The notes beneath the pieces were generated by a model. The model did not search any database. It was not told the DNA's origin and saw nothing but the letters and a program-made list of their open reading frames with translations. A stretch of 64,000 nt of DNA, from positions 34,114 through 98,113 of IMG/VR virus record IMGVR_UViG_3300042393_000544. The stretch is one strand, 5' to 3'. This document shows positions 1 through 64,000 of this stretch, one piece after another. The stretch comes from a virus (Duplodnaviria > Caudoviricetes). Every line of letters begins with the position of its first letter. Within the stretch, counting starts at the first letter, position 1. The position numbers were made by a program, and so were the translations under genes.

Positions 1-10
1 GAACATCGCG

Positions 11-3000
11 GTGATGCAGAAACTCGAGGACGTGAAGAACACGATCCCGCATGAGCTCACGCACACGCTGCAGCTCGGCAAGGGCGCGAACGTTAACCTT
101 GAGCGCGACCGCCAAGTCATGCAGCGTGCGCAAGGGTTGCCCGCTGCAACGCAACAAAGCGTGCTGCCTTCAACAAATCGTTTTGAGAACATGAAGGAAG
201 TCTGGGCGAACATCAACGCTCGGGCGCATGAGGTTAACGCAGCGGGCGGTGACTTCATCAACACACCCGAGGGCAGGGCGCTCTTCCCCACACCTGAGGC
301 GCAGCGCGAGTACTACACGAAGTCGATGCCGGGCGTGAACAGCATGACTCCTAGCACTGGCACATTTGTGCCGAATCGCCGATATGGTGAAGGCGGTGGT
401 GTATTTAACCCACAGGGGTCTGACTACGACTACCAGACGGCTCGCGCTTACGGCATGGGACAAGGGGACAACGGTCATTGGGGCTCGGTCGCACCCGCGT
501 CAGAAAGCGAGCGCAAGCTGCACGGCTTGCCCGAGGACAGCTACCTCATGCTCAAGGGCGCAGAGCACCCAACGTGGAGTAAGGCTGTTGAGGCAGAAGA
601 GTCTCGCGGCTCAAAAATCGTCAAGTACGGCGATCGCTACTACTCTGTGCCCAAGAAGGCCAACGGCGGTCAAGTGCAGCGTTTTGATGACGGCGGCGAA
701 GTCAGCCAGTCAGAGCTTGATCGCATGCGCTTCGAGATTGCACAACAACAGAACCCTAGCAGCCCTGTCATGCAGGCGACGCCACGCAGCCCGATACAGG
801 ACGCCATCGGCACGTTCGGTGGCTACATGGATCGTGCCGGCAAGTTCGTGAGCGAGGCGATTGCGCCGACCGCCGAGAAGCACCCGGTCAAGCATTTCCT
901 CGCGGATCTGATTCTGGCTTCGTCGCTCAAGAGCGCCGGCACCGCGCTGCAGGACTACACGGGCACCGCACGCGAGGCAGACGAGGACAACCCCGTGCGT
1001 GGCCTCATCGACAAGGACTGGCGCAAGCTCAGCACAGGCACCGAGCCGCTGCTCGACCCGCGGGCGCTGGACATCGCGGGCTTTGCAACACCAGTCGTCA
1101 GGGGTGCAACGAAGCTTGCCCGAGTGGGTGCGAAAGCCGTTGCCCCGTTTGCAACGAGGGTCGACGACATGGTGCGTGAACTCAGCGCGTCAGGCGCGAT
1201 CCCGCAGCCGGGTCTATCTATCAAGGATGTCACCCCCAAGGTGCTCGCCCCCGCCAACGCGCAGGGGTTCTACTCGCCGACCGAGGCGGCGGCATTGAAC
1301 CTGCAGCGCCAGTCTGGCAGCGGGCAGGCGTTGCTAAATGACATATTAAAGGGCGAGAACGTGCGCGCGGAGGAGGTCAGCGGGATGGGGCTCGATACGT
1401 TCTTGAAGGACAAGCCCAACGCTACGGCCGCCGAGGTGCAGGACTACATCGCCAAGAATAAACTACAACTGGGCGACAGGACCTACAAAAAAGAAAACGT
1501 GACGTGGGGCAAGAATGAAAACGGCGAGATAGTCACTGAGAACTTGCCGAACCCGTACACGATTTCAAGCGAGTACGGTAAGACGTACATCACCAATTCC
1601 AAAAACAATACGTTAGGCATAACGTTTAAAAACGAGGCAGAAGCTAAGAAGTACATCGAGGACTTGGTCGTCGATGACGCCCTGCTGCCCAACGACCTGA
1701 AGTGGGCGCAGTGGTCACTACCCGGTGGCGAGAACCACCGCGAAGTCACCCTGAACCTGCCAAGCGGCAAGCGCGAGGACATGGTCTACAAGGAGCAGAG
1801 CCTTGAAGCGCTCAAAAGAGGGGCGCTAGATTACGCGGCAATGGGCGACCTCAGCAGCGCCAAGCAGCTCTCAACAAGAGCCGAGAAGCTCGAGCGCGAG
1901 ATCGAGCAGTTAAAGCGTCAACCACAGAACCGCACGCCCGAGTTTCCCAAGCAAGCCGAGATTGATGACTTAGACGCGCGCATGGCGCAGCTAAAGGCCG
2001 AGGGTAATCGTGAAGAATTTGGCAAGCTACAGAGTGAAAGAACCGAGCTGCGTGCTGAGCGCAGTGCGTACTTAGCGCGCGAAGAAGCGCGGCTTCAAAA
2101 GGAAGCATACGCAAATCAATTCCGCGAATCGCACTGGGAGGACCCCAACGTGCTTGCCCACCTGCGCATGAGCGACCGCGTGACCGACGGCAAGAAGACG
2201 CTGCTGGTCGACGAGTTGCAGTCCGACTGGCACCAGAAGGGGCGTGAGCGCGGCTACAGGGGCGATGAGATTGACACCAAGGGCTGGACGGTCGAGAGCC
2301 TCTACGTCACCAAGCCGGAGGAGGTCGCCGTATATGACGCCCGGGGTAAGGAAATCTGGGCGGGTAAGTCAAAAGGTGACGAGGCACAGACCATAGCAAA
2401 GGTCGTGGAGGAGTTAAAGAAGAAGCAGGTACCACAGGCACCCTACAAGGACGACTACTACCAGCTCGCGTTACGCCGTGCTATTAAAGACGCGATTGAC
2501 GGCGGCTACGACCGCGTGGCGCTGCCCACGGGTTCGCGTGTGGCCGAGCGGTTTGGCACGGGTAGTCGCATCGATCGTCTTGACTACAACAAAAACTCCG
2601 ACGGCACCTACGGCATGTCGGCCATCAAAAACGGCCGCGAAGTCGCCGCAAGGGAGTACCTTAGCGAGGACGAGTTCTTCGGTCTTATTGGCAAAGATAT
2701 TGCAAAAAAAGTTGTTGACGAGGAGGGTGGTGTATCTAAAGAGGTTAAGGGTCGTTGGGGACCTGATGACGACTACTTTGAAAATTTCAAATCGCTTACA
2801 GGCCTTGACCATGTTATTGGCGGCAAGGGCATGAAGAAGTACTACGACGAGATTTACCCCGGCTACCTCAAGAAGTTTGGCAAGAAGTACGGCGCAAATG
2901 TTGGCAACACAACCGTTGACGCTGACGGCGTGGCCGAGCCTTTGTTCTACATGGACATCACTCCTGCGATGCGCAAGGAGTTCAGCACTGGCATTCACAT

Positions 3001-3073
3001 GAAGCGTGGCGGCAAGGTGTCGTTCGCCTCAAATGTTGACGCGATGCGTTACGAATTAAATAAAAGGCAATAA
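11..3073 (+). CDS. Large multidomain virion cargo / polyvalent-like protein (may start upstream of the window)
   Basis: 1020-aa ORF just upstream of the portal. Has xxGG motifs (KANGG, FDDGG, MKRGG) and a C-terminal HLRMSDR...LLVDELQSDWHQ block seen in phage polyvalent proteins. Confidence 0.6.
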   Translation: MMQKLEDVKNTIPHELTHTLQLGKGANVNLERDRQVMQRAQGLPAATQQSVLPSTNRFENMKEVWANINARAHEVNAAGGDFINTPEGRALFPTPEAQREYYTKSMPGVNSMTPSTGTFVPNRRYGEGGGVFNPQGSDYDYQTARAYGMGQGDNGHWGSVAPASESERKLHGLPEDSYLMLKGAEHPTWSKAVEAEESRGSKIVKYGDRYYSVPKKANGGQVQRFDDGGEVSQSELDRMRFEIAQQQNPSSPVMQATPRSPIQDAIGTFGGYMDRAGKFVSEAIAPTAEKHPVKHFLADLILASSLKSAGTALQDYTGTAREADEDNPVRGLIDKDWRKLSTGTEPLLDPRALDIAGFATPVVRGATKLARVGAKAVAPFATRVDDMVRELSASGAIPQPGLSIKDVTPKVLAPANAQGFYSPTEAAALNLQRQSGSGQALLNDILKGENVRAEEVSGMGLDTFLKDKPNATAAEVQDYIAKNKLQLGDRTYKKENVTWGKNENGEIVTENLPNPYTISSEYGKTYITNSKNNTLGITFKNEAEAKKYIEDLVVDDALLPNDLKWAQWSLPGGENHREVTLNLPSGKREDMVYKEQSLEALKRGALDYAAMGDLSSAKQLSTRAEKLEREIEQLKRQPQNRTPEFPKQAEIDDLDARMAQLKAEGNREEFGKLQSERTELRAERSAYLAREEARLQKEAYANQFRESHWEDPNVLAHLRMSDRVTDGKKTLLVDELQSDWHQKGRERGYRGDEIDTKGWTVESLYVTKPEEVAVYDARGKEIWAGKSKGDEAQTIAKVVEELKKKQVPQAPYKDDYYQLALRRAIKDAIDGGYDRVALPTGSRVAERFGTGSRIDRLDYNKNSDGTYGMSAIKNGREVAAREYLSEDEFFGLIGKDIAKKVVDEEGGVSKEVKGRWGPDDDYFENFKSLTGLDHVIGGKGMKKYYDEIYPGYLKKFGKKYGANVGNTTVDADGVAEPLFYMDITPAMRKEFSTGIHMKRGGKVSFASNVDAMRYELNKRQ

Positions 3074-3075
3074 CT

Positions 3076-5628
3076 ATGGCTACTGAAATGCCAATCCCGC
3101 AAGACTACGGCCGCTTCATCCCGCCCGCGGCGCAGGGTGACAACGAGTTTGCAAGCAGCGAGTTCGGTGACACCGCGGAGGTCGATCTGTTTGATCAACC
3201 CGACGTCGAGGAGCAGGACGACGGCTCAGCGATTGTGCGTCTAGATGATGACACGCTGGGGCCAGAAGACTCACCGGACTTCTACGAGAACTTAGCCGAA
3301 AGCATCCGTGCGTATGACTTATCGGGCATTGCGTCTAAGTACATCGAGCTCGTTGAGAAGGACAAGGACGCCCGCGAGGGACGTGATAAACAGTACGAAG
3401 AGGGCCTGCGTCGCACGGGACTTGGGCAAGACGCCCCCGGTGGTGCGTCGTTTATGGGGGCGAGTAAGGTCGTGCATCCGATCATGGCCGAGGGCTGCGT
3501 GGACTTTGCGGCGCGAGCCATCAAGGAGCTCTTCCCACCAGACGGGCCAGTGCGCTCAAAGATTCTGGGCGAGGTGACTGAGCAGAAGACGATGATCGCC
3601 GAGCGCAAGCGCGATTACATGAACTACCAGTTGACCGAGAAGATCGAGGAGTACCGTGACGAGGAAGAGCAGCTCTTAACCCAGTTACCGCTCGGTGGCT
3701 CGCAGTACATGAAGATCTGGTACGACGAGAGCAAGCGTCGTCCGTGCGCCGAGTTCCTGCCGATCGATAACGTGTACTTGCCCTTTGCCGCGGCGAACTT
3801 TTACACCGCGAGCCGTGTGACCGAGGTCAACGACATCACGCAGGACGACTTTGAGGCTCGCGTCTCATCAGGTCTGTACATCGATCTAGATATCTACCGT
3901 GCGAGCCAAGAGCCTGAGGAGAGTAAGCCTGAGAAGGCGAACAACAAGATTGAGGGTCGCAAGTCAGAGTCTGACAACATCGACGGCGTGCGGCGCGTGT
4001 TCCACATCTACACTTGGATGGAGCTCGAGGACGATCAGAAGTCCAAGGGCGAGCGTGCGCCCTACATCCTGATGATCGATGACCTGTCATCCGAGGTTGT
4101 GGGGCTGTACCGCAACTGGGAAGACGGCGACGAGCTCATGACTAAGCTCGACTGGATCGTTGAGTTTAAGTTCATCCCTTGGCGAGGTGCGTATGCAGTG
4201 GGTTTGCCCCATCTTATTGGCGGTCTGTCTGCTGCTCTTACTGGCGCTCTGCGGGCTCTGCTTGATTCTGCTCATATAAACAACGCCCCCACGATGCTTA
4301 AGCTCAAGGGCGGCAAGGTCTCAGGGCAGAGCATTGTTGTTGAGCCCACGCAGGTCACGGAGATCGAGGGTGCGCCGGGCGTGGACGACGTGAGAAAGAT
4401 CGCGATGCCGATGCCGTTTAACCAACCCTCTGCGGTGTTGTTTCAGCTCTTAGGCTGGCTCACATCGGCGGCTAAGGGTGTGGTCACCACGGCCGAAGAA
4501 AAGATCGCTAACGTCACCTCTAACGCCCCCGTAGGCACCACGCAGGCGCTGATCGAGCAGGGTGCTGCGGTGTTCTCATCCATCCACGCGCGGCTGCACA
4601 CAAGCCAAGCACGGGTGCTCAAGATCATCGGGCGCTTGAACCGCTGGTACTTGGATGACAACCCTGACGAGATGAGCCAAGAGTTAGGCGTCACCTCAAA
4701 GGACTTTGAGAAGAACTCTGACGTTGTACCAGTGTCTGATCCCCACATCTTTGCGGAGTCACAACGCTATGCACAAGTACAGGCTCTCGCCGCACGCGCG
4801 CAGGCGAATCCAGACTTATACAATCGACTGGCTGTTGAAAAGCGAATTCTTAAGCAGATCAAGCTTCCTGATATCAATGAAGTGCTACCTGATCCGCAAG
4901 ACGTTAAGGAAATGAACCCCGCGCTTGAGAACGTCGCCATGACGCTTGGTAAGCCCGTGGGCGCGTTTCCCAACCAAGAGCACTTAGCGCACATGCAAGT
5001 TCACTTGGACTACGCCAAGGACCCTATGTACGGCGCAAGTCCTATCATGGCCCCGGTGTTTATCCCCGCGATGCTTGAGCACTTAAAGCAGCACTTGACG
5101 CTCTGGTACCTGAACTCGATGGACCGGTACGCATCCAATGCGCTAGGCGAGCAGTTTGACATCCTGAAGGTGCAACCCATCATTCAGGAGGCGCAGAAAT
5201 TGCTTGCAGCGAGCTCGCAGCACGTGCACCAAGACACGCAGCAGCAGTTTGCGGGTGTGGTGCCGATCATGCAGCAGATGATCCAGACCATCCAGCAACT
5301 CAAAGCGCAGCAACAGCCTACTGATCCGTCAGTGCAGGCGCTTGTTCAGACCCAGATGGCCGAGACTAACCGTAAGGCGGCCGATGATCAGGCTCGTTTA
5401 CAGCTTGATGGCGCAAAGCTCGCGGCAGATACGAAGGCCAAGCAGGAGAAGAACGTTGCCGACCAGCAGATTAAGGCGGCAGAGCTCACGCACGACATCA
5501 ACTTACTCACGCTTGAGCAGCAGCACGAAGCACAGCGTCAACAACTCGCAGCACAACAGCAACAACAATTAGCAGCACAACAAGCAGCACAACAATCCCA
5601 ACCTGAAGCACCACCCCAAGGAGTTTAA
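3076..5628 (+). CDS. Portal protein (P22-like)
   Basis: 850 aa with acidic N-terminus, VVHPIMAEGCVDF, GTTQALIEQG..VFSSIHARLH and a Gln-rich coiled C-terminus; lies before scaffold and capsid genes. Confidence 0.85.
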   Translation: MATEMPIPQDYGRFIPPAAQGDNEFASSEFGDTAEVDLFDQPDVEEQDDGSAIVRLDDDTLGPEDSPDFYENLAESIRAYDLSGIASKYIELVEKDKDAREGRDKQYEEGLRRTGLGQDAPGGASFMGASKVVHPIMAEGCVDFAARAIKELFPPDGPVRSKILGEVTEQKTMIAERKRDYMNYQLTEKIEEYRDEEEQLLTQLPLGGSQYMKIWYDESKRRPCAEFLPIDNVYLPFAAANFYTASRVTEVNDITQDDFEARVSSGLYIDLDIYRASQEPEESKPEKANNKIEGRKSESDNIDGVRRVFHIYTWMELEDDQKSKGERAPYILMIDDLSSEVVGLYRNWEDGDELMTKLDWIVEFKFIPWRGAYAVGLPHLIGGLSAALTGALRALLDSAHINNAPTMLKLKGGKVSGQSIVVEPTQVTEIEGAPGVDDVRKIAMPMPFNQPSAVLFQLLGWLTSAAKGVVTTAEEKIANVTSNAPVGTTQALIEQGAAVFSSIHARLHTSQARVLKIIGRLNRWYLDDNPDEMSQELGVTSKDFEKNSDVVPVSDPHIFAESQRYAQVQALAARAQANPDLYNRLAVEKRILKQIKLPDINEVLPDPQDVKEMNPALENVAMTLGKPVGAFPNQEHLAHMQVHLDYAKDPMYGASPIMAPVFIPAMLEHLKQHLTLWYLNSMDRYASNALGEQFDILKVQPIIQEAQKLLAASSQHVHQDTQQQFAGVVPIMQQMIQTIQQLKAQQQPTDPSVQALVQTQMAETNRKAADDQARLQLDGAKLAADTKAKQEKNVADQQIKAAELTHDINLLTLEQQHEAQRQQLAAQQQQQLAAQQAAQQSQPEAPPQGV

Positions 5629-5630
5629 TC

Positions 5631-5912
5631 ATGTCAGACGCAATTTCACAACACAAACGCATGGCAATGGGCGAGTCTGTGCCTATGGCTAAGGGCAAGT
5701 CAGTCATTCAAAAGTACGCCAAGGGCGGCGCAGTCATGGCAGAGGGCGGCGCAGCTAATCTGCCAGCAAGAGGCGGCGTTCTAGAGCCAATGAAATCAAC
5801 GGGCGCAAAGATTGCCAGCCTTAAAAAAGGCGGCGCAGTGCCTAAGAAGGGCATGGGCTTGACGATCGCCATTGGCATCCCAGTGCGCAAAGCGGCCGGC
5901 CGTGGTCGTTAA
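5631..5912 (+). CDS. Small basic protein with repeated xxGG motifs (putative head cargo)
   Basis: AGGAG RBS; YAKGG, MAEGG, LKKGG. Confidence 0.7.
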   Translation: MSDAISQHKRMAMGESVPMAKGKSVIQKYAKGGAVMAEGGAANLPARGGVLEPMKSTGAKIASLKKGGAVPKKGMGLTIAIGIPVRKAAGRGR

Positions 5913-6093
5913 CCCAGTCAGCGACCTGATCGGCAAGATAAAGGAGCGGCGCTTAGAGTTGGCGCTGTCGCTTGCTGACGGCTACGCGATAAATATTGAG
6001 TCCTATCATCGGCTTGTCGGAACGTATCAGGGCTTAGGTGAAGCTCTAGACATACTTGACGAGATTTTGACAGAGAAAGACGAAGATTTGTAA
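5872..6093 (+). CDS. Small helical protein between portal and groES (true start probably later)
   Basis: IESYHRLVGTYQGL helical pattern; position typical of this head module. Confidence 0.6.
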   Translation: MASQCAKRPAVVVNPVSDLIGKIKERRLELALSLADGYAINIESYHRLVGTYQGLGEALDILDEILTEKDEDL

Positions 6094-6237
6094 CGCCTTT
6101 AGCAAGCGGGGTCGGGCTTTTGATAAGGGTCACCGACCTAACCACTCGGCTTTAGAGTTGACGCCTCGGAAAGACGAGGATAACCGCGCCGAATGGCGCT
6201 TTTAACCAAGTGCCGAATGGCGCTTTAAGGAGTAGGT

Positions 6238-6648
6238 ATGAAGGACTTTGAGACCCTCGACGAGGCGTTCCCGCAGTGTGTGCACGGCATTACCCCACTG
6301 GGCGCTCGAGTGTTGTTACAGCTCAAAAGCGTCAAAAAAGCGAGTAAAGGCGGCATCATTCTAGTAGAAGAAACACGCGAAACTGAGCGTGCGCAGTCAA
6401 TGATCGGCAAGGTCTTAGCACTTGGCCCGATCGCATTCAAAAACCGTGACACTTTATCCGAATGGGGCGAAGGCATCTGGTGCCAAGTCGGTGATTACGT
6501 GCGCGTGCCTCGCTGGTCAGGCGATCGGTTCACGGTTCCCAACCCAAACAACGCAGAAGACCAAGTTTCGCTGCAAATCCTGAACGATTTTGAGTTATGG
6601 GCAAAGGTTGACCCTGACCAAGTCTTAACCATGAGGCAATTCGTATGA
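6238..6648 (+). CDS. groES: Phage-encoded co-chaperonin GroES/Cpn10
   Basis: PLGARVLL...SKGGIIL...GKVLALGP...VGDYV Cpn10 signature; AAGGAG RBS. Confidence 0.9.
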   Translation: MKDFETLDEAFPQCVHGITPLGARVLLQLKSVKKASKGGIILVEETRETERAQSMIGKVLALGPIAFKNRDTLSEWGEGIWCQVGDYVRVPRWSGDRFTVPNPNNAEDQVSLQILNDFELWAKVDPDQVLTMRQFV

Positions 6649-7595
6649 ACTCAACAGAAAAAATGGAAATGCAGGTTGACGAGGAGCAAGACGGCTCCGC
6701 GATCGCCCAGTTACCCGAGGGCGAAGCGCCCGAAGCCGAAGAAAAACCCGAACTTGCCGAGGGTGGTGAGGTCGAAACTAACGACGGGCTCGATTCTGAC
6801 CCCGATCGTGAGCAAATTCGTGCTGCCCGACGCGAAGAGCGCAAGCTCAAGAAGCAAATTCATCGTGAAAAGACCAAAGAATCCAGTCACCTTATCAACA
6901 ACTTAAGAACACAGAACCAGCAGCTCTCGGAGCGCTTAGCGCACCTTGAAAAGCGCACCTCGGGGGCTGAATTAGCGCGTGTGGACAAGGCGATTGACGA
7001 CACCGAGGTGCAGATCGAGTACGCAAAGATGAAAATGCGTGAAGCGGTCGCAAATCAGGACGGCGACGCAGTTGTTAAGGCTCAGGAGCTGATGTACGAG
7101 TCGCAACGCAAGGTCGAGTCGCTTAAATCTATCAAAGATCAGGCAACCCGGCAGATGTCGCAGCCACCTAAGCCCACGATGAACGTGCCCGACCCGTCTG
7201 TTCAGCGCAATGCCGCGGAGTGGATGGAGCGCAACCCGTGGTACGACCCACAGGCAAAGGACATGGACTCTGAAATCGCTCAGCGCTTGGACAAAAAGCT
7301 CACCGACGAGGGTTACGACCCATCTTCGCCCGATTACTGGGATGAGCTTGATGATCGCGTCTCAAAGTACCTGCCGCATCGCACCGGCAATGCTGCACCG
7401 CAACGTTCTGCCCAACGCCCACGCATGACGGGCTCAGGGCGTGAGTCTGCACCAACTGGGCGCGGTAACGAGTTCAGGCTCTCTGCGGATCGTGTGCAGG
7501 CAATTAAGGACATGGGCGCGTGGGATAACCCCGATCAACGCGCAAAGATGATCAAATCCTACGCAAAGTATGACCGTGAAAACAAAAGGAACTAA
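6645..7595 (+). CDS. Capsid scaffolding protein
   Basis: Acidic N-terminus, long coiled coil, WMERNPWY motif; upstream of capsid genes. Confidence 0.7.
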   Translation: MNSTEKMEMQVDEEQDGSAIAQLPEGEAPEAEEKPELAEGGEVETNDGLDSDPDREQIRAARREERKLKKQIHREKTKESSHLINNLRTQNQQLSERLAHLEKRTSGAELARVDKAIDDTEVQIEYAKMKMREAVANQDGDAVVKAQELMYESQRKVESLKSIKDQATRQMSQPPKPTMNVPDPSVQRNAAEWMERNPWYDPQAKDMDSEIAQRLDKKLTDEGYDPSSPDYWDELDDRVSKYLPHRTGNAAPQRSAQRPRMTGSGRESAPTGRGNEFRLSADRVQAIKDMGAWDNPDQRAKMIKSYAKYDRENKRN

Positions 7596-7597
7596 TC

Positions 7598-8125
7598 ATG
7601 GATAGCCGCTTAAAACGCAGTGCCGGCGAGAGCCGCAACAACCGCACCGAGCAGGACGCATCGCGTGCAGCGCCCGAGGAGAACTTTCCGATCGTGCGCG
7701 AGCGTCGTCGTGCGCGTAACGAGTTTCAGCAGACCGTGCTACCGAATATCCCCGAGATACCCGGATTTCACCTGTGCTGGCTCGCTACAAACAGCCAGTA
7801 TGACCCGATTCACCGCCGGTTTTCACTAGGTTACATGCCTGTACGCGCCGACGAGATGCCGGGCTACGACATGTACAAGGTCAAGGAAGGCGATCAGTCG
7901 GGCCACATCATGTGCAACGAGATGCTGCTTTGCAAGATGCCGATGGATGTTTATCAAGACATCATGCTCGAGCACCACCACTTCCAGCCGATGGACGAGG
8001 CCGACAAGATTCGCGTCGACCAAGAGCAACTCGTGAGCCAGCGCGACCGATCAGGCAAGGCGGCGGGTAGCATTGAGGGTAGCTTGCCAGATGAAAGTAA
8101 CGTGAAATTGCCACACTTTAGTTGA
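7598..8125 (+). CDS. Conserved phage head-module protein
   Basis: PEIPGFHLCW..GY.PV motif; AAGGA RBS. Confidence 0.6.
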   Translation: MDSRLKRSAGESRNNRTEQDASRAAPEENFPIVRERRRARNEFQQTVLPNIPEIPGFHLCWLATNSQYDPIHRRFSLGYMPVRADEMPGYDMYKVKEGDQSGHIMCNEMLLCKMPMDVYQDIMLEHHHFQPMDEADKIRVDQEQLVSQRDRSGKAAGSIEGSLPDESNVKLPHFS

Positions 8126-8129
8126 AATA

Positions 8130-8160
8130 GTTTTACTTTTTGTAAAAACGTATTAAAATC
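8130..8160 (+). promoter_or_regulatory. Probable promoter for the capsid operon
   Basis: AT-rich island ending in TAAAAT within a GC-rich region, ahead of a ~135-nt leader. Confidence 0.4.
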
Positions 8161-8296
8161 AGCATCAAGTCGCCCGTTTTGTATAAAGCGGGTGACAACA
8201 AAATTTAGTCCTAAAAATCATGTTTCAGATGATTTTGCCTGTAGCTTTGAAGAAAGCGAAAACATTATCCCTTTAACTGTTTTTTAGGAGCATCCT

Positions 8297-8884
8297 ATGA
8301 GTGCAACCTCTGCACCTTTTGGCCTGCGACCTGCGTATTTCCCAACAGGGTTGGAACGCGCACAAGCACTGGCTAATGGAATTACTTCAGGCTACGGCAC
8401 ATCAATCCTGAAGGGTCAAGCTGTTCAGTACTCGCCTAACGCTGGCGTCATCTTGCCAGTTCTGGACACAACAACCAACAGCGGTCAAGTCTCTGGTGCC
8501 TTCGCAGGCGTCGAGTGGACTGACACAACTGGTCGTCGCCGTGTCTCTAACTACTGGCCTGCAAGCACTACTGCAATCGCCGGTAGCGTCGTCGCCTATT
8601 TCTACAACGATCAGCAGATCGTCTACGAAATTCAGACTGACGGCACAATGGCTCAGACGGCAGTCGGCAACGAAGCCAATCTGAGCAACTTCACTGCGGG
8701 CTCAACAACTACAGGTCTGTCGCAAATGACCCTGTCAGCCTCCTTGGCTGGTTCAGGCTCTGCAGCCCAGTTCCGCATTGTTGATCTGGCTCCCTATGTA
8801 GACAATAACTGGGGTGACCCATACGTGATCGTTCGCGTACAAGTCAGCAAACCACAGTTCGTTGCTACTGTTAACGCTATCTAA
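8297..8884 (+). CDS. Capsid decoration / auxiliary head protein
   Basis: APFGLRP N-terminus, beta-rich, directly before the major capsid gene. Confidence 0.65.
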   Translation: MSATSAPFGLRPAYFPTGLERAQALANGITSGYGTSILKGQAVQYSPNAGVILPVLDTTTNSGQVSGAFAGVEWTDTTGRRRVSNYWPASTTAIAGSVVAYFYNDQQIVYEIQTDGTMAQTAVGNEANLSNFTAGSTTTGLSQMTLSASLAGSGSAAQFRIVDLAPYVDNNWGDPYVIVRVQVSKPQFVATVNAI

Positions 8885-8897
8885 GGGGGACTAGAAA

Positions 8898-9812
8898 ATG
8901 GCCGCTCCAATGCGCAGTACGGACTTCCGATCGATTGTTGAGCCAATCCTCAACGAATGCTTCGACGGAATCTATGACCAACGAGCCGATGAGTGGAGCA
9001 CAGTGTTCCGCGAGCAAATGGGCATCCCAAGAAACTACCACGAAGAACCCGTCCTGTACGGTTTCGGCGCGGCACCTCAGTTACCTGACGGCACCCCCGT
9101 CTCGTACCAGCAGGGCGGCGTGCTGTTCCTCCAACGCTATGTGTACAACGTTTATGGCTTAGCCTTCGCGTTGACCAAAGTCTTGGTTGAGGACGGCGAT
9201 CACATCCGTATCGGTCAGGTCTACGCTAAACACTTAGCGCAGTCGTTGATTGAGACAAAAGAACTGCTCGCAGCTAACGTATTGAACCGTGCGTTCAATA
9301 GCAGCTACGTCGGCGGCGACGGCGTCTCACTCACCAACACCTCGCACCCGATCGTAAACGGCGTGTTCAGCAACCAGCTCACGACCGCAGCTAACTTGTC
9401 GCAAACTTCGCTTGAGCAGATGCTCATCCAAGTGCGCCAAGCTGTGGACAACAACGGCAAGAAGATCCGTCTTCAGCCGCTGAAGCTGATCGTTGCACCG
9501 GGCAACGTGTTCCAAGCAGAAGTTCTGCTCAAGTCTGTGCTCCGTACCGGCACCGCCAACAACGACATCAACCCAGTCAAGTCGATTGGTCTGATGCCCG
9601 AGGGCGCTTCGGTACTGAGCCGTTTGACTTCAGCCACCAACTGGTGGGTGCAGACTGACGCGCCAGAAGGTCTGAAGTTGATGATGCGCCGTGGTCTTGA
9701 AAAGACTATGGAAGGCGACTTTGAGACTGACTCAATGCGCTACAAGGCAACAGAGCGGTACACGATTTCGTGGACTGACCCTCGCGCAGTGTACGGGACT
9801 CCCGGAGTCTAA
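8898..9812 (+). CDS. Major capsid protein (HK97 fold, Mu gpT-like)
   Basis: GGDGVSL...HP, LIVAP and DFETDSMRYKATERY..WTDPR motifs; followed by a terminator. Confidence 0.9.
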   Translation: MAAPMRSTDFRSIVEPILNECFDGIYDQRADEWSTVFREQMGIPRNYHEEPVLYGFGAAPQLPDGTPVSYQQGGVLFLQRYVYNVYGLAFALTKVLVEDGDHIRIGQVYAKHLAQSLIETKELLAANVLNRAFNSSYVGGDGVSLTNTSHPIVNGVFSNQLTTAANLSQTSLEQMLIQVRQAVDNNGKKIRLQPLKLIVAPGNVFQAEVLLKSVLRTGTANNDINPVKSIGLMPEGASVLSRLTSATNWWVQTDAPEGLKLMMRRGLEKTMEGDFETDSMRYKATERYTISWTDPRAVYGTPGV

Positions 9813-9820
9813 AGTAGAAC

Positions 9821-9851
9821 AGGGGCTAGCATAAAACCTAGCCCCTTTTTC
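9821..9851 (+). terminator. Rho-independent terminator after the capsid gene
   Basis: AGGGGCTAG-loop-CTAGCCCCT followed by a T run. Confidence 0.85.
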
Positions 9852-9888
9852 AATCAACCCGAGTGGTTCAAGCCACAGGAGATTAAAA

Positions 9889-10866
9889 ATGCCTCAGTTT
9901 TCAGACGACCTATTCTTAGGTTCCGCTATTACCGTTCAGGGTATGGATGCTTACCCTGCTGTCTCAACTTTTACTGGTTCAATTGCTACCACTACATTAA
10001 CTGTCACCGCAATGCTTTCTGGTGACCCAATATTTGTGGGTATGTTTATTGACAGTTCAACATCACTTACCAATGGAACTTACATTACCGCTTTTGGTAC
10101 AGGTTCTGGCGGTACAGGCACTTACACTGTAAGCGCCTCACAAACTGTAGCAAGCGCCACAATCATTGGTTCTGGTAATGCTTTGTTGCAAAACCCATCT
10201 CCAATGAGCGTAGGTGTTGGTCCGGTGGGTCGCCTTTATGTTTGGGATGCTGTCCCACAGGCAAAACTGACAACAAACATCGTCGCCGCTGTTATCACAA
10301 CTGCTACTACGCTCACGCTCGCAGCAGGTGCAGGCGTGACATCAGCCACGATCACAGGTGGCGGTACAGGCTTGCAACTCGACTGCCCTCGTGCGGTCTC
10401 TACGACCACAGGCGCGGGTAGCCCGACTACTGTAAACATTACTGTCTCTGGTTACGACTACTACGGTCAAGCCATGAGCGAAGTCATTGCAACAGGAACA
10501 GTGGCATCAACAACCGTCAGCGGTAAAAAAGCCTTTTACCAAATCGCCAGTGTTGTCTCTTCTGGCGCAAGCGTGGTGACCGTCGCGGTAGGTACAACCG
10601 ACATCTTAGGCGCGCCATTACGCATTACTGATGCTGGATACATTACTCGTGCAGGTTGGAACAACACTCTAGCAGAAGATGCTGGTACTTTTGCAGCCGC
10701 CGCTACTTTGACGGCTACGACAACCACGGGCGATGTGAGAGGTACTTATTTACCTTCCTCTGCTTGTGACGGTATCAAACGTCTTGTAATGGGAATAGCC
10801 CTGCCAGCCATTGCGGCAGGTCCAAATGCAACCCGTACTGGCGCTCTCGGCGTCACACAAGCCTAA
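9889..10866 (+). CDS. Thr/Ala/Gly-rich virion structural protein
   Basis: Beta-rich composition; AGGAG RBS; follows the capsid gene. Confidence 0.6.
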
Positions 10867-10876
10867 GGGGTAGATC

Positions 10877-11431
10877 ATGGGTTTCAAAGAGATGAAGATG
10901 ATGAAGTCAACCGAGCCCTCAGTTGATGAGGCCGGCAAGGGCATGAAGAAGGGCGGCAAGCTAAAGATGCAAATGGGCGGTGCAATGCCTACTGCTCCTC
11001 TAGCCGCTGCAGCCCAACCTATGGGTCGTCGTCCCATGCCCTCGCGCCCAGCAATGGGTCGCCCAGCAATGGGTCGCAAGCCTGATCCTCGCGCAGCAAT
11101 GCTCGAGGCCGCGATGGCTCAGCGTGCAGGCGCTGGTGCTGCCCCGATGATGCGCAAGAAAGGCGGCGAAGTTGAGAGCAAGGCGATGCACATGAAAGAA
11201 GAGCGCCAGATCAAGGGCATCAAGAAAGAGCTGATGTCTCATGAGGGCAAGCCAGCGTCTAAGGCTCACAAGGGTCTTAAAACTGGCGGCATGCCCAAGT
11301 ATGCAACTGGCGGCGTTGTTCAGAAGTACGCAACCGGCGGTGTTGTGCAGAAGTTTGCAGACGGTGGCTTCGCTAAAGTAGCGTGCAAAGACGGCGGCGG
11401 CTTTAAGGCGATGAAAAAAGGCGGTTGCTAG
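10877..11431 (+). CDS. Basic, Met/Lys-rich protein with about nine xxGG motifs
   Basis: MKKGG, MQMGG, RKKGG, LKTGG, YATGG x2, FADGG, CKDGG, MKKGG. Confidence 0.75.
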   Translation: MGFKEMKMMKSTEPSVDEAGKGMKKGGKLKMQMGGAMPTAPLAAAAQPMGRRPMPSRPAMGRPAMGRKPDPRAAMLEAAMAQRAGAGAAPMMRKKGGEVESKAMHMKEERQIKGIKKELMSHEGKPASKAHKGLKTGGMPKYATGGVVQKYATGGVVQKFADGGFAKVACKDGGGFKAMKKGGC

Positions 11432-11441
11432 TAATAAATCG

Positions 11442-11461
11442 GGGGCGGCTTCGGTCGCCTC
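11442..11461 (+). terminator. UUCG-capped intergenic hairpin (terminator or mRNA stabiliser)
   Basis: GGGGCGGC-TTCG-GTCGCCTC with no U-tract. Confidence 0.45.
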
Positions 11462-11481
11462 AACTCAGCCAAGGAATAGCA

Positions 11482-12261
11482 ATGGGTACATATTCGTCAG
11501 CAACTCGTCAGGGTGCGTACGAGCCGTTTGAATTGCAAGTCGCTCGTAATCAAGTTGATGGTCACAAAACTTTGTTTAAATTTGGCATCAACGGCGATGT
11601 CGGCACATCCGTAGAAACAGTTTGGGCGCAAGGCGGGACATATGTGTACCCCGCTTCTGCCACGGTAATGAAAATTTCTAGTTCAAGCGCAGACGACACT
11701 TCTGCTGGAACTGGAGCAAGAACAATTGCTATTTTTGGTCTTGATGCAGATTACAACGAAATTAGCGAGTCTGTTCTTTTAGATGGGCAAACAGCAGTCA
11801 ACACTGGCAACAGTTATTTGCGTATTTCTCGTATTTATGTGACCACCGCCGGTTCTGGTGCAACTGCCGCAGGTACTATTTACGCTGGCACAGGCACTGT
11901 CACTTCTGGTGTGCCTGCAATTGTTTACGGCATGATTACCCTTACTGCAAACCAAACACAGATGGCGTTTTGGACAGTGCCAGCAGGGTACACACTGTAT
12001 TTAATGGGAACTTTCTTCACATCTGCAAACTCAACCGCAAACGCATCGACCAACTTTCAGTTGATTCAACGTCCACTTGGTGGTGTTTTTATAATACAAA
12101 GTTCAGCGCGTACCCCCGGTAATGGAGACTTCGTGATTGACCTGCACACCCCTTTGGCTTTTACTGAAAAGACAGACATTGAAATTAGGGCGATTGCTTC
12201 AGCGGGGGCTTCAAATGTCTCTGCTGAGTTTGAAGGCATCTACATCAAGAACCCAGACTAA
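11482..12261 (+). CDS. Virion structural protein (beta-rich)
   Basis: Start moved to ATG 11482 after AAGGA. FKFG.N.DV, GARTI.I.GLD, WTVPAG, EKTDIE motifs. Confidence 0.6.
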   Translation: MGTYSSATRQGAYEPFELQVARNQVDGHKTLFKFGINGDVGTSVETVWAQGGTYVYPASATVMKISSSSADDTSAGTGARTIAIFGLDADYNEISESVLLDGQTAVNTGNSYLRISRIYVTTAGSGATAAGTIYAGTGTVTSGVPAIVYGMITLTANQTQMAFWTVPAGYTLYLMGTFFTSANSTANASTNFQLIQRPLGGVFIIQSSARTPGNGDFVIDLHTPLAFTEKTDIEIRAIASAGASNVSAEFEGIYIKNPD

Positions 12262-12263
12262 TC

Positions 12264-12776
12264 ATGCCGAGCAAATCACCTGCCCAAAAGCGCTTGATGC
12301 AGGCCGCCGCTCACACTAAGGGTGGGTTCGGCGGTGTGCCTCAGAAGGTCGGTAAAGAGTTTGCGGCGGCTGATAAGATGAAAAGCGGTGGGCTATACGC
12401 CAACATCCACAAAAAACAGGAACGTATTGCTGCGGGCTCGGGCGAGCGTATGCGCAAGGTAGGCAGCGCAGGAGCACCGACCGCAGCAGCTTTTAAGCAG
12501 TCTGCAAAGACTGCAAAGATGAAAGACGGCGGTGATGTCTCTTTAGCAGTCGGTCGGGGCGAGAAATTGCCAACAGATCAGGGCGCGGGACTCACAGCCA
12601 AAGGTCGTGCGAAGTACAATGCAGCAACAGGGTCGAACCTGAAAGCCCCTCAGCCAGAGGGCGGTAGCCGTAAAAATTCATTTTGCGCCAGAATGTCTGG
12701 TGTAGTCAAGCACGCAAGCGGCGATGCGCCACGCGCAAAAGCCTCCTTAAAACGCTGGAAATGTCCGGGGTGGTAG
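12264..12776 (+). CDS. Basic three-module protein joined by MKxGG linkers; C-terminal SFCARM...RWKC (DUF6321-like) module
   Basis: MKSGG and MKDGG separate three basic segments. Confidence 0.7.
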   Translation: MPSKSPAQKRLMQAAAHTKGGFGGVPQKVGKEFAAADKMKSGGLYANIHKKQERIAAGSGERMRKVGSAGAPTAAAFKQSAKTAKMKDGGDVSLAVGRGEKLPTDQGAGLTAKGRAKYNAATGSNLKAPQPEGGSRKNSFCARMSGVVKHASGDAPRAKASLKRWKCPGW

Positions 12777-13835
12777 ATGTCAACTAGCGGCACAGTCTCT
12801 CAGACCACAATCTCTGTCCAACAGCTAATCGATCACGGCGCACGCCGTGCGGGTAAGCTCGCCGAGGAGCTGACCGTCGAGCAGGTGCAGGCCGCTAAAG
12901 AGAGCCTGTACTACCTGCTCTCGAGCCTGAGTAACTACGGCGTCAATTACTGGGCGATCAACAAAGTCATCGTTGGTCTGCAACCAAACAAGTACGAGTA
13001 CTTCCTGCCCGTGGGCACGGTCGACGTGCTCAACGCCAACTACCGCACGCTCACCAACATCAGTACGGGTGCCAACAGCACGTCAGGAACGACCCTGAAC
13101 GCATTTAACGGCGTAGGTGACCTGATATGTCAACTGAGCAACAACACGGGCTCTATCGGCATTGCAAACGGCACGAGCAGCCCTGTCTACATCAGCACGA
13201 TTGGTATCTTGCCTGCGGTGTCAGGTTCTGTGACCGTGAATCTGCAGTACTCGCAAGATGGCACGACTTGGGTGACGGTTTACGCACCCGGCGCAGAGAC
13301 GTGGGCATCTGGCACTTGGATTTATTACGACCTTGACCCCTCTGAGACAGCGCCTTTCTGGCGTATCCAGCAGACTGCGGGTGTCAATATGGGCTTCTAT
13401 CAGGTTGTATTTGGCACGATGCCGATGTCAATTAACATGTCGCGCATGAACCGTGACGATTACAGCTCACTGCCTAACCGCTCGTTTACGGCGTTGCGCC
13501 CTTTGCAGTACTGGTTTAATCGCACGATCCCTCAGCCCAACATGGAAGTCTGGCCCGTGCCTGACAACATCAGCCCTCAGCTCGAGCTGTGGTTAAACCG
13601 CTATATTCAAGACGTCGGCGATCTAAGCGGCGAGATTGAGATCCCTCAATACTTTTACATGGCAATTCAAAACGGCTTGGCGCACCAAATGGCGTTGGAG
13701 TTGCCGCAAGTTGATGCCGCGCGTATAACGTACCTTGAGCAGCAGTACGAGAAGCACTTCATGTTGGCTCAGAACGAGAACCGCGACAAGTCACCCATTA
13801 TGATCTCGCCCAATATCAGCATGTACACGAGATAG
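12777..13835 (+). CDS. Head-to-tail adaptor-like protein with an inserted beta-sandwich domain
   Basis: MSTSGT...A..SL..LL N-terminus; RDDY..LPN..RPLQYW..VWPVPD and helical C-terminus. Confidence 0.65.
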   Translation: MSTSGTVSQTTISVQQLIDHGARRAGKLAEELTVEQVQAAKESLYYLLSSLSNYGVNYWAINKVIVGLQPNKYEYFLPVGTVDVLNANYRTLTNISTGANSTSGTTLNAFNGVGDLICQLSNNTGSIGIANGTSSPVYISTIGILPAVSGSVTVNLQYSQDGTTWVTVYAPGAETWASGTWIYYDLDPSETAPFWRIQQTAGVNMGFYQVVFGTMPMSINMSRMNRDDYSSLPNRSFTALRPLQYWFNRTIPQPNMEVWPVPDNISPQLELWLNRYIQDVGDLSGEIEIPQYFYMAIQNGLAHQMALELPQVDAARITYLEQQYEKHFMLAQNENRDKSPIMISPNISMYTR

Positions 13836-13844
13836 GGGTATGAA

Positions 13845-14186
13845 ATGCCTCGCTTTTTGAATACAATTGGTAACAGTAGTTTGAGTGTTTTCATATGCGA
13901 CCGTTGCAAGATGAAAAGAGCTTATAGCGACATGCGTGCAGACGGCAACATACCCGCTATAAAGGTTTGCTCTGAGTCGTGTAGTGACCAGTTTGACCCA
14001 TATAGGTTGCCGGCAAGGCAGTCTGAAAAGATTAGCTTACGTTTTCCTCGCCCAGATGAGGATGTTGCAGAGCAGCACAACAACATTATCCTTGATCCTG
14101 ACATTCAGAACAAAGATGACGTTGGCATCGCAACTGAGCAAGCGAATACGCCGAATGACGGTAATTTAGACGTACTTTCACCGTAG
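13845..14186 (+). CDS. Small Cys-containing protein (CDRC...C)
   Basis: ICDRC, VC..C and RFPRPD motifs. Confidence 0.55.
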   Translation: MPRFLNTIGNSSLSVFICDRCKMKRAYSDMRADGNIPAIKVCSESCSDQFDPYRLPARQSEKISLRFPRPDEDVAEQHNNIILDPDIQNKDDVGIATEQANTPNDGNLDVLSP

Positions 14187-14194
14187 AGATTTAT

Positions 14195-15937
14195 ATGGCC
14201 GATGTCAGGATCACAGCCCTACCCGCAGCTCAGGCCATCACAGGCACTGAGCTAGTGCCTGTCGTCCAGAACGGATTAACGGTTCAAACGACTGTCTCTG
14301 CGATTACCTCGAGCCCCTCGCTCACGCAAACATTTTTGACTGTTGGCCTGCAAACAACGCTGCCCAATAGCCGTTACTTCTCAACAGGCGTCGGGCTCGG
14401 CATCACAGACGGTGGTGCGCAAGGCGCGTATGCGATCAGTTTAAACGGCACTAGCGGCTCATTAGAGACCGCAGGCACGGGCATCGTTGTTAAGACTGCT
14501 GCTAATACCATCACAGCACGATCGTTCGCTGTGAGCGGTTCTGGGCTGTCTTTGACCAACGGTAGCGGGGTAAGCGGTGACCCAACGCTCGCTTTGAGTG
14601 GTTTACCATTAGTCCTTGCAAACACGGTTGGCACGGGCTTATTGGCGGTCAACGGCGCGGCACTTACGCCACTCACGATTACAGGCACTGCTAATGAAAT
14701 CGCGGTCACAAGTGGCGACGGCGCAAGCGGCAACCCGATTATTGGCATTGCAACAAACCCAGTGCTACCGGGCACAGCCGCGGTGCAGGTACCAAGTGGC
14801 ACGACCGCGCAACGCGCAGGCGCTGTTGGCGCGTTCAGGCTTAACTTAGACACAAACCTATTTGAGGGCTTTAACGGCTCTTGGAACTCTTTTGCAGCGG
14901 GCTCAGGCGTCACCTCAATTTTAACGGGCACGGGATTAACAGGCGGTCCGATCACCTCCACGGGCACGATTGCAATTGACTCAACGGTTGCCACGCTCGC
15001 AGGCACCCAGACGCTCACCAACAAGACGATTAGTGGCGCGAGCAACACGCTGAGCAATATTGCAAACGCATCATTGGCCAACTCTGCCATCACGATCAAC
15101 GGCAACTCAGTCAGCCTTGGTGGCTCGACCACCGTGACAGCAACGGCGTCTAATCCACTTACAATAGGCACTGGGCTTTCAGGTACAAGCTACGACGGCT
15201 CTGCTGCTGTGACTGTGGCGATTGCCAACACCGCGGTGACCGCTGCGGCGTATGGTTCTGCCTCGAGTGTGGCAACGTTTACCGTTAATGCTCAGGGTCA
15301 GTTAACGCTGGCTGCGTCGACAGCAATTGCGATTGCTGCGTCACAAGTCACTAGCGGCACGCTTGCAATTGCTCAGGGCGGTACAAATAGCTCCGCCACG
15401 CCGACTAATGGTGGTGTTGGTTACGGTACAGGTACGGCGTATGCGTTTTCTGCGGCAGGCACATCAAGCGAGGTTTTAATCTCTGCAGGTGCAGCGTCGC
15501 CTACTTGGGCAAGTCAGTCAAGTCTAGCGGTTGGTACGTCTACTAACCTTGCAGGCGGTGCAACTGGATCATTGCCTTACCAGTCAGGCGCTGGTGCAAC
15601 GACGTTCTTGCCTACAAGCACGAACGGTTACATCTTGACCTTGACCGCAGGTTTACCTTCTTGGCAACCAGCCCCAGCGTCTGGTGTTACAACATTTAGC
15701 GCAGGCACCACAGGTTTAACACCTAGCACTGCAACAAGCGGTGCGGTAACCTTAGCAGGTACTTTAGCAATCGCTAACGGCGGAACAAATGGCACTGCCA
15801 CGCCGACTAATGGTGGCGCGGCTTACGGAACAGGGACTGCTTACGCTTTCACTTCAGCTGGTACCGCTGGGCAAGTTCTAACATCAACAGGTGCAGGCGC
15901 ACCAACTTGGTCAGACATTTCTGGAGGTACATTCTGA
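14195..15937 (+). CDS. Tail fibre protein
   Basis: T/G/A/S-rich; LAIAxGGT repeats, QTLTNKTI; ends GGTF. Confidence 0.75.
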   Translation: MADVRITALPAAQAITGTELVPVVQNGLTVQTTVSAITSSPSLTQTFLTVGLQTTLPNSRYFSTGVGLGITDGGAQGAYAISLNGTSGSLETAGTGIVVKTAANTITARSFAVSGSGLSLTNGSGVSGDPTLALSGLPLVLANTVGTGLLAVNGAALTPLTITGTANEIAVTSGDGASGNPIIGIATNPVLPGTAAVQVPSGTTAQRAGAVGAFRLNLDTNLFEGFNGSWNSFAAGSGVTSILTGTGLTGGPITSTGTIAIDSTVATLAGTQTLTNKTISGASNTLSNIANASLANSAITINGNSVSLGGSTTVTATASNPLTIGTGLSGTSYDGSAAVTVAIANTAVTAAAYGSASSVATFTVNAQGQLTLAASTAIAIAASQVTSGTLAIAQGGTNSSATPTNGGVGYGTGTAYAFSAAGTSSEVLISAGAASPTWASQSSLAVGTSTNLAGGATGSLPYQSGAGATTFLPTSTNGYILTLTAGLPSWQPAPASGVTTFSAGTTGLTPSTATSGAVTLAGTLAIANGGTNGTATPTNGGAAYGTGTAYAFTSAGTAGQVLTSTGAGAPTWSDISGGTF

Positions 15938-16653
15938 TGGCACAAAGCGGCTTTACCCCAATCAAACTTTACCTCTCGACGACCGCGGCGGCAGTGCCTA
16001 CGGCTGGCAACTTAGAGCCCGGCGAGTTAGCGATCAACAACAACGACGGCAAGCTCTTCTACGAAGACAGCTCGGGCGTTGTTCAAGTCATTGCCACAAA
16101 GGCGTCTGCTGCTAATTCTTTTTCCGCTGGCACAACAGGTCTCACGCCTAACACTGCTACTACTGGTGCAGTAACCTTAGCGGGTACGTTGGCTTTAGCA
16201 AACGGTGGAACAAATGCCTCGCTGACGGCTGTAGCAGGTGCGGTGCCTTACTCCTCGGCATCTGCGCTTGCTTTGACAGCGGCGGGTACAGCAGGTCAGG
16301 TCTTAACGTCAAACGGCGCAAGCGCACCTACATGGTCTACTCCTGCGGGTGGCGTGACACTTGCCAATGACACATCAACAACTTCTAACCTTTACCCCAC
16401 ATTTGCTGCGGCAACCTCTGGCTCTGTGTCTACTATTTACACGGGCAATGCAAACTTGCTGTACAAGCCAAGCACGGGCGAGCTTCAGTCAACAGCTTTG
16501 GTCGCAAGTAACGGCATCGTGGTAAACAGCGCAACAGTCGCAGCCAACTACACGATTGCATCGGGTAACAACGCCATGTCTGCGGGTCCTGTGACGATTA
16601 ACTCTGGCATTGTGGTCACGGTTAGTTCAGGTTCGGTCTGGGTGGTCGTGTAA
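15937..16653 (+). CDS. Tail fibre / fibre adaptor protein
   Basis: ATG overlaps the previous stop (TGATG). GELAINNNDGKLFY N-terminal fibre motif; shares a repeat with the preceding ORF. Confidence 0.7.
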   Translation: MAQSGFTPIKLYLSTTAAAVPTAGNLEPGELAINNNDGKLFYEDSSGVVQVIATKASAANSFSAGTTGLTPNTATTGAVTLAGTLALANGGTNASLTAVAGAVPYSSASALALTAAGTAGQVLTSNGASAPTWSTPAGGVTLANDTSTTSNLYPTFAAATSGSVSTIYTGNANLLYKPSTGELQSTALVASNGIVVNSATVAANYTIASGNNAMSAGPVTINSGIVVTVSSGSVWVVV

Positions 16654-17711
16654 TGGGACTGCGACTCAAAGCCTTCGCTCTAGGTACGGTTGAGGTCAAC
16701 CCTGTTGACACAGCATCTAACGTGTCTGTGAACGTGCAGGCAGCGAACGGTGTCTTGTCGTATGCAGACTCAGCGACTGGCGGTTTATATTTGCCATCAG
16801 GAACAACGGCACAGCGTCCTGCAAGTCCTGCAACAGGGCAGATGAGGTTCAATACCACGCTTGGCTACGCTGAGTTTTATGCGTTGGGGAATTGGTTCGC
16901 TGTGGGTGCTACGCCGACTCTTGCTATATCGTATTTAGTTGTGGCGGGCGGTGGTGGTGGTGGTGCAAGAGGTGCAGGTGGTGGTGGGGCAGGAGGGTTT
17001 TTAACAAGCACCACAATGTTAAGTTTAGGCACAACATATACAGTTACTGTTGGTGCTGGTGGTGCGGGTGGAGTCACTTCCGCCAAAGGCGCTCAAGGTT
17101 CTGATTCTGTATTTAACTCTATTACATCAACAGGTGGCGGTGGCGGTGGTACTTATGATGCTGCACCATCTAGTGGCGGTGGTTCTGGCGGCGGTGGTGG
17201 CGATAATGAAGCAAATAGCAGCGGCGTCGGCGCAACTGGAACTAGCGGTCAAGGAAATTCAGGCGGGACAGGCGCAAATAGCGCCCCTGCGTATGTTGGC
17301 GGCGGTGGGGGCGGCGCAGGCGCAGTAGGTGGAAATGCAAATACCGGAACAAATACTGGTGGTAGTGGTGGTGCTGGTACAGCTTCTAGCATTACAGGAA
17401 CATCTGTTACTTATGCCGGTGGTGGTGGTGGTTCTAGCTTTAGTGGCACAGGCGGTAGTGGTGGTGCGGGCGGCGGCGGGGCGGCATTTACGGGGAACAC
17501 AAATGGAGCAGCAGGTACAGCAAACACCGGCGGCGGCGGCGGTGCGGGTGGTTATCCAACATCAACAGGCGGTGCTGGCGGCTCAGGCGTAGTCATCCTA
17601 TCAGTACCCACGGTGTACTACTCAGGCACAACCACAGGATCACCAACTATTACTACCTCTGGCTCAAATACGATATTAAAATTTACCTCGTCGGGTTCTT
17701 ACACGGCATAA
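16653..17711 (+). CDS. Glycine-rich tail-associated protein, paralogue 1
   Basis: LPSGTTAQRP...FNTT, YLVVAGGGGG, GSGVVI, FTSSGSYTA. Confidence 0.75.
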   Translation: MGLRLKAFALGTVEVNPVDTASNVSVNVQAANGVLSYADSATGGLYLPSGTTAQRPASPATGQMRFNTTLGYAEFYALGNWFAVGATPTLAISYLVVAGGGGGGARGAGGGGAGGFLTSTTMLSLGTTYTVTVGAGGAGGVTSAKGAQGSDSVFNSITSTGGGGGGTYDAAPSSGGGSGGGGGDNEANSSGVGATGTSGQGNSGGTGANSAPAYVGGGGGGAGAVGGNANTGTNTGGSGGAGTASSITGTSVTYAGGGGGSSFSGTGGSGGAGGGGAAFTGNTNGAAGTANTGGGGGAGGYPTSTGGAGGSGVVILSVPTVYYSGTTTGSPTITTSGSNTILKFTSSGSYTA

Positions 17712-17720
17712 GGAATAGAT

Positions 17721-18743
17721 ATGGCAGGCTCAATTAAGTTGAACGCACCATTAGGCGGAAGTGTCACACTCAACGCTGTGGACACCGCATCGAACTTTGT
17801 AATGACCGTACCTGCTGCGGCTGGCATCTTAATTAACGCTGACTCTGCTACGGGTGCTGCACAACTTCCTGTTGGCACTACGGGGCAGAGACCTGCTTCG
17901 CCTGCTACTGGGCAGACTCGGTACAACAGCACGACAAATGCGCTTGAGATTTACGCAAATGGTGCTTGGGGCGCAATTAACGCGTATACGGGCAGTTATC
18001 TTGTTGTTGCAGGTGGCGGTAGCGGCGCTGGGTATATCGGTGGTGGCGGTGGCGCAGGTGGTTTGTTAACAGGAACAATGACTTTTTTTGCTAGTTCTGT
18101 GTATACGATAACAATTGGCGCAGGCAGTCCTGCATCAAGTAGTGGTGGTGTTGGGGCAAACGGGTCAAATTCTACCGCGCTTGGTTTAACCCTTCTAGGC
18201 GGCGGCGGTGGCGGTAGCTATGTTGTAGCCCCATATACAGGTCTTGCTGGTGGGTCAGGTGGTGGCGGTTCTCAATCGCAAGCGGGCGGTGCAGGCACAT
18301 CCGGTCAAGGAAATGCGGGAGGGTCAGGGAACAATACTGGCGCTAATCAGTATGGCGGGGGCGGAGGTGGTTCTGGTGCTGTGGGCGCAAATGCAAGCAC
18401 AATTGCGGGAGGAAACGGCGGCGCAGGAACTTCAAGTTCTATTTCGGGTTCGGCAGCGTTTTATGCAGGCGGCGGCGGCGGGGGTACTGGCGGTGGTAGC
18501 ACACCGGGTACTGGTGGCGCAGGCGGCGGCGGAGCTGGTGCTGCATCTGGTGCTGGTACAGCAGGTACGGCGAATACCGGTGGTGGTGGTGGTGGCACAG
18601 TAACCGGAATTAGTGGAGCAGGCGGTTCAGGCGTAGTCATCATCTCCTACGCTGGCGCACAACGTGCTACTGGTGGAACCGTAACTAGCTCAGGCGGCAA
18701 CACAATCCACACCTTCACCACATCTGGCACATTTACGGCGTAA
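17721..18743 (+). CDS. Glycine-rich tail-associated protein, paralogue 2
   Basis: Same architecture; ends HTFTTSGTFTA. Confidence 0.75.
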   Translation: MAGSIKLNAPLGGSVTLNAVDTASNFVMTVPAAAGILINADSATGAAQLPVGTTGQRPASPATGQTRYNSTTNALEIYANGAWGAINAYTGSYLVVAGGGSGAGYIGGGGGAGGLLTGTMTFFASSVYTITIGAGSPASSSGGVGANGSNSTALGLTLLGGGGGGSYVVAPYTGLAGGSGGGGSQSQAGGAGTSGQGNAGGSGNNTGANQYGGGGGGSGAVGANASTIAGGNGGAGTSSSISGSAAFYAGGGGGGTGGGSTPGTGGAGGGGAGAASGAGTAGTANTGGGGGGTVTGISGAGGSGVVIISYAGAQRATGGTVTSSGGNTIHTFTTSGTFTA

Positions 18744-18753
18744 AGGAAAGAAC

Positions 18754-19710
18754 ATGACAGCATATGTAGGCGGCTCAACAGGATTTGGCCCACCATCATG
18801 GACAACAGCAGGTCGCCCCGGCAGTCCTGTCTTAGGTCAGCTTGGTTGGAATACAACTTTGGCACAACTTGAGGCTTACAACGGCGTAAGTTGGCAGACG
18901 CTTGCGTCAACTGCATATTCTATTGACAGTTTAGTTGTAGCTGGCGGCGGTGGTGGGGCGGGTATTTCGGCAGGTGATGTTGGCGTTGGTGGAGGTGGCG
19001 CAGGTGGTGTATTAGTAGGGTCTGCCGCTTCTGTAAGCCCCGGGACTTCCTATACCGTCACTATTGGCGCAGGCGGCGCAGGCGGCGCAGGATCACTTTC
19101 TATTACAGGAAAGGGAACTTCCGGCAGCAATTCATTGATAACTTCAATTGCAACTGCAATCGGCGGAGGTGGTGGTAGCAACAGATATTTTTCTGCTGAT
19201 TCTGGCGGTTCGGGTGGTGGTGGATCATTTGGTACTGGTTTGCCCGGCTCAGGCACTGCTGGTCAAGGATTTGCAGGTGGCACAGGAACAGCCACAGTGA
19301 ATTACGGCGGTGGTGGCGGCGGTGGTGGGAGCGCTTTGGGCGGAACAGGTACAGCAAGTGTTGGCGGTAATGGCGGTGCAGGAACGTCAAATGCTTATTC
19401 AGGCGCTTCGGTAACTTACGGCGGCGGCGGAGGAGGTGGAATTGCTGGTGGTACAACAGCCGGAACTGGCGGAGCGGGTGGCGGAGGAAATGGTGGCGCT
19501 GTTGCTGCGGGTTCAGCGGCTAGTGTAAACACCGGAGGTGGTGGTGGTGGTGCAGGGTCTAACGGCGCTCAAGTAGGTGGCGCTGGTGGTTCAGGAATTG
19601 TCATCATCCGTTATACAGGTACTGTTGCTAGAGGCACAGGCGGCACAATCACCATTACAGGCGGTTACGTTATTCACACATTTACAACTAGCGGTACATT
19701 TACAGCATGA
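18754..19710 (+). CDS. Glycine-rich tail-associated protein, paralogue 3
   Basis: Same architecture; ends HTFTTSGTFTA. Confidence 0.75.
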   Translation: MTAYVGGSTGFGPPSWTTAGRPGSPVLGQLGWNTTLAQLEAYNGVSWQTLASTAYSIDSLVVAGGGGGAGISAGDVGVGGGGAGGVLVGSAASVSPGTSYTVTIGAGGAGGAGSLSITGKGTSGSNSLITSIATAIGGGGGSNRYFSADSGGSGGGGSFGTGLPGSGTAGQGFAGGTGTATVNYGGGGGGGGSALGGTGTASVGGNGGAGTSNAYSGASVTYGGGGGGGIAGGTTAGTGGAGGGGNGGAVAAGSAASVNTGGGGGGAGSNGAQVGGAGGSGIVIIRYTGTVARGTGGTITITGGYVIHTFTTSGTFTA

Positions 19711-20195
19711 TTACGCAAGAGCGCCTGAAAGAACTTTTTGACTACCAAGACGGGCAACTGATTTGGAAAGTCAAGAAGGCTCGTGCAAACAAGGGTGATA
19801 TTGCTGGTTGCAATGCACTAGCTAATGGCATTATGTATCGCCAAACCAAGATTGATGGCAAGCAGCATCGAGTTCATTGTTTAGTGTTTTTGTTGCACCA
19901 CGGTTATTTGCCAAAACAAGTAGACCATATTGATGGTAACGGTTTAAACAACAGAATTGAAAACTTGCGAGCAGCAGACGCTAGTAGCAATGCGCTTAAT
20001 TCAAAAATAAAATCATCAAATACATCAGGATGCAAAAATGTTTATTGGCATACTGAAGCAAACAAATGGTTTGTAAGAATTACTTTAAAAAACAAATTGT
20101 ATAGTTTTGGTATGTATGACGATTTAGAATTAGCAGATTTAGTAGCAACAGAAGTTCGTAGCAAATTTCATGGGCAGTTTGCCCGTCATTTTTAA
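19707..20195 (+). CDS. HNH homing endonuclease with AP2-like C-terminal domain
   Basis: VDHIDGNGLNNRIENLR and NTSGCKNVYW...KW; AT-richer than flanks. Confidence 0.9.
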   Translation: MITQERLKELFDYQDGQLIWKVKKARANKGDIAGCNALANGIMYRQTKIDGKQHRVHCLVFLLHHGYLPKQVDHIDGNGLNNRIENLRAADASSNALNSKIKSSNTSGCKNVYWHTEANKWFVRITLKNKLYSFGMYDDLELADLVATEVRSKFHGQFARHF

Positions 20196-20205
20196 GGAGT
20201 ATATT

Positions 20206-20586
20206 TTGAGCCACTACGCCAAAGTCGTTGACGGTAAGGTTGTATCAGTTATCGTTGCAGAAGCAGAATTTTTTGATACGTTTGTAGACTCTTCGCCCGG
20301 CGCTTGGGTCAAGACCTCATACAACACCCGTGGCAACGTCCACTATGTGCCTGACAGCAACACCCCAAGCGCAGATCAGTCAAAGGCACTGAGAGGCAAT
20401 TATGCGGGACTAGGCTACACCTACGACCCCGTAGCAGACGTTTTCTACGCACCACAGCCTTACGCATCATGGGTACTAAGCCCACTGACGTTCTTGTGGG
20501 AAGCGCCTGTTGCTATGCCTGCTGACGGTAAAAATTACGAGTGGGACGAAGCCACGACTTCGTGGAAAGAATTGGTTGCTGCTTAA
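20206..20586 (+). CDS. Tail fibre assembly / chaperone-like protein
   Basis: TTG start after AAGGAG. LRGNYAGLGYTYD..F..PQPY.SW..WEAP..Y.WDE motif. Confidence 0.6.
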   Translation: MSHYAKVVDGKVVSVIVAEAEFFDTFVDSSPGAWVKTSYNTRGNVHYVPDSNTPSADQSKALRGNYAGLGYTYDPVADVFYAPQPYASWVLSPLTFLWEAPVAMPADGKNYEWDEATTSWKELVAA

Positions 20587-20599
20587 TTAAGGAAAGATC

Positions 20600-21541
20600 A
20601 TGGCTCTTGACGTACAAGGTACAGACTATTTAAAACTGCCGGTAGGTACTACGGGTCAACGTCCGTCTGTTCCTGCGTCAGGCATGATTCGTCAAAACTC
20701 CACAACGGGTAATCCTGAGTGGTGGGATGCGGTATCTTCTCAATGGCTGACTTTTAGCCAAAACTCGGGTTACACAATTAGTTACCTTGTTGTAGCTGGC
20801 GGCGGCGGCGGCGGCGAAGCTGGCGGCGGTGCGGGCGGTTTATTGTCAGCTACAACATCACTTACTGTTGGCACCGCTTACACAATTACAGTAGGGGCAG
20901 GTGGTGCTGGCAGCGCAACCATTACAACCACTAATGGTACATCCGGCTCGACTTCTTCATTGGGTTCTATTGTCACTACAACTGGTGGCGGTGGTGGTGG
21001 ACAAACAGGAGCGGTTGGTTCTAACGGTGGCTCCGGTGGTGGTGGCGGGTATCAGGCAAACTATGCTGGCGGTTCAGGGACAGTAGGGCAAGGTTACGCA
21101 GGAGGTTCAGGTTCAAATGCGTCTAATACGTCAGGTGGTAGCGGTGGCGGTGCAGGTGCAGTAGGTGCTAACGCAACAGGAAGTGCTGCGGGTAATGGTG
21201 GTACGGGGGCTGCAAACTCAATTAGCGGAACTTCTGTCACTTACGCTGGCGGTGGGGGCGGTGGTGGCGATAGCCGAGGTGTAACTAATGGCACTGGCGG
21301 TACTGGTGGCGGTGGTGCTGGTGCATATACTACTGCTGGTGTAGCTGGTACAGTTAACACCGGAGGAGGCGGCGGCGGCGGCGGATACAACGCCCCAAAT
21401 TGGTCAACAGGCGGCGCAGGCGGTTCAGGCATCGTAATCATCAGCTACCTTGGCAGTCAGCGTGGCACAGGCGGTACGGTTACATCGTCTGGTGGCTACA
21501 CAATCCATACCTTCACTTCGAGTTCCACATACAACGCTTAA
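20600..21541 (+). CDS. Glycine-rich tail-associated protein, paralogue 4
   Basis: LPVGTTGQRP, YLVVAGGGGG; ends HTFTSSSTYNA. Confidence 0.75.
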   Translation: MALDVQGTDYLKLPVGTTGQRPSVPASGMIRQNSTTGNPEWWDAVSSQWLTFSQNSGYTISYLVVAGGGGGGEAGGGAGGLLSATTSLTVGTAYTITVGAGGAGSATITTTNGTSGSTSSLGSIVTTTGGGGGGQTGAVGSNGGSGGGGGYQANYAGGSGTVGQGYAGGSGSNASNTSGGSGGGAGAVGANATGSAAGNGGTGAANSISGTSVTYAGGGGGGGDSRGVTNGTGGTGGGGAGAYTTAGVAGTVNTGGGGGGGGYNAPNWSTGGAGGSGIVIISYLGSQRGTGGTVTSSGGYTIHTFTSSSTYNA

Positions 21542-21642
21542 TAACTTGTCTTGCAGCGGTGCTACTTTTACCAGTAGTGCTGCTGTGTAGTTTGTGGTTA
21601 ATACCGTGGGCTATTTTTGCAGTGTTTAAACAGAGGTAACGA

Positions 21643-22347
21643 ATGCTTGGCCTATTCCCTATTGCGGGAGCGCCGTTTGCTGATATAGGGGCATCGAGCG
21701 TATCTGTCTCTGTTACGGTAACTGGAGTTACTGGCACGGGGGTTTTAGGCACGGCTACGGTTACTGCTGACGCTAATGTCAACGTCACAGGCGTTACGGG
21801 TACAGGCGTTTTAGGTACAGCTACGGTTACTGCTGATGCTAATGCATTCCCAACTAGCGTTACCGGAACGGGTGTTCTAGGCACAGCCACGGTTAATGCT
21901 GGTGCTACGGTCAACGTCACAGGTGTTACGGGTACTGGGGTATTAGGCACAGCCACGGTCACGGCGGGTGCAACGGTTAACGTCACAGGCGTAGTTGGTA
22001 CTGGAGTATTAGGTACAGCTACAGTTACAGGTGGCGCTACCGTAGATACAACGGGTGTTGTGGGTACAGGGCAAGTAAACTCTGTTACGACCAATGCCGA
22101 TGCAAATATCTTTCCAACTGGGGTCAGTGCAACAGGAAGTGTTGGTACAGTATCGGTTGATTTAAATCTTGAAGTGTTTGTTACAGGTGTTGTAGGTACA
22201 GGCAGGATTGGTACGTTCTTTGTGTGGAGCGACATCGTTCCGATTCAGGCATCTAACTGGGTAGACATCAATGACACGAATGCTGAAACTTGGGCGGATA
22301 TTACGCCAACGCAGACAACAAATTGGCAAGATATTCTTGCCGCATAG
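21643..22347 (+). CDS. Structural protein with 22-aa tandem repeats
   Basis: About eight VTGVTGTGVLGTATVTAxAxVN-like units; W-x-D-I repeats at the C-terminus. Confidence 0.7.
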   Translation: MLGLFPIAGAPFADIGASSVSVSVTVTGVTGTGVLGTATVTADANVNVTGVTGTGVLGTATVTADANAFPTSVTGTGVLGTATVNAGATVNVTGVTGTGVLGTATVTAGATVNVTGVVGTGVLGTATVTGGATVDTTGVVGTGQVNSVTTNADANIFPTGVSATGSVGTVSVDLNLEVFVTGVVGTGRIGTFFVWSDIVPIQASNWVDINDTNAETWADITPTQTTNWQDILAA

Positions 22348-22356
22348 GAGCTAATA

Positions 22357-22782
22357 ATGCCCAGTACGTACAGCCCATCACTTAAACTTGAACTCATTGC
22401 AGACGGTGAACAACCCGGCACTTGGGGTCAAACAACCAACACGAACCTCGGCACATTGCTTGAGCAGGCTATTACGGGTGTGCAATCCATTGTGATGACC
22501 AATGCCGATTACACACTTACCGATTTAAACGGTCTGTCTGATGAAGCACGAAACGCTGTACTGATTGTGACCGGCACAAACGCCGCGTCAAGAAAGGTCG
22601 TTACCCCACTAGTCAACAAACAATACATTGTCATCAACAACACCACAGGCGGGTTCCCAATTACGATTGGTGCAACCACAGGCACGGCAGTGACCATTGG
22701 CAACGGTGTCACACAAGCTGTTTACTGTAACGGTACAAACTTCTTTGCGGTACTGTCATCAATCAACGGGGGTACATTTTGA
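22357..22782 (+). CDS. Tail fibre anchor-like protein
   Basis: MPSTYS.LKLEL..GEQ.GTWG.TTN.N N-terminus; ends GGTF. Confidence 0.6.
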   Translation: MPSTYSPSLKLELIADGEQPGTWGQTTNTNLGTLLEQAITGVQSIVMTNADYTLTDLNGLSDEARNAVLIVTGTNAASRKVVTPLVNKQYIVINNTTGGFPITIGATTGTAVTIGNGVTQAVYCNGTNFFAVLSSINGGTF

Positions 22783-22982
22783 TTATCGAGAACCAAGCAA
22801 CTGATGCGGAAGCCGCACACAAGATTGAAATCCTTTGCCCGTCATGCAATGCAAACGTGACGCAAGACGAGCTTGATAAAGCGCAGTGTTCAGACTGTGG
22901 TGCTGACTTAGCCGTACCCAAGCAAAACGTTGAGATTCATGCAACGTCTGTTCCAGCCTTCATCATTGCCTTTACGGGGTAG
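22779..22982 (+). CDS. Small zinc-ribbon protein
   Basis: CPSC...CSDC. Confidence 0.55.
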   Translation: MIIENQATDAEAAHKIEILCPSCNANVTQDELDKAQCSDCGADLAVPKQNVEIHATSVPAFIIAFTG

Positions 22983-22985
22983 ATC

Positions 22986-23402
22986 ATGTTTCCAATCATG
23001 GATATTTTAGGCATTGGCATGAAGGTCTTGGATAAGTTTTTCCCAGACCCCGAGCAGAAAGCCAAAGCACAGCTTGAACTCATGCAGATGCAGCAGAACG
23101 GTGAGCTTGCAAAAATGCAGGCTGATATGCAAGAGCAAGGCGAGCTTACCAAACGCCAAGAAAACGATATGCGGTCTGACTCTTGGTTGAGTAAAAACAT
23201 TCGCCCTATGACCCTAATAGCAATTCTGAGCGGCTACTTTACGTTTGCAATGATGAGCGCCTTTGATATTGAGACCAACAAGGCATACGTCGAGCTGCTT
23301 GGTCAGTGGGGTATGTTGATTATGTCTTTCTACTTCGGCGGCAGAACGCTTGAGAAGATTATCGACATGAAAAGCAAAAGCGGCGACAAAAGCGAAAAGT
23401 AA
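22986..23402 (+). CDS. Holin (3TM, GTA-like family)
   Basis: DSWLSKNIRP, hydrophobic segments, FYFGGRTLEK. Confidence 0.8.
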   Translation: MFPIMDILGIGMKVLDKFFPDPEQKAKAQLELMQMQQNGELAKMQADMQEQGELTKRQENDMRSDSWLSKNIRPMTLIAILSGYFTFAMMSAFDIETNKAYVELLGQWGMLIMSFYFGGRTLEKIIDMKSKSGDKSEK

Positions 23403-24064
23403 TGGTGACGGCTAAAAAACCTGCGGTTAAGCGAGCGCCAGTAAAACGGGTTGCAAAGCCCGCGCCCGTTAAAAACCCAGACTTTACCGACAAGGTTGTT
23501 GACCTTATTAAGTGGGTGGACAGCCCGTTCAAGCTGATCTCAGTGGTGCTAATTGCGTTTGTTGCGTTTGCTGGATACTTTGCTTGGGATTCACGGCAGG
23601 TCATTCTTGGTGCAATCAGCAGCAAGAAAACTGAACTTAAAGAGCCAATGCTGGTTGAGGCTATTGCCAAATCTTTGATTTACGACCTAAGCGCGGATGT
23701 GGTGATTGTGAACTCAGTCAATCTTCAGTCCAACAGCCGCACAACCATCTTGGCAATGAGCAATCAAGGTCGAGAGAAGACGCTTGAAGGTTCAATCAAC
23801 GCTTTGTTTACAAGCACCCCTGAGCATAACCGTGCGGTCATTACGATGTTTCAAGGCGAGGTGCATTGTGAGACGTTTGTGCCAAGCTCAAAGATTGGTG
23901 AGTATGCCGTTAAGCATGGCGTAACGTACATGTGCCGTGGCTCTGTACCACCAGAACAAGGTAGGTTTGTAGGCTACATTGCAGTGGGCTTCAAGATACC
24001 TCCCAAAGACATTTCACAAACCAAAACTCGAATTAACCTAGCAAGTACGGAGATGAGTAAATGA
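23402..24064 (+). CDS. Single-TM lysis-module protein with GAF-like soluble domain
   Basis: Basic N-terminus, one TM helix, alpha/beta domain with two Cys ending FVGYIAVGF; between holin and endolysin. Confidence 0.5.
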   Translation: MVTAKKPAVKRAPVKRVAKPAPVKNPDFTDKVVDLIKWVDSPFKLISVVLIAFVAFAGYFAWDSRQVILGAISSKKTELKEPMLVEAIAKSLIYDLSADVVIVNSVNLQSNSRTTILAMSNQGREKTLEGSINALFTSTPEHNRAVITMFQGEVHCETFVPSSKIGEYAVKHGVTYMCRGSVPPEQGRFVGYIAVGFKIPPKDISQTKTRINLASTEMSK

Positions 24065-24597
24065 TTGATAACTGGAAACTAGCTTTTGAACAGATGCTCA
24101 AAAGTGAAGGTGGCTTCACCGATGATGATCGTGATAACGGCAACAAGCTACCAGATGGGCGTAAAGGCTCAACCATGCTTGGCGTGACTCAGTTCAACTG
24201 GGAGCAGCACGTTGGGCATCAAGTCACCCACGACCAAATGCGTAAGCTAACCCCTGCGGATGTAGAACCCCTGTACAAGAAAAAGTATTGGGACGTTGTG
24301 CGGGCTGACGAATTGCCTTCTGGGATTGATTACCTTGTGTTTGATATGGGGGTCAATGCGGGTCCGGGTCGTTCAATTAAGCTACTACAGACTGCCGTAG
24401 GCGTAACACCTGATGGCGGTTTTGGTCCGATGACAATGGCTGCTGTGCAAGCGGCTGATCCTGTTAAGTTGATTCAAGACTTTAGCGATGCCAAAGAAAC
24501 TTTTTACCGCAGTCTTGATACTTTTACTGTCTACGGTACAGGGTGGCTAAATCGTGTAGCAGCAGTTAAACTGAAAGCCTCTAGCATGTTGGGGTAA
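24061..24597 (+). CDS. Endolysin, GH108 lysozyme with peptidoglycan-binding domain
   Basis: EGGF.DD..D, T..GVT, Y...YW, FD.GVNAG, GWLNRV. Confidence 0.9.
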   Translation: MIDNWKLAFEQMLKSEGGFTDDDRDNGNKLPDGRKGSTMLGVTQFNWEQHVGHQVTHDQMRKLTPADVEPLYKKKYWDVVRADELPSGIDYLVFDMGVNAGPGRSIKLLQTAVGVTPDGGFGPMTMAAVQAADPVKLIQDFSDAKETFYRSLDTFTVYGTGWLNRVAAVKLKASSMLG

Positions 24598-24600
24598 CCT

Positions 24601-26730
24601 ATGCCGTTACAGAAACTGACCTTTCGACCCGGTGTAAACCGTGAGGGTACTAACTACGCAAATGAGGGTGGTTGGTATGACTGCGACCATATTCGTTTTC
24701 GTTCAGGTCAGGTTGAAAAGATTGGTGGGTGGACTCGCTTATCCAACGGTTCGTTTCTCGGCACGGCACGGTCAATGTGGAACTGGATTAACCTTGAAGG
24801 TACAAACTACCTTGGGGTTGGCACAAACCTAAAGTATTACATTGAGTACGGTGGTGGTTACTACGACATCACCCCAATCAGAAAAACTGTAAACCCTATG
24901 CTGGGTGCTGTACCTCCTAGCACTGGCAACCCGTTGGCTACTGCGTTTAATACGCTCAACGGCGGCATTACGGCAACGCAGACTACACTTATTCTTACTT
25001 CCGGTGCATCGTTCCAAAACTCGCCGGGCATTATCAAGATTGATTCAGAGCAAATCTACTACACAGGCAAGTCAACCAACACCCTGACAGGGCTTGTGCG
25101 GGGTTACAACGGCACAACTGCGGCTACTCATGCTACGAGCGCATCTGTAAGCTGCTCAACAGTTACTGTGACTGATGTTGCTAATGGTGTGGTGCAAAAT
25201 GATTTTGTGACGTTCAGTGGACTTACGGCTACAGGCGGGTTTACAACGGGTCAGCTTAACGTCGAGCAACAAGTCTTTAACGTAATAAGCGTTGATAAGT
25301 ACACCTTTAATGTGTCGGGTGTGTTTTCTACTAGTGCGGTGACCACTGGCGGCGGTACGGTTGGAATTGCTGCGTATCAAATCAATACAGGTCTGGACAT
25401 TTACGTTATCGGCACAGGCTGGGGTGCGGGTGTCTGGGGTCGTGGCGGCTGGGGTAGTGCGTCTTCTACTCAAGCTGTTGGGTCTCAGTTGCGCCTCTGG
25501 TCAAACGAGAACTACGGGCAGGACTTAGTTATTGCGCCACGCAACGGCGGTGTTTACTATTGGAAGAGTGCTGATGGGCTGACTACCCGTGCTAAGTTGC
25601 TAAATGACTTGTCAACAACGGAAGGTTACGCTGGTCAGTACGTTCCAAACCAGACGCTTGAGATTTCAGCATCGTCAATTCAGCGTTTTGTTATTTGTTT
25701 TGGTGCAAACCCGTACGAGTCTGGAACGCCTAATACAGCCTTTAACCCGATGTTGGTACGCTGGTCAGACCAAGCCAATCAATACGACTGGGTTCCTGAT
25801 CCAACCAATCAGGCGGGTGAGTTTGGGCTTTCGCACGGCTCATCTATCGTTACTTACGTCAATACTCGCCAAGAGATTTTGATTTGGACTGACTCGGCGT
25901 TGTACTCAATGCAGTACGTTGGCGCACCGTATGTGTGGTCGTTCCAGCTTTTGATGGATAACATTTCCATCATGTCACCGAATTCAATCTACACAGTCAA
26001 TAACGTGACCTACTGGATGGGCAATGGTAAGTTCTACCAATACTCAGGTCGTGTTGACACATTGGCTAGTTCGTTGCGTCAGTATGTCTTTGAGGACATT
26101 AACCAGAATCAGTCGTATCAAGTGTTTGCTGGTGGCAACGAGGGCTACAACGAGATTTGGTGGTTTTACTGCTCACTAAACTCAGACACTATTGACAAGT
26201 ATGTGATCTACAACTACCTCGACAAAGTTTGGTATTACGGCACAATGGCACGTACCGCATGGCTTGATTCAGGCATCAGGGAATACCCTATGGCTACGGA
26301 TTACAACAACCGTGTGCTGTACCACGAGTCTGACGTTAATGACGTTGCTGGCACAACTTCACTGCCAATTGAGGCTTACATTCAGTCTTCTGACTTTGAC
26401 ATTGGTGACGGGCATAACTTTGGGTTTGTATGGCGCATCCTGCCTGACGTTAACTTTAACGGCTCAAACATCAACCAGCCGTTTGTCACAATGACAATTA
26501 AACCTCGGCAAAACGCGGGTACGCCATATGGGGTGGCAAACATTCCTGAAGTGCAAAGTGCAAGCAATTACACAACGAGTCGAGCATACAACGTGCAGCT
26601 TTTTGATGGGCAGGTTTACACCCGCCTGCGTGGTCGCCAGATGAGCTTTAGGATTGAGTCTGGCGAGCTTGGTGTGCAATGGCAGTTGGGAACCCCCAGA
26701 ATTGATATTCGCAATGACGGGCGGCGTTGA
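24601..26730 (+). CDS. Tail nozzle / DNA stabilisation protein (P22 gp10-like position)
   Basis: 709 aa, propeller-like Trp-rich repeats, VRWSDQ; precedes ejection genes. Confidence 0.7.
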   Translation: MPLQKLTFRPGVNREGTNYANEGGWYDCDHIRFRSGQVEKIGGWTRLSNGSFLGTARSMWNWINLEGTNYLGVGTNLKYYIEYGGGYYDITPIRKTVNPMLGAVPPSTGNPLATAFNTLNGGITATQTTLILTSGASFQNSPGIIKIDSEQIYYTGKSTNTLTGLVRGYNGTTAATHATSASVSCSTVTVTDVANGVVQNDFVTFSGLTATGGFTTGQLNVEQQVFNVISVDKYTFNVSGVFSTSAVTTGGGTVGIAAYQINTGLDIYVIGTGWGAGVWGRGGWGSASSTQAVGSQLRLWSNENYGQDLVIAPRNGGVYYWKSADGLTTRAKLLNDLSTTEGYAGQYVPNQTLEISASSIQRFVICFGANPYESGTPNTAFNPMLVRWSDQANQYDWVPDPTNQAGEFGLSHGSSIVTYVNTRQEILIWTDSALYSMQYVGAPYVWSFQLLMDNISIMSPNSIYTVNNVTYWMGNGKFYQYSGRVDTLASSLRQYVFEDINQNQSYQVFAGGNEGYNEIWWFYCSLNSDTIDKYVIYNYLDKVWYYGTMARTAWLDSGIREYPMATDYNNRVLYHESDVNDVAGTTSLPIEAYIQSSDFDIGDGHNFGFVWRILPDVNFNGSNINQPFVTMTIKPRQNAGTPYGVANIPEVQSASNYTTSRAYNVQLFDGQVYTRLRGRQMSFRIESGELGVQWQLGTPRIDIRNDGRR

Positions 26731-26981
26731 TGAGTACCGGCACAACACAATCCCCAAACCTGCCAACACCCCCTGTTGAGTATGAGCAACGTTACCTTGA
26801 GCAGTTAACAAACGTTCTTAGATTGTATTTTTCACAGCTAGATAATCCGGGATTTTCTGCGGCAAGTGGTTTAAACTTGAATATAGATAAACTTCCGACC
26901 CAAACAAGTCTCGCTGACCTACGGGTTGGCGATGTGTACCGCGACACAACAGCCGGTAATGTCCTAAAGGTCAAAGTATGA
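26730..26981 (+). CDS. Small tail protein
   Basis: PNLP.PP.EY...LRLYF.QLD; coupled to both neighbours. Confidence 0.55.
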   Translation: MSTGTTQSPNLPTPPVEYEQRYLEQLTNVLRLYFSQLDNPGFSAASGLNLNIDKLPTQTSLADLRVGDVYRDTTAGNVLKVKV

Positions 26982-29089
26982 GCTTAACTAAAATTGCACA
27001 ATATTTAGAACATCAAGGTCGTGGTGACGATAAGCATTTAGTTCATATGACTAAAGGCGAACTGCAAGCCTTGCAAAAATTAGCTGAACAAAATGGCGGA
27101 TCTCTTACGATTAACCCGCAAACTGGTCTTCCAGAAGCTGGGTTTTTAAGTAGCATTTTGCCAATGGTTGCAGGCGCAGCAATGGTAGCTTTAGCACCAG
27201 CAACTGGCGGCTTATCAATGTTAGGCAATCCATTAGTAGCTGGAGCTATTGTTGGTGCTGGCAGTTATGCAATGACGGGAAGTCTTCAACAAGGCGTAAT
27301 GGCTGGTCTAAGCGCTTATGGTGGAGGTGCTTTGGCTGGTGGGTTAGGCGCAATTGGCGCGGGTGCAACAGATGTTGCCACTAGTACCTTGGCTAATGAG
27401 GCAGGCAATGTTGCTGGACAAGAAGCCGTAAAAGTAGCGGCTGCACAAGGGATTACAGATCAGGCGGCATTAAACGCAATTCAACAACAGGCAATAGATT
27501 CTGGTGCAAACGCTGTTGGTCAAGTTGCAAGCCCAAAAAGTTTAGCAAGTATTGGTGGAGGATTGTCCAATCCATCAGGCACAGGAATTACTCAGTCATT
27601 ATCAAACCTTGGTAGCTTTGCCAAGAATAATGTCGGGGCATTAGCAGGTTTAGGACTTGGGGCGTATCAAGCCTTTCAAGATTCTAATAAATCGTCTGAA
27701 CCAGAAACTGATGCCGCCCCAAATCCTTTTGGATTGAAAACAATTCCAAAGGATGCAAATGGCAATCCTATTTTTAAACCATCATTGCCAACTCCTCCCG
27801 CTCAACCGTATCAAGCACAGTACAGAAATTACGTGCAGAACCCATACAACCCAATGAGCGCAAAGAGTGGTGGGTTAATGGATGTTCCTAAGTATGCAGG
27901 TAAAACTGATTACGGAAGTATGGTTTCAGGCGCTAAAGATCTTCAACAGGGTTTATCACAAGCCAGTCAAGCAGCCCCATTAACGCCATTGCAAGAACAG
28001 TTAATTGCTATGGGACAGCGTAGCTCTCAAGAAGGTCTTTATAACTTGAGCGATATTGAATACGCTAAGTTATCACCTAAAGAATTGATGAAAAAACACA
28101 AGATTGATATTGCTAAAGGCTTGTCAGAGGTTGGCGCTTTGGGTGCTTATGACACAAAATCCGCTACACAATTACAAGCGGAAGCTGCCGCACAAGCTGA
28201 TATTGCCAAGAGTCAAAGTCGAACTTCTGCTAAAGAAGGCGGTTTAATGGCGTTTGCAGAAGGTGGATCTCCTATTTATCATCCTCAATATCAAAATTTT
28301 GCTCCTACGGCGTACCAACAACGAGACTCAACCCTCGCGCAATTACAAGCTGAAAATCAAGCATACATGAATCAAGGTATTCCTGAGTTTTCTAGACTAG
28401 CAAGTAATGTTGGTTACGCAATTGACCCAATGCAAATGAAAGGATCGCCTGCTTTACAAGCGTTTAAAGCAGATGAAGCCGCAAAATTAGCTGCCACTAA
28501 TCTCATAATGCAACAGCAACAACAAATGGCTGGTTATGGTTCTAACCAAAACACCGGTGATGGTATGGGCGATGATGGGGGCGGCACTGTAGGTCAAGGC
28601 ATGGGAGCTGGCGGTGAAGGTGGTGAAGGTGGCGATGGTGGCGCTTCGGGTGGAAATGGTGGGTCTGCGTTTGCAATAGGTGGTGGTATTGGATCTGATT
28701 ACGGTGTGTTTGCCGACAATAGCAATTCAAATAGTGGGATGGATCAATTCCATCGAGGTCAACAATATCCTATGCAGCAACCACAGAATTTTAATAACGG
28801 CGGTAGCACCAATAATCTTGGCGGTTATTCTGATGGAGGTCGTTTACTTAAAGGACCCGGCGATGGTGTTAGCGATGGTATACCTGCTACGATTAACGGT
28901 CGTCAGCCTGCTCGTCTTGCTGATGGTGAGTTTGTCATTCCTGCTAGGATTGTTTCTGAATTGGGGAATGGGTCTACAGATGCCGGTGCTAAACGTCTGT
29001 ATGCCATGATGGATCGAATTAAAAGTGCAAGATCCAAAGCAAAAAATATTGCAACCGACACAAAAGCATATAAACACTTACCAGCATGA
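26978..29089 (+). CDS. Ejection / internal virion protein with TM region, xxGG motifs and a tape-measure-type C-terminal domain
   Basis: GRGDD.LVH...NPQTGLPEA N-terminus; hydrophobic G/A segment; C-terminal GPGDGVSDGIPA...LADGEFVIPA. Confidence 0.7.
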   Translation: MSLTKIAQYLEHQGRGDDKHLVHMTKGELQALQKLAEQNGGSLTINPQTGLPEAGFLSSILPMVAGAAMVALAPATGGLSMLGNPLVAGAIVGAGSYAMTGSLQQGVMAGLSAYGGGALAGGLGAIGAGATDVATSTLANEAGNVAGQEAVKVAAAQGITDQAALNAIQQQAIDSGANAVGQVASPKSLASIGGGLSNPSGTGITQSLSNLGSFAKNNVGALAGLGLGAYQAFQDSNKSSEPETDAAPNPFGLKTIPKDANGNPIFKPSLPTPPAQPYQAQYRNYVQNPYNPMSAKSGGLMDVPKYAGKTDYGSMVSGAKDLQQGLSQASQAAPLTPLQEQLIAMGQRSSQEGLYNLSDIEYAKLSPKELMKKHKIDIAKGLSEVGALGAYDTKSATQLQAEAAAQADIAKSQSRTSAKEGGLMAFAEGGSPIYHPQYQNFAPTAYQQRDSTLAQLQAENQAYMNQGIPEFSRLASNVGYAIDPMQMKGSPALQAFKADEAAKLAATNLIMQQQQQMAGYGSNQNTGDGMGDDGGGTVGQGMGAGGEGGEGGDGGASGGNGGSAFAIGGGIGSDYGVFADNSNSNSGMDQFHRGQQYPMQQPQNFNNGGSTNNLGGYSDGGRLLKGPGDGVSDGIPATINGRQPARLADGEFVIPARIVSELGNGSTDAGAKRLYAMMDRIKSARSKAKNIATDTKAYKHLPA

Positions 29090-29496
29090 ACGTACAGTAT
29101 GTTCCCATTCATCATGTAAACCAAACTTGGCCTCTTGTTTCGGGTTTTTTGCAGGCAGCAATTGAACAACAGTCTGGCAACAAAGACTATACGCTAGAAC
29201 AGGTTCAGGTTTATGTAAGCAGTGGTCAATGGGTTTTATTGGTTGCAACTAAAGACGAAAATATTGTTGGTGCAGCTACAGTTAATTTGTTTAATCGACC
29301 CAATAATCGTGTTGCTTTTATTACGTATATTGGTGGGCATTTAATTGTTGGTGAAGATTCGTTTAAACAGATGTGCCAAGTCTTAAAAACTTATGGGGCT
29401 ACGTCTATAGAAGGCGCTGTTAATGATGCTGTTGCTAGATTGTGGCAACGCTTTGGGTTCGTTGAAAAATACAAAATTGTTGAGGTTGCGCTATGA
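29086..29496 (+). CDS. GNAT-like protein among the ejection genes
   Basis: IVGAA..., IEG....VARLWQRFGF GNAT-like pattern. Confidence 0.55.
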   Translation: MNVQYVPIHHVNQTWPLVSGFLQAAIEQQSGNKDYTLEQVQVYVSSGQWVLLVATKDENIVGAATVNLFNRPNNRVAFITYIGGHLIVGEDSFKQMCQVLKTYGATSIEGAVNDAVARLWQRFGFVEKYKIVEVAL

Positions 29497-31967
29497 GATA
29501 TAACCATTTTGACATGCTGCCTGATCGGGCTTTTCTTAAAGTCGGTGGACGAATTAAACCTCAAGGTGGCGGCAGCGGTGGTTCGCCAAGCAGCACGACA
29601 GTAACAAACACTAATATTCCCGAATATGCTCAACCATATGTCGGCAATATGATGAATGCTGCACAGGCGCAAATTTACAATAAGGATATGACGGGGTTTA
29701 ATAAATACACCCCTTACAGCACAGATCCAACAAATTATGTAGCCGGATTTAGCCCTTTACAACAGCAAGGATTTTCTTCTCTTGCCAATATGGACATTGC
29801 CCCGCAGATTGCGATGGGTACAGATTGGGCTAATAAAGGCGCACAAGGGGGTATAGAGTCGGCTCCTGTAGCTTACAACTATGGCGCTCAAGGTTCGCAG
29901 GCTGGACAACAAGGTCTAGGTATTGGTGTTTCGGGTGGGCTTGAGTATGGCGGTAGGGCAACTGATCTAGCAGGCGCTAACATTGGTATTGGTGCGGCTG
30001 GCATGGGTGCAGGAATGGGTTATGGGCAGGCTGCTCAGAATCCATACGCCGTTCAACGTTACATGAACCCATATTTACAAGCGTCTTTGCAACCTCAACT
30101 TGCAGAAATGAGTCGCCAGTACGGTATTTCAGGTACACAACAGCAGAGCAATGCAACTAAAGCTGGAGCTTTTGGTGGAAGCCGTGAAGCGTTAATGGCA
30201 TCTGAAAATCAACGCAACAAAAATATTGCGATGAACCAAGCGATTGGTCAGGGCTATAACAACGCTTACGATGTTGCCAACAAAAATATGCAGGCTGGCG
30301 CTTCCCTTGGTATGCAGGGGGCGCAGTCTGGTCTTGCTGGTTTACAAGGTGCAAACCAAAGTTACGCTACTGGACTGCAAGGTGTTAATACAGCATTAGC
30401 TGGAACTGCTCAAGGTATGCAAGGCGCACAAACTGGATTACAAGGTGTTGCTGGAGCGCAAGCAGGGTATGGTCTTAGTATTCAAGGTGCTAATGCGCTT
30501 AATGCACTGGCTAATACTCAATACAACCAAGAAATGGGTATTGCTCAAGCCCAAATGGGTGCTGGCGCTCAACAGCAAGGGCAACAACAGAACATTATTA
30601 ACCAAGCTGTTCAAAACTACGCAACAGAACAACAGTATCCATACATGCAGTTGGGTCAGCTCAATGCAATGTTGCGGGGATTGCCAATGCAGCAGTCTAC
30701 TACGCAGATGTATCAAGCGCCGCCAAGTACGATTTCACAATTAGGTGGAGCAGGTATCGCTGGACTGGGTGCAACGGCAATGTATAACGCAGCAACCAAA
30801 GCTGAAGGCGGCGTAATTAAAATGGCTTCGGGCGGCTCCGCTATTCCAATGCGTAGAATGAGTGAACAGCAATTAAAACAAGTTCAACAAAGCCCAGCAT
30901 CTAGCCCATTGGCAAAGATTAACGCTGTAGGGTTAGAGCAGTTGCATGGCTATATGAAAAACAATCCACAAGCTGCTCAGATGTTTCAACAGGCTCCACC
31001 AGTTCCTGAACCCGTCAACGCTCGTTCAGGCGTGGCGGCTATTGGCACAGGCGACATGACGCAAATGGCAGGTGGTGGGATTATTGCGTTTGCTGAACCA
31101 ACCGCAGAAAACAATAACGGTTTGGTAACTAGTAAAGAAGACGCTATTCCTCGCACTAAAGATGGTGAAATAGATTATGGTACTTATCTTGCTACTAGGT
31201 TAGCAGCGCAAGACTCTGGAAAGAACTCTGTTGCTACAGCCTATAAGCCATTGGCAGAAACCCAAGCAGCGGATATTAAACAGCAAAGAGCCATGTTATT
31301 GCCTGAACTGGCAACACGATTTGGTCTTGGTTTAATGAGTTCGCCGGGTGGTCGAGGTGGTTCTGTATTAAATAGAACCCTTCAAGACGTAGGCGCTTCA
31401 GGATTGGGTACACTTCAAGATATGTCGGGTAAACTTAAAGACATTGAAGCGGCTAAGAAAACTATGCAACAAGGTACGATTGAAGCTACCAAAGCCGATC
31501 AAGCCCGTAGAGATTCTACGACAAATACTATTGCTCAAGTGTTTGGAACAATCGAAGCCAAGAAGATCGGTCTTGCTCAAGCGGCGGCTACTCGTGCTGC
31601 TGGACTTGATGCCAAAGAAGCTGCATTACTAAATGCTGCATCTTCACAATATATGACTTCGGTAGAGCGTGTATTTAAAGATTTGGCAACACAGCAAAAG
31701 AATGCCATGTTGTTTGAAAACGAACCAGAAAAACTGTGGGCGTTGGCTCGTCGCCAAGTATATGAGGCAATGCCTGAAGTCACTCGTAAGTTGCTTAACC
31801 TGCAAACTCCGGTCGCTGCTCCACCAGTTGCACAGGCTACACCTCCAGTCGTTACGCCGCCAACACCACAGAGAACCAATCCTGCAATGCCAGCAGTGCC
31901 GCAAGGACAGTTTAGATGGGATCCTGCTGCAAATGGCGGCAAGGGTGCAATGGTTCCAATCAAATAA
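29493..31967 (+). CDS. DNA ejection / pilot protein
   Basis: Q/G/A-rich helical; YMNPY, AGAFGGSR; xxGG motifs KAEGG, MASGG, MAGGG. Confidence 0.7.
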   Translation: MRYNHFDMLPDRAFLKVGGRIKPQGGGSGGSPSSTTVTNTNIPEYAQPYVGNMMNAAQAQIYNKDMTGFNKYTPYSTDPTNYVAGFSPLQQQGFSSLANMDIAPQIAMGTDWANKGAQGGIESAPVAYNYGAQGSQAGQQGLGIGVSGGLEYGGRATDLAGANIGIGAAGMGAGMGYGQAAQNPYAVQRYMNPYLQASLQPQLAEMSRQYGISGTQQQSNATKAGAFGGSREALMASENQRNKNIAMNQAIGQGYNNAYDVANKNMQAGASLGMQGAQSGLAGLQGANQSYATGLQGVNTALAGTAQGMQGAQTGLQGVAGAQAGYGLSIQGANALNALANTQYNQEMGIAQAQMGAGAQQQGQQQNIINQAVQNYATEQQYPYMQLGQLNAMLRGLPMQQSTTQMYQAPPSTISQLGGAGIAGLGATAMYNAATKAEGGVIKMASGGSAIPMRRMSEQQLKQVQQSPASSPLAKINAVGLEQLHGYMKNNPQAAQMFQQAPPVPEPVNARSGVAAIGTGDMTQMAGGGIIAFAEPTAENNNGLVTSKEDAIPRTKDGEIDYGTYLATRLAAQDSGKNSVATAYKPLAETQAADIKQQRAMLLPELATRFGLGLMSSPGGRGGSVLNRTLQDVGASGLGTLQDMSGKLKDIEAAKKTMQQGTIEATKADQARRDSTTNTIAQVFGTIEAKKIGLAQAAATRAAGLDAKEAALLNAASSQYMTSVERVFKDLATQQKNAMLFENEPEKLWALARRQVYEAMPEVTRKLLNLQTPVAAPPVAQATPPVVTPPTPQRTNPAMPAVPQGQFRWDPAANGGKGAMVPIK

Positions 31968-31979
31968 AGTAGAAAAAAT

Positions 31980-34900
31980 ATGCCTTCAGTCAATATTCCA
32001 TACGTTGGTGTAGTTGAGTTTCCTGACACCATGTCTTCTGAAGACATATCTAATGTCATCAAAACTCAAATCATTCCCAATGCTCCTCGTCCGGATGCGT
32101 TAACAGCACCTCCATCGACAGGTGCGGCTGATACAGTTCAAAGAACTTTATACAACACCATCAATGCAATTCCCTTTGTCGGGCAAGATTTGGCTGAGAG
32201 GGTTGCTGGGAAACCAATGGTTGCCGCTGGTTCGGCAGGCAAAGGTCTCATGGCATTAGGAAATGTACTAAATGAATCTAGGTTAAGCACAGCGCTTGAA
32301 ATGTACGAAGCGCGTAAAGGTAAGTATGGTCAAGATTACGAATTAGCTACGCCAGAACAAAAGATTGATTTTGCAGATGCTGATAAAAAACTTAACCAGT
32401 ATCTTACTGAAAATGAAGCTCACAAAGCAGATTTAAAAGCTATTGAAGCAAAGTACGGCAAAGATCCATTAGCTAAAAGAGTTGATTCTTTAGAAGAAAC
32501 TCCAGAATTCAAAAAAGCAACTGGCTTGCAACAAGCAGGGATGATTGGGAAAGAATTAGTCAAAAATCTTGACGAATTCCCTGAGTATGTAATGAACTTA
32601 GGTTTGGGCAGCCTGCCTCAATCTATTGCTTATGCGCTTGCTGCTAGATTTGGCATGGCGTACGGTACAAGAGGTGCAATGGTTGCAGGTGGCGGTACGT
32701 CTGCAATGATGGAATTTGGTCATCAATATGTTGAATTAAGAGAGCAAGGCTTTGACCATGAGCAAGCTAATAACAAAGCGGTGGTTAAGTCAGGCGTTAT
32801 TGGTGCGTTCGATGCGTTGTCTCTTAAATCTGCCGGTAAGTTAGCTGAACAATTATTTAATAACACTGCTAAGAAAGCATGGAAAGAAACGGTTAAAGAG
32901 GTTGGTAAAGAGCTGCCCAAGCAAATGGCGTATGGCGCTGCTGGCGAGGGTTTTGGTTCTTACCTAAGCAATCAACCAGTTAATCCTCGTGCGATTATTG
33001 AAGAAGCGCTGGGTGAGACGGTTAGCCTTCCTGCTGAAGTGGCAGCTACTTATAAGGGCAAGCGAGAAGAGATCGCCAACGCCCCTCCACCTCCTGCCGC
33101 TGGAGTACCTCCTGCGACCCCGCCTCCTGCTACCAACACTAGCGGCTTAGTCGATCCAAACGATTTAGAAACGGCTGCTGATCCTGTACTTACTAGGCTT
33201 CAGGCTTTGCTTGATAAAGCCACGACTACAGGAAAACCCCCATCTGCGCGGGAGGTGAATCTACTTGCAAAAGAATTAAACATTACGCCAGATAAAGATC
33301 CGTTAAAAACTATTGACTCCATAGTCAAGAATATTTTCCCAACAGTTCCAAATGGTGTTTTGAATCAAACACCAGAAAGTCCAATTGTTGCCACGACAAC
33401 AACCACTGTTGACGGTAAAGACAGCGTAAAGACCACAAGAGAAGACGGTAGTGTCGAGATTGATGGTGTATTAGTTACGCCTCCTAAGACTCCTAAAGCA
33501 CCTGAGTCCACTACTGCACCCGATCCTATGTATCAAGATGCTGTGGACTTGGTTAATAAAAATAACCGTGCGTCTATTTCTCTTGTTCAGCGCCATTTTA
33601 AAATTGGCTATAACCGTGCGGCACGTTTGCTAGAGCAAATGGAGAAAGATGGCATTGTCTCTGCTGTAAACGAAAAAGGTTATCGTGATCTTATTGCCAA
33701 AACAGAGCCAATAGAGACCACCACCGAAACCACTACCGAGACCCCTGCTGAGACTACGACTGAAACGCCTGTTGAGACTACTGTTGAATCCACGCCAGTG
33801 TCTTTTGCTGACTTGCCGCAGACTTCAAAAGATTTTATTGTTGACGAAGCAAGGAAGCTATACCAATCACGGGAAATTGTTTTACCCGTTGAACAGTCTT
33901 GGGATAACCTGCCTAATTGGAAGCGTGAGTTATTTGCCGAACGTGCTTACAGTGGTGGACAAGACTTTGTTAATGATCGGGATCAAGTAGCAAAAACTCT
34001 GAGGGAAGTTGCTAACCTTGAAAAGAACCCTGCTGCTGAAGTAGAAACACCAGTTGAAGAAGTAAAGCCAACAGAAAGAGAGCAGGCTATTACTCCATTG
34101 GATATGGGTAATAACACTGAGTATCGTGTTGTAAAAAATGACAAAGGCTGGGCTGCTGTTCTATTTGATAAAGAAAGTGATAACGTTGTAGGTGTAACGG
34201 TATGGCCTTTTGATAAATTTGGCGAAGAGGGAAGCAAACAAAGCGCAATTGATTATGCCAAGGCGCAACAGGAAAAGATTAAGGCTTCTCTTGAACCTAC
34301 TGAAGAAATATCTGAAGAAGACCAAGCTGATTTACAAGCTGAATTAGATGCTGAAATGACGGGTACGCCTGTCAAGACACCGGCTCAAATTAACCAAGAG
34401 CGCCAAGCTGCACAGAAGGCTGCTGCGGAAAAACCTGCGGCTCCTGAGCCTACACCTGAAACGCCTCCTGCCGAGAAAAAGACTCAGGCTGAGATAAATC
34501 AAGAACGTCAAGCAACGCAGAAAGCCACAACCCCTGCCAAGCCGGTTGTATCTGCAAACAAAGTATTTACTGAAGACGCTGCCGAGAAAGCTCGTGCGTT
34601 ACTCAAGAAAAAACTTGGTCAATTAAACAGCGGTATTGATCCTGAAGTCTTACAGGCAGGTATTACATTAGCCGGTTATCACGTTGAGAAGGGTGCTAGA
34701 ACCTTTTCGGCGTATGCAAAAGCCATGCTTGGAGACATGGGTGAGATGGTTCGACCATACCTTAAATCTTGGTACATGGCGCTGAAGTTTGATCCACGTT
34801 CTGAAGATTTCTCTAAAGACATGGATGCTGCTGACGCTGTTGAAAAGGCAGACGTTAAGTCATTCAAGGCAGAAGAAGCCGAAGAATTGCCAAAGCCAAA

Positions 34901-37900
34901 AATTACATTGGGCATAAATCTTCTTACCCCAGATGGTAAGTTTATTATTGCCGAAGCGATTGCCAATCACTTTATTGAAGGTAAAGGATTTAAAGACATT
35001 AACGAAGCTCGTCGGTTTATTGCCGACATGGCTGGCACCAAGATTGAGGCAGGCACACAGTCTGCTAAAGAAGCAGATGAAGCCGTAGAAGTCGGTGTTG
35101 TACTGGCTGCTCGTGATATTGCTCAAAACACTAAATCACCTCAAGAGGCTTACGACAAGTTAGTTAGCTTATATAACCGTCAGCCTAACCTTGCCGTTCG
35201 TTCTTCAACCAGTATCCGAGATCAGGCTTACTCTACCCCTGCCCCTCTGGCGTATGTTGCATCTAAATTAGCAGGGATTGACGCAAACACCACTGTCTAC
35301 GAACCAACTGCCGGTAATGGAATGCTTTTGATAGATTCTCACCTTAACAATGTTAAGGTGACCGAATTGAACTCAAGCCGTTATGAAATGCTCAAGCGAG
35401 TATTGAAAGGTGCAAAGGTTGAGAACAGGAACGCTCTAGACTACAAGCCTAGCTTAGTCGATGTAGTCATTGAGAACCCTCCGTTCGGCGCTCTTGGGCG
35501 AACTTACGAAAGCACTAACGGTGTTAAGACCAATCAAGTTGACCATGCAATTGTCTTGCATTCTTTAGGCAGCATGAAAGAGGATGGTAAGGCGGTCTTA
35601 ATCATTGGTGGCAGTCTTGCCGATACCGAGGAAGGGCGGCGTGAAGACTATCGTGGCAATCAGAAACGTAACTTCTTTTACAACCTGTATAAAGACTACA
35701 ACGTAGTTGACCACTTTACCGTGGCTGGCAGTATGTATTCTAAACAGGGTGCTAGTTATCCTGTTGATGTAATCGTCATTCATGGCAAAGGTCAATCACA
35801 ACGAGCATTACCCGCCGCTGAATTGCCAGAGCAGATCAAATCATATCTAGAACTTAAAGGAAAATTAAATGAACCTAGCATGGTATCCAGAGAAAATGGC
35901 GTGTCCACCGGAACTGACAGTGGTAAGTCTGCCGCAGGGGACGGTAAATTACAAACAGTGGCTGGAGGGGCTGGAAGACCGAGTGGTGAAACTGGCGTAC
36001 AAGGAAAAAAACCCACAACAGGCAGCGGAAGCGGCGTGTCGAAGAATGTCACTGGCGATGGTGGACAGCCCAAATCAACTGGGACAAGTGTTGGTACTGG
36101 ACAACCTGAACTTGATAACAAATCTAAACGTAACGATAATCGAGTCACCGTTTCCGACACAACTGAAACACAGCAACCCAGTAGCGGAAAAAGCGTTACA
36201 GGAAACGAGCCTAGCGGAGTGGGTGGAACTAGCGTTAGCACAGGTAAGCGTGTCGAGTCTGGATTAAAAGACCGTAGGGGACAAGAGACTGAGACGAGTC
36301 ATCAAGTTACTTATGAGCCACATTCTCAAGCACCTTCAGTTGGAACGTTGGTTCCTCGCGCAATGGCAGAGTCAATTGATAACTCAATCTCTGCTGTAGA
36401 AAATGAAGTAGGCGATGTAGATGAATATGTCGCAGCAGCGCTCAACATGGATGCCGAAGCATTAAAAGCAAACTTTTCAGCAGAACAAGTTGATGCTTTA
36501 GTGTTGGCTATTCGTAATGCCGAGGCTGGAAAAGGTTTCATCATTGGCGATCAAACCGGAGTTGGTAAAGGTCGCGTTGTCGCTGCAATGATTAAGTACG
36601 CAATTGAGAATGGCAAAGTGCCTATCTTTGTCACGGAGAAACCAAACCTTTACCCCGATATGATCCGTGACTTGGATGATATTGGTATGGGTGACGAGTT
36701 AGGTCTTGATACTGCCAAGCCAAAAATCTTAATTACTAACGGTGGAGAATCAGTTCCTTATACCTTAATTCGTGACGGGGAAAAAGGCACAAAAGTAGAA
36801 TTGTCTTTAAAACTTAAAGCACCTAAATCTGGCAAAGATTTAGATAACTTGTTTAAAGGGATGATTGAAAAAGAAAGCATCGGCGATTACAAAGTAATAT
36901 TTACAACGTACGCCCAACTTCAAACCGTTAGAGGAAAAGCAACAGAACGTCAAAGATTTATTCGTCAATTTGGCGCAGGCAACTACATGATCTTTGACGA
37001 AAGCCATAACGCAGGTGGAGCTGGGGCAAAACCGAATAAAGCTCGCAGCTCTGAACAGCGAGAAGCTGAAGGTGAATCAGAACAAACCGGACGAGCAGGT
37101 TTTGTTCGTACCCTAGTAAACGCCGCCTTTGGTACATTCTTTTCGTCGGCAACCTACGCCAAGCGACCAGATGTGATGGACTTATATTCCAGCACGGACA
37201 TGAAACTGGCAGTCGATAAGATTAGTGAATTAGCGGATGCCATTAAGAACGGCGGCATCCCAATGCAGCAGATTGTTGCCAATATGTTGACCAAGGTTGG
37301 GCAATACATTCGTAGGGAGCGCACGTTTGCGGGGGTAAGTTACCAAACGCAAGAGACTAAAGTCGATAAGCAAACTGCCGAAAACATGGCAACGTCGATG
37401 CGTGACATTTTGGCGTTCTCTCGCGCCAAAGAAAAAGTTGTCAAGGAAATGCAATCAGAACTTGATAAAGAGGGGAAAAGAGCTGGTTCAGAAGGCGAGA
37501 AAACACAAATCCAAAGCGCAAACTTTGGTGGCACTATGCATAGTTTGATTTCTCAGATGCTTTTATCTTTAAAGGCACAAGATTCAATTAGACATGCAAT
37601 TGAAAGTCTCAAGAATGATGAAAAGGTTGTATTAACTGTTTCAAATACAATGGGTTCATTTTTACATGACTATGCATTAGAGAATGAAATTAACGTAGGT
37701 GATCCTGTTGATCTGTCATTTAAAGATTTGTACATTCGTTATTTAGAAAAGCAACGCACAATTAAAATTAAACCACCAAGTGGTGATGCGGTTAAATATC
37801 GTTTAACAGACGATGACCTTGGTCCGGTATTGACCGCGCAATACAACAGAATTAAAAACTTCATTGATACCGCTGGGTTTGGTGCTGCTCCTGTTTCCCC

Positions 37901-40900
37901 AATTGACTATATGCACAATGAGTTGCGTAAGGCAGGGTATAAGACAGAAGAAGTCACGGGAAGGATTGCAACGCTAAATTATGAAAGCGGCATTCCTATT
38001 TTGACTTCACGTATATCCAATATTAACCAACGTGTAAACGCTGTTAGTGCATTTAATAGGGGGCAAAAGAATGGTGGCGTAGATGTCATCATCTTAAATC
38101 AAGCCGGTTCAACAGGCATATCGCTTCATGCGTCTGAAAAATTTAAAGACACACGCAAGCGTCATATGATTATCGTACAGGCTGAAATTAACATTGATAC
38201 CCATATGCAGATGTTGGGTCGCGTTCATCGTACTGGTCAAGTGCAGCCTCCTGCTTATTCTCAAATGATGGCAGATATTCCTGCCGAAATGAGACCGGCG
38301 GCGGTGTTGCTCAAGAAAATGGCATCACTTAATGCGAACACCACAGCTTCGCGTAAGTCTGCTGTAACCGCAGAAGGTGCTGTTGACTTTATGAATGACT
38401 ACGGTGGACAAGTTGCTCAAGAGTATTTGCGTGACAACCCTGAAGTCCTTGAAGCACTTGGCGGCAAGATAGTTGTTGAATTGACGGATGATCCTGCTGA
38501 TGGTGACGAACAAGACATTCGTAAATTGACAGGATATATCCCTATTCTTCCTATTAGTGAGCAGGAAGAAATCTATAAAGACTTGATTGATCGTTACAAC
38601 GATTTAATCGAACGTGAAAACAGCATGGGGTCTAATAAACTTGAGGCCAAAGCGGCAGACCTTGATGCTGAGACTTTATCTTCTGAGCCTATCACTCCAG
38701 ATCGGGGTGATCCGTCTTTGTTTGCTCAACCAGCATACATGGAAAGGGTAGACGTTAAACGCACCGTTAAACCTTTTTCTAAACAAGAAGTTATTGATCT
38801 GACTAAGAAAAACCTTGACGGTAAAACTGCTCAAGAAAAAAACACGGCATTGTTTTCAGGTTTACAGGAAAGAGTTTCCGAGTACACCTATAAGCAAATT
38901 GAAAACTTAAAAGAGAAAGAAGCCGATCCAGTTCGCATCGAAGCGGCTAAAGGACAGATCGGTCTTCAGCTTCAACACGTTAAGACAATCCTAAGTAACT
39001 ACCGTATAGGCACTCCTGTTTCGGTTAAGAATAACCAAGGCGTATTTCTTTACGGCGTTGTAACTGACTTAGAGCAGAAAAACAAAACAAACAATCCTGT
39101 CGCCGGTTCTGACTGGAAGATGCAGATTGCCTTGGCTAACGGGGATGCAAAGTCAATCACAATTAACTTTTCTCAGATTGGTAGCACTTATCAGCTCAAA
39201 GCAGAAAGCTATATCGAATGGTACAACCCTGAAACACAAAAGGGCGAGAACATTCAGTTAGCAGACCTTTTTGATAAAGGCGCAAATGTTCGGCGTGAGA
39301 AACGTTGGATGGTGACTGGCAACATCTTGGCAGGGTTTGCGTCTCCTACCGTGGGCAACTTAGGTCAGATCATGTCGTATACCAAGAGCGATGGTACGAC
39401 TGGTCAAGGCGTTCTAATGCCACGCACGTATGACTTTGAAAAGTCCAAGAAGGATGCGCCAATCCGTTTGACCAAGGCATCTGATGCATTGCGATTTATG
39501 GATGAAGTTGGCGGCGTAGTGACCTCTGCGGACAACGTGTTACGCATTGTCAAAAGCGGTAGGAATTATTTGTTCAGTGTTCCATCTTCAAAAAAGGAAG
39601 GCGGAACTTACCATCAAGATCAGAAATTGACCACTCTGCTGCGTAACGATTTCTACAAAACTGGCAGCATAATGACTGCTAGGGTTTACGATTCGGCAAC
39701 GGCAGAACAAGCGATTGAATATATCTTGAATGATCGTGGCGATACGTTGATTGCTGCGAATCCTAAAGAGAAAGCTCGTGAGATGTTTGCCCCCCCTAAA
39801 GCGACTGTTACGCCAAGCGTAGTGGTCTCTCAGGAAATGAAGGATCGTATTGCCGCAGTTCACAAAGAGAAAGTTGCAGAACACGCTGCCGTTCGTCGCA
39901 ACATTTCCAAGCTGCAAAGAGCGGTGGTCAAGGGTCAGGTCAGCATCGATGTGCAGCGCCAGCTAACCGAGCTTAACCAGTTGGCAAAAGAGTTAACGGA
40001 AGAAAAGAAAGCTACGGCAGAGCGCAAAGACACGCCAGAGAATTTCTTAAACCGAGCTTTGACTGAGTTCAATAAAGGCAACATTAGCAAAGATGTACTG
40101 GACGTTATTCAGTACGTCTATAACCAATCCCCGTCTTTGCTGAATGGTCTTAAACTGTCCGTCACCAAAGGTGGCAAAGAAGCATATAACGCAGCCGGTG
40201 TATTTGATGCTCTGAACAAAATCGTGCGGCTCTACAAAGAGTCCGGTGCGGTTAACGCAGGTACGATTCGCCATGAGTTGATGCACAGTCTTGAGCAGTT
40301 GATGGATCCACAGACCCGTCAGGCTTTGGTCGAGGCATGGAGAGCCAGCCTAGAGAAAGCGATTAGGAAGAACACTGACTCAATTTCTCAGCGTTACTTC
40401 AGTGCGGTTCTTGATTACGTGAACAATCCTACCGAGGCAAACTTTGCTGCGGCAATGGACGTTCTGCCTTCTCAGGATATGTACCAATTCATTAACCCAT
40501 CAGAGTATTGGGCGGTCAATGCCGAGCCTATGTTGGCGGCAAAGATGGGTAATCCTTGGAAGCGTTTTGTCCAGGCTATTAAGCAAGTCATGGAAGGGAT
40601 GAAGAAGATCTTTGGCTTTGATAACCGCTACACGGTTTACAAGACTTTTAATGATTTGATTAAAGGTGAGAAGCCTAGAACGCACAATCAGATGTTGGTC
40701 GATATGATTGGCTCTATGCCACAGAAGACTCAATTTCTGTATGACGTTAAAGACACGGATGACCTGTTAGCCAAACACGCACGAAACGATGCACCTATCC
40801 ATACGTCTAATACGAATATGGATAAGCTCTTGGGTGGCGCTCAAGAAGCCAAGAACATTGCAGCCAAGGCGGTTAAGTCCCCTGTTCTTACGACTAACAA

Positions 40901-43613
40901 CATGATTGGCAGTCTAGATCGTGCCGTTCTGTACACTCGTGTCAAGAACACTGACTTCACCGCAGGGCTTACAGCAGCAGATGCCGAGCGCTATGGTCGG
41001 ATGTTAGAAGACAGTGATGGTCGGGCAGTGGCTTCTGTTGCAATGAACCAAGCGCTTAAAGCGACTCGTATCGGTACGCAAGTTGTCTTGTTAGGCAAGC
41101 TGGTGTTTGACAACACCAATCAAATGTTTCATGCCGTGAAAGACAAGTTTTCAATGGCAAACATCATTAGTCTTAAACATGATCTTGAAAAAGAGATTGG
41201 CACACAACGGGCGGCTAACGTTATTCAAGCGTACTTTGAGGCCAAGCGCTCACGTTCTATTGTGGAAGAATACTTAAAGCGTGAAGGTCAACTGGAGGAT
41301 CTGAAGACAGAGCAGATGGATCCTGCCACGCCCCCTGATCGTCAGCTTGATCTGTTGCAAAAGATTGCCGAAGCCGAGGATGATTTTAAGAACATTGGCA
41401 TTGCGCTTCAAAAGGTCAACATGACTGATGAGGCAATTGATGATTTCATCAAGCTAGAAGATACCTATCCGGTTTTAGCAAAGATGATGCAGAACTGGAA
41501 CTCTGTTAACAAGAACATGATTGACAATATGGAATTGTCACGCATGATTAGCAAAGAGAGAGCCGACAGCTTACGGGACATTGAAGACTATGTGCCGTGG
41601 CAGCGGATCATGGATGACCAAACGGACGTTCATGCCCCGATCTACAGCACCAAGGGTGTACGCAATATCTCTAGAGAGCAACGCTTCAGAGAAGGTAAAA
41701 CCGATCTGGACATTGATGACATTGTGGACAACATGCTCCATAACGTCATGGTGACTACTCGTAATGCCATTAAGAACTATGCGGCAAACCGTATTGCTCA
41801 AGAGTATGGCTTGCGTAATGACAAGAACAAACTCAAGGTATTTCCGAATGAAGATCATTCAAAAGGCATCGTTAAGATTCTTGTGAGCGGCAGAAAGATT
41901 AACATTCAGATTCCAGATATGTTGATTGCTCAGTCTGTTATTGGAATTGAGAATATTCAGATCCCAATGGGTAATATTCTTTCAGCCCTGTCCAATGGCT
42001 TGCGAAGGTCAATTACTTTCTCAGGCGTATTCCAACTTAAACAGTTGTTTATGGATGCGCCAACTGCTGCTTTGGTCACCGGAGTTAAGAACCCAGCAGC
42101 TTTATACGGCGGTGTGTTTGGTTCTTTTATCAAAGGATTAACGCAGAAAGACCCAGTAGTTGAGTTGCTCAAGTCATACGGGATCGGTGGCTATCACTCA
42201 AGCGCCAGAACGGCTGAACATCAATATCGTCAAGAGATTGGTTTGTTAAACAAATCGGCGTTTGCCAGAGCGACTAGCATTCTTGACCAAGTTGCGGATG
42301 CTTCTGACTTTGCACAACGGCGAGCCATTTATATTCGGGTAATGAAAGAGACTGGTGGTTTCCCTGTTGGGGGCGATCAACGCAAAGCAATCTTGTCAGC
42401 AACAAACGTGATCGACTTTGATAAGCGAGGCAACGGCGCAACGGCTCAATTCTTAAACCGCACCATTTCGTTTATGAATGCGTTTGCCCAACAATTAGAT
42501 GTATTAACTCAGGCATTAGCAGAACCCGTTGCAGGCGGGATTGAAGCCTTAACGGGTCAAAAGATTAGCAGCGTCAGCGGCGGCTTGAGAGGTGCGTCAA
42601 GAGCCACAGCTATTGGCAGACTGGCGCTTGTTAGCGGTTTACTTGCCACGACCTGTCTTTTGTACGCAATGGCAATTGGGGATGATGACGAATACAACAG
42701 GATGGATGACCAAACAAAGATGCGTAACTTTGTTATCCCACGCTCTTTGATGAAAGAGATTGGCTATGACCATACTCTTTTGATCCCCATGCGTACGACA
42801 GCCAGTTATTTCTTTAAAGCTATTCCTGAGTTGCTCTATAACAAGATCACCAAGGAAGGCACCAAGGATGAGGTTGATAACCGTCGGCTGCGTACGGCGC
42901 TTAAACATGGTGCCGTTGATGCATTGCTTGGACCATTAGGTTCGGGTCCAGTGCCGACTGGTCTAAAGCCCTTTGCCGAGATTGCGCTTAATCGCAACTT
43001 CTATACGGGTAGTGCGGTCACACCTCAGAGCCTGAAAGATCTAGCTTCTTTCCGTCAATACAACGGCGCAACTTCTGAGTTGGGCAAATGGTTGAGTTAC
43101 GCTAGTGGCTTGGGTTCACAAGAAAATCGTTTGTTAAATCCAATGGAAGCCGATCACGTTATGCGCGGCTTGGCTGGTTCTGTGGCTTCGATTGCAATGT
43201 GGGGATCCAATATGTTCTCAGGCAATAGAGCATCCTCAGAGGAACGCAATAACATCCTTTATGGCTCATTTATCGCCCCTGAAGTTCCAAGAGGTAGAGA
43301 AGACTTGTTCTACGATCTAAAGAGCCGATCTGATACTGCGTTGGGAACGTTTAAAGATTTAATGAAAAAAGATCACCGAGAAGAAGCCAAGCAGTGGTTT
43401 GAAGCAAACAAGGGTGTTATTCAGGCTTCAGGGTTTACGGCTGTTGCTGGCAAGGCTTTGGTTGACATTAACGCCAACATTCGCAGGATTGAAGATCTTC
43501 CCGCAACAAAGATGAGTCCAGAAGAGAAGCGTAAGCAGATCAACTTCTACAAAACCAAGAAAGAAGAAATTCTGGAACAGACCATCAAGTTCAGGTTAAA
43601 AGCCGGAATGTAA
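31980..43613 (+). CDS. Giant polyvalent protein (DarB-like): FtsK-gamma, adenine MTase, Strawberry-notch SF2 helicase, HExxH peptidase-like, LPD38-like
   Basis: ASISLVQRHFKIGYNRAARLLEQME (~33.5 kb); EPTAGNG/NPPFG (~35.3-35.5 kb); GDQTGVGKGR, DESH, SAT, STGISLHA, QMLGRVHR (36.5-38.3 kb); HELMH (~40.27 kb). Confidence 0.85.
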   Translation: MPSVNIPYVGVVEFPDTMSSEDISNVIKTQIIPNAPRPDALTAPPSTGAADTVQRTLYNTINAIPFVGQDLAERVAGKPMVAAGSAGKGLMALGNVLNESRLSTALEMYEARKGKYGQDYELATPEQKIDFADADKKLNQYLTENEAHKADLKAIEAKYGKDPLAKRVDSLEETPEFKKATGLQQAGMIGKELVKNLDEFPEYVMNLGLGSLPQSIAYALAARFGMAYGTRGAMVAGGGTSAMMEFGHQYVELREQGFDHEQANNKAVVKSGVIGAFDALSLKSAGKLAEQLFNNTAKKAWKETVKEVGKELPKQMAYGAAGEGFGSYLSNQPVNPRAIIEEALGETVSLPAEVAATYKGKREEIANAPPPPAAGVPPATPPPATNTSGLVDPNDLETAADPVLTRLQALLDKATTTGKPPSAREVNLLAKELNITPDKDPLKTIDSIVKNIFPTVPNGVLNQTPESPIVATTTTTVDGKDSVKTTREDGSVEIDGVLVTPPKTPKAPESTTAPDPMYQDAVDLVNKNNRASISLVQRHFKIGYNRAARLLEQMEKDGIVSAVNEKGYRDLIAKTEPIETTTETTTETPAETTTETPVETTVESTPVSFADLPQTSKDFIVDEARKLYQSREIVLPVEQSWDNLPNWKRELFAERAYSGGQDFVNDRDQVAKTLREVANLEKNPAAEVETPVEEVKPTEREQAITPLDMGNNTEYRVVKNDKGWAAVLFDKESDNVVGVTVWPFDKFGEEGSKQSAIDYAKAQQEKIKASLEPTEEISEEDQADLQAELDAEMTGTPVKTPAQINQERQAAQKAAAEKPAAPEPTPETPPAEKKTQAEINQERQATQKATTPAKPVVSANKVFTEDAAEKARALLKKKLGQLNSGIDPEVLQAGITLAGYHVEKGARTFSAYAKAMLGDMGEMVRPYLKSWYMALKFDPRSEDFSKDMDAADAVEKADVKSFKAEEAEELPKPKITLGINLLTPDGKFIIAEAIANHFIEGKGFKDINEARRFIADMAGTKIEAGTQSAKEADEAVEVGVVLAARDIAQNTKSPQEAYDKLVSLYNRQPNLAVRSSTSIRDQAYSTPAPLAYVASKLAGIDANTTVYEPTAGNGMLLIDSHLNNVKVTELNSSRYEMLKRVLKGAKVENRNALDYKPSLVDVVIENPPFGALGRTYESTNGVKTNQVDHAIVLHSLGSMKEDGKAVLIIGGSLADTEEGRREDYRGNQKRNFFYNLYKDYNVVDHFTVAGSMYSKQGASYPVDVIVIHGKGQSQRALPAAELPEQIKSYLELKGKLNEPSMVSRENGVSTGTDSGKSAAGDGKLQTVAGGAGRPSGETGVQGKKPTTGSGSGVSKNVTGDGGQPKSTGTSVGTGQPELDNKSKRNDNRVTVSDTTETQQPSSGKSVTGNEPSGVGGTSVSTGKRVESGLKDRRGQETETSHQVTYEPHSQAPSVGTLVPRAMAESIDNSISAVENEVGDVDEYVAAALNMDAEALKANFSAEQVDALVLAIRNAEAGKGFIIGDQTGVGKGRVVAAMIKYAIENGKVPIFVTEKPNLYPDMIRDLDDIGMGDELGLDTAKPKILITNGGESVPYTLIRDGEKGTKVELSLKLKAPKSGKDLDNLFKGMIEKESIGDYKVIFTTYAQLQTVRGKATERQRFIRQFGAGNYMIFDESHNAGGAGAKPNKARSSEQREAEGESEQTGRAGFVRTLVNAAFGTFFSSATYAKRPDVMDLYSSTDMKLAVDKISELADAIKNGGIPMQQIVANMLTKVGQYIRRERTFAGVSYQTQETKVDKQTAENMATSMRDILAFSRAKEKVVKEMQSELDKEGKRAGSEGEKTQIQSANFGGTMHSLISQMLLSLKAQDSIRHAIESLKNDEKVVLTVSNTMGSFLHDYALENEINVGDPVDLSFKDLYIRYLEKQRTIKIKPPSGDAVKYRLTDDDLGPVLTAQYNRIKNFIDTAGFGAAPVSPIDYMHNELRKAGYKTEEVTGRIATLNYESGIPILTSRISNINQRVNAVSAFNRGQKNGGVDVIILNQAGSTGISLHASEKFKDTRKRHMIIVQAEINIDTHMQMLGRVHRTGQVQPPAYSQMMADIPAEMRPAAVLLKKMASLNANTTASRKSAVTAEGAVDFMNDYGGQVAQEYLRDNPEVLEALGGKIVVELTDDPADGDEQDIRKLTGYIPILPISEQEEIYKDLIDRYNDLIERENSMGSNKLEAKAADLDAETLSSEPITPDRGDPSLFAQPAYMERVDVKRTVKPFSKQEVIDLTKKNLDGKTAQEKNTALFSGLQERVSEYTYKQIENLKEKEADPVRIEAAKGQIGLQLQHVKTILSNYRIGTPVSVKNNQGVFLYGVVTDLEQKNKTNNPVAGSDWKMQIALANGDAKSITINFSQIGSTYQLKAESYIEWYNPETQKGENIQLADLFDKGANVRREKRWMVTGNILAGFASPTVGNLGQIMSYTKSDGTTGQGVLMPRTYDFEKSKKDAPIRLTKASDALRFMDEVGGVVTSADNVLRIVKSGRNYLFSVPSSKKEGGTYHQDQKLTTLLRNDFYKTGSIMTARVYDSATAEQAIEYILNDRGDTLIAANPKEKAREMFAPPKATVTPSVVVSQEMKDRIAAVHKEKVAEHAAVRRNISKLQRAVVKGQVSIDVQRQLTELNQLAKELTEEKKATAERKDTPENFLNRALTEFNKGNISKDVLDVIQYVYNQSPSLLNGLKLSVTKGGKEAYNAAGVFDALNKIVRLYKESGAVNAGTIRHELMHSLEQLMDPQTRQALVEAWRASLEKAIRKNTDSISQRYFSAVLDYVNNPTEANFAAAMDVLPSQDMYQFINPSEYWAVNAEPMLAAKMGNPWKRFVQAIKQVMEGMKKIFGFDNRYTVYKTFNDLIKGEKPRTHNQMLVDMIGSMPQKTQFLYDVKDTDDLLAKHARNDAPIHTSNTNMDKLLGGAQEAKNIAAKAVKSPVLTTNNMIGSLDRAVLYTRVKNTDFTAGLTAADAERYGRMLEDSDGRAVASVAMNQALKATRIGTQVVLLGKLVFDNTNQMFHAVKDKFSMANIISLKHDLEKEIGTQRAANVIQAYFEAKRSRSIVEEYLKREGQLEDLKTEQMDPATPPDRQLDLLQKIAEAEDDFKNIGIALQKVNMTDEAIDDFIKLEDTYPVLAKMMQNWNSVNKNMIDNMELSRMISKERADSLRDIEDYVPWQRIMDDQTDVHAPIYSTKGVRNISREQRFREGKTDLDIDDIVDNMLHNVMVTTRNAIKNYAANRIAQEYGLRNDKNKLKVFPNEDHSKGIVKILVSGRKINIQIPDMLIAQSVIGIENIQIPMGNILSALSNGLRRSITFSGVFQLKQLFMDAPTAALVTGVKNPAALYGGVFGSFIKGLTQKDPVVELLKSYGIGGYHSSARTAEHQYRQEIGLLNKSAFARATSILDQVADASDFAQRRAIYIRVMKETGGFPVGGDQRKAILSATNVIDFDKRGNGATAQFLNRTISFMNAFAQQLDVLTQALAEPVAGGIEALTGQKISSVSGGLRGASRATAIGRLALVSGLLATTCLLYAMAIGDDDEYNRMDDQTKMRNFVIPRSLMKEIGYDHTLLIPMRTTASYFFKAIPELLYNKITKEGTKDEVDNRRLRTALKHGAVDALLGPLGSGPVPTGLKPFAEIALNRNFYTGSAVTPQSLKDLASFRQYNGATSELGKWLSYASGLGSQENRLLNPMEADHVMRGLAGSVASIAMWGSNMFSGNRASSEERNNILYGSFIAPEVPRGREDLFYDLKSRSDTALGTFKDLMKKDHREEAKQWFEANKGVIQASGFTAVAGKALVDINANIRRIEDLPATKMSPEEKRKQINFYKTKKEEILEQTIKFRLKAGM

Positions 43614-43938
43614 TTAAGTTCTTCACTTCCTCAGAAAAGATAAACGTAGGTAGGAATTGCCTATCGTTTATCTTGAGTGCGTCTGCTACACCATCTAGCC
43701 CTGCCTTGATGGATGCAACCATGTTGTCAGCGTCTCTATGGCGCTTGTCAGGTGGGTAGAACGTAATCTCTACCCTAACCCTTCCCTCTAGAACTAAACC
43801 CCGCCCTAGCTTCGCCTCAAGGCTTAACGCCCAACAGGTATGCCTGTAGCTCTTCTTAAACTTGGCTTTCTTCGACCAATGCAGCGTGGCATTTGGGTTT
43901 AACTCTTTTGGAGGCCAAGGTAAATGAACAATATTCAT
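43591..43938 (-). CDS. rusA: RusA-like Holliday junction resolvase
   Basis: LPWPP..LNPN, F.PPDKRHRDADN...K..LDG.....INDR. Confidence 0.75.
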   Translation of the reverse strand: MNIVHLPWPPKELNPNATLHWSKKAKFKKSYRHTCWALSLEAKLGRGLVLEGRVRVEITFYPPDKRHRDADNMVASIKAGLDGVADALKINDRQFLPTFIFSEEVKNLITFRLLT

Positions 43939-43967
43939 AGTAGATGCATTAAAATGGGTACAACCTA

Positions 43968-43996
43968 TTGACATGGGTAATTATATCGGGCAAAAT
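43968..43996 (+). promoter_or_regulatory. Sigma70-like promoter of the recombination operon
   Basis: TTGACA-17 bp-CAAAAT. Confidence 0.65.
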
Positions 43997-44025
43997 TAAT
44001 TCTCTTCAACTGCTAGGAGTCACAA

Positions 44026-44916
44026 ATGATTCTCACAAACAAGTTCAACATTCCTGAAACATTCGTTAATGTTTTAAAGCGTCCTACCTATAGTAAAGGC
44101 AAAGCAAACCTGTCAGTAACACAGTTAATCAATAGTCCTAAGATTGTTGCATTGACCAAAAAACACGAAGCCGAGATTGAACAAGACGTAAGCGACATGG
44201 TTTGGTCGTTGTTTGGTTCTGCCGTTCACAACATTCTAGAGCATGGGAAAGACAAAAACCATGTTGTCGAAGAACGGATTCACGCCGAGATTGATGGTTG
44301 GAATATCAGTGGAGCAATTGATCTTCAGGTTATCAAGCTCGAAGGGATCAGCGTCAAAGACTACAAGACCACTTCAGTTTGGGCGGTCATGAATGAAAAG
44401 ATTGAGTGGGAATATCAGCTAAACATTTATGCGTGGTTGGTTGAGTACGTCAAACAAGTACCAGTGTTAGATGTAGGCATTACAGCAATCTGCCGTGACT
44501 GGAAGGCAAGAGAGTCGGTTAAGGCAGATTACCCTGAAGCGGCGATTAAAGAGTTACCCATTGTTCTGTGGACGATGAAGCAGCGTGAGGATTTCATCAA
44601 AGCCCGTATTGCATCCCACTCAGCTTGTGAGTTTGCAATGGAGACTGATGGGGAATTGCCTGATTGCACTCCTGAAGAAATGTGGGAGAAAGCGCCTGTA
44701 TATGCAGTAATGAAAGAAGGCAACGTCAGGGCTAAGTATGTGATGCCTACTGAGCATGAGGCTGAACTGGCGTTGGCAGAAGTACAAGCAGAGAAACCAA
44801 AGGAAAAGTTTTATATCCAAATTCGACCCGGCGAACGCACCCGTTGCGAGAATAACTACTGCCATGTTAATCAATGGTGCAGTCAATACCAAACTTACTT
44901 AAAGGAAAAAGCATGA
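44026..44916 (+). CDS. PD-(D/E)XK (Cas4/RecB-like) exonuclease
   Basis: GSAVH, SGAID, DYKTT, QLNIY, C-terminal Cys cluster. Confidence 0.85.
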   Translation: MILTNKFNIPETFVNVLKRPTYSKGKANLSVTQLINSPKIVALTKKHEAEIEQDVSDMVWSLFGSAVHNILEHGKDKNHVVEERIHAEIDGWNISGAIDLQVIKLEGISVKDYKTTSVWAVMNEKIEWEYQLNIYAWLVEYVKQVPVLDVGITAICRDWKARESVKADYPEAAIKELPIVLWTMKQREDFIKARIASHSACEFAMETDGELPDCTPEEMWEKAPVYAVMKEGNVRAKYVMPTEHEAELALAEVQAEKPKEKFYIQIRPGERTRCENNYCHVNQWCSQYQTYLKEKA

Positions 44917-45215
44917 ACACGATCAAAATTTGGGCTTCTGAATACAGCATTAGCAAGATTGACCTTTCGGATTTAAACAATCCTGAAAACAAAGACCTAT
45001 TTCTCTTTAGCAACAGCAACATGAGCGACATTGGTTACACCCTTATCGGCATGGGCGAAATTGAGTGCAGCTTCTTTAGTCGCGCTGAGATTCAAAACAA
45101 TGCAGTTGAGGCGCTCAAGGGTGAGATTCAAGATGTACGAGCCAAAGCTGAAAAGAAAGTGACTGAACTGCAAGAGAAAATCCAACAGTTGTTAGCCATT
45201 ACCAACGAGGTTTGA
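44913..45215 (+). CDS. Hypothetical protein with C-terminal coiled coil
   Basis: ATG overlaps the previous stop; AAGGA upstream. Confidence 0.55.
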   Translation: MNTIKIWASEYSISKIDLSDLNNPENKDLFLFSNSNMSDIGYTLIGMGEIECSFFSRAEIQNNAVEALKGEIQDVRAKAEKKVTELQEKIQQLLAITNEV

Positions 45216-45216
45216 C

Positions 45217-45360
45217 ATGAAGACTAGACAAGAATTGATTTTGGAATTTATGTTGGCATTGTCGGCAGGAATTTACGCCACAGAGACACAGTGGGTAAAC
45301 GCAACCGAGGTTTATAACGATGCTTGTTTGTTGGCTGATGTGTACTTGGGGAATATCTAA
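45217..45360 (+). CDS. Small hypothetical protein (47 aa, not in the ORF track)
   Basis: MKTRQELILEFMLALSAG... fills the gap exactly; its stop overlaps the erf start. Confidence 0.55.
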   Translation: MKTRQELILEFMLALSAGIYATETQWVNATEVYNDACLLADVYLGNI

Positions 45361-46103
45361 TGAGCGTTTACAGAAAGCTACAGGCAGCACGGGCAGAGTT
45401 TTTGTCTATGCCTGTTAAGAAGTCCGGTAAGAATAAGTTTGCAGGGTTTGAATACTTTGAACTCTCAGACTTTATTCCTACGGTCAGTAAACTGTTTGAC
45501 ATAGCGGGTCTGTGCGGCGTTGTTCGCTTTACTGATACCGAAGCTAGTCTGACGGTCTACGATGCCGATGGTGACGGTTCTATCGTGTTCACAAGCCCCT
45601 TGGTCATGGCGGAGAACGCCAAGGGTCAGGCTATTCAGTCACTGGGATCTACACATACGTATTTTCGCAGATACCTCTGGCTACTTGCGATGGATATTGT
45701 GGAGGTTGATCTAGTTGACGCAGCAGCACCGTCAGAAAAGGTTGCACAACCTGTAAAAAATAAAGATGTGCAACTTGTGCAACCCACGCAATCTCCTATG
45801 AAAACCGTTGCACAACCTGAAAAAAATAAAGATGTGCAACTTGTGCAACCGAAGATTACAGGCAAGGAAGGTGGCTTTCAGATGGTGATCGATGCTCCGA
45901 CCAGTGAGAACCTTGAGGACTGGTTGAAATTGGTTAAGGAGTCAACCCACTTCCTGTTAGATATGTGCGAGAGCGATGCCGATGTAATGACGATATTTAA
46001 AAAGAACAAGGTTCTGTTCGATACCGTTAAAGCAAAAGACCCTGAGTTTTTTACTGAAATGATGGGCAAATTCACCGAAACCAAAAACAAGTTTAAGGAA
46101 TAA
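45360..46103 (+). CDS. erf: ERF-family single-strand annealing protein
   Basis: KSGKNKF..F.YFEL.D and Q.LGS..TY.RRYL. Confidence 0.85.
   Translation: MSVYRKLQAARAEFLSMPVKKSGKNKFAGFEYFELSDFIPTVSKLFDIAGLCGVVRFTDTEASLTVYDADGDGSIVFTSPLVMAENAKGQAIQSLGSTHTYFRRYLWLLAMDIVEVDLVDAAAPSEKVAQPVKNKDVQLVQPTQSPMKTVAQPEKNKDVQLVQPKITGKEGGFQMVIDAPTSENLEDWLKLVKESTHFLLDMCESDADVMTIFKKNKVLFDTVKAKDPEFFTEMMGKFTETKNKFKE
45741..45850. repeat. Two 44-bp direct repeats (66-bp period) containing inverted GTTGCACA/TGTGCAAC octamers
   Basis: 45741-45784 and 45807-45850 differ at one base. Confidence 0.9.
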
Positions 46104-46105
46104 CT

Positions 46106-46363
46106 ATGGCTTACGAACCAAAACCAAACACTGGCAGTATTTTTAAGAACACTTTCAAAAAGGAAGGTGACAAGCAGCCTAACTTAAAAGGCGACTTGTT
46201 TCTTGATAAAGAGTTTCTCTTAGATCAGATCAAAGCGTCCGAGGGTAACTTAGTTAAGGTACAGGTCAGCGCTTGGACAAACGAGTCTGAGAAAGCAGGT
46301 AAGTATCTGTACTTAAATGTCGGAGCGCCGTTTGTTAAGCGTGAAGAAGAAATCCCTTTTTAA
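46106..46363 (+). CDS. Small ssDNA-binding protein-like
   Basis: G.IFKN..K...QP...G; acidic EEEIPF tail; follows erf. Confidence 0.65.
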   Translation: MAYEPKPNTGSIFKNTFKKEGDKQPNLKGDLFLDKEFLLDQIKASEGNLVKVQVSAWTNESEKAGKYLYLNVGAPFVKREEEIPF

Positions 46364-46372
46364 GGAACGCCA

Positions 46373-46792
46373 TTGAAAACTTTACAGTTTGAGGCCATTA
46401 AGGTTGCGTTAAAGCAAGATAAGACTGGCTATGTTCTCACTCTGTCTATGCATCCCGACGATATTCCTGAAGAGTTACTCAGGGATTTTGTCGGCGCTAG
46501 ATACCAGTGCGTCTTGGTTAGGCTTAACGGCGATGAGCAGCCGATGAACACGGCAGAAGAGTTTGTAGGTGACAGGGCAATTCGTCTTGCAGGGCTTATG
46601 TGTCGGGATCCGCAGTTTTGGAAGTATTTGTATGACGATGAACAGATCTTTAATGAGGAAATGGAACAGGCTACTGAGTGGGTTAGAAACTATCTCAACA
46701 TTCCTTCTAGAGCAGATTTAAAGACCAATCGTTCGGCACAAATACTATTAGATAAACTTTACAAAGAGTATACGGAATGGAAAAAAAACTAA
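46373..46792 (+). CDS. Hypothetical protein
   Basis: AAGGA RBS; in operon. Confidence 0.6.
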   Translation: MKTLQFEAIKVALKQDKTGYVLTLSMHPDDIPEELLRDFVGARYQCVLVRLNGDEQPMNTAEEFVGDRAIRLAGLMCRDPQFWKYLYDDEQIFNEEMEQATEWVRNYLNIPSRADLKTNRSAQILLDKLYKEYTEWKKN

Positions 46793-47052
46793 TACCTTAT
46801 TCGGTATATCTTCCTGTCGAATATCACACAAAGCTAAAAGAACTGGCGAAACAACGTAAGGCTTCGGTTTTGATTCGTAACGCAATTGGAATGTTAATTG
46901 ACGGTAGTGATTCTTTTACAACTGGCTACAACTCAGGTCTACAAGATGCAGCCAAAGTTATTTATGACTGCGAAGAGGCTCAAATGATTGCCGTTAAAGG
47001 TAAAGACTTGGGTGTTGTTTTGTCAGAACGTATAGAGGAGTTGAAAAAATGA
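46777..47052 (+). CDS. Ribbon-helix-helix-like DNA-binding protein
   Basis: YSVYLP.E....LKELA......LIRNAI. Confidence 0.5.
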   Translation: MEKKLIPYSVYLPVEYHTKLKELAKQRKASVLIRNAIGMLIDGSDSFTTGYNSGLQDAAKVIYDCEEAQMIAVKGKDLGVVLSERIEELKK

Positions 47053-47267
47053 GCGAAGATAGTCATCAAATAGTTTTAGATATTTTTGAGTTTTTAAGGA
47101 CAAAAGAGAACGTAGAAACCAAAGTTATTTTGACTGGACTTTCTATGGTGTTGGCTACGATTGTTGCAGAGGCAGGAGTAGAAGAAGAGAAAGCGGTTTA
47201 TGCATTTCGCAAATCAATCTCTCATGCTTATAGACGAATGAATCAAATTGCTAAGGGGGTTCACTAA
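47049..47267 (+). CDS. Hypothetical protein
   Basis: GGAG RBS; ATGA coupling. Confidence 0.55.
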   Translation: MSEDSHQIVLDIFEFLRTKENVETKVILTGLSMVLATIVAEAGVEEEKAVYAFRKSISHAYRRMNQIAKGVH

Positions 47268-47479
47268 TGGAAAGTGATGAACTTCGATCTGCGTTTGCCA
47301 TGATGATATTGAATGGGATGTTATCTAGGCTTGATCCAAAAGATATTGATCCTGAAGAGGTATGGCAATTAGCGGACAAGATGATTGAAGCTAAAGAGCA
47401 AAAACCTACAGTAGGACTTCCACCAATCAAAAGACGAAAAAAAATCGTACAAGGAGAACAAGATGAAATGCAAAGTTAG
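47267..47479 (+). CDS. Hypothetical protein (LRxxFA...ADxM-type small phage protein)
   Basis: LRSAFAMMILNG...WQLADKMI. Confidence 0.55.
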   Translation: MESDELRSAFAMMILNGMLSRLDPKDIDPEEVWQLADKMIEAKEQKPTVGLPPIKRRKKIVQGEQDEMQS

Positions 47480-47696
47480 GATTGGTTGTAACTACGAACC
47501 CAAATGGTTTGAACGCAGGATGACAAGCGGTTGGTATTCAGGCAAGAATCCTCGACTGGATAACCACGGCATGGCATTGCAGTCCTGCTTGCTAGGCACA
47601 GGCGTTGCAAGTCTGTGGAAAACTAAGTTAGCTGTGTGCGCTGCGTGTGCCGTTGTCACGCTGTACTTTGCTTGGTGCTATGGGGTGTTCGCATGA
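47463..47696 (+). CDS. Hypothetical protein with C-terminal TM segment
   Basis: AAGGAG RBS; hydrophobic C-terminus. Confidence 0.5.
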   Translation: MKCKVRIGCNYEPKWFERRMTSGWYSGKNPRLDNHGMALQSCLLGTGVASLWKTKLAVCAACAVVTLYFAWCYGVFA

Positions 47697-47820
47697 TTAA
47701 GTTATTAAATTTACGCATCAAAAACACTCGCTATATCGTGCGTTGCGGGTTCTCAAAATCACGCACTTATAAGTGGCTACCGAGCGTGTCAATTGCCAAG
47801 ATTTATTACGGGGTGTTTGA

Positions 47821-48408
47821 ATGAACGACTCAGTAATACAAAGATTGGCTGATTTAGAAAAAATTGCATTACAAGCGGGGTTTACAAAAGCCGATTTTAA
47901 TACTGGAGCTTTGTTTCGCGTGATCGAAAAATTTGATGAACTAACCCGCATTGACCAGCGCATGAAACTGGAAGCATGGCATAAAGAAGAACTCAGAGAA
48001 AACCGTAAACGCTTAACAACAATTCGTGATTTAAGGAGTAACAAAATGAATGAATTTAAAATGTCTTTGTTGGATTATTACGCAGGACTTGCTATGCAAG
48101 GGATGTTAGCTAACCCCAAACTGCACGATCAAATACTTAAACAAGGGCAGTCATGGATTGAGGAGTCTGCGTGGAAAGTTGCACAAGCCATGATTAAAGC
48201 TAAAGAAACTGTACAGCCCTTACGTCATATGCCCCTTAAAGAATTTAAAGAGCTTTCAAATAGAACACGCAATGCGCTCTTATCAGAAGCGATTGAAACG
48301 TATGGGCAGTTAGTCGATACACCTGCGTTGTTGCTAACAAAAATAGTAAATCTAGGCAAGGTTGGGCAAGCTGAGATTGCTAAGTTACTTGAGCGTGGCG
48401 AAGGATGA
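47821..48408 (+). CDS. Protein with C-terminal RNA polymerase alpha-CTD-like domain (in-frame internal start at 48046)
   Basis: ELSNRTRNALLSEAIETYGQL....L.KI.NLGKVG..EI..LL matches alpha-CTD; AAGGAG precedes ATG 48046. Confidence 0.75.
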   Translation: MNDSVIQRLADLEKIALQAGFTKADFNTGALFRVIEKFDELTRIDQRMKLEAWHKEELRENRKRLTTIRDLRSNKMNEFKMSLLDYYAGLAMQGMLANPKLHDQILKQGQSWIEESAWKVAQAMIKAKETVQPLRHMPLKEFKELSNRTRNALLSEAIETYGQLVDTPALLLTKIVNLGKVGQAEIAKLLERGEG

Positions 48409-48481
48409 GTACATCAAGCGAAGTGATTGAGTGGGTCGGGTATTTCTACCTTGTGATCTGTTTAATTTTATGGGTGATGCT

Positions 48482-48715
48482 ATGAGTGCAAGCTTAACTG
48501 GAGTTAGCGTAGCGTCAGTGGTCACACATGCGCTTCACGCAACAATAAAAAACGAAATCAAACAGCGGTTTATTGAATTGATTGTTAAAGACATTGAGCC
48601 GATTCTCACAGAGTACACAAACCAAATTGTTACTCAGGTGTACGAAATGAAAGACCCGTATTCGATGGATGGGTTGAAGATTAATGTGACGTTTAAATTG
48701 CCGGAGATGAAATGA
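48482..48715 (+). CDS. Hypothetical protein
   Basis: ORF coupled to the next gene; start uncertain. Confidence 0.45.
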   Translation: MSASLTGVSVASVVTHALHATIKNEIKQRFIELIVKDIEPILTEYTNQIVTQVYEMKDPYSMDGLKINVTFKLPEMK

Positions 48716-49020
48716 AACACAAACATTACGATTGCATAGTTGCTTGGGCTGAAGGCAAGGATATTCAATTTAAGGCTTTTAGCCATAGTGAGTGGGAAGA
48801 TGTTGATATGAAGGGTGAAGAGTGGTATGAGCATTACACATACCGCATCAAACCTAAGCCCGATATCGTTAAACGTTTTTACTTGGAAGTAAACCCGTTG
48901 GTTGGGCATAGGTTCTCAGAGGCGTACACAGACAACGACCTGATAAACAAACATAGCTGCATCATGTGTACGTTTGATGGCGAGACTAAAACATTGAACT
49001 CGGTGGTGGTATTGAAATGA
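48712..49020 (+). CDS. Hypothetical phage protein
   Basis: KH...I.AWAEG..IQ...YRIKP pattern. Confidence 0.6.
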   Translation: MKHKHYDCIVAWAEGKDIQFKAFSHSEWEDVDMKGEEWYEHYTYRIKPKPDIVKRFYLEVNPLVGHRFSEAYTDNDLINKHSCIMCTFDGETKTLNSVVVLK

Positions 49021-49226
49021 ACGAACGATTAAAAGAGTTGGCTGTGCAAGCGGGGTTGCAACCGTATTACGATGCACAAGCAAAACAAATTGAACGCTTT
49101 GCCGACTTTGTGCGCCAAGACGAACGTGAGGCTTGTGCGAAAATTGCTCTTAAATATGAGCCAACTGAACGACAACCTTACGTTACTTATGCCGCAGATG
49201 AAATCAGAGCAAGGGGTGAGAAATGA
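49017..49226 (+). CDS. Hypothetical protein (ERFA..V...EREACA family)
   Basis: Motif also present in the ORF at 55370-55705. Confidence 0.6.
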   Translation: MNERLKELAVQAGLQPYYDAQAKQIERFADFVRQDEREACAKIALKYEPTERQPYVTYAADEIRARGEK

Positions 49227-49699
49227 GCCGTGAACTTATGCAGCAAGCGTTGGATGCGTTGGAATATCACACGATGCAGACTAAACCGATTAACCATACG
49301 GACAAAGCAATCGAAGCCCTTAAACAAGAGTTAGCCAAGCCTGAGCCACAAGTATGTTGTGGCGATTACGAAAAATGTTGGAAGGCGTGTACGCCAAGAG
49401 GTCGATGGTTAGCAGAGCAAGAAATAGTCAAGTCTGAGTCACACATTGTTAAGTGGTCAATACCCGTTGACCCAAATAATTTTGGCGAACCACTTGTACA
49501 GGTTAAGCAATCAAACTATAGCGACATTGTTTCTGATGGCGGCCTTGACCCACGCAATAAGTTTGACGCACCACCACGCAAGCCGTGGGTTGGGCTGACG
49601 GGAACAGAAATAAATCATATCTTCGCGGCAAATGTTGGATACCCCGAACGAATGTGTCTTGCTATCGAAGCCAAACTAAAGGAAAAAAACGGTGGATAA
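49223..49699 (+). CDS. Mosaic hypothetical protein
   Basis: QQALDALE...WVGLT..EI...IEAKLKEKN modules. Confidence 0.6.
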   Translation: MSRELMQQALDALEYHTMQTKPINHTDKAIEALKQELAKPEPQVCCGDYEKCWKACTPRGRWLAEQEIVKSESHIVKWSIPVDPNNFGEPLVQVKQSNYSDIVSDGGLDPRNKFDAPPRKPWVGLTGTEINHIFAANVGYPERMCLAIEAKLKEKNGG

Positions 49700-49832
49700 A
49701 GAATACGAAGAGATTAGCCGCAGGTATTTAGAACGCGCCAAAAAGCACACAGAGGAGTTGCAAGCGAAGTGGAAAGAGGCAATGGATAAGGCGATAGCAT
49801 TTCAAGAGGCGTTTAAACAGGAGAAGAAATGA
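49692..49832 (+). CDS. Small helical protein (not in the ORF track)
   Basis: GTG start after AAGGA; overlaps both neighbours. Confidence 0.4.
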   Translation: MDKEYEEISRRYLERAKKHTEELQAKWKEAMDKAIAFQEAFKQEKK

Positions 49833-50179
49833 AAGAACAAAAGTTTTTCAAGGGTGACTTGGTGCAGATCGCTGATGACCTTGGTGCGTCAATGCGCCAT
49901 TTTGCCAAGGGCTGCAAGGCTATTGTGATTGGCACTTATGCCGAGTTGTGCCATGACGATAACAATGTGGATGATTATCAGCTCTACATCCTACCCAACA
50001 GAGGTTCATGCGCTTGGTATCACGAGCATCAACTGACGCTGATCGAACCAAACCGCTATGACCTATTGCCAAAGAACAGCCGAACGCGACTCAACTGGGA
50101 AGCGCAACAAGCAAGAGACAATAAAACACAGTTTAAACACCAAGAATACACAATCACTTTAGGAGAAAAGAATGGCTAA
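49829..50179 (+). CDS. Hypothetical SH3/KOW-like protein
   Basis: F.KGDLV, AIVIG, AWY.E.QL. Confidence 0.5.
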   Translation: MKEQKFFKGDLVQIADDLGASMRHFAKGCKAIVIGTYAELCHDDNNVDDYQLYILPNRGSCAWYHEHQLTLIEPNRYDLLPKNSRTRLNWEAQQARDNKTQFKHQEYTITLGEKNG

Positions 50180-50420
50180 GTTACCTTACACATTATTAGT
50201 GCCGCCGCTGACCGAAGAAGACGAAGCATGGCAAGAGATAGAGCGTAAGCAACAGACAGACAAAGATATGGCACTGCGTCACCACGCAGCTAACCGAGCT
50301 TGTGAAGTGATGCGTGAATTAAGCATTGCCGAACTAAGTCAGATGACCATGCTCAGAGTGTTTGCATTGGGTTATCGTGCGGCTGTGCTTGACGAGCAAA
50401 GGAAGAAGAATGGCAACTAA
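50172..50420 (+). CDS. Hypothetical protein
   Basis: AGGAG RBS. Confidence 0.55.
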   Translation: MAKLPYTLLVPPLTEEDEAWQEIERKQQTDKDMALRHHAANRACEVMRELSIAELSQMTMLRVFALGYRAAVLDEQRKKNGN

Positions 50421-50619
50421 GAACCTAGCAGCACAGCTACGCGCCGCAAAACTACACATAGCCGTGCTTGAAAAAGAAAATGCAGATTTACGCAGGTCAT
50501 GGATGGAAGAATTGACTGCACGATCTCGTGAAAGCCGTGAGTTAGAGTTGTCATACGCACAAGGAATAAAGTTCAAAGGTGTCATTGAATATTTAGAGGA
50601 GAAATTGAAAGATGAATGA
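50410..50619 (+). CDS. Hypothetical coiled-coil protein
   Basis: Overlapping coupled ORF. Confidence 0.5.
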   Translation: MATKNLAAQLRAAKLHIAVLEKENADLRRSWMEELTARSRESRELELSYAQGIKFKGVIEYLEEKLKDE

Positions 50620-50929
50620 CATACCGCAGTTTGTAGTACCCAAGAACATAACCGTAGGTAAGGCTTTGCAAAAGGTCGGTAAGGCTACGGTTAGTGCCTT
50701 GGTCGTATTGACAGGCAAAGATATAAAGTCGGTGCGTAATGCGCTTAAAATTTTATACACAACCAACAAGGTTCACATTGGCAGCTACGAGTTGACCAAG
50801 CGTGGCAAGTTGTCACAAGTATGGCACTGGGGGGAAGGCGATGATGCAAGAGAACCTGTTGTCAGTAAACAAGAATTTATTTCACGACCTGATGTAGCAG
50901 CATCTTGGCTTACCCATGTACAGAAATAG
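50612..50929 (+). CDS. Winged-helix-like protein
   Basis: TVSAL...G....SVRNALK.L....VH. Confidence 0.45.
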   Translation: MNDIPQFVVPKNITVGKALQKVGKATVSALVVLTGKDIKSVRNALKILYTTNKVHIGSYELTKRGKLSQVWHWGEGDDAREPVVSKQEFISRPDVAASWLTHVQK

Positions 50930-51203
50930 GAAGTTACTTGATTTACTTAGAGAATCGCCATGTCAAGCGTGTGGCAAGAGTGACGGAACTATCGTGGCTG
51001 CACACAGCAATCAGCTTAGAGACGGTAAAGGCAGGGGTCTCAAATCCCACGACTACAGAACCGCCAGTTTGTGTTTTACCTGTCACGCCGAACTGGATCA
51101 GGGAAAATCCATGTCACGCCAAGAAAGGATAGAAATGTGGGAGGAAGCGCACCGCAAAACAATCGGGTGGTTGTTTGAAAACAACTTAATTGATCTTAAA
51201 TGA
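50916..51203 (+). CDS. Zn-binding HNH-like nuclease (DUF1364/YbcO-like)
   Basis: PCQACG...VAAHSN...GKG.G.K..D...LC..CH. Confidence 0.7.
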   Translation: MYRNRKLLDLLRESPCQACGKSDGTIVAAHSNQLRDGKGRGLKSHDYRTASLCFTCHAELDQGKSMSRQERIEMWEEAHRKTIGWLFENNLIDLK

Positions 51204-51310
51204 TGCAAATTGATATGAGAAGCATTCTATGGTATATTTAGCCTATCTACTCCTTAGATCCTTCTCATGTTTACCTAGCAGTTTCGTGAGACTGATTGGA
51301 TCCCAGATCC

Positions 51311-51340
51311 ACCCTCACTTTGCTGAGTGAGGGGTTTTTT
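51311..51340 (+). terminator. Rho-independent terminator
   Basis: CCCTCACTT-TGCT-GAGTGAGGG followed by TTTTTT. Confidence 0.8.
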
Positions 51341-51359
51341 GATATAATTGATGTACGAA

Positions 51360-51500
51360 ATGTTGCCTGTGGCGGGTAATGTTGAAAGCCGTTTTGATGT
51401 GTATCTTGTTTTTTGATAAATAGCCCGAAAGTATTTATCAAAGAACGGTCTCAGAAATGAGATGCCGCCACAGATACACTTCAAAGCGGCTTTTTTGTTT
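51360..51500 (+). ncRNA. C4 antisense-like structured RNA / attenuator
   Basis: TATAAT at 51343; 51385-51406 pairs with 51472-51493 around two hairpins; T-rich 3' end. Confidence 0.55.
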
Positions 51501-51740
51501 TACGCCCGTACTCCATACGATAACAAGCACCTAAATGGGTGGCGTGGAATGAAACATAGGCTCTACTTGCTCCCGTAGGCAAGCCTCGTGAACTTAAATG
51601 GGTATCACACAAGACTTGAGGCAAGTGGTGAGACAAACTCAAGTCGAATGAACATTATCTCCGGAAGGACTGGTATCGCATGATACGGGTCGGCGTGTAT
51701 AGCCCTGCTATCACCCTTGGTAGAACTATGACGGGAGCAA

Positions 51741-51768
51741 TTGCAATAAATTTGAAATTTGATACACT
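51741..51768 (+). promoter_or_regulatory. Sigma70-like promoter of the replication operon
   Basis: TTGCAA-16 bp-TACACT upstream of the ACTGCTAGGAGT leader. Confidence 0.5.
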
Positions 51769-51794
51769 AACCTTCCAACTGCTAGGAGTTAACA

Positions 51795-52616
51795 ATGAAA
51801 CGTCTTAACATATCCGCCATACGTATTGATGGTGGCACACAGCTACGCAAAGCGCTTAACGAAGACAAGGTTCAAGAGTACGCAGATTTGATGCGTGACA
51901 AGGTTGAATTCCCCAACGTCACGGTCTTCTTTGATGGTTCAGACTACTGGCTTTCGTCAGGTTTTCATCGATACTTTGCGACCAAGGCAATTGGCAACGA
52001 AGTCATCGACTGTGATGTTCGGGAAGGCACTCTCAGGGATGCCAAACTGTTCTCATACGGGGCTAACAAGCATGGTCTGCCCCACACTCCCGAAGAGAAT
52101 CGGCAGATTGTCCTAGACATGATTAACGATCCCGAATGGGGTAAGTGGTCAGGCGTTCAGATTGCCAAACACATTGGCGTATCGGGAATGACCATCAGTC
52201 GGATCAGAAAAAGCCTAGATGAAAAGCCCGGCGAAGTGACCTATATAAACAAGCATGGTCAAGAAGCCAAGATGAAACCAACGGGCAAAAAGGCTAGTCA
52301 AGAAAAGCCCAAAAAAGGCAAACCTGATTCTCACCTTAACACTGTTAAGGTGACCGATGACGATAGGGTTGGCGAGTTAACTAACACTGTGGTCAGTCTT
52401 GATGAGGAAAACACCCGACTCAAAGACATAATCTCAGCACAGAAGTGGGATGCTACGGAGATTGAGGTTGATGACATTCACGATACGGTCAAGCAATTGC
52501 GCGAACAGATCCGTGTCCTTGAGATAGATAACAAGGCTTTGCGTGATAGCAGAGATATGTATCAACAGAGGAACGCTGAACTGATCCGCCAAGTCAAATC
52601 TTTGACCAAGAAGTAA
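51795..52616 (+). CDS. ParB/Srx-like N-terminal domain with HTH and coiled coil
   Basis: TQ.R......V.EYA..M....FP.V.V...GFHR; IAKHIGVS..TISRIR. Confidence 0.75.
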   Translation: MKRLNISAIRIDGGTQLRKALNEDKVQEYADLMRDKVEFPNVTVFFDGSDYWLSSGFHRYFATKAIGNEVIDCDVREGTLRDAKLFSYGANKHGLPHTPEENRQIVLDMINDPEWGKWSGVQIAKHIGVSGMTISRIRKSLDEKPGEVTYINKHGQEAKMKPTGKKASQEKPKKGKPDSHLNTVKVTDDDRVGELTNTVVSLDEENTRLKDIISAQKWDATEIEVDDIHDTVKQLREQIRVLEIDNKALRDSRDMYQQRNAELIRQVKSLTKK

Positions 52617-52619
52617 GTC

Positions 52620-54101
52620 ATGGAATTAGAACTCAGAGAGCATCAACATGGAGTGGTCAATGCGCTTCGTCAAGGGTTTAAGGACGGACACAGATGCCAG
52701 TTACTCTACGCCCCGACAGGGTTTGGTAAGACCGAAGTAGCAATTTACCTAATGAAAGCCACGGCAGATAACTATAAAAAAGCTGCAATGGTTTTAGACA
52801 GAATAGTCTTGATCGATCAGACCAGTCTGAGACTTACAAAATACTCCATCGATCATGGGGTTTTACAGGCAGATCATTGGAAAAGAGACCCTGCCCAAAG
52901 GATTCAGGTCTGTTCTTCTCAGACAATTGAGCGGCGGCAGAACTTCCCCGATATTGATTTACTGGTCGTGGATGAGTGCCACATCACCCGTCAGCAGATC
53001 ACAGAGGTCATAAAAACGAATCCTAAGATCAAAGTTATTGGGCTAACAGCAACTCCGTTTACTAAAGGGCTTGGAAACATCTATTCCAACGTGGTTTGCG
53101 CCTCGACAACTGAATTTCTAGTCAATAACAAGTGGTTAGCCCCGCTCAGAGTGTTTATTTCAAAAGAAATCGACATGTCAGGAGTCAAAAAGGTAGCAGG
53201 GGAGTGGAGTCCTGACCAAGTTACCAAGCGTGGGATGCAAATCACAGGCGATATTGTTGAGGAATGGATTAAAAAGACCCATGAAATCTTTGGCAAACCA
53301 AGAAAGACAATCGTTTTCTGTGCGGGTGTGGCTCACGGCGAGGATCTAGTCGAGCAGTTTGCCCGTAAAGGATATAACTTTGTTAGCGTGTCCTACAAAG
53401 ATACTGGCGAATACAAACAAGAAGTCATCGATGACTTTGCCAAGCCCGACACGGAGATTCATGGGCTGATCGCTACGGACATTTTGACAAGGGGCTTTGA
53501 CGTACCTGATGTAATGATCGGGGTCAGCGCTCGACCATTTTCTAAGTCGCTTTCGTCACACATTCAGCAACTGGGCAGGGTAATGAGGTCTTGCGAGGGC
53601 AAAGACTTTGCCGTTTGGCTCGACCATTCGGGAAATTATCTCAGATTCAGGGATGACTGGGAGGAAATCTACGCCGAAGGGGTTAAGGATCTTGACGAAA
53701 TGGTCGAAAAGACCAAGAAAGAACCGTCAGAGATTGAAAAGGCAAGTTCTAAGTGTCCTGAGTGCGGGTCTTTGTGGGCAAAGGGCAGTATTTCTTGTGC
53801 GTCATGCGGATATGTCAGGTCAAGGCGCCAGATTGAGGCGGTTGAGGGTGAGTTAATTGAGTTAGGTTTTAACGACAGGTCAGATAAAACTTCAAAGCAG
53901 GACTTTTATTCGGAATTGCTCTACATAGCGAGGGAAAGGGCATACAACCCATACTGGGCAAACAATAAATATCGAGAAAAGTTTGGCGTTTGGCCTAGAG
54001 GAATGGAAGATGTTAAGCGAGTGCCATCAGTTGAGACTCAAAAATGGGTTCGTCACAGAGACATAGCTTGGGCAAAAACACAAAAGAAAATGAGGGCATA
54101 A
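52620..54101 (+). CDS. SF2 helicase (RadD/YejH-like) with zinc finger
   Basis: APTGFGKT, DECH, LTATP, GFDVP, QQLGRVMR, CPEC..CASC. Confidence 0.9.
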   Translation: MELELREHQHGVVNALRQGFKDGHRCQLLYAPTGFGKTEVAIYLMKATADNYKKAAMVLDRIVLIDQTSLRLTKYSIDHGVLQADHWKRDPAQRIQVCSSQTIERRQNFPDIDLLVVDECHITRQQITEVIKTNPKIKVIGLTATPFTKGLGNIYSNVVCASTTEFLVNNKWLAPLRVFISKEIDMSGVKKVAGEWSPDQVTKRGMQITGDIVEEWIKKTHEIFGKPRKTIVFCAGVAHGEDLVEQFARKGYNFVSVSYKDTGEYKQEVIDDFAKPDTEIHGLIATDILTRGFDVPDVMIGVSARPFSKSLSSHIQQLGRVMRSCEGKDFAVWLDHSGNYLRFRDDWEEIYAEGVKDLDEMVEKTKKEPSEIEKASSKCPECGSLWAKGSISCASCGYVRSRRQIEAVEGELIELGFNDRSDKTSKQDFYSELLYIARERAYNPYWANNKYREKFGVWPRGMEDVKRVPSVETQKWVRHRDIAWAKTQKKMRA

Positions 54102-54926
54102 ATGGATTTCGTCAATTTTGCACAGAATCACGGCTTGATCGTGAACCAAATAATTTACGACAAATGGGTGGCAACACCGACACAAGACCATCCACGGTCA
54201 TCGAACGGGAGGTATAAGTTTTTAGGGGATGTTGGTTGGGTCATCAACTGGGCAACAATGGAAAAGCCTGTTACTTGGTTTGCTGATGGTAAGAATGCTT
54301 CGTCAACGGAAGTAAGAAAGCGCATTAATGAATCAAACGCAGAGCGAGACCAACTGGCACAGAAGGCTAGGTCAAAGGCAGAATGGATTTTAGGTCAAAG
54401 CACCCTACAAACGCACCCGTATTTGGAGAAAAAGGGTTTCCCTTTAGAGCAAGGGAATGTTTGGGTCAAAGACGAGCAAAAGATTTTAGTCATTCCCATG
54501 CGGATCGATGGCAAGATAGTGGGATGCCAACTGATCGATCACGAGGGGGTAAAGAAGTTCTTGCATGGTCAGACGAGCAAAGCAGCAGTTTTTGCTATCC
54601 ATGCAAAAGGGACTCCGATATTGTGTGAGGGGTACGCCACTGGTCTGTCCATCAGGAATATTATGAAACAGATGAATCTGCCGTATACGGTCTACATTTG
54701 CTTCAGTGCAAGCAATATGGAGTTCGTAAGTCGGGGCATCGGGCAGGGGATCGTCATCGCCGACAACGATCCCAACGGTGTTGGACAGGCTGCTGCCGAA
54801 AAGACAGGCAAGCCTTATTGGATCTCCCCAACAATCGGGGATGATTTTAACGATTACCATATGAGGGTTGGTAACTTCAAGGCAAGTCAGTCGTTAAAGA
54901 AGCTGCTACTTTCCTTAAAAACTTAG
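54102..54926 (+). CDS. Toprim-domain primase
   Basis: HPYL..KG, CEGYATG, IADND, DFND. Confidence 0.85.
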   Translation: MDFVNFAQNHGLIVNQIIYDKWVATPTQDHPRSSNGRYKFLGDVGWVINWATMEKPVTWFADGKNASSTEVRKRINESNAERDQLAQKARSKAEWILGQSTLQTHPYLEKKGFPLEQGNVWVKDEQKILVIPMRIDGKIVGCQLIDHEGVKKFLHGQTSKAAVFAIHAKGTPILCEGYATGLSIRNIMKQMNLPYTVYICFSASNMEFVSRGIGQGIVIADNDPNGVGQAAAEKTGKPYWISPTIGDDFNDYHMRVGNFKASQSLKKLLLSLKT

Positions 54927-55158
54927 CCTCGACCTGCCTGATCCTTTCGGGGGTCAGGTCATGCTTTTTGCCAACTTCACGCAAAGGTCTGCCAGCAACT
55001 CGCGTTTTCAAAATACTCCAAATTTTGTCTTGCATGACGGGGTTGCTGCGTTTATACATGAGGTCAAAGGCTTCCCTAGTCGGAAAGTCAACCAGTTTGT
55101 AAGGGGCATCGCCCCCCACAAAGACAGGTACTTTGCCATTGCAGTCTTTTAAATTCAT
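54877..55158 (-). CDS. Stand-alone sigma-70 region 4-like HTH protein
   Basis: LREVGKKHDLTPERIRQVEAKFLRK. Confidence 0.75.
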   Translation of the reverse strand: MNLKDCNGKVPVFVGGDAPYKLVDFPTREAFDLMYKRSNPVMQDKIWSILKTRVAGRPLREVGKKHDLTPERIRQVEAKFLRKVAASLTTDLP

Positions 55159-55373
55159 TGCCCACCCCCGTCTAATGCAAAAAGCGCTGTGCCGTTATAA
55201 CCTTTTATCAATTCTTCCCAAATCTTATTTTCTGAGTCGTAGGCAAACACGCCAACTGGTTGTAACTTATCCAACTCATCAGCGGCTTGTCTGAAAGCGC
55301 AGGGATTAAATTCGGCGTTACACCGACCACCACAGGCTTCTTTAAGCAAATGTACGTAATCGTCTTTAGTCAT
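55155..55373 (-). CDS. Hypothetical protein
   Basis: Coupled ORF; C.GRCNAE.NPC. Confidence 0.5.
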   Translation of the reverse strand: MTKDDYVHLLKEACGGRCNAEFNPCAFRQAADELDKLQPVGVFAYDSENKIWEELIKGYNGTALFALDGGGQ

Positions 55374-55705
55374 TTCAAACCCCTTGCTTTGATTGCCGTG
55401 TAGCATTCTGTGTATGTTTTTTGGCGAGAAAATTTATTACCGCCGACAGTCGTACTGTTGTTTTCTACTCTGCCGTACTGGATAGGTTCAAGACACAATG
55501 CAGCACAAATTTCACGTTCATCTTGTCGTGCAGCCTCGACAGCATCACGCATGATCTTTAAATAATCTTCAGCGCAACCTTGACGTTCATCAGCCCGTAC
55601 CATTTCGGCAAAGCGCTCAAGATGATCGTGTCTACATTCCCACTTGTAGTCTGTTACATCATCAAATCCCGCCTGTATAGCAAATTCTTTTAATTTTTCA
55701 TTCAT
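55370..55705 (-). CDS. Hypothetical protein (ERFA..V...ER..CA family)
   Basis: Probable start MNEKLKEFA after GGAG; resembles 49017-49226. Confidence 0.55.
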   Translation of the reverse strand: MNEKLKEFAIQAGFDDVTDYKWECRHDHLERFAEMVRADERQGCAEDYLKIMRDAVEAARQDEREICAALCLEPIQYGRVENNSTTVGGNKFSRQKTYTECYTAIKARGLK

Positions 55706-55880
55706 TCTCAATCTCCTTTGGTTCTGTAATTTCCGTGACGCTATCAAAATCAAAGTGTTCTCTGAAGTCAGCGCCTGTCATGTCGCACAGCCCCTCATCA
55801 GCTAAGTCAATAGCTTCGTCTGCGTCATCGGCTTCAACTTCGATAACTAGGTGGCAGTGGTATCTAATTTCGTATTTCAT
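55698..55880 (-). CDS. Small acidic protein (IEVEAD..DEA motif)
   Basis: AGGAG RBS. Confidence 0.55.
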   Translation of the reverse strand: MKYEIRYHCHLVIEVEADDADEAIDLADEGLCDMTGADFREHFDFDSVTEITEPKEIENE

Positions 55881-56179
55881 GGTTTCTCCTTAAATTCTTC
55901 AGATTCTGTCGTTTTAATTTCAAAATAATAAGAATAATCTAGCGTTTTAGAGTCGTTAGGATCGTCTGGGTTTGCCAATATAAAGACGTTACAAAACACT
56001 TGGCTAGGGTGTTCTTCGTCAATCCAAAAACAAAGCTGATAATTACCCTTGTGAACCCATACGGTTTCGCTGTTTAACTCTGTTTCTACGTCTTTGAGTG
56101 CCTCAATAATTAAATCCATATCGGGCGCATCTGAATCAGTTTTATCAAATTGCGAATCTGTAATTGAATAGGTTTTCAT
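55877..56179 (-). CDS. Hypothetical early protein
   Basis: Coupled ORF; GGAG RBS. Confidence 0.55.
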   Translation of the reverse strand: MKTYSITDSQFDKTDSDAPDMDLIIEALKDVETELNSETVWVHKGNYQLCFWIDEEHPSQVFCNVFILANPDDPNDSKTLDYSYYFEIKTTESEEFKEKP

Positions 56180-56391
56180 CGTATCTCCATGATTCGGTAA
56201 TCGTGCGGGTCGTATTGTTCTTCTACAGCGCCATTAGTGAAAGCCTCATGGTTAGCTGCCAAGAAGTCGGTTAACTCCTCTAAGGCCGCTGTATAAGTCT
56301 TAAAGGTCAACGGGTGGCTTTCACCATTGACCTCCTCAGACCAACAGTTAATCCATCCATCAAGAAATGTATAAGTTTGTACTTCAAACAT
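56176..56391 (-). CDS. Hypothetical early protein
   Basis: FEVQTYT..DGW.NCW; start uncertain. Confidence 0.55.
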   Translation of the reverse strand: MFEVQTYTFLDGWINCWSEEVNGESHPLTFKTYTAALEELTDFLAANHEAFTNGAVEEQYDPHDYRIMEIR

Positions 56392-56671
56392 TTTTAACAC
56401 TCCAAGCCCCGTATTCCTTTGTTAAAGACACGCTCTCTGCCGGACTTTCAACGGTGAGGGGAAAATCGGAGGCTTTTACGATTCGCTCAAGGCGGAACAG
56501 GTAAACCACATTGCCCTTTTTCTGCTTCCACATCTCAAGCATATCGGCGTGGGCTTTCTCTGTACTGTCGGGCTTATTTCCCCAGTAACGACCAAAGCTA
56601 ACCTTATCCCTTTCGTCAGTCGTAAGGATTAGCAACTCATTGACTGCCATATTTTTGTGTAACGTATCCAT
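56384..56671 (-). CDS. Hypothetical early protein
   Basis: ORF within the dense leftward operon. Confidence 0.5.
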   Translation of the reverse strand: MDTLHKNMAVNELLILTTDERDKVSFGRYWGNKPDSTEKAHADMLEMWKQKKGNVVYLFRLERIVKASDFPLTVESPAESVSLTKEYGAWSVKNV

Positions 56672-56817
56672 TATTCTTCATCCTTATCTTCAAATGCATT
56701 CCACAATGATTCGTAGGCGTGATCCCAGTTTGTAAAATCACCAAGAGCTACCGCTGCTGTCGCTTGTTGTTGAATCATTGCATCGTCTGATTCTGATAGG
56801 TCAATCTCGTTGTTCAT
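56671..56817 (-). CDS. Small acidic protein (not in the ORF track)
   Basis: MNNEIDLSESDD...NWDHAYESLW; fills the gap, GAGG RBS. Confidence 0.5.
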   Translation of the reverse strand: MNNEIDLSESDDAMIQQQATAAVALGDFTNWDHAYESLWNAFEDKDEE

Positions 56818-57065
56818 CTCAAATTCCTCAATACAGGTAAGACAGGATTGTCTTCGTTACTGGTAAACAACGATCCACCGTCATTGCCTTCGTCATCGGC
56901 AGACGCATAGATTGCATTGCCATCGTCAAGCACCATGATGACAGGGCGGTGCGACCAACCCATGCCTTCCATTTCCTCTTGGCTCATATAACGCACCTCT
57001 GTGATTGTTCTGCCAAGCAATTGATCCTTGGCAATCTGTAGCCAATATTTGTTTAAATCTTTCAT
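56814..57065 (-). CDS. Hypothetical early protein
   Basis: L.GR.I..VRY...E...MGW...S.DDEGN.GG.L motif. Confidence 0.65.
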   Translation of the reverse strand: MKDLNKYWLQIAKDQLLGRTITEVRYMSQEEMEGMGWSHRPVIMVLDDGNAIYASADDEGNDGGSLFTSNEDNPVLPVLRNLR

Positions 57066-57238
57066 TTTGATCCCTTATAAATTGCATCATTCCAAAGACC
57101 GTACGCACCAAGCATGACAAGATCAGCGCCCTCCCAATTGCCTGTACTAAGCGCCTTACGCAGCGCCTCACGATCTGCCCCATTGGCATTAAAGTTTGCG
57201 AGGTAAGATTCGTAAAATGCTTTGTCATCGTTATCCAT
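57062..57238 (-). CDS. Hypothetical early protein
   Basis: Probable start MDNDD after AAGGA; resembles the C-terminal half of 58226-58549. Confidence 0.5.
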   Translation of the reverse strand: MDNDDKAFYESYLANFNANGADREALRKALSTGNWEGADLVMLGAYGLWNDAIYKGSK

Positions 57239-57392
57239 GATTTTCCTTTTGAAATTGATCCCATAAGTCTTTGTCAATGCTGATCCAAACACGGTTATCA
57301 AACTCATGCATGACCTCTGCATCTTCTAAAATGTCAAAAGCTAATTCGATTTGTTCAAAGTCATTCATGTCTTCCCCTTACCAAAGTGATTG

Positions 57393-57623
57393 TTATTCAA
57401 AACTTAAAAAATTAAACGGCAGCGGCGTTTCTGAAACAACATCACCTTTGCTGTTGTAGACGGTGATGTAAAAATTACAGTCGTCCTCATCAGACTTGAT
57501 ATGAACGTAGCCGCTTTGTTGAACGATTTCGTTGTTCGGTCTGTTCCACATATCAAACGAAACAACGACAGAACCATCGTCAAGTTCATCTTTGTTTAAT
57601 TGAATTTCATTTTCGATAAACAT
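57393..57623 (-). CDS. Hypothetical early protein
   Basis: GAGG RBS; beta-rich. Confidence 0.5.
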   Translation of the reverse strand: MFIENEIQLNKDELDDGSVVVSFDMWNRPNNEIVQQSGYVHIKSDEDDCNFYITVYNSKGDVVSETPLPFNFLSFE

Positions 57624-57790
57624 TATTCTTCCTCAATTTCGTCACAAGGTTCACAAATAAAAATAGGATATTCAGGGCGTACCTCGCAACGGTTGTACAT
57701 CCTGAACCCTTCCATTTCGGCTTCAACATGAGTATCGGCTTCGACCTCAATGTAGGCTTCTGTAGTCATCAAAACATTCCATTTAGGCAT
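57623..57790 (-). CDS. Small acidic protein (IEVEAD motif; not in the ORF track)
   Basis: MPKWNVLMTTEAYIEVEADT...; fills the gap. Confidence 0.45.
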   Translation of the reverse strand: MPKWNVLMTTEAYIEVEADTHVEAEMEGFRMYNRCEVRPEYPIFICEPCDEIEEE

Positions 57791-57795
57791 AGGTC

Positions 57796-58224
57796 TCACC
57801 AACTTGCTTGATATTCAAAATACAGGCGTGGGATTTTCATTAACTCTGTTAACTCGTCCCGTGTCCTAGTCACATCCTCCCAATAATAATCATCAGCTAC
57901 TTCGCTGCCAAAGAAGAACCCTCCAGTTGGCGGCAGCAGCGTTGAATCCTTTTTCTTCAGCACCTCGTCACAGAGATCACGCAGTTTCTCTAGGTCATCA
58001 ATGTCAACATCGTAGGCTTTGCAATCGTCCTCACCGTATTGGACGTTTTTGACAAACCAACCATGAATGGCGTTAGCCTTGCGCCAGTACATACCTCGAA
58101 AGGTTACTTCTGTGACTTCCAAGTCAACGCCCAAAATTTCAGCAATCTGTCTCGCCTTGGCAGCGTCCTCTTCTTCAGAACCCCAAATAAATTTCTTGGC
58201 TCTCAAATACATATCTAAACCCAT
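57796..58224 (-). CDS. Conserved phage protein (MGLDMYL...YWRKAN.IH.WF...Y..SW)
   Basis: Recurrent phage family motif; AAGGAG RBS. Confidence 0.7.
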   Translation of the reverse strand: MGLDMYLRAKKFIWGSEEEDAAKARQIAEILGVDLEVTEVTFRGMYWRKANAIHGWFVKNVQYGEDDCKAYDVDIDDLEKLRDLCDEVLKKKDSTLLPPTGGFFFGSEVADDYYWEDVTRTRDELTELMKIPRLYFEYQASW

Positions 58225-58225
58225 G

Positions 58226-58549
58226 TCATTTCTCCTTAGTTGAGTGTGTCAGCGCCATGTTCCAAAGGTGATAAGCATCAACGATGATCCCATCAATATC
58301 GGGGTGTGGTCTGTCATGTAAAAAATCAAGCAAACACTGTATGTCAAAGCTACTTGCGCTAAAACAGTGTTGATACGCCTCCGCAAATGCTTCGTCATCG
58401 GCAGACAACGGCTTTGCGGTTTCTTCGGGCAGATACCCAGCCAAAGCAACTTCAGGCGTATGGCGAAGTAACTCTTCAATAGACGTTACGTCACCGCTTT
58501 CTACGTCTTTTTTCATTTGCTGCAACACCTTATCAATCAGTTCGTGCAT
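58226..58549 (-). CDS. Hypothetical early protein
   Basis: TAGGAG RBS right after hammerhead 3. Confidence 0.6.
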   Translation of the reverse strand: MHELIDKVLQQMKKDVESGDVTSIEELLRHTPEVALAGYLPEETAKPLSADDEAFAEAYQHCFSASSFDIQCLLDFLHDRPHPDIDGIIVDAYHLWNMALTHSTKEK

Positions 58550-58569
58550 TTCAATACTCCTAGCAGTTA

Positions 58570-58664
58570 ATCAAAGACCAAGTGAGCAATTTGCGGACTA
58601 GCCGTTACGGCGTTTGCGGACTCATGCACACTTGGTTTCGTCCTATCGGACTCTTCAGTTTGAT
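58570..58664 (-). ncRNA. Type I hammerhead ribozyme 3 (extended stem III)
   Basis: Minus strand: ATCAAA CTGAAGA GTCC-GATA-GGAC GAAA CCAAGTG-(insert)-CACTTGG TC TTTGAT. Confidence 0.92.
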
Positions 58665-59020
58665 CCTACGACCTTTTTTAAAATCCAATCATTTAGTGTC
58701 TGATGCGCCAAAACCATATTCTCGTTAATTTTCTCTTCGGTCACGCCCTTGGCAGCGAGGTACTGGCGGTACTCGTACTCAAAGACACAGAGCGGGATTG
58801 CCATGTCACAGTCTTCTTCAAAATTGCCCTGCCACCCTTGGCGGTTGAATGATGCGTCTAGGTATGCCTTTGGCACAAACTCAAGGCGTTGGGCGCTCAG
58901 AATGATCCCGCCGTGGCTTGGCGTGTGTACGATCCAAACCCCTGCCATGATCTCTTCTGCGTCTTCTACCTGACCCCAAAGGGAATAGGTCGGGCGTGGT
59001 GTGTGTGTAAATTCTTGCAT
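58655..59020 (-). CDS. Conserved protein with TPSHGG..LS / EEDC motifs (DUF7007-like)
   Basis: WG......GV..V.TPSHGG..LS and FEEDC; stop codon lies in the hammerhead core. Confidence 0.65.
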   Translation of the reverse strand: MQEFTHTPRPTYSLWGQVEDAEEIMAGVWIVHTPSHGGIILSAQRLEFVPKAYLDASFNRQGWQGNFEEDCDMAIPLCVFEYEYRQYLAAKGVTEEKINENMVLAHQTLNDWILKKVVGSN

Positions 59021-59024
59021 GGTC

Positions 59025-59192
59025 TTACTCCTCGTCAATTGGTTCGTCTACATCGGCTTGTGTGTACCCTGTGAGAATCTCAGGGCGATATTTACTCAAT
59101 ACTTCATTCACGCATTTGTCGCAGACCCTTGCAAGATAAATGCCCTGTGCATCTTTCTCAATCCATGTAGGTTCGTTGTGGTCGCATCTCAT
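59025..59192 (-). CDS. Small Cys-containing protein (not in the ORF track)
   Basis: MRCDH...DAQGIYLARVCDKC...KYRPEIL. Confidence 0.55.
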   Translation of the reverse strand: MRCDHNEPTWIEKDAQGIYLARVCDKCVNEVLSKYRPEILTGYTQADVDEPIDEE

Positions 59193-59401
59193 TTTGTTAA
59201 CTCCGGTTGTTTGTAGGCATCTGCAAAAGCATTACAGTTTTTGTCGTTAAGCCAAACCTCTGCCAAGGCACGAAGCCCTGCGTGAACGGCTGCGAAATCC
59301 TTTTTGGTCTGTTCTGTCTTCTGCCCTTGGTCAATGACATACCAATGAGCGAATGCTATAGCCCCGCTGATAGCATTTAACTGGTCTTTGCTTATGTACA
59401 T
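59189..59401 (-). CDS. Hypothetical early protein
   Basis: GAGG RBS. Confidence 0.5.
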   Translation of the reverse strand: MYISKDQLNAISGAIAFAHWYVIDQGQKTEQTKKDFAAVHAGLRALAEVWLNDKNCNAFADAYKQPELTK

Positions 59402-59558
59402 ATTTCCTCGCTCTCATGGTCAAAATCAACAACATCCAAATCTCTGTCAAGCACGAATGAGTGCCAATGACAAAGAGCATCTTCGTAGGTCACGCATTTG
59501 AATTTAACGTGTCCCTTTGCCCCGTTGTGCAGCCGATAATAAAAGGTGAAGATCATGC

Positions 59559-59765
59559 TCACTCTCCTTTGCCAATAACGTCATTGCTAATGTCATCGAT
59601 CAGTTGATGCAACTCTTCCCAATTGCCATAAGCAATTTTTGTCTTCGTGTCGCTGTCCTTTACTTGATCCCAACCATCGGCATAGACAAAACCGAATTCC
59701 TTTTCATAAAACCAAATTTTGTTGTACAAATGCTCGACTAATTTCTGTCTGCTAAATCTGTTCAT
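59559..59765 (-). CDS. Hypothetical early protein
   Basis: AGGA RBS. Confidence 0.5.
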   Translation of the reverse strand: MNRFSRQKLVEHLYNKIWFYEKEFGFVYADGWDQVKDSDTKTKIAYGNWEELHQLIDDISNDVIGKGE

Positions 59766-59776
59766 TTTTCAATGTC

Positions 59777-60064
59777 CTATTCAATTAACATTACTTTTAT
59801 TTCTTTTTTAATTTCTTCAATATTGTCCGATTCCATAACGTAGTTATCGTCAGACCAGTTGTCATCATTAACGTGATACAAAATGTATTGCTTGCACCCG
59901 CCAGTACGGCGTTTAGGGTTTGCGTATTCGCACCACAGTTTTAAGCCATGCGCCACGTTGACTAGCGATGGACAGGTATCGTTGTGCCACGAATCGTCAA
60001 CGAACCCATCCAATACAGGCAGGGTCGAATCGTAATCAGGAAATTCTTTTAAATAGTGGCTCAT
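59777..60064 (-). CDS. Hypothetical early protein (D.SWHND.CPS motif)
   Basis: EFPDYD...DDSWHNDTCPS. Confidence 0.6.
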   Translation of the reverse strand: MSHYLKEFPDYDSTLPVLDGFVDDSWHNDTCPSLVNVAHGLKLWCEYANPKRRTGGCKQYILYHVNDDNWSDDNYVMESDNIEEIKKEIKVMLIE

Positions 60065-60231
60065 GCTTTCACCACCCATATGTAAAGAAGAGGCTCTTCA
60101 ATGCGCTTAGAATCGATTCTGAGGCCATTTTTACGGTTGTACTTATCAATCCATTGATATGCATCGAACCATGATTCAGCGTCATGCTCTGCAAGCCTTA
60201 TGTCGTTAAATAAAATGACAACGTGCTTCAT
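60061..60231 (-). CDS. Hypothetical early protein
   Basis: ATGA coupling; start MKHVV. Confidence 0.45.
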   Translation of the reverse strand: MKHVVILFNDIRLAEHDAESWFDAYQWIDKYNRKNGLRIDSKRIEEPLLYIWVVKA

Positions 60232-60488
60232 GCTGCACCTATGAGTTTGTTGATACGGTTGCAAGTGTCTGCCAAGTTGTAAGACTGAAACACGATTCCA
60301 CCCGCATATTGCTTGGTATGAAACCGCTTTCCGCCCAGCGCTTTGGCACGAAAAAGAGCAAGGTTATAACGCTGTGTTACGTCAGCGTCACGGTCTGTTG
60401 GCATGGTCAGGTTTGTGTAGTGGCAGACATAGCGAGGGTTGCCATTCCCATCGCTATTGACCCGTGTAAAGGCGGTTATGGCAACCAT
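60228..60488 (-). CDS. Hypothetical early protein
   Basis: D.NGNPRYV.H...GG..F....Y.GGIVFQSYN motif. Confidence 0.65.
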   Translation of the reverse strand: MVAITAFTRVNSDGNGNPRYVCHYTNLTMPTDRDADVTQRYNLALFRAKALGGKRFHTKQYAGGIVFQSYNLADTCNRINKLIGAA

Positions 60489-60490
60489 GA

Positions 60491-60679
60491 TTAAGCCTTG
60501 CCCAACAGGGCAGCGAATTGTTCGTAAACTCGTTGGCGTGAGCCTTTCAGACCTGTCTCTTCCTTGATGATCGTATAGGCGCTTCTGCCGCTGCGGGTCA
60601 TGCCCCGCAACTCTAGCTTTAGCATTTGCAGCAGGGTCAGCAGCCGAAAGTGTTCGATTTGATTTTGTCCAAGCATCAT
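60491..60679 (-). CDS. Hypothetical early protein
   Basis: LKLE..GM..SG.SAY.IIK...GLKG. Confidence 0.55.
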   Translation of the reverse strand: MMLGQNQIEHFRLLTLLQMLKLELRGMTRSGRSAYTIIKEETGLKGSRQRVYEQFAALLGKA

Positions 60680-60681
60680 TT

Positions 60682-61068
60682 TTAATACTCCGAAGTCAAC
60701 ATGAGAATGCCGTTAATGAAGAAGAATTCATACGTACCCGCAGGGCAGTCTGTGAAATCAATCTTGCGCTGTTTAATGCGCTTGCAGTCACCGTCTTCCA
60801 CGTTAATGGTGGCTTTGCCGTTCGCCACAATCAGGTCAATCTTCAGCACATCTTCGGGCAGCGTGGCGTACTCGCTGATGACGATATCCTTGAACCAATG
60901 CGCCCCTGCCTTGTCGCAGAAATATTGAACACCATCGGTATGCAAGACCTTGCTAAACGGGCTTGATTTGTAATAGCCCTGAGTGCCGATAAATTGTGAT
61001 AAATCCATTTCTTTCACTACTCCCATTCCAGTCAGATCGATAGGGTGAATCGTTGGTAAGTTATTCAT
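60682..61068 (-). CDS. DUF6876-like conserved protein
   Basis: L.QF.GT..YY...TDGV.Y...AGA.W..D...TD.P...L.SEY; start after GGAG near 61068. Confidence 0.65.
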   Translation of the reverse strand: MNNLPTIHPIDLTGMGVVKEMDLSQFIGTQGYYKSSPFSKVLHTDGVQYFCDKAGAHWFKDIVISEYATLPEDVLKIDLIVANGKATINVEDGDCKRIKQRKIDFTDCPAGTYEFFFINGILMLTSEY

Positions 61069-61069
61069 T

Positions 61070-61267
61070 TCAGTTTCTCCATTCCAAGTTAAGGGCATCG
61101 TTTGCTTGCGTGAGTTGCTGCGCCTGATCGTCTGTGAGACCGTAGTAATGCGGCTCAACACCGAACCGACCACAGAGGCTGATGTACGGGTTGTAAACTT
61201 CAAAATCGTTAATCTCGTACCCGATAACGGGGCAGTTGTCGGTATTCTTCGTGATGATTAGCTTCAT
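61070..61267 (-). CDS. Hypothetical early protein
   Basis: Start MKLII overlaps the previous stop. Confidence 0.5.
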   Translation of the reverse strand: MKLIITKNTDNCPVIGYEINDFEVYNPYISLCGRFGVEPHYYGLTDDQAQQLTQANDALNLEWRN

Positions 61268-61515
61268 AGCGCCACCCCGATATTCGAGTTGTGAAAATGT
61301 AGTTTTGCTTTCACGCAATCAGAATGCATATCAATAATGTCGCAGCGCATGAAACTTGCTTCTTCTTCAAATTCCCACACACCGCTATCGGTAGGCAGCG
61401 CACCGTAGAAATCATTCAGGGCTTGCTCTTCATCGTCATCAAGACCACTACGGTCATCGTTGACGATTGCCGCAACGAAATGTTGCGAGATTCTGTACTC
61501 GTAATAATCATTCAT
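61264..61515 (-). CDS. Hypothetical early protein
   Basis: AI.N.D.SGL.D.E motif; AAGGAG RBS right after hammerhead 2. Confidence 0.6.
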   Translation of the reverse strand: MNDYYEYRISQHFVAAIVNDDRSGLDDDEEQALNDFYGALPTDSGVWEFEEEASFMRCDIIDMHSDCVKAKLHFHNSNIGVAL

Positions 61516-61533
61516 TGTCATGCTCCTTAGTTT

Positions 61534-61583
61534 GCATAAGACCCCTTGCGGGGTTTCGCCGCATCACGGCTCATCGGTTATGC
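61534..61583 (-). ncRNA. Type I hammerhead ribozyme 2 (CCGAUGA core variant)
   Basis: Minus strand: GCATAA CCGATGA GCCG-TGATG-CGGC GAAA CCCC-GCAA-GGGG TC TTATGC. Confidence 0.85.
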
Positions 61584-61808
61584 TGTTGCTTCTTCCAAGC
61601 TGCTAACGGCTTCTTCTAAGCTGCCTACAGCGCTTTCGAGCGCATCGATAGCTGCCTGTGCAGCCTCGCCCTTGTCGCTGCCTTGGAGGCTCTCAGGCAT
61701 ATTGTCGTAAGCCTCCTCCTCCTCCTCTTTCAGGGTTTCGACCTGTGATTTGAGATCATCGATTTGACCGATCAGTTTGTTGATCGCATCACGGCGTTTG
61801 TTGTTCAT
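61578..61808 (-). CDS. Small acidic helical protein (EE.AYDNMPE.LQ.S.KG family)
   Basis: Recurrent phage motif; stop codon is part of hammerhead stem I. Confidence 0.7.
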   Translation of the reverse strand: MNNKRRDAINKLIGQIDDLKSQVETLKEEEEEAYDNMPESLQGSDKGEAAQAAIDALESAVGSLEEAVSSLEEATA

Positions 61809-61987
61809 GCCAATCCTTTAGCGTGGGGGAAATATTCGTTGACCATCTTGGTTGAGAGAGATTGCAATTGCTTGTTGTTGATCTTGGCAAGGTCGCAGCC
61901 CATAGCCATGATTCGCATTTGTACGTGGAATGCTTGCATTCTGTCGAGAGCGGGAAACCACTTTAGAATTTGTGTTGTCTTGTCCAT
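61805..61987 (-). CDS. Hypothetical early protein
   Basis: GAGG RBS; coupled to the next gene. Confidence 0.45.
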   Translation of the reverse strand: MDKTTQILKWFPALDRMQAFHVQMRIMAMGCDLAKINNKQLQSLSTKMVNEYFPHAKGLA

Positions 61988-61995
61988 GTTGAGCC

Positions 61996-62262
61996 TCAAA
62001 AAAATGTGTTTTCAATATCTGCTAAAGACGGGTACAACTGCAAGCCATTCCAAACCCTGAGCGCATCTTCTAAAGTGTCGAAGCCTTGCTTGTGGTAGCC
62101 CGAACACCAGTCGGGCGTACCCTTCCATTGAATGACGTACTCGTCTTTGTCTTGTTTAAACCAACCGAAGTATTCTGTAAACACGGTTAGCCCTTTCGGG
62201 CGAAAGAATAAATTGCGAGTGTCGTTTGTGCCTTGCACGTAAATCTGATCGATCAATTTCAT
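61996..62262 (-). CDS. Hypothetical early protein
   Basis: ORF within the operon. Confidence 0.5.
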   Translation of the reverse strand: MKLIDQIYVQGTNDTRNLFFRPKGLTVFTEYFGWFKQDKDEYVIQWKGTPDWCSGYHKQGFDTLEDALRVWNGLQLYPSLADIENTFF

Positions 62263-62345
62263 AGCGCACCATCCAAGAGGAAGAAGAGAACAAGAATGAG
62301 ACAGAAAGCGATAGCGTTAAAGCACAGGGTTAACAGGTCATCCAT
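62259..62345 (-). CDS. 28-aa single-TM peptide (not in the ORF track)
   Basis: MDDLLTLCFNAIAFCLILVLFFLLDGAL; GAGGT RBS; ATGA overlap. Confidence 0.5.
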   Translation of the reverse strand: MDDLLTLCFNAIAFCLILVLFFLLDGAL

Positions 62346-62550
62346 GAGTCACCTCAACGGTAGGTAAGCGAAGCGCCAACTGACGGTTACGGCGTGTCTC
62401 AATCGTGACCCAATCAGAGCGAAGAGCGCAGCCCATCCAATCGACAGAATCCTGCCACGACCATGCGTACACGACCTGAGTGTCGTAACCATCCGTAGGC
62501 ATGAAATAAATGCGGTACGGTGCGAACGTGCGGTTAAACCATTTTTTCAT
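62338..62550 (-). CDS. Hypothetical early protein
   Basis: AAGGAG RBS right after hammerhead 1. Confidence 0.6.
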   Translation of the reverse strand: MKKWFNRTFAPYRIYFMPTDGYDTQVVYAWSWQDSVDWMGCALRSDWVTIETRRNRQLALRLPTVEVTHG

Positions 62551-62569
62551 TTTGCTACTCCTTTTGTTT

Positions 62570-62620
62570 GCATAAGACCGCCGTAGCGGTTTCGGGGAAT
62601 CACCCCATCATCAGTTATGC
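62570..62620 (-). ncRNA. Type I hammerhead ribozyme 1
   Basis: Minus strand: GCATAA CTGATGA T GGGG-TGATT-CCCC GAAA CCGC-TACG-GCGG TC TTATGC. Confidence 0.92.
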
Positions 62621-62815
62621 TGTTATGCGGAAATCTAAGTTATCCCATTGGCGCTCTTGCGCTTGTGCGACACGCAACTTGCAGCCTTTCAGGGTATCGG
62701 CTTGCACGGTCTCGTTTCCTACGGTTGCTACCCAAACAGAGATGATCTTGCCGCTGCGAGTGGCAATCCGTTTCTGTGAATAAATCGTCATTGTTGTGGC
62801 TCTGTTCATTTTCAT
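62615..62815 (-). CDS. Small basic early protein
   Basis: TAGGAG RBS; exact start uncertain; stop codon is part of hammerhead stem I. Confidence 0.55.
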   Translation of the reverse strand: MKMNRATTMTIYSQKRIATRSGKIISVWVATVGNETVQADTLKGCKLRVAQAQERQWDNLDFRITA

Positions 62816-62826
62816 ACTCCTAGTAG

Positions 62827-62842
62827 CGGGGCTTTCGCCCCT
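62827..62842 (-). other. GNRA-capped intergenic hairpin
   Basis: GGGGC-GAAA-GCCCC between the first gene's stop and the next RBS. Confidence 0.55.
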
Positions 62843-62849
62843 GTGGGTT

Positions 62850-63113
62850 TTACTGTGTGTGAGCCTCTCTGATTTCACGGGCAATATCCATTAGCTTTAA
62901 GTAATCATCGCCGCACAACATACGACCATCGTATTCATAGTCGTAGCCGTACATAACATCACGTTGATTTAACTCACGGTTGTAGAGAATCCCCTCTATG
63001 TGGCGTGCATGGTCTACGAAGAGAATGCGGGTATCGTCTATGCGAACAGCGGTGATAGGCTGACCCTCTGCGGTGTATGCACGCCCTGTGTTGAAGTGAA
63101 TCGTTTGGTTCAT
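62850..63113 (-). CDS. First gene of the leftward operon, hypothetical
   Basis: FNTGR.Y...GQ.I...F.D..R.I.G; TAGGAG RBS. Confidence 0.6.
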   Translation of the reverse strand: MNQTIHFNTGRAYTAEGQPITAVRIDDTRILFVDHARHIEGILYNRELNQRDVMYGYDYEYDGRMLCGDDYLKLMDIAREIREAHTQ

Positions 63114-63164
63114 TTTGCTACTCCTAGTAGGTGGGTTGGTGTTCGATGCAACTGGTACTAAAGG

Positions 63165-63196
63165 GAATTATATAGGAAAAACTTGATTTGCAAGCG
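63165..63196 (-). promoter_or_regulatory. Sigma70-like promoter of the leftward (putative early) operon
   Basis: Minus strand TTGCAA...TATAAT (spacer slightly short) with an AT-rich upstream tract. Confidence 0.6.
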
Positions 63197-63422
63197 TTTT
63201 ATTGAAATTTATTGAAAATATTTTTATTGCCTATGAATCAAGGGTTTAGGCGTGAATCCACCAGCGCATCGATTGCCGCTGCCGAAGTGAGTCTCGCAGC
63301 GAGAATAGGCTCTGCCGCCGGAGATAGCGCCCGAAGAGAGCGAAGCGAAACAGCCCGTCTTGTTATGCTTCTCAAGCTGTCCTACAATCGCAGCTAAGAG
63401 CAACATACTCAACGGATACCGT

Positions 63423-64000
63423 ATGAAACGACTAACGAAAGCTGAGATAGCACAAGGCATGAAGACAGTACCGATAGAGACCATCATCTTAGGCAGCCAA
63501 AGCAAGCAAGGTATCAAACTCACCAAGAGACAAAAGGAATTCGCAGAGCAAGTGGTAAGCACAGGCAACAAGAGCGAAGCCTACCGAAGAAGTTACAACC
63601 ACACAGGCAAGAGGACAACCGCAGCGAGGAATGCACAGACCATCTCAAAATCTACCAACGTGCAAACATACATCCAAGCCCTGACACTAGCGAAAGAGAG
63701 CGAGGAATATCTTTTACCCCAACGTCTCAGAGCTATGGCTATCCATAAGCTATCCACAATGGCACTGGATGACACGATGCCCCCCGCACAGCAACTCAAG
63801 GCGTTAGAACTCGTTGGCAAGATGACTGAGGTGGCATTGTTCTCTGAACGCAGAGAGATCGTACACAGTCTCGACTCGTCATCACTCAAGGCGAAGCTGA
63901 TGGATGCGGTACAGCTCGCAATCGCCAGCAGTAAAAGTATTCGGACAACAACCAAGCGGACAGCACAACAGCTACTCGCTGAGATCGATGAACCAACTGA
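63423..64000 (+). CDS. terS: Terminase small subunit (runs off the window end)
   Basis: LTKRQKEFAEQVV..GNKSEAYRRSY and LKALELVGK motifs; no stop before 64000. Confidence 0.75.
   Translation, partial: MKRLTKAEIAQGMKTVPIETIILGSQSKQGIKLTKRQKEFAEQVVSTGNKSEAYRRSYNHTGKRTTAARNAQTISKSTNVQTYIQALTLAKESEEYLLPQRLRAMAIHKLSTMALDDTMPPAQQLKALELVGKMTEVALFSERREIVHSLDSSSLKAKLMDAVQLAIASSKSIRTTTKRTAQQLLAEIDEPT

Follow-up and report, generated by a model that had tools for sequence, protein, structure and literature searches.

Genes of the Head Module and of the Low-GC Part

The window analyzed here is a stretch of 64,000 nt, positions 34,114 to 98,113 of the 98-kb viral record IMGVR_UViG_3300042393_000544. The record looks like two phages joined, a high-GC and a low-GC part, so that the "genome-wide" tag proposed in an earlier note on this DNA would span two genomes. 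The features concerned are the following.

2..3073, + strand: C-terminal half, within the window, of a 2070-aa ORF; the whole ORF (contig 30974-37186) starts upstream of the window
3076..5628, + strand: portal protein, 850 aa (phrog_1216, E=7.5e-15)
5631..5912, + strand: p93, a small protein, starting 3 nt past the portal stop codon
6238..6648, + strand: GroES-like co-chaperonin of the head module (Cpn10, E=1.3e-7, passing the Pfam cutoff)
6645..7595, + strand: scaffold-like protein, 316 aa, with one motif copy, LAEGGEV (6753-6767), in an acidic N-terminal linker
7598..8125, + strand: p175, a conserved head-module protein with no motif copies
8898..9812, + strand: HK97-type major capsid protein, 304 aa (Phage_capsid_4, E=4e-10)
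10877..11431, + strand: p184, an array protein rich in Gly, Lys, Ala and Met; 7 regex copies, or about 9 units, at 10943-11425
11297..11359, + strand: 27-nt tandem repeat in p184, 2.3 copies, encoding K-Y-A-T-G-G-V-V-Q
12264..12776, + strand: p170, three helical modules: A, B (LYANIHKK...) and C (DUF6321, E=2.5e-15)
26978..29089, + strand: 703-aa tape-measure-like/ejection-type protein of the low-GC part
29493..31967, + strand: ejection-type protein of the low-GC part, 824 aa, rich in Ala, Gly and Gln
31980..43613, + strand: polyvalent DarB-like protein, 3877 aa, a negative case for the motif

The gene for the 2070-aa protein sits between those for the large terminase and the portal, and motif-bearing genes stand on either side of the portal gene. 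The ORF at 11-3073 is merely the C-terminal half of the 2070-aa ORF.

The xxGG Motif and Its Copies

Each of the 18 pentapeptides that the earlier note had assigned to six proteins does occur in the protein concerned, and its limits, 650..31080, agree with the first (KANGG, 656-670) and last (MAGGG, 31065-31079) instances. From their sequences, these peptides are best explained as copies of one seven-residue short linear motif, [M/Y/F/L]-[A/K]-x-G-G-x-[V/A/I/M]; no earlier description of it was found in the literature searched. Position -3 accepts only M, Y, F or L, and -2 only A or K; +1 is free, and +2 is V, I, L, M, A or F in 80/86 p93 units and 291/382 p184 units. Units are frequently paired as doublets with a spacing of 7-10 residues, and are often bordered by further Gly (e.g. 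GG-Y-K-x-GG).

The copies of the 2070-aa protein in the window are KANGGQV (656-670), FDDGGEV (683-697) and MKRGGKV (2999-3013), with four further regex matches upstream of it; p93 has YAKGGAV (5715-5729), MAEGGAA (5736-5750) and LKKGGAV (5820-5834), and ends in a short hydrophobic stretch followed by a basic GRGR tail. As for p184 (G 15.9%, K 14.8%, A 10.8%, M 7.6%), it ends in ...MKKGG-C, and two or three of its copies are owed to the 27-nt duplication at 11297-11359, which shows units multiplying through local duplication; the "about nine copies" reported before are reached when RKKGG and CKDGG are added to the seven found by the regex. The conserved N-terminal stretch of p184, like that of p93, closes with a GG unit. 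In p170 the motif lies at the module joins (MKSGG, 12378-12392; MKDGG, 12519-12533). The ejection-type proteins use an Ala-type flavor, [MFY]-A-x-GG, in non-basic contexts, and the first half of their doublets reads A-K-E-G-G-[LIV]-M. The 703-aa protein, with at least 8000 relatives in the database and no sequence match in the PDB, is hydrophobic and rich in Gly and Ala in its N-terminal segments, and carries the doublet AKEGGLMAFAEGG (28229-28267), then FAIGG, FNNGG and YSDGG, and a C-terminal domain GPGxGxSDxIPA...GEFV (about 28840-29089) conserved in 6/6 compared proteins; the 824-aa protein has LKVGG (29535-29549), the doublet KAEGGVIKMASGG (30798-30836) and MAGGG (31065-31079), and its homolog is missing in 5/5 complete relatives of the high-GC part.

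Enrichment Over Composition-Matched Background

Enrichment was evaluated on 128 ORFs (greedy calling, 50 aa or longer) from the whole 98-kb record, four Gly_rich_2 paralogs that exceed 25% Gly having first been excluded. Four nulls were used: whole-protein shuffling, shuffling within 20-residue stretches, and each of the two repeated with all Gly fixed. The regex [FYMLK][AKQ].GG was derived from the same data as tested here, so that the weight rests on replication in other genomes. It matched 34 times vs 10.1-14.8 expected, a count reached in 0/500 shuffles, and the observation of the earlier note is confirmed. AKSGG, AKEGG, FNNGG, YSDGG and FDDGG, which it listed under this pattern, do not fit the regex.

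The seven proteins named earlier hold 25 copies vs 3.7-6.7 expected (0/2000 shuffles). Taken singly, the observed and expected counts were 7 vs 0.69 for p184 (0/2000), 6 vs 0.93 for the 2070-aa protein (1/2000), 3 vs 0.27 for p93 (4/2000), 4 vs 0.89 for the 824-aa protein (21/2000), 1 vs 0.02 for the scaffold-like protein (32/2000), 2 vs 0.29 for p170 (65/2000), and 2 vs 0.76 for the 703-aa protein (341/2000), for which the regex alone is not significant. No enrichment occurred in the 22 other late-module proteins (3 vs 2.5-3.0 expected) or in the remaining 99 proteins of the record (6 vs 3.8-5.0), and folded structural proteins are also devoid of the motif: the portal has 0 copies, and the one regex match of the major capsid protein, YQQGG, lies within the fold and is conserved as part of it. 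These class counts bear out that the motif is common to low-complexity proteins of the virion gene module that are not homologous to one another, and missing from replication and early genes. The placement noticed before, at composition or domain boundaries, also holds: the motif lies at exposed, flexible junctions of fast-evolving low-complexity proteins of this module.

Conservation and Loss in Related Phages

Motif-positive phages belong to one abundant aquatic podovirus-like clade. In MW202545, the closest GenBank relative, 25 regex copies occur in syntenic proteins vs 6.2 expected (0/300 shuffles), and five complete relatives (57-59 kb, GC 43-55%) have 15-23 vs 5.8-7.0 expected (0/200 each); the N-terminal parts of 30 non-redundant tape-measure-like homologs give 57 vs 15.9 (0/300). 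Large metagenomic ortholog sets are class specific, with 95 vs 7.2 for p93 (32 non-redundant proteins), 439 vs 38.7 for p184 (50 non-redundant, 4-15 copies apiece) and 62 vs 8.0 for p170, most of these counts being homologous positions and hence not independent events. Motif-poor sets are those of the portal (1 copy vs 5.0 expected, over 40 non-redundant orthologs), p325 (2 copies), and p175, p195, the GroES-like protein and the adaptor (0 copies).

In the p93 alignment, with a mean column identity of 42%, both GG pairs are invariant; the conserved blocks are YA+GG+V and KIAT+KKGG, and the intervening linkers differ in both length and sequence. The p184 orthologs vary in length and copy number, the two being correlated (r=0.85 in a 48-protein set), with unit spacing peaking at 8-9, 11-12 and about 37-42 residues. 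In the p170 family, the first 90 of 150 representatives show modules shuffled among relatives. As modeled by AF2 (pTM 0.43), p170 has both motifs at helix breaks, and pLDDT drops under 50 at residues 87-90 only. The copy in the scaffold-like protein is sporadic: a regex match occurs in 14 of 42 aligned N-termini and GG in 27, at variable positions.

The motif is not universal among phages with this head module. Caulobacter phage RW (4 vs 4.5 expected) and Roseobacter phage CRP-901 (1 vs 5.1) are not enriched, although their head-module genes are homologous (portal, GroES-like, scaffold) and the MCP gene is in the same order; in RW, p93 is reduced to an N-terminal piece.

A Proposed Docking Peptide or a Possible Intrinsic Property of Disordered Chains

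As a docking tag common to these proteins, the motif makes better sense than as a site of cutting. The best reading, with a probability of roughly 0.38, takes it for a multivalent peptide that would serve docking or assembly through a putative common partner. Of the earlier idea, the packaging-tag half would still be the most plausible. The invariant GG pairs of p93 amid variable linkers, together with the constraints at -3, -2 and +2, point to a recognition peptide; the helix breaks and low-confidence segment of the p170 model suggest that it is accessible; and the 4-15 units of p184, their correlation with length and the 27-nt duplication suggest that it is multivalent and expandable. Against docking count the lack of enrichment in RW and CRP-901 and that of the 3877-aa DarB-like protein (1 vs 1.11 expected). 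DarB-type proteins are packaged in phage P1, and the lack of enrichment in this protein, the one most expected to be packaged, does not support the "head cargo" label of the earlier note.

Similar conservation could also arise from a particular local structure or from a property inherent to disordered chains. Somewhat doubtful, on present evidence, is that the units are flexible Gly-Gly hinges plus hydrophobic "stickers" of Lys/Gly-rich disordered virion proteins with no dedicated partner, serving elasticity, self-association or DNA co-condensation, with p184 and p93 as basic internal proteins. The composition and variable copy number of p184 speak for this, as do the low-confidence breaks in the AF2 model, the additional flanking Gly, the sporadic and shifting scaffold copy, and the whole lineages (RW, CRP-901) that manage without the motif. 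FG repeats of nucleoporins and Gly/aromatic repeats of elastomeric or phase-separating proteins are such stickers, and they likewise consist of short hydrophobic-plus-glycine units in variable number along disordered chains; the phage unit differs in being conserved at 5/7 positions and common to non-homologous proteins of one virus. Its position-specific conservation over seven residues (-3, -2, both Gly, +2) is tighter than expected of composition-driven stickers, and the Ala-type units of the ejection-type proteins, being in non-basic contexts, indicate that DNA binding is not the common denominator.

Possible Maturation Cleavage and the Search for a Protease

Maturation cleavage, in which a phage or host protease not recognized here would cut after Gly-Gly and free modules and small basic peptides, is unlikely. 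The adenovirus protease, adenain, cuts at (M/L/I)xGG-x sites, which occur in core and capsid precursors. The phage motif resembles them in its hydrophobic -3, in Gly-Gly at -1/0, in being common to several unrelated virion proteins and in its several copies in basic core proteins; it differs in the common Tyr/Phe at -3, the constrained -2 (A/K) and +2 (V/A), the tandem arrays and 8-residue doublets, and the HK97-type capsid protein of the lineage. Cleavage would also suit the p170 family, where the motif stands exactly at module junctions and the same modules occur as stand-alone ORFs starting at the motif position (MAKKG-VSL... vs MKEGG-VSL...), but gene fission at the nearest ATG would equally give an ORF starting at the motif Met. 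Many proteins end with GG plus 1-7 residues, but the C-terminal excess is weak: 51 of 1022 distinct C-termini have the motif in their last 13 residues compared with 36.7 on average (maximum 51) in internal windows placed at random. Moreover, conservation extends to +2, beyond the would-be cut; doublets 7-10 residues apart would give octapeptides; and Pro directly follows GG in 13/80 p170-family junctions, a residue that most GG-specific proteases handle poorly in this position.

Regarding the enzyme, peptidase families S78, ClpP, S49, C39 and C48 were each found in 0/5 records, with positive controls, and Pfam, PHROGs and NCBIfam scans gave no peptidase above threshold; S77 and C5 also gave 0/5, but with control genomes likewise unmatched, so that these two results carry no weight. 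In agreement with the earlier note, no conventional prohead protease is recognizable by the profile scans and the S78 search, and the proposed cleavage is not upheld. The 2070-aa protein has HELTH (HExxH) at residue 1064, within a weak match to DUF6782, "putative metallopeptidase" (E=0.019, below Pfam's cutoff), but motif-positive relatives have nothing that corresponds to this region. Double-glycine leader peptides, which the C39 peptidase domains of ABC exporters cut, also have hydrophobic positions before Gly-Gly, and the GG unit at the end of the N-terminal stretch of p184 and p93 is comparable; such leaders are single and N-terminal, whereas the phage motif is internal and in many copies, and C39 was found in 0/5 phage records, with the control positive in 7/14 genomes.

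A separate candidate was p175, which has invariant H58, C60, D69, N107, E108, H127 and H128. Its AF2 model (mean pLDDT 75) had no protease-fold match, with a best Foldseek E=0.48 and a best VIA wide Z=5.0 due to a long helix only.

Two Improbable Readings: GroES-Loop Mimicry and RNA-Level Signals

Very improbable is that the units mimic the GroES mobile loop (...K-x-A-G-G-I-V-L) and bind host GroEL, as the adjacency of the phage GroES-like and scaffold genes, the KKASKGGIIL at the loop position of that protein, the A-K-E-G-G-[LIV]-M half-doublets and a multivalency that may suit a heptameric ring would allow. The phage loop is, however, a look-alike and no motif copy, with no aromatic or Met at -3 and no A/K at -2, and the regex occurs in 0/33 non-redundant orthologs. 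A hydrophobic tripeptide matters for GroEL binding, and it is absent from the motif since +1 is usually taken by K, H, A or S; besides, RW and CRP-901 carry the GroES-like gene and no motif.

Finally, selection acts on the protein rather than on RNA: a by-product of composition, or an RNA signal (Shine-Dalgarno-like strings, internal starts at Met copies), is disfavored to the point of being hardly credible, for all the purine-rich K/E-G-G codons, the frequent Met at -3 and the stand-alone modules that begin there, because local and Gly-fixed shuffles never attain the observed counts, enrichment persists from 43% to 55% GC, the motif Gly codons are 87% GGC/GGT with GGA and GGG avoided, strong SD-like strings occur in just 23/813 instances, and there is no SD excess before Met-type copies, 26% of which are preceded by SD-like strings vs 30% for the Tyr/Phe/Leu type and 71% for called gene starts.

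Implications for Particle Assembly

Coming back to the docking peptide, two known systems are comparable. The T4 capsid-targeting sequence is also a short peptide common to unrelated proteins, which in T4 end up inside the head; it is present once, at the N-terminus, and the prohead protease takes it off at a Leu/Ile-x-Glu site, whereas the phage motif has many copies and GG chemistry, and S77 was not found, its control being unmatched as well. Encapsulin cargo-loading peptides bind the inside of a shell of the HK97 fold, to which the phage capsid protein also belongs; they are likewise short, Gly-rich peptides with spaced hydrophobics, found on unrelated cargo and needing no cleavage, but they usually have one terminal copy and another consensus, and binding of the phage motif to the capsid is putative.

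In conclusion, the motif-bearing proteins, presumably virion components as assigned by gene position only, would remain uncut, and one common putative partner would read their motif, be it a procapsid site, a portal-core assembly site or another motif-bearing protein. As RW and CRP-901 share the core genes and have no motif, a core-protein partner would have to differ by lineage, or else assembly can do without the motif. Avidity would be set by the number of copies, with units gained via local duplication, and through binding these unrelated proteins would be recruited into the particle or kept together inside it.

Gene order and composition of the record

The earlier note had described a recurrent pentapeptide, [FYMLK][AKQ].GG, in seven otherwise dissimilar proteins, and all the pentapeptides that it listed are present in the proteins of the window. 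The window covers bases 34114-98113 of one 98,113-bp virus record. The virion gene module begins with the large terminase gene, located upstream of the window, and continues in this order:

11-3073, the C-terminal half only of a 2070-aa ORF
3076-5628, portal protein
5631-5912, p93, a 93-aa ORF
6181-6226, GC-rich 24-nt tandem repeat (2 copies) having internal dyad symmetry, in the gap before the GroES-like gene
6238-6648, GroES-like (Cpn10) protein, directly upstream of the scaffold gene and annotated at that position in 5/5 compared GenBank phages; then a 316-aa scaffold-like protein
7598-8125, p175; then p195
8898-9812, HK97-type capsid protein; then p325
10877-11431, p184; then p278
12264-12776, p170 (DUF6321); then an SU10-type adaptor
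16653-21541, four tandem Gly_rich_2-domain paralogs with 29-35% Gly, the third and fourth separated by an HNH endonuclease gene (19707-20195) and a phrog_7759 gene; then a holin, a GH108 endolysin and a 709-aa structural protein
26978-29089, 703-aa low-complexity protein of the tape-measure-like or ejection type
29086-29496, 136-aa ORF with a faint match to GNAT acetyltransferases (E=0.076)
29493-31967, 824-aa low-complexity protein, also of the ejection type
31980-43613, 3877-aa polyvalent protein with an FtsK-gamma domain, a lysin-like region, methyltransferase-like regions, a Strawberry-notch-type helicase and LPD38, and with DarB-like antirestriction as the top PHROG match

Phages related by portal similarity are the uncultured MW202545 (59.6%), Caulobacter phage RW and its kin (49%), Roseobacter phages CRP-901/902, phage DSL-LC04 and Pelagibacter phages HTVC027P/023P. 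CRP-901 has an annotated GNAT gene among its virion-protein genes, adjoining a gene whose product is weakly similar to the 824-aa protein.

The 98-kb record is probably made of two related phages joined near window positions 21,000-23,400. This assignment is based on four features: the GC content of the contig, 51-64% over the first ~54-56 kb (3-kb bins; one bin 46%) and 42-49% afterwards, a step from ~55% to ~45%; a shared stretch of ~1.1 kb, 86% identical between contig positions 3-1140 and 57545-58682, at which the two would be joined; the presence in duplicate of the endolysin and its neighbouring gene; and the gene content of five relatives (57-59 kb, rated completeness 91-100%), where the 1509-aa-type protein found in the high-GC part is present in 5/5 and the 824-aa protein found in the low-GC part in 0/5. 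Accordingly, the window up to ~23,400 would belong to phage A, and the remainder, including the genes starting at 26978 and 29493, to phage B. In the high-GC part, several small proteins of the early region (contig 14815-16896) have paralogs with 35-88% identity in the low-GC part, at 82825-84533 and 89483-89866, and short DNA stretches in these regions are 95-96% identical; both observations fit an exchange between the two phages. As for the claim that the tag is genome-wide, the motif would extend over two related genomes; this weakens the wording and at the same time provides one replicate.

Enrichment of the motif

The excess of the motif over composition was evaluated with four shuffling nulls, two of them with every Gly fixed, after leaving out the four Gly-rich paralogs. 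In the 128 proteins the regular expression occurs 34 times, against 10.1-14.8 expected, and 0/500 shuffles reach 34. The seven named proteins (the 2070-aa protein, p93, the scaffold-like protein, p184, p170, and the 703-aa and 824-aa proteins) account for 25 copies versus 3.7-6.7 expected (0/2000 shuffles), while the background level is found in the 22 other late-module proteins (3 versus ~2.8) and in the remaining 99 proteins (6 versus 3.8-5.0). Taken singly, p184, the 2070-aa protein and p93 have strong support, and the 703-aa protein has none (341/2000). The 3877-aa DarB-like protein is not enriched. Mere composition is rejected, since the observed counts exceed those of every local or Gly-fixed shuffle and the enrichment persists across the GC range.

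Replication was performed with the regular expression kept fixed, and the five GenBank loci used were partial (42-50 kb of 52-62 kb). MW202545 has 25 copies against 6.2 expected (0/300 shuffles), placed in syntenic proteins: 11 in the 449-aa counterpart of p184, 2 in the p170 counterpart, and 4 each in the pre-portal giant and the tape-measure-like protein. DSL-LC04 follows with 10 versus 5.0 (12/300), or 10 versus 3.3 with a stricter pattern (2/300), and then HTVC027P with 7 versus 4.6 (62/300). No enrichment was found in RW (4 versus 4.5, with 2/4 copies in an ORF opposite to the annotated-gene strand) or in CRP-901 (1 versus 5.1), despite the homology of their head-module genes (portal, GroES-like, scaffold) and a capsid protein gene in the same order. 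Each of the five complete relatives, whose GC ranges from 43% to 55%, has 15-23 copies against 5.8-7.0 (0/200 in each case).

Single families gave the same outcome. The p170 family, sampled with 150 diverse database representatives, has 123 copies against 23.2, and 120 homologs of the C-terminal domain of the 703-aa protein have 319 against 75.7; after removal of this domain, 30 non-redundant N-terminal parts still have 57 versus 15.9 (0/300). Orthologs drawn from 80 viral contigs with capsid proteins at least 88% identical are reported in the table; their counts are non-independent events and, at the level of sequence, they show that the motif is retained while its surroundings diverge to 39-65% identity.

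Motif copies per ortholog set (80 viral contigs)
p93: 95, expected 7.2
p184: 439, expected 38.7
p170: 62, expected 8.0
Scaffold: one copy each in 14/47 orthologs
Portal: 1 copy
p325: 2 copies
p175, p195, GroES-like, adaptor: 0 copies

Anatomy of the unit

Pooling the GG sites of a whole genome diluted the logo signal; the unit that emerges from the families is seven residues long, [M/Y/F/L]-[A/K]-x-G-G-x-[V/A/I/M]. At -2 the residue is A or K. After GG, K, H, A, S or V prevail at +1, and hydrophobicity is confined to +2, which is V/I/L/M/A/F in 80/86 p93 units and 291/382 p184 units. In p93 (28 orthologs, 42% mean identity) both GG pairs are among the invariant columns, within the conserved blocks YA+GG+V and KIAT+KKGG, which are connected by linkers of variable length. 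Copies are numerous and lie inside the proteins as well as at the C-terminus, and doublets with units 7-10 residues apart are common, such as AKEGGLMAFAEGG, KAEGGVIKMASGG and YAKGGAVMAEGG. The excess at protein C-termini is weak: 51/1022 distinct C-termini, compared with a mean of 36.7 and a maximum of 51 in random internal windows.

In the p184 orthologs, 4-15 units form an array, with a copy number that tracks length (r=0.85), and a 27-nt tandem repeat in the window duplicates one p184 unit; a tblastn search of p184 against GenBank phages gave no match. In the first 90 of the 150 p170-family representatives, three helical modules are shuffled among proteins with the motif at every junction, and ORFs coding for a stand-alone module have their start Met at the first position of the motif. 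These modules, shuffled, repeated or split (12264-12776, P0121-P0210), are the N-terminal MPSKSPAQ..., LYANIHAKRxRI...SAKTAK and DUF6321, for which the literature search, covering sources other than subscription journals, found no paper. In many p170-family members and most p184 orthologs, one of the three C-terminal residues is a Cys (...KSCW, ...KCNY, ...GGxC).

In the AF2 model of p170, built from a 94-row alignment (mean pLDDT 76, pTM 0.43), MKSGG lies at the break that separates helix 27-41 from helix 44-56, and MKDGG within the sole segment with pLDDT below 50; compared with PDB structures, the model had a best match of E=1.6. In most of six compared sequences of tape-measure-like proteins, RW included, one copy lies immediately before the conserved C-terminal domain. 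This domain, GPGxGxSDxIPA...LSDGEFV...GxGS...GAK, spans window ~28840-29089 and is also the C-terminus of the 1509-aa protein (contig 5329-9858); it has at least 8000 database relatives and no Pfam or PDB sequence match, and it occurs twice in an MW202545 protein. PDB sequence searches with the 703-aa C-terminal region, p175, p195 and the 2070-aa protein returned nothing at E<=0.1, while in the ESM Atlas p195 had weak leads (0.81-0.83) to phage cement families. Among 160 candidates for longer fused forms of p93 none had E<=0.001, which is weak evidence. Finally, a complex prediction of the portal monomer with p93 (37-row and 28-row alignments), for which controls were not run, scored 0.00 and 0.00, the mark being 0.32; this outcome counts neither in favour of binding nor against it.

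Docking, intrinsic grammar or cleavage

The reading that we favour over the others is that the motif is a putative docking or assembly tag that a common partner would read, with a probability of roughly 0.38, its carriers being presumptive virion proteins. It is preferred because of the position-specific conservation of the unit, its exposure, its multivalency, and its presence in unrelated proteins of one gene module. Among its weak points, the DarB-like giant is not enriched for the motif, and neither are RW and CRP-901 in spite of their homologous head-module genes. An intrinsic hinge-and-sticker grammar is the next most probable reading, not far behind.

Cleavage at the Gly-Gly sites, as proposed for virion maturation in the earlier note, is improbable. 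The motif does resemble (M/L/I)xGG sites, it is located at module junctions, and some proteins end with short tails after GG. In adenain sites, P4 is hydrophobic, P2 and P1 are Gly and there is little constraint past P1'; P4 and GG thus fit the motif, but the restriction of -2 to A/K and the conservation extending to +2 do not, and Pro directly follows GG in 13/80 p170-family junctions. In addition, doublets would release octapeptides, and gene fission at the nearest ATG equally explains the stand-alone modules that start at the motif Met.

As for a protease, the earlier note had recognised no conventional prohead enzyme, and the searches agree: S78, ClpP and S49 were found in 0/5 records, with controls matched in 4, 13 and 12 genomes, respectively. 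The clan CE cysteine protease C48 (PF02902; control matched in 1 genome) and C39 (PF03412; control matched in 7/14 genomes) were equally found in 0/5 records, whereas the 0/5 for Peptidase_C5, also of clan CE (PF00770; control silent, 0/14 genomes), and for S77 (control silent) is uninformative. Pfam, PHROGs and NCBIfam scans gave no peptidase above threshold, and the PHROG protease-family matches of ORF 8898 cover the capsid part of fused protease-capsid profiles.

Two hidden candidates were discarded. The AF2 model of p175 (mean pLDDT 75) is unlike any protease: the best Foldseek match had E=0.48, with GNAT-type rows at TM ~0.2, the best hit of the VIA wide comparison (Z=5.0) covered the C-terminal helix only, and ESM Atlas matches were to unnamed viral clusters only; this fold-search result is no evidence for a new fold. 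The second is HELTH (HExxH; window 41-55, residue 1064 of the 2070-aa ORF), with a weak match, E=0.019 and below the Pfam cutoff, to DUF6782, presumably a metallopeptidase family; it would have favoured cleavage, but the region has no counterpart at E<1e-3 in the proteins of motif-positive relatives. It is also quite unlikely that a Gly-Gly-specific phage or host protease of an unnamed fold, so far unrecognised, processes tailed-phage virion proteins. If it did, p184-type arrays would be cut up into small basic peptides and p170-type modules would be released, an adenovirus-style maturation in a virus of the HK97 lineage devoid of every conventional prohead protease.

Other look-alikes were rejected. 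The double-glycine leader/C39 system has one leader per protein, N-terminal, 15-30 residues long and ending in GG, unlike the internal, numerous and partly C-terminal copies found here. The GlyGly-CTERM signal has GG, a membrane-spanning helix and a C-terminal basic cluster, and the p93 tail is alike in outline (KKGG ... GLTIAIGIPV ... RKAAGRGR), but its hydrophobic run has ~10 residues and is seven residues away from GG, and NCBIfam gave no match at E<=0.1. In the GroES mobile loop, GG is followed by a hydrophobic tripeptide and the loop binds GroEL; this tripeptide is missing in the motif, and the regular expression occurs in 0/33 GroES-like orthologs. An RNA signal is not supported, with 87% of the motif Gly codons being GGC/GGT and a strong SD-like string in 23/813 instances, nor are internal starts, since SD-like strings precede 26% of Met-type and 30% of Tyr/Phe/Leu-type copies, compared with 71% of called gene starts.

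Relation to known systems and significance

The encapsulin cargo-loading peptide binds the inner face of an HK97-fold shell protein. Together with the T4 capsid-targeting sequence and the adenovirus protease sites, such peptides would be the nearest functional analogues of the motif, which differs from each by consensus, copy number, position or absence of a protease. The literature searched, apart from subscription journals, contained no account of the motif in phages; it is robust, widespread and apparently undescribed. We rate it as one of the short peptide signals that virion proteins share. In the proteins of eukaryotes and animal viruses, short linear motifs are a main principle of wiring; to our knowledge, they are hardly charted in phages.

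In conclusion, one seven-residue unit is common to at least five non-homologous protein families of the virion gene module in very abundant aquatic phages: the capsid gene has at least 595 relatives, one carrier family has 5959 database relatives and another at least 8000. If the unit is a cleavage site, a new type of protease awaits discovery. If it is an address or assembly tag, it would provide a rule to predict which "hypothetical" low-complexity proteins accompany the particle, a handle to load foreign proteins into phage particles, and an example of multivalent peptide tags evolving through duplication.

Follow-up and report, generated by a model that had tools for sequence, protein, structure and literature searches.

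Does a phage divide its own polycistronic message into pieces, with ribozymes placed between its genes? The question is raised by a stretch of 64,000 nucleotides (hereafter the window; positions 34,114 to 98,113 of IMG/VR virus record IMGVR_UViG_3300042393_000544, Caudoviricetes), in which the initial annotation described three hammerheads along a leftward operon. In our opinion the answer is probably yes: we consider the three elements to be genuine type I hammerheads that most likely cut the RNA of the array into four segments, each decaying and being translated independently of the others. The array, the region upstream of it and the three elements are these:

63114-63359, no strand assigned: AT-rich intergenic region from which the leftward array and a rightward terminase-small-like ORF diverge
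55155-63113, minus strand: leftward array of about 29 small ORFs, mostly abutting or overlapping (ORF map)
62570-62620, minus strand: hammerhead 1, type I (sequence reading, our own descriptor and fold)
61534-61583, minus strand: hammerhead 2, type I (same basis)
58570-58664, minus strand: hammerhead 3, type I (same basis)

The ORF context of the divergent region was taken from L022. At 63193-63167 on the minus strand one can read by eye TTGCAA, a spacer of 15 nt and TATAAT; the pair was left uncalled by our promoter scan, which demands a spacing of 16-18 nt. Terminator-like sites on the minus strand number 0 in 54800-64000, all 7 that were found there being on the plus strand. Pfam cut-offs were passed by 3 of 20 proteins of the array (DUF6876, Phage_TreK and DUF7007). 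Calling the transcript early is putative, and its basis is context: the roughly 29 small ORFs, the one match to Phage_TreK and the divergence from the terminase-like gene.

All three hammerheads are indeed present on the minus strand where they had been placed, both on reading and with our descriptor, and they do have the C(U/C)GANGA core, the GAAA and the 6-bp stem I ascribed to them, site 3 having an additional G.U pair in stem I (58665/58569). As a reference we used the core C3 U4 G5 A6 N7 G8 A9 ... G12 A13 A14 A15.1-U16.1 H17, which is the consensus given in the excerpted Methods of PMC3088659. It is complete at sites 1 and 3. At site 1 stem I is GCAUAA/UUAUGC, the core is the canonical CUGAUGA, stem II is GGGG/CCCC with the loop UGAUU followed by GAAA, stem III is (A)CCGC/GCGG(U) with the loop UACG, and C17 is 62576; in addition, one U (62607) is inserted between A9 and position 10.1 of stem II. 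Site 3 has stem I AUCAAA/UUUGAU, core CUGAAGA, stem II GUCC/GGAC with the loop GAUA, a stem III of 8 pairs that enclose a 44-nt insert, and C17 at 58576. Site 2 departs from the consensus at position 4, where it has C (61576; core CCGAUGA, a U4C variant), with the remaining core bases all present; its stem I is identical to that of site 1, stem II is GCCG/CGGC, stem III is (A)CCCC/GGGG(U), and C17 is 61540. According to the descriptor, helices I/II/III have 6/4/5 pairs at site 1, 6/5/5 at site 2 and 7/4/8 at site 3, stem I being the open one and the other two capped by loops. The pairs next to the core (10.1-11.1, 1.1-2.1 and 15.1-16.1) are G-C, A-U and A-U at all three sites, although at site 1 the Watson-Crick pairs at the core edge hold only if U62607 is bulged. 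In isolation each motif has the hammerhead three-way junction as its minimum-energy fold. With a context of -60/+33, the minimum-energy structure is predicted to retain the full hammerhead at site 1 only, and for site 2 the prediction in longer context assigns only 0.015-0.07 of the ensemble to the hammerhead fold.

Could all three motifs be chance matches? Hammerhead cores are short, and the curated Rfam threshold is unmet: the Rfam search that the initial annotation had proposed as a check gave 0 matches in the window at the gathering score. In E-value mode the only result was a partial match of Hammerhead_1 at site 3, which scored 21.1 bits (cut-off 34; E 0.15); sites 1 and 2 were unreported by this model even at E up to 10. 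Against chance, however, stands the result with our strict descriptor (stems of at least 6/4/5 pairs), which found 0 matches in 200 dinucleotide shuffles against the 3 observed; its loose form averaged 0.015 per shuffle. Over the window the descriptor returned the three sites and one weak match, and it gave no further strong match in the whole 98,113-base record. A covariance model trained without window sequences, on other phage contigs only (R1), scores site 2 at 67.8 bits (E 5e-19) and site 1 at 55.1 bits (E 6e-15); a second model, R2, also trained without the window sequence, gives 59.2 and 54.8 bits, respectively. Site 3 gave partial matches only (R1 11 bits, R2 15 bits, E 0.09-0.9), because the 44-nt insert in its stem III exceeds what the models span. 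Further, the three motifs share their coding-strand orientation, their placement at gene junctions and their spacing, and site 3 is conserved in a relative (see below). We regard chance as effectively refuted.

The relation to the Rfam family itself can be stated more exactly. RF00163 Hammerhead_1 (clan CL00010) shares topology and core with the sites of the window. Its gathering score of 34 bits is passed by some members of the wider family but by none of the window's three sites: the descriptor gave 43 hits in 8 loci of this phage family, of which 2 exceed it (36.1 and 35.7 bits), and the family is therefore tied to RF00163.

What do the positions of the three elements suggest? The overlap with the stop codon of the upstream gene that had been claimed is borne out by sequence and ORFs at all three motifs: UAA 62617-62615 lies within stem I of site 1, UAA 61580-61578 within stem I of site 2, and UGA 58657-58655 within the core of site 3. 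The predicted cuts are 62576|62575, 61540|61539 and 58576|58575 for sites 1, 2 and 3. They would leave 25, 24 and 26 nt to the start codon and fall just 5' of AGGAG, which agrees with the 24-26 nt of the earlier claim. The Shine-Dalgarno sites are AAGGAG, AAGGAG and UAGGAG in the same order, each 7-8 nt 5' of AUG. The leaders would be as follows:

62548-62575, minus strand: predicted leader after cut 1, 25 nt UUAUGCAAACAAAAGGAGUAGCAAA, then AUG at 62550
61513-61539, minus strand: predicted leader after cut 2, 24 nt to AUG at 61515, with the Shine-Dalgarno AAGGAG at 61528-61523
58547-58575, minus strand: predicted leader after cut 3, 26 nt UUUGAUUAACUGCUAGGAGUAUUGAA, then AUG at 58549

Site 2 has a second in-frame AUG at 61521, 18 nt from the predicted cut. 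That the 5'-OH ends resist RNase E and that the RBS is insulated, as the initial annotation proposed, is conceivable. The predicted accessibility of the Shine-Dalgarno site rises only modestly from the uncut to the cut RNA (0.59 to 0.70, 0.83 to 0.95 and 0.32 to 0.65). Division at these cuts would give a first segment of about 0.6 kb (presuming a putative transcript start near 63160), then one of 1,036 nt, one of 2,964 nt and finally one of 3.4 kb or more.

The insert of site 3 deserves attention of its own, and so does the only diverged orthologue that we have for a site of the window. The insert is this:

58585-58628, minus strand: stem III insert of hammerhead 3 (read from sequence)

It contains AGUCCGCAAA twice (58622-58613 and 58599-58590), and between the copies there is a hairpin, GCCG-UAA-CGGC (58611-58601). 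L157, a relative with 88% identity, has an orthologue of site 3 in which 3 of 97 bases are changed, every one of them in the insert; the adjacent upstream gene has 42 changes in 355 bases (Fisher p 0.012). The two sequences agree in the core, in stems I and II and in outer stem III; both AGUCCGCAAA repeats are exact, and the insert hairpin has a U to C change in the loop and one G-C pair turned into G.U. This conserved repeat-hairpin-repeat insert could bind a factor, which might make the cut at site 3 conditional.

L157 also has the leader of site 3 (1 of 19 bases differs), though another gene follows: the 107-aa gene 58226-58549 is missing there, and the leader joins straight to the homologue of gene 57796-58224. 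It is possible to see in this a module that is chiefly a portable cassette boundary: a short conserved stop-ribozyme-RBS unit where the gain, loss or exchange of small accessory genes would take place, and with which the ribozymes would hitch-hike although the operon has no need of being cut. The module is absent in more distant relatives of the upstream gene, and the genes that flank family members vary, as such a boundary would have it. However, identical runs between the copies within the genome reach about 14 nt at most, which is short for homologous recombination, and the conservation of catalytic nucleotides together with the compensatory changes in the stems would be left unexplained. 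We consider this reading unlikely as the chief explanation; it is compatible with cutting by the ribozymes rather than exclusive of it.

Two things had been expected of relatives, and each was found in part. Conservation of position holds for site 3 in L157 but does not extend to more distant relatives. The DUF7007 gene occurs at 64-66% identity in 7 metagenome loci, of which 5 are without a hammerhead and have overlapping stop and start codons; of 3 cultured phages in which the 76-aa gene has a homologue, 0 have a hammerhead within 1.5 kb. Covariation of the stems is seen at the level of the family. The three sites of the window have a single diverged orthologue between them, that of site 3 in L157, and there helices I, II and outer III are unchanged. 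In an alignment of 22 family sequences both sides change in 11 of 15 pairs and covariation is 0.527 against 0.168 when shuffled, 0 of 500 shuffles attaining the 0.527; that the alignment is 100% paired holds by construction, because this sample was preselected for perfect pairing. At orthologous junctions in other phages stem I covaries, and before a gene starting 'atggcacgattaatta' it is GCACAA, GCGCAA or GUACAU.

The family in question is large. The module opens at a stop codon or slightly ahead of it; its stem I of 6 bp is closed by an A/A mismatch, and an RBS follows. IMG/VR abounds in it, with more than 120 contigs and as many as 7 copies at one locus. Of 177 contexts, 167 have a stem I of exactly 6 bp, with the A flanks in 166 and 163; of 86 contexts, 83 have the stop codon between -12 and +12 relative to the core and 56 have a leader of 20-30 nt. 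Across the family loop II is conserved as a U-rich pentaloop, which, together with the A/A-flanked 6-bp stem I (about 94% of 177), would fit a docking site for a putative tertiary contact of loop II with stem I, of the kind that confers fast cleavage at low Mg. The irregularities of the window have their parallels: an inserted U after A9, as at site 1, occurs in 4 of 177 members, and U4C in 4 other family sequences of a separate sample and in 1 of the 177.

These irregularities also bear on a different reading, namely that the elements are structured junctions derived from hammerheads, in which cleavage is weak, conditional or lost at one site at least. The U4C of site 2 with its low predicted fold occupancy, the inserted U of site 1 and the long insert of site 3, with its conserved repeats and potential for binding a factor, are all consistent with it. 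So is the closure of all three reading frames by 44 of 77 family members against 13% of shuffles. The excerpted Discussion of PMC3088659 states that U4C considerably lowers activity in vitro, and raises regulated or slow phage variants as a possibility. On the contrary, the catalytic positions are canonical in all three motifs except for U4 of site 2, U4C variants retain biological function in a viroid according to the same source (as excerpted), and the core of the family is nearly invariant (CUGANGA in 176 of 177), which would be needless for a mere hairpin spacer. We therefore hold this reading to be rather unlikely, and keep to three genuine hammerheads that probably cut. Roles that one can imagine for such a junction are the stopping of ribosomes in several frames, the capping of upstream RNA against 3' exonucleases and the spacing of the RBS.

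One more reading starts from the stem I that sites 1 and 2 share. These two sites are identical in stem I and in the first four bases of the leader, while their stems II and III differ; the 1,036-nt RNA between the cuts might then be re-ligated into a circle via a hybrid hammerhead rebuilt from its two ends, or the outer pieces might be joined, skipping genes 62550-61578. Either the ribozyme or a host ligase of the RtcB type could do the joining. L011, L014, L019 and L032 likewise have neighbouring pairs that share their stem I, and spliced or circular products are mentioned as a possibility in PMC3088659; in the excerpted text of that same work, however, they were sought and none was detected. 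The adjacency of identical pairs (4 of 5 lineages against about 2 expected, on a rough count) is not clearly above random order. Moreover, GCAUAA was the seed of our search, and its frequency in the sample is biased because of that. Re-ligation seems to us very improbable. A joint reading would make the module a dual-role cassette, which cuts the message and serves as a seam for gene exchange, with the cut at site 3 conditional on a factor and the 1,036-nt segment re-ligatable into a circular mRNA; we find this combination quite unlikely. If it is true, the circularised 1,036-nt segment would be an exonuclease-proof mRNA.

The same stem I, GCAUAA/UUAUGC, and an identical core are found in chromosomal hammerheads of Legionellaceae, 20 of our 23 genome hits being Legionella or Legionellaceae records. 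These copies differ from those of the window: stem II is longer, stem III is short, and a conserved GCCAC...GUGGC hairpin replaces the RBS and start. The phage-type module with a 24-nt leader was present in only 1 of the 23 genome hits, a Burkholderiales MAG (L177). A hammerhead before ardA in three Legionella strains is described in the excerpted text of PMC3088659.

The arrangement as such is not new. Clusters of prophage and phage hammerheads, and the idea that they process long phage transcripts, were published by Perreault and colleagues in 2011 (PLoS Comput Biol, PMC3088659, excerpted text, as for what follows from it). Three triple arrangements in prophage contexts self-cleaved there during in vitro transcription, and one of them also in E. 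coli. As in the window, a few kb of coding strand contain several hammerheads in those clusters, placed beside single genes or beside short runs of small unknown genes. The named examples are prophages of Clostridium scindens, Azorhizobium caulinodans and Agrobacterium tumefaciens, whereas here we have an uncultured phage record of 98 kb with type I motifs only. In the HHphage of the haloviruses HF1/HF2 the mapped 5' end of the transcript and the predicted cut are at most 3 nt apart (PMC3088659). These viruses, however, are archaeal; their single hammerhead has a variant core and requires high salt, and the start is 13 nt away, against 24-26 here. According to the excerpted text of PMC6765202, no phage hammerhead cluster has been demonstrated to gain anything from cutting, for example stability or insulation. 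If a cluster is taken as at least two hammerheads within a few kb, co-oriented and flanking phage genes, the window holds one, with three on the coding strand within 4.05 kb. The three sites are thus a clean new example of a known phage arrangement.

Other systems are alike in working only, and neither of them is a family to which the elements of the window belong. T7 early mRNA is cut between cistrons by host RNase III, which leaves a 5'-phosphate. RiboJ is a synthetic insulator, engineered from a satellite-RNA hammerhead with an added hairpin, and it cuts just upstream of the RBS. In both cases each message gains a defined 5' end that is independent of upstream sequence.

What, then, becomes of the self-processing polycistronic mRNA? 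Sequence, fold, models and L157 together give good support to hammerhead ribozymes at the stop/RBS junctions of a single array of co-oriented genes. The segmentation of the transcript by the three ribozymes is a reasonable inference, and it fits the in vitro data on other clusters in the excerpted text of PMC3088659; cleavage in vivo and its effect we infer. The array would be transcribed leftward as one RNA, with self-cleavage after C17 most likely at each ribozyme. We expect higher activity at sites 1 and 3, and cleavage at site 2 may be slow, because of U4C and the low predicted occupancy of its fold. The upstream piece would retain the stop codon and the entire folded ribozyme, with a 2',3'-cyclic phosphate at its end, and the downstream piece would have a 5'-OH and, after it, a short leader with little structure. 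For this phage the outcome would probably be four RNA segments that are independent of each other in decay and in translation initiation.

The window covers bases 34114-98113 of an IMG/VR virus record of 98,113 bases. The region of interest is its last 9 kb, where a leftward operon of small ORFs (the array) carries three ribozyme motifs. They had been described as complete type I hammerheads, and our reading of the minus strand confirms all three, which we call sites 1 to 3.

Features of the array and its flanks (window positions)
52620-54101, rightward: helicase, a replication gene flanking the array
54102-54926, rightward: Toprim protein, a replication gene flanking the array
63113-55155, minus strand: leftward array of about 29 small ORFs, mostly abutting or overlapping (from the ORF map)
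62620-62570, minus strand: site 1; stem I GCAUAA/UUAUGC; core CUGAUGA; one extra U; stem II GGGG-UGAUU-CCCC; GAAA; stem III CCGC-UACG-GCGG; U C
61583-61534, minus strand: site 2; stem I as in site 1; core CCGAUGA; stem II GCCG/CGGC; stem III CCCC-GCAA-GGGG
58664-58570, minus strand: site 3; stem I AUCAAA/UUUGAU; core CUGAAGA; stem II GUCC-GAUA-GGAC; GAAA; stem III of 8 bp closing a 44-nt insert; U C
From 63360, rightward: terminase-small-like ORF on the other flank, cut by the record end

The layout proposed in the initial annotation also holds. Each site overlaps the stop codon of the gene upstream (UAA in stem I at sites 1 and 2, UGA in the core at site 3), the predicted cuts fall 25, 24 and 26 nt ahead of the next AUG at sites 1, 2 and 3, respectively, and an AGGAG-type RBS stands 7-8 nt before each AUG, 3' of the cut. 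At site 2 an in-frame AUG also lies 18 nt from the predicted cut. We refer to this arrangement, with its 6-bp stem I and short leader, as the module. The two genes that precede sites 1 and 2 close with identical codons, ...ACA GCA UAA (62615-62626 and 61578-61589, minus strand), so that the shared module sequence reaches the last codons of unrelated proteins. The three ribozymes are different variants: site 1 has a canonical core plus an extra U, site 2 has the U4C change, and site 3 has a long conserved insert.

Our own descriptor, applied to the whole window, returned sites 1-3 and one weak fourth match. In 200 dinucleotide-preserving shuffles the strict form of the descriptor gave no match and the loose form gave 0.015 matches per shuffle. 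The minimum-energy fold of each isolated motif is the three-way junction. Rfam hammerhead models, the check suggested initially, gave no match in the window at gathering score, and at E up to 10 they gave just a partial Hammerhead_1 match to site 3 (21.1 bits versus a cut-off of 34). In longer contexts the full hammerhead takes 0.22-0.29 of the predicted ensemble at site 1, 0.015-0.07 at site 2 and 0.15-0.42 at site 3. By prediction, then, site 2 is the weakest of the three on two counts, its low fold share and U4C; the latter is reported to lower activity in vitro, yet is tolerated in a viroid (PMC3088659).

The fourth candidate (56345-56266, minus strand) has the core CUGAGGA and stems of 6/3/3 pairs that include wobble pairs, lies within an ORF and receives no covariance-model score at E up to 5-10. 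It is probably a chance match, despite an expectation of just 0.015 loose-descriptor matches per shuffle. Plus-strand matches of a permissive descriptor at 33835-33976 and 53253-53350 were rejected, having non-canonical first core bases and lying within ORFs.

Sites 1 and 2 belong to a wider phage family. Their stem I and core pattern occurs in 35 IMG/VR stretches, and the descriptor found 108 hammerheads (74 distinct, 1-7 per locus) in 34 of these, the contig L022, which is identical to the end of our record, being left out. Across the 34 loci the stem I sequences vary in compensating fashion, and contigs that share an orthologous junction retain the ribozyme with a different stem I; before the gene starting 'atggcacgattaatta', for instance, stem I is GCACAA, GCGCAA or GUACAU. 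The stem covariation that had been sought in relatives is thus present at the family level: in an alignment of 22 equal-length phage hammerheads, preselected for perfect pairing so that the variety of pair types is informative and the percentage paired is not, both sides change in 11 of 15 pairs. The covariation score of this alignment, 0.527 against 0.168 in shuffles, was matched by none of 500.

Two covariance models were built from hammerheads of other phage contigs. With R1 (22 sequences, all from outside the window) site 2 reaches 67.8 bits (E 5e-19) and site 1 reaches 55.1 bits (E 6e-15); R2 (68 sequences) gives 59.2 and 54.8 bits, respectively, and over the whole record at E below 0.8 it finds nothing beyond sites 1 and 2 and a partial site 3. 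The site 3 matches are partial with both models (11 and 15 bits, E 0.9 and 0.09 for R1 and R2) because these are unable to span the stem III insert; site 3 is backed by the descriptor and the fold, by its likeness to a family subclass and by an orthologue, both described below. In eight loci, 2 of 43 descriptor matches pass the Rfam Hammerhead_1 threshold, which ties the family to RF00163 and also shows why Rfam misses most members.

A narrower, differently seeded pattern matched at least 120 IMG/VR stretches. Among the matches listed, 109 new loci provided 177 distinct contexts; of these, 167 have a stem I of exactly 6 bp, an A stands just outside stem I on one side in 166 and on the other in 163, and the core is CUGANGA in 176, with C4 in one and an insertion after A9 in four. 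In 83 of 86 contexts a stop codon lies between -12 and +12 relative to the core. The leader measures 20-30 nt in 56 of these 86, a count in which nine rows were wrongly given an AUG or UUG of stem I as their start and six had no start found. All three frames are closed by 44 of 77 ribozymes, compared with 13% of shuffles. In our opinion, this family geometry argues for selection on the arrangement of stop, ribozyme and leader. In a rough count over the family loci, adjacency of pairs with identical stem I was not significantly above chance. In three loci (L014 at about 9928-9890, minus; L019 at about 3339-3380, plus; L032 at about 2151-2190, plus) the GCAUAA hammerhead is followed by a conserved stem-loop, AACAUCG-AGCCAGUGA...GCAGAA-CGAUGU, and no RBS; these stem-loops match no Rfam family at gathering score.

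Site 3 resembles a subclass with AUCUAA/GUAA, some members of which also have long stem III inserts. A pattern for its long-stem-III relatives produced two elements, both unrelated. To find orthologues, we scanned metagenomes once, using the DUF7007 protein encoded upstream of site 3 as the query; seven loci were returned. The conservation of position suggested initially applies to part of these: the ribozyme is present in the near-identical L156 and in L157 (88% protein identity), and it is absent from the five loci at 64-66% identity, where, as in L037, stop and start overlap (ACAACATGA). The L157 orthologue differs at 3 of 97 bases, versus 42 of 355 in the preceding gene (Fisher p 0.012). 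Its differences are confined to the insert, and one of them converts a G-C pair to G.U. L157 does not have the 107-aa gene 58226-58549, and its ribozyme leader abuts the homologue of gene 57796-58224, so the module persists while the gene behind it changes. In the insert (58585-58628) a small hairpin is flanked by two exact copies of AGUCCGCAAA, both identical in L157, and the insert's GAGUCCG recurs as the A9/stem II 5' strand of the ribozyme. The insert may be a protein-binding or misfolding switch.

Few array proteins have a Pfam match above cut-off: 3 of 20 (DUF6876, Phage_TreK and DUF7007). All seven terminator-like sites detected between 54800 and 64000 are on the plus strand, which makes one long leftward transcript of the array plausible. 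At a junction without a ribozyme, where the stop of the first gene (62852-62850) is followed by the RBS of the second (AUG 62815), the minus strand reads as a GC hairpin, GGGGC-GAAA-GCCCC (62828-62841), whose plus-strand reading scored terminator-like; it may be a processing or termination signal. A hydrophobic-rich ORF of 28 codons (62258-62344, minus), between genes 62338-62550 and 61996-62262, may encode a small membrane peptide. The rightward block has two very large ORFs, of 3,877 aa (window 31980-43613, plus) and 2,070 aa (genome 30974-37186, plus).

L022, an IMG/VR contig of 8,384 bases, matches the final 3,590 bases of the record (window 60411-64000) at 100% identity and extends 4.8 kb further, through the terminase-small-like ORF, a Terminase_6C protein and an 828-aa ORF. 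Since this extension does not match the start of the record, the record stops within a gene and is open at that end, although its completeness is estimated at 100%.

Against GenBank phages, blastn with the 4.7-kb region gave just a 100-nt match inside a 76-aa gene, in three records whose loci contain no hammerhead at E 0.01 or better, and the site 1 module gave no match. In IMG/VR, the proteins encoded directly after sites 1 and 2 have relatives in the identical contig only, and the protein just downstream of site 3 has none. The nearest cultured relatives of the helicase (33-40% identity) infect Proteobacteria. A search of bacterial genomes for the exact stem I/core pattern found it in 20 Legionella or Legionellaceae records, in two further gammaproteobacterial MAGs and in a single Burkholderiales MAG, the last being the only one with the phage-type RBS module. 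Together, the helicase relatives and these matches hint at a Gram-negative host. The Legionella/Legionellaceae copies (genome contigs in the set L163-L185) share stem I and core with sites 1 and 2, but have a longer stem II and, instead of an RBS, a conserved GCCAC...GUGGC hairpin directly 3'; by sequence they are a distinct chromosomal subfamily.

The self-processing polycistronic mRNA proposed initially is partly supported: the identity of all three elements as type I hammerheads is well supported, the processing of the transcript is what we infer, and its consequences are putative. With type I topology, cleavage would leave nearly the entire ribozyme on the upstream product, which would retain its stop codon, thus creating no non-stop message, and would have as its 3' end a compact junction bearing a 2',3'-cyclic phosphate. 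The RNA downstream of the cut would begin with six stem I bases and about 18 A-rich leader bases ahead of the start. Predicted accessibility of the Shine-Dalgarno sequence rises modestly on cutting, from 0.59 to 0.70, 0.83 to 0.95 and 0.32 to 0.65 at sites 1, 2 and 3. Because the stop lies inside stem I or the core, a terminating ribosome would have to unfold the ribozyme, so that cleavage could disturb translation of the upstream gene and the reverse. Ends with a 5'-monophosphate stimulate RNase E; in Bacillus, the glmS ribozyme leaves a 5'-OH product that RNase J1 degrades. Which case would apply to the 5'-OH ends here depends on the host.

The locus is nothing new in kind, but an example of known clustered phage hammerheads. 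Perreault et al. 2011 (PMC3088659) found that prophages often have multiple hammerheads flanking single genes or short gene blocks and proposed that long phage transcripts are cut into gene-length mRNAs; three triple arrangements were cleaved in vitro and one in E. coli, and circular or spliced products were sought and none was found. Reviews repeat the processing idea and still call the role of bacterial and phage hammerheads open (PMC6765202, PMC6155905). A 2021 method paper (PMC8782182) detected cutting by three type II hammerheads that lie close to phage-like genes in Desulfovibrio vulgaris. According to a 2026 paper, 5' UTR self-cleavage enables translation initiation in RNA viruses of fungi and plants (PMC13725137), which is a eukaryotic parallel only. 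Slightly beyond this literature, at a descriptive level and with no claim that they are unpublished, go the stem I of 6 bp closed by A/A, the placing of the stop codon inside the ribozyme and the conserved site 3 insert with a gene swap behind it; the subfamily may already be in the supplementary alignments of Perreault 2011.

The locus is of value for tests on a small scale, since a single operon offers three junctions with three differing ribozyme variants, to which L157 adds a close relative with a different gene behind site 3. The regularities of the family, namely the A/A-closed 6-bp stem I, the stop in or just before the ribozyme and the leader of about 22-28 nt, are testable in reporters.
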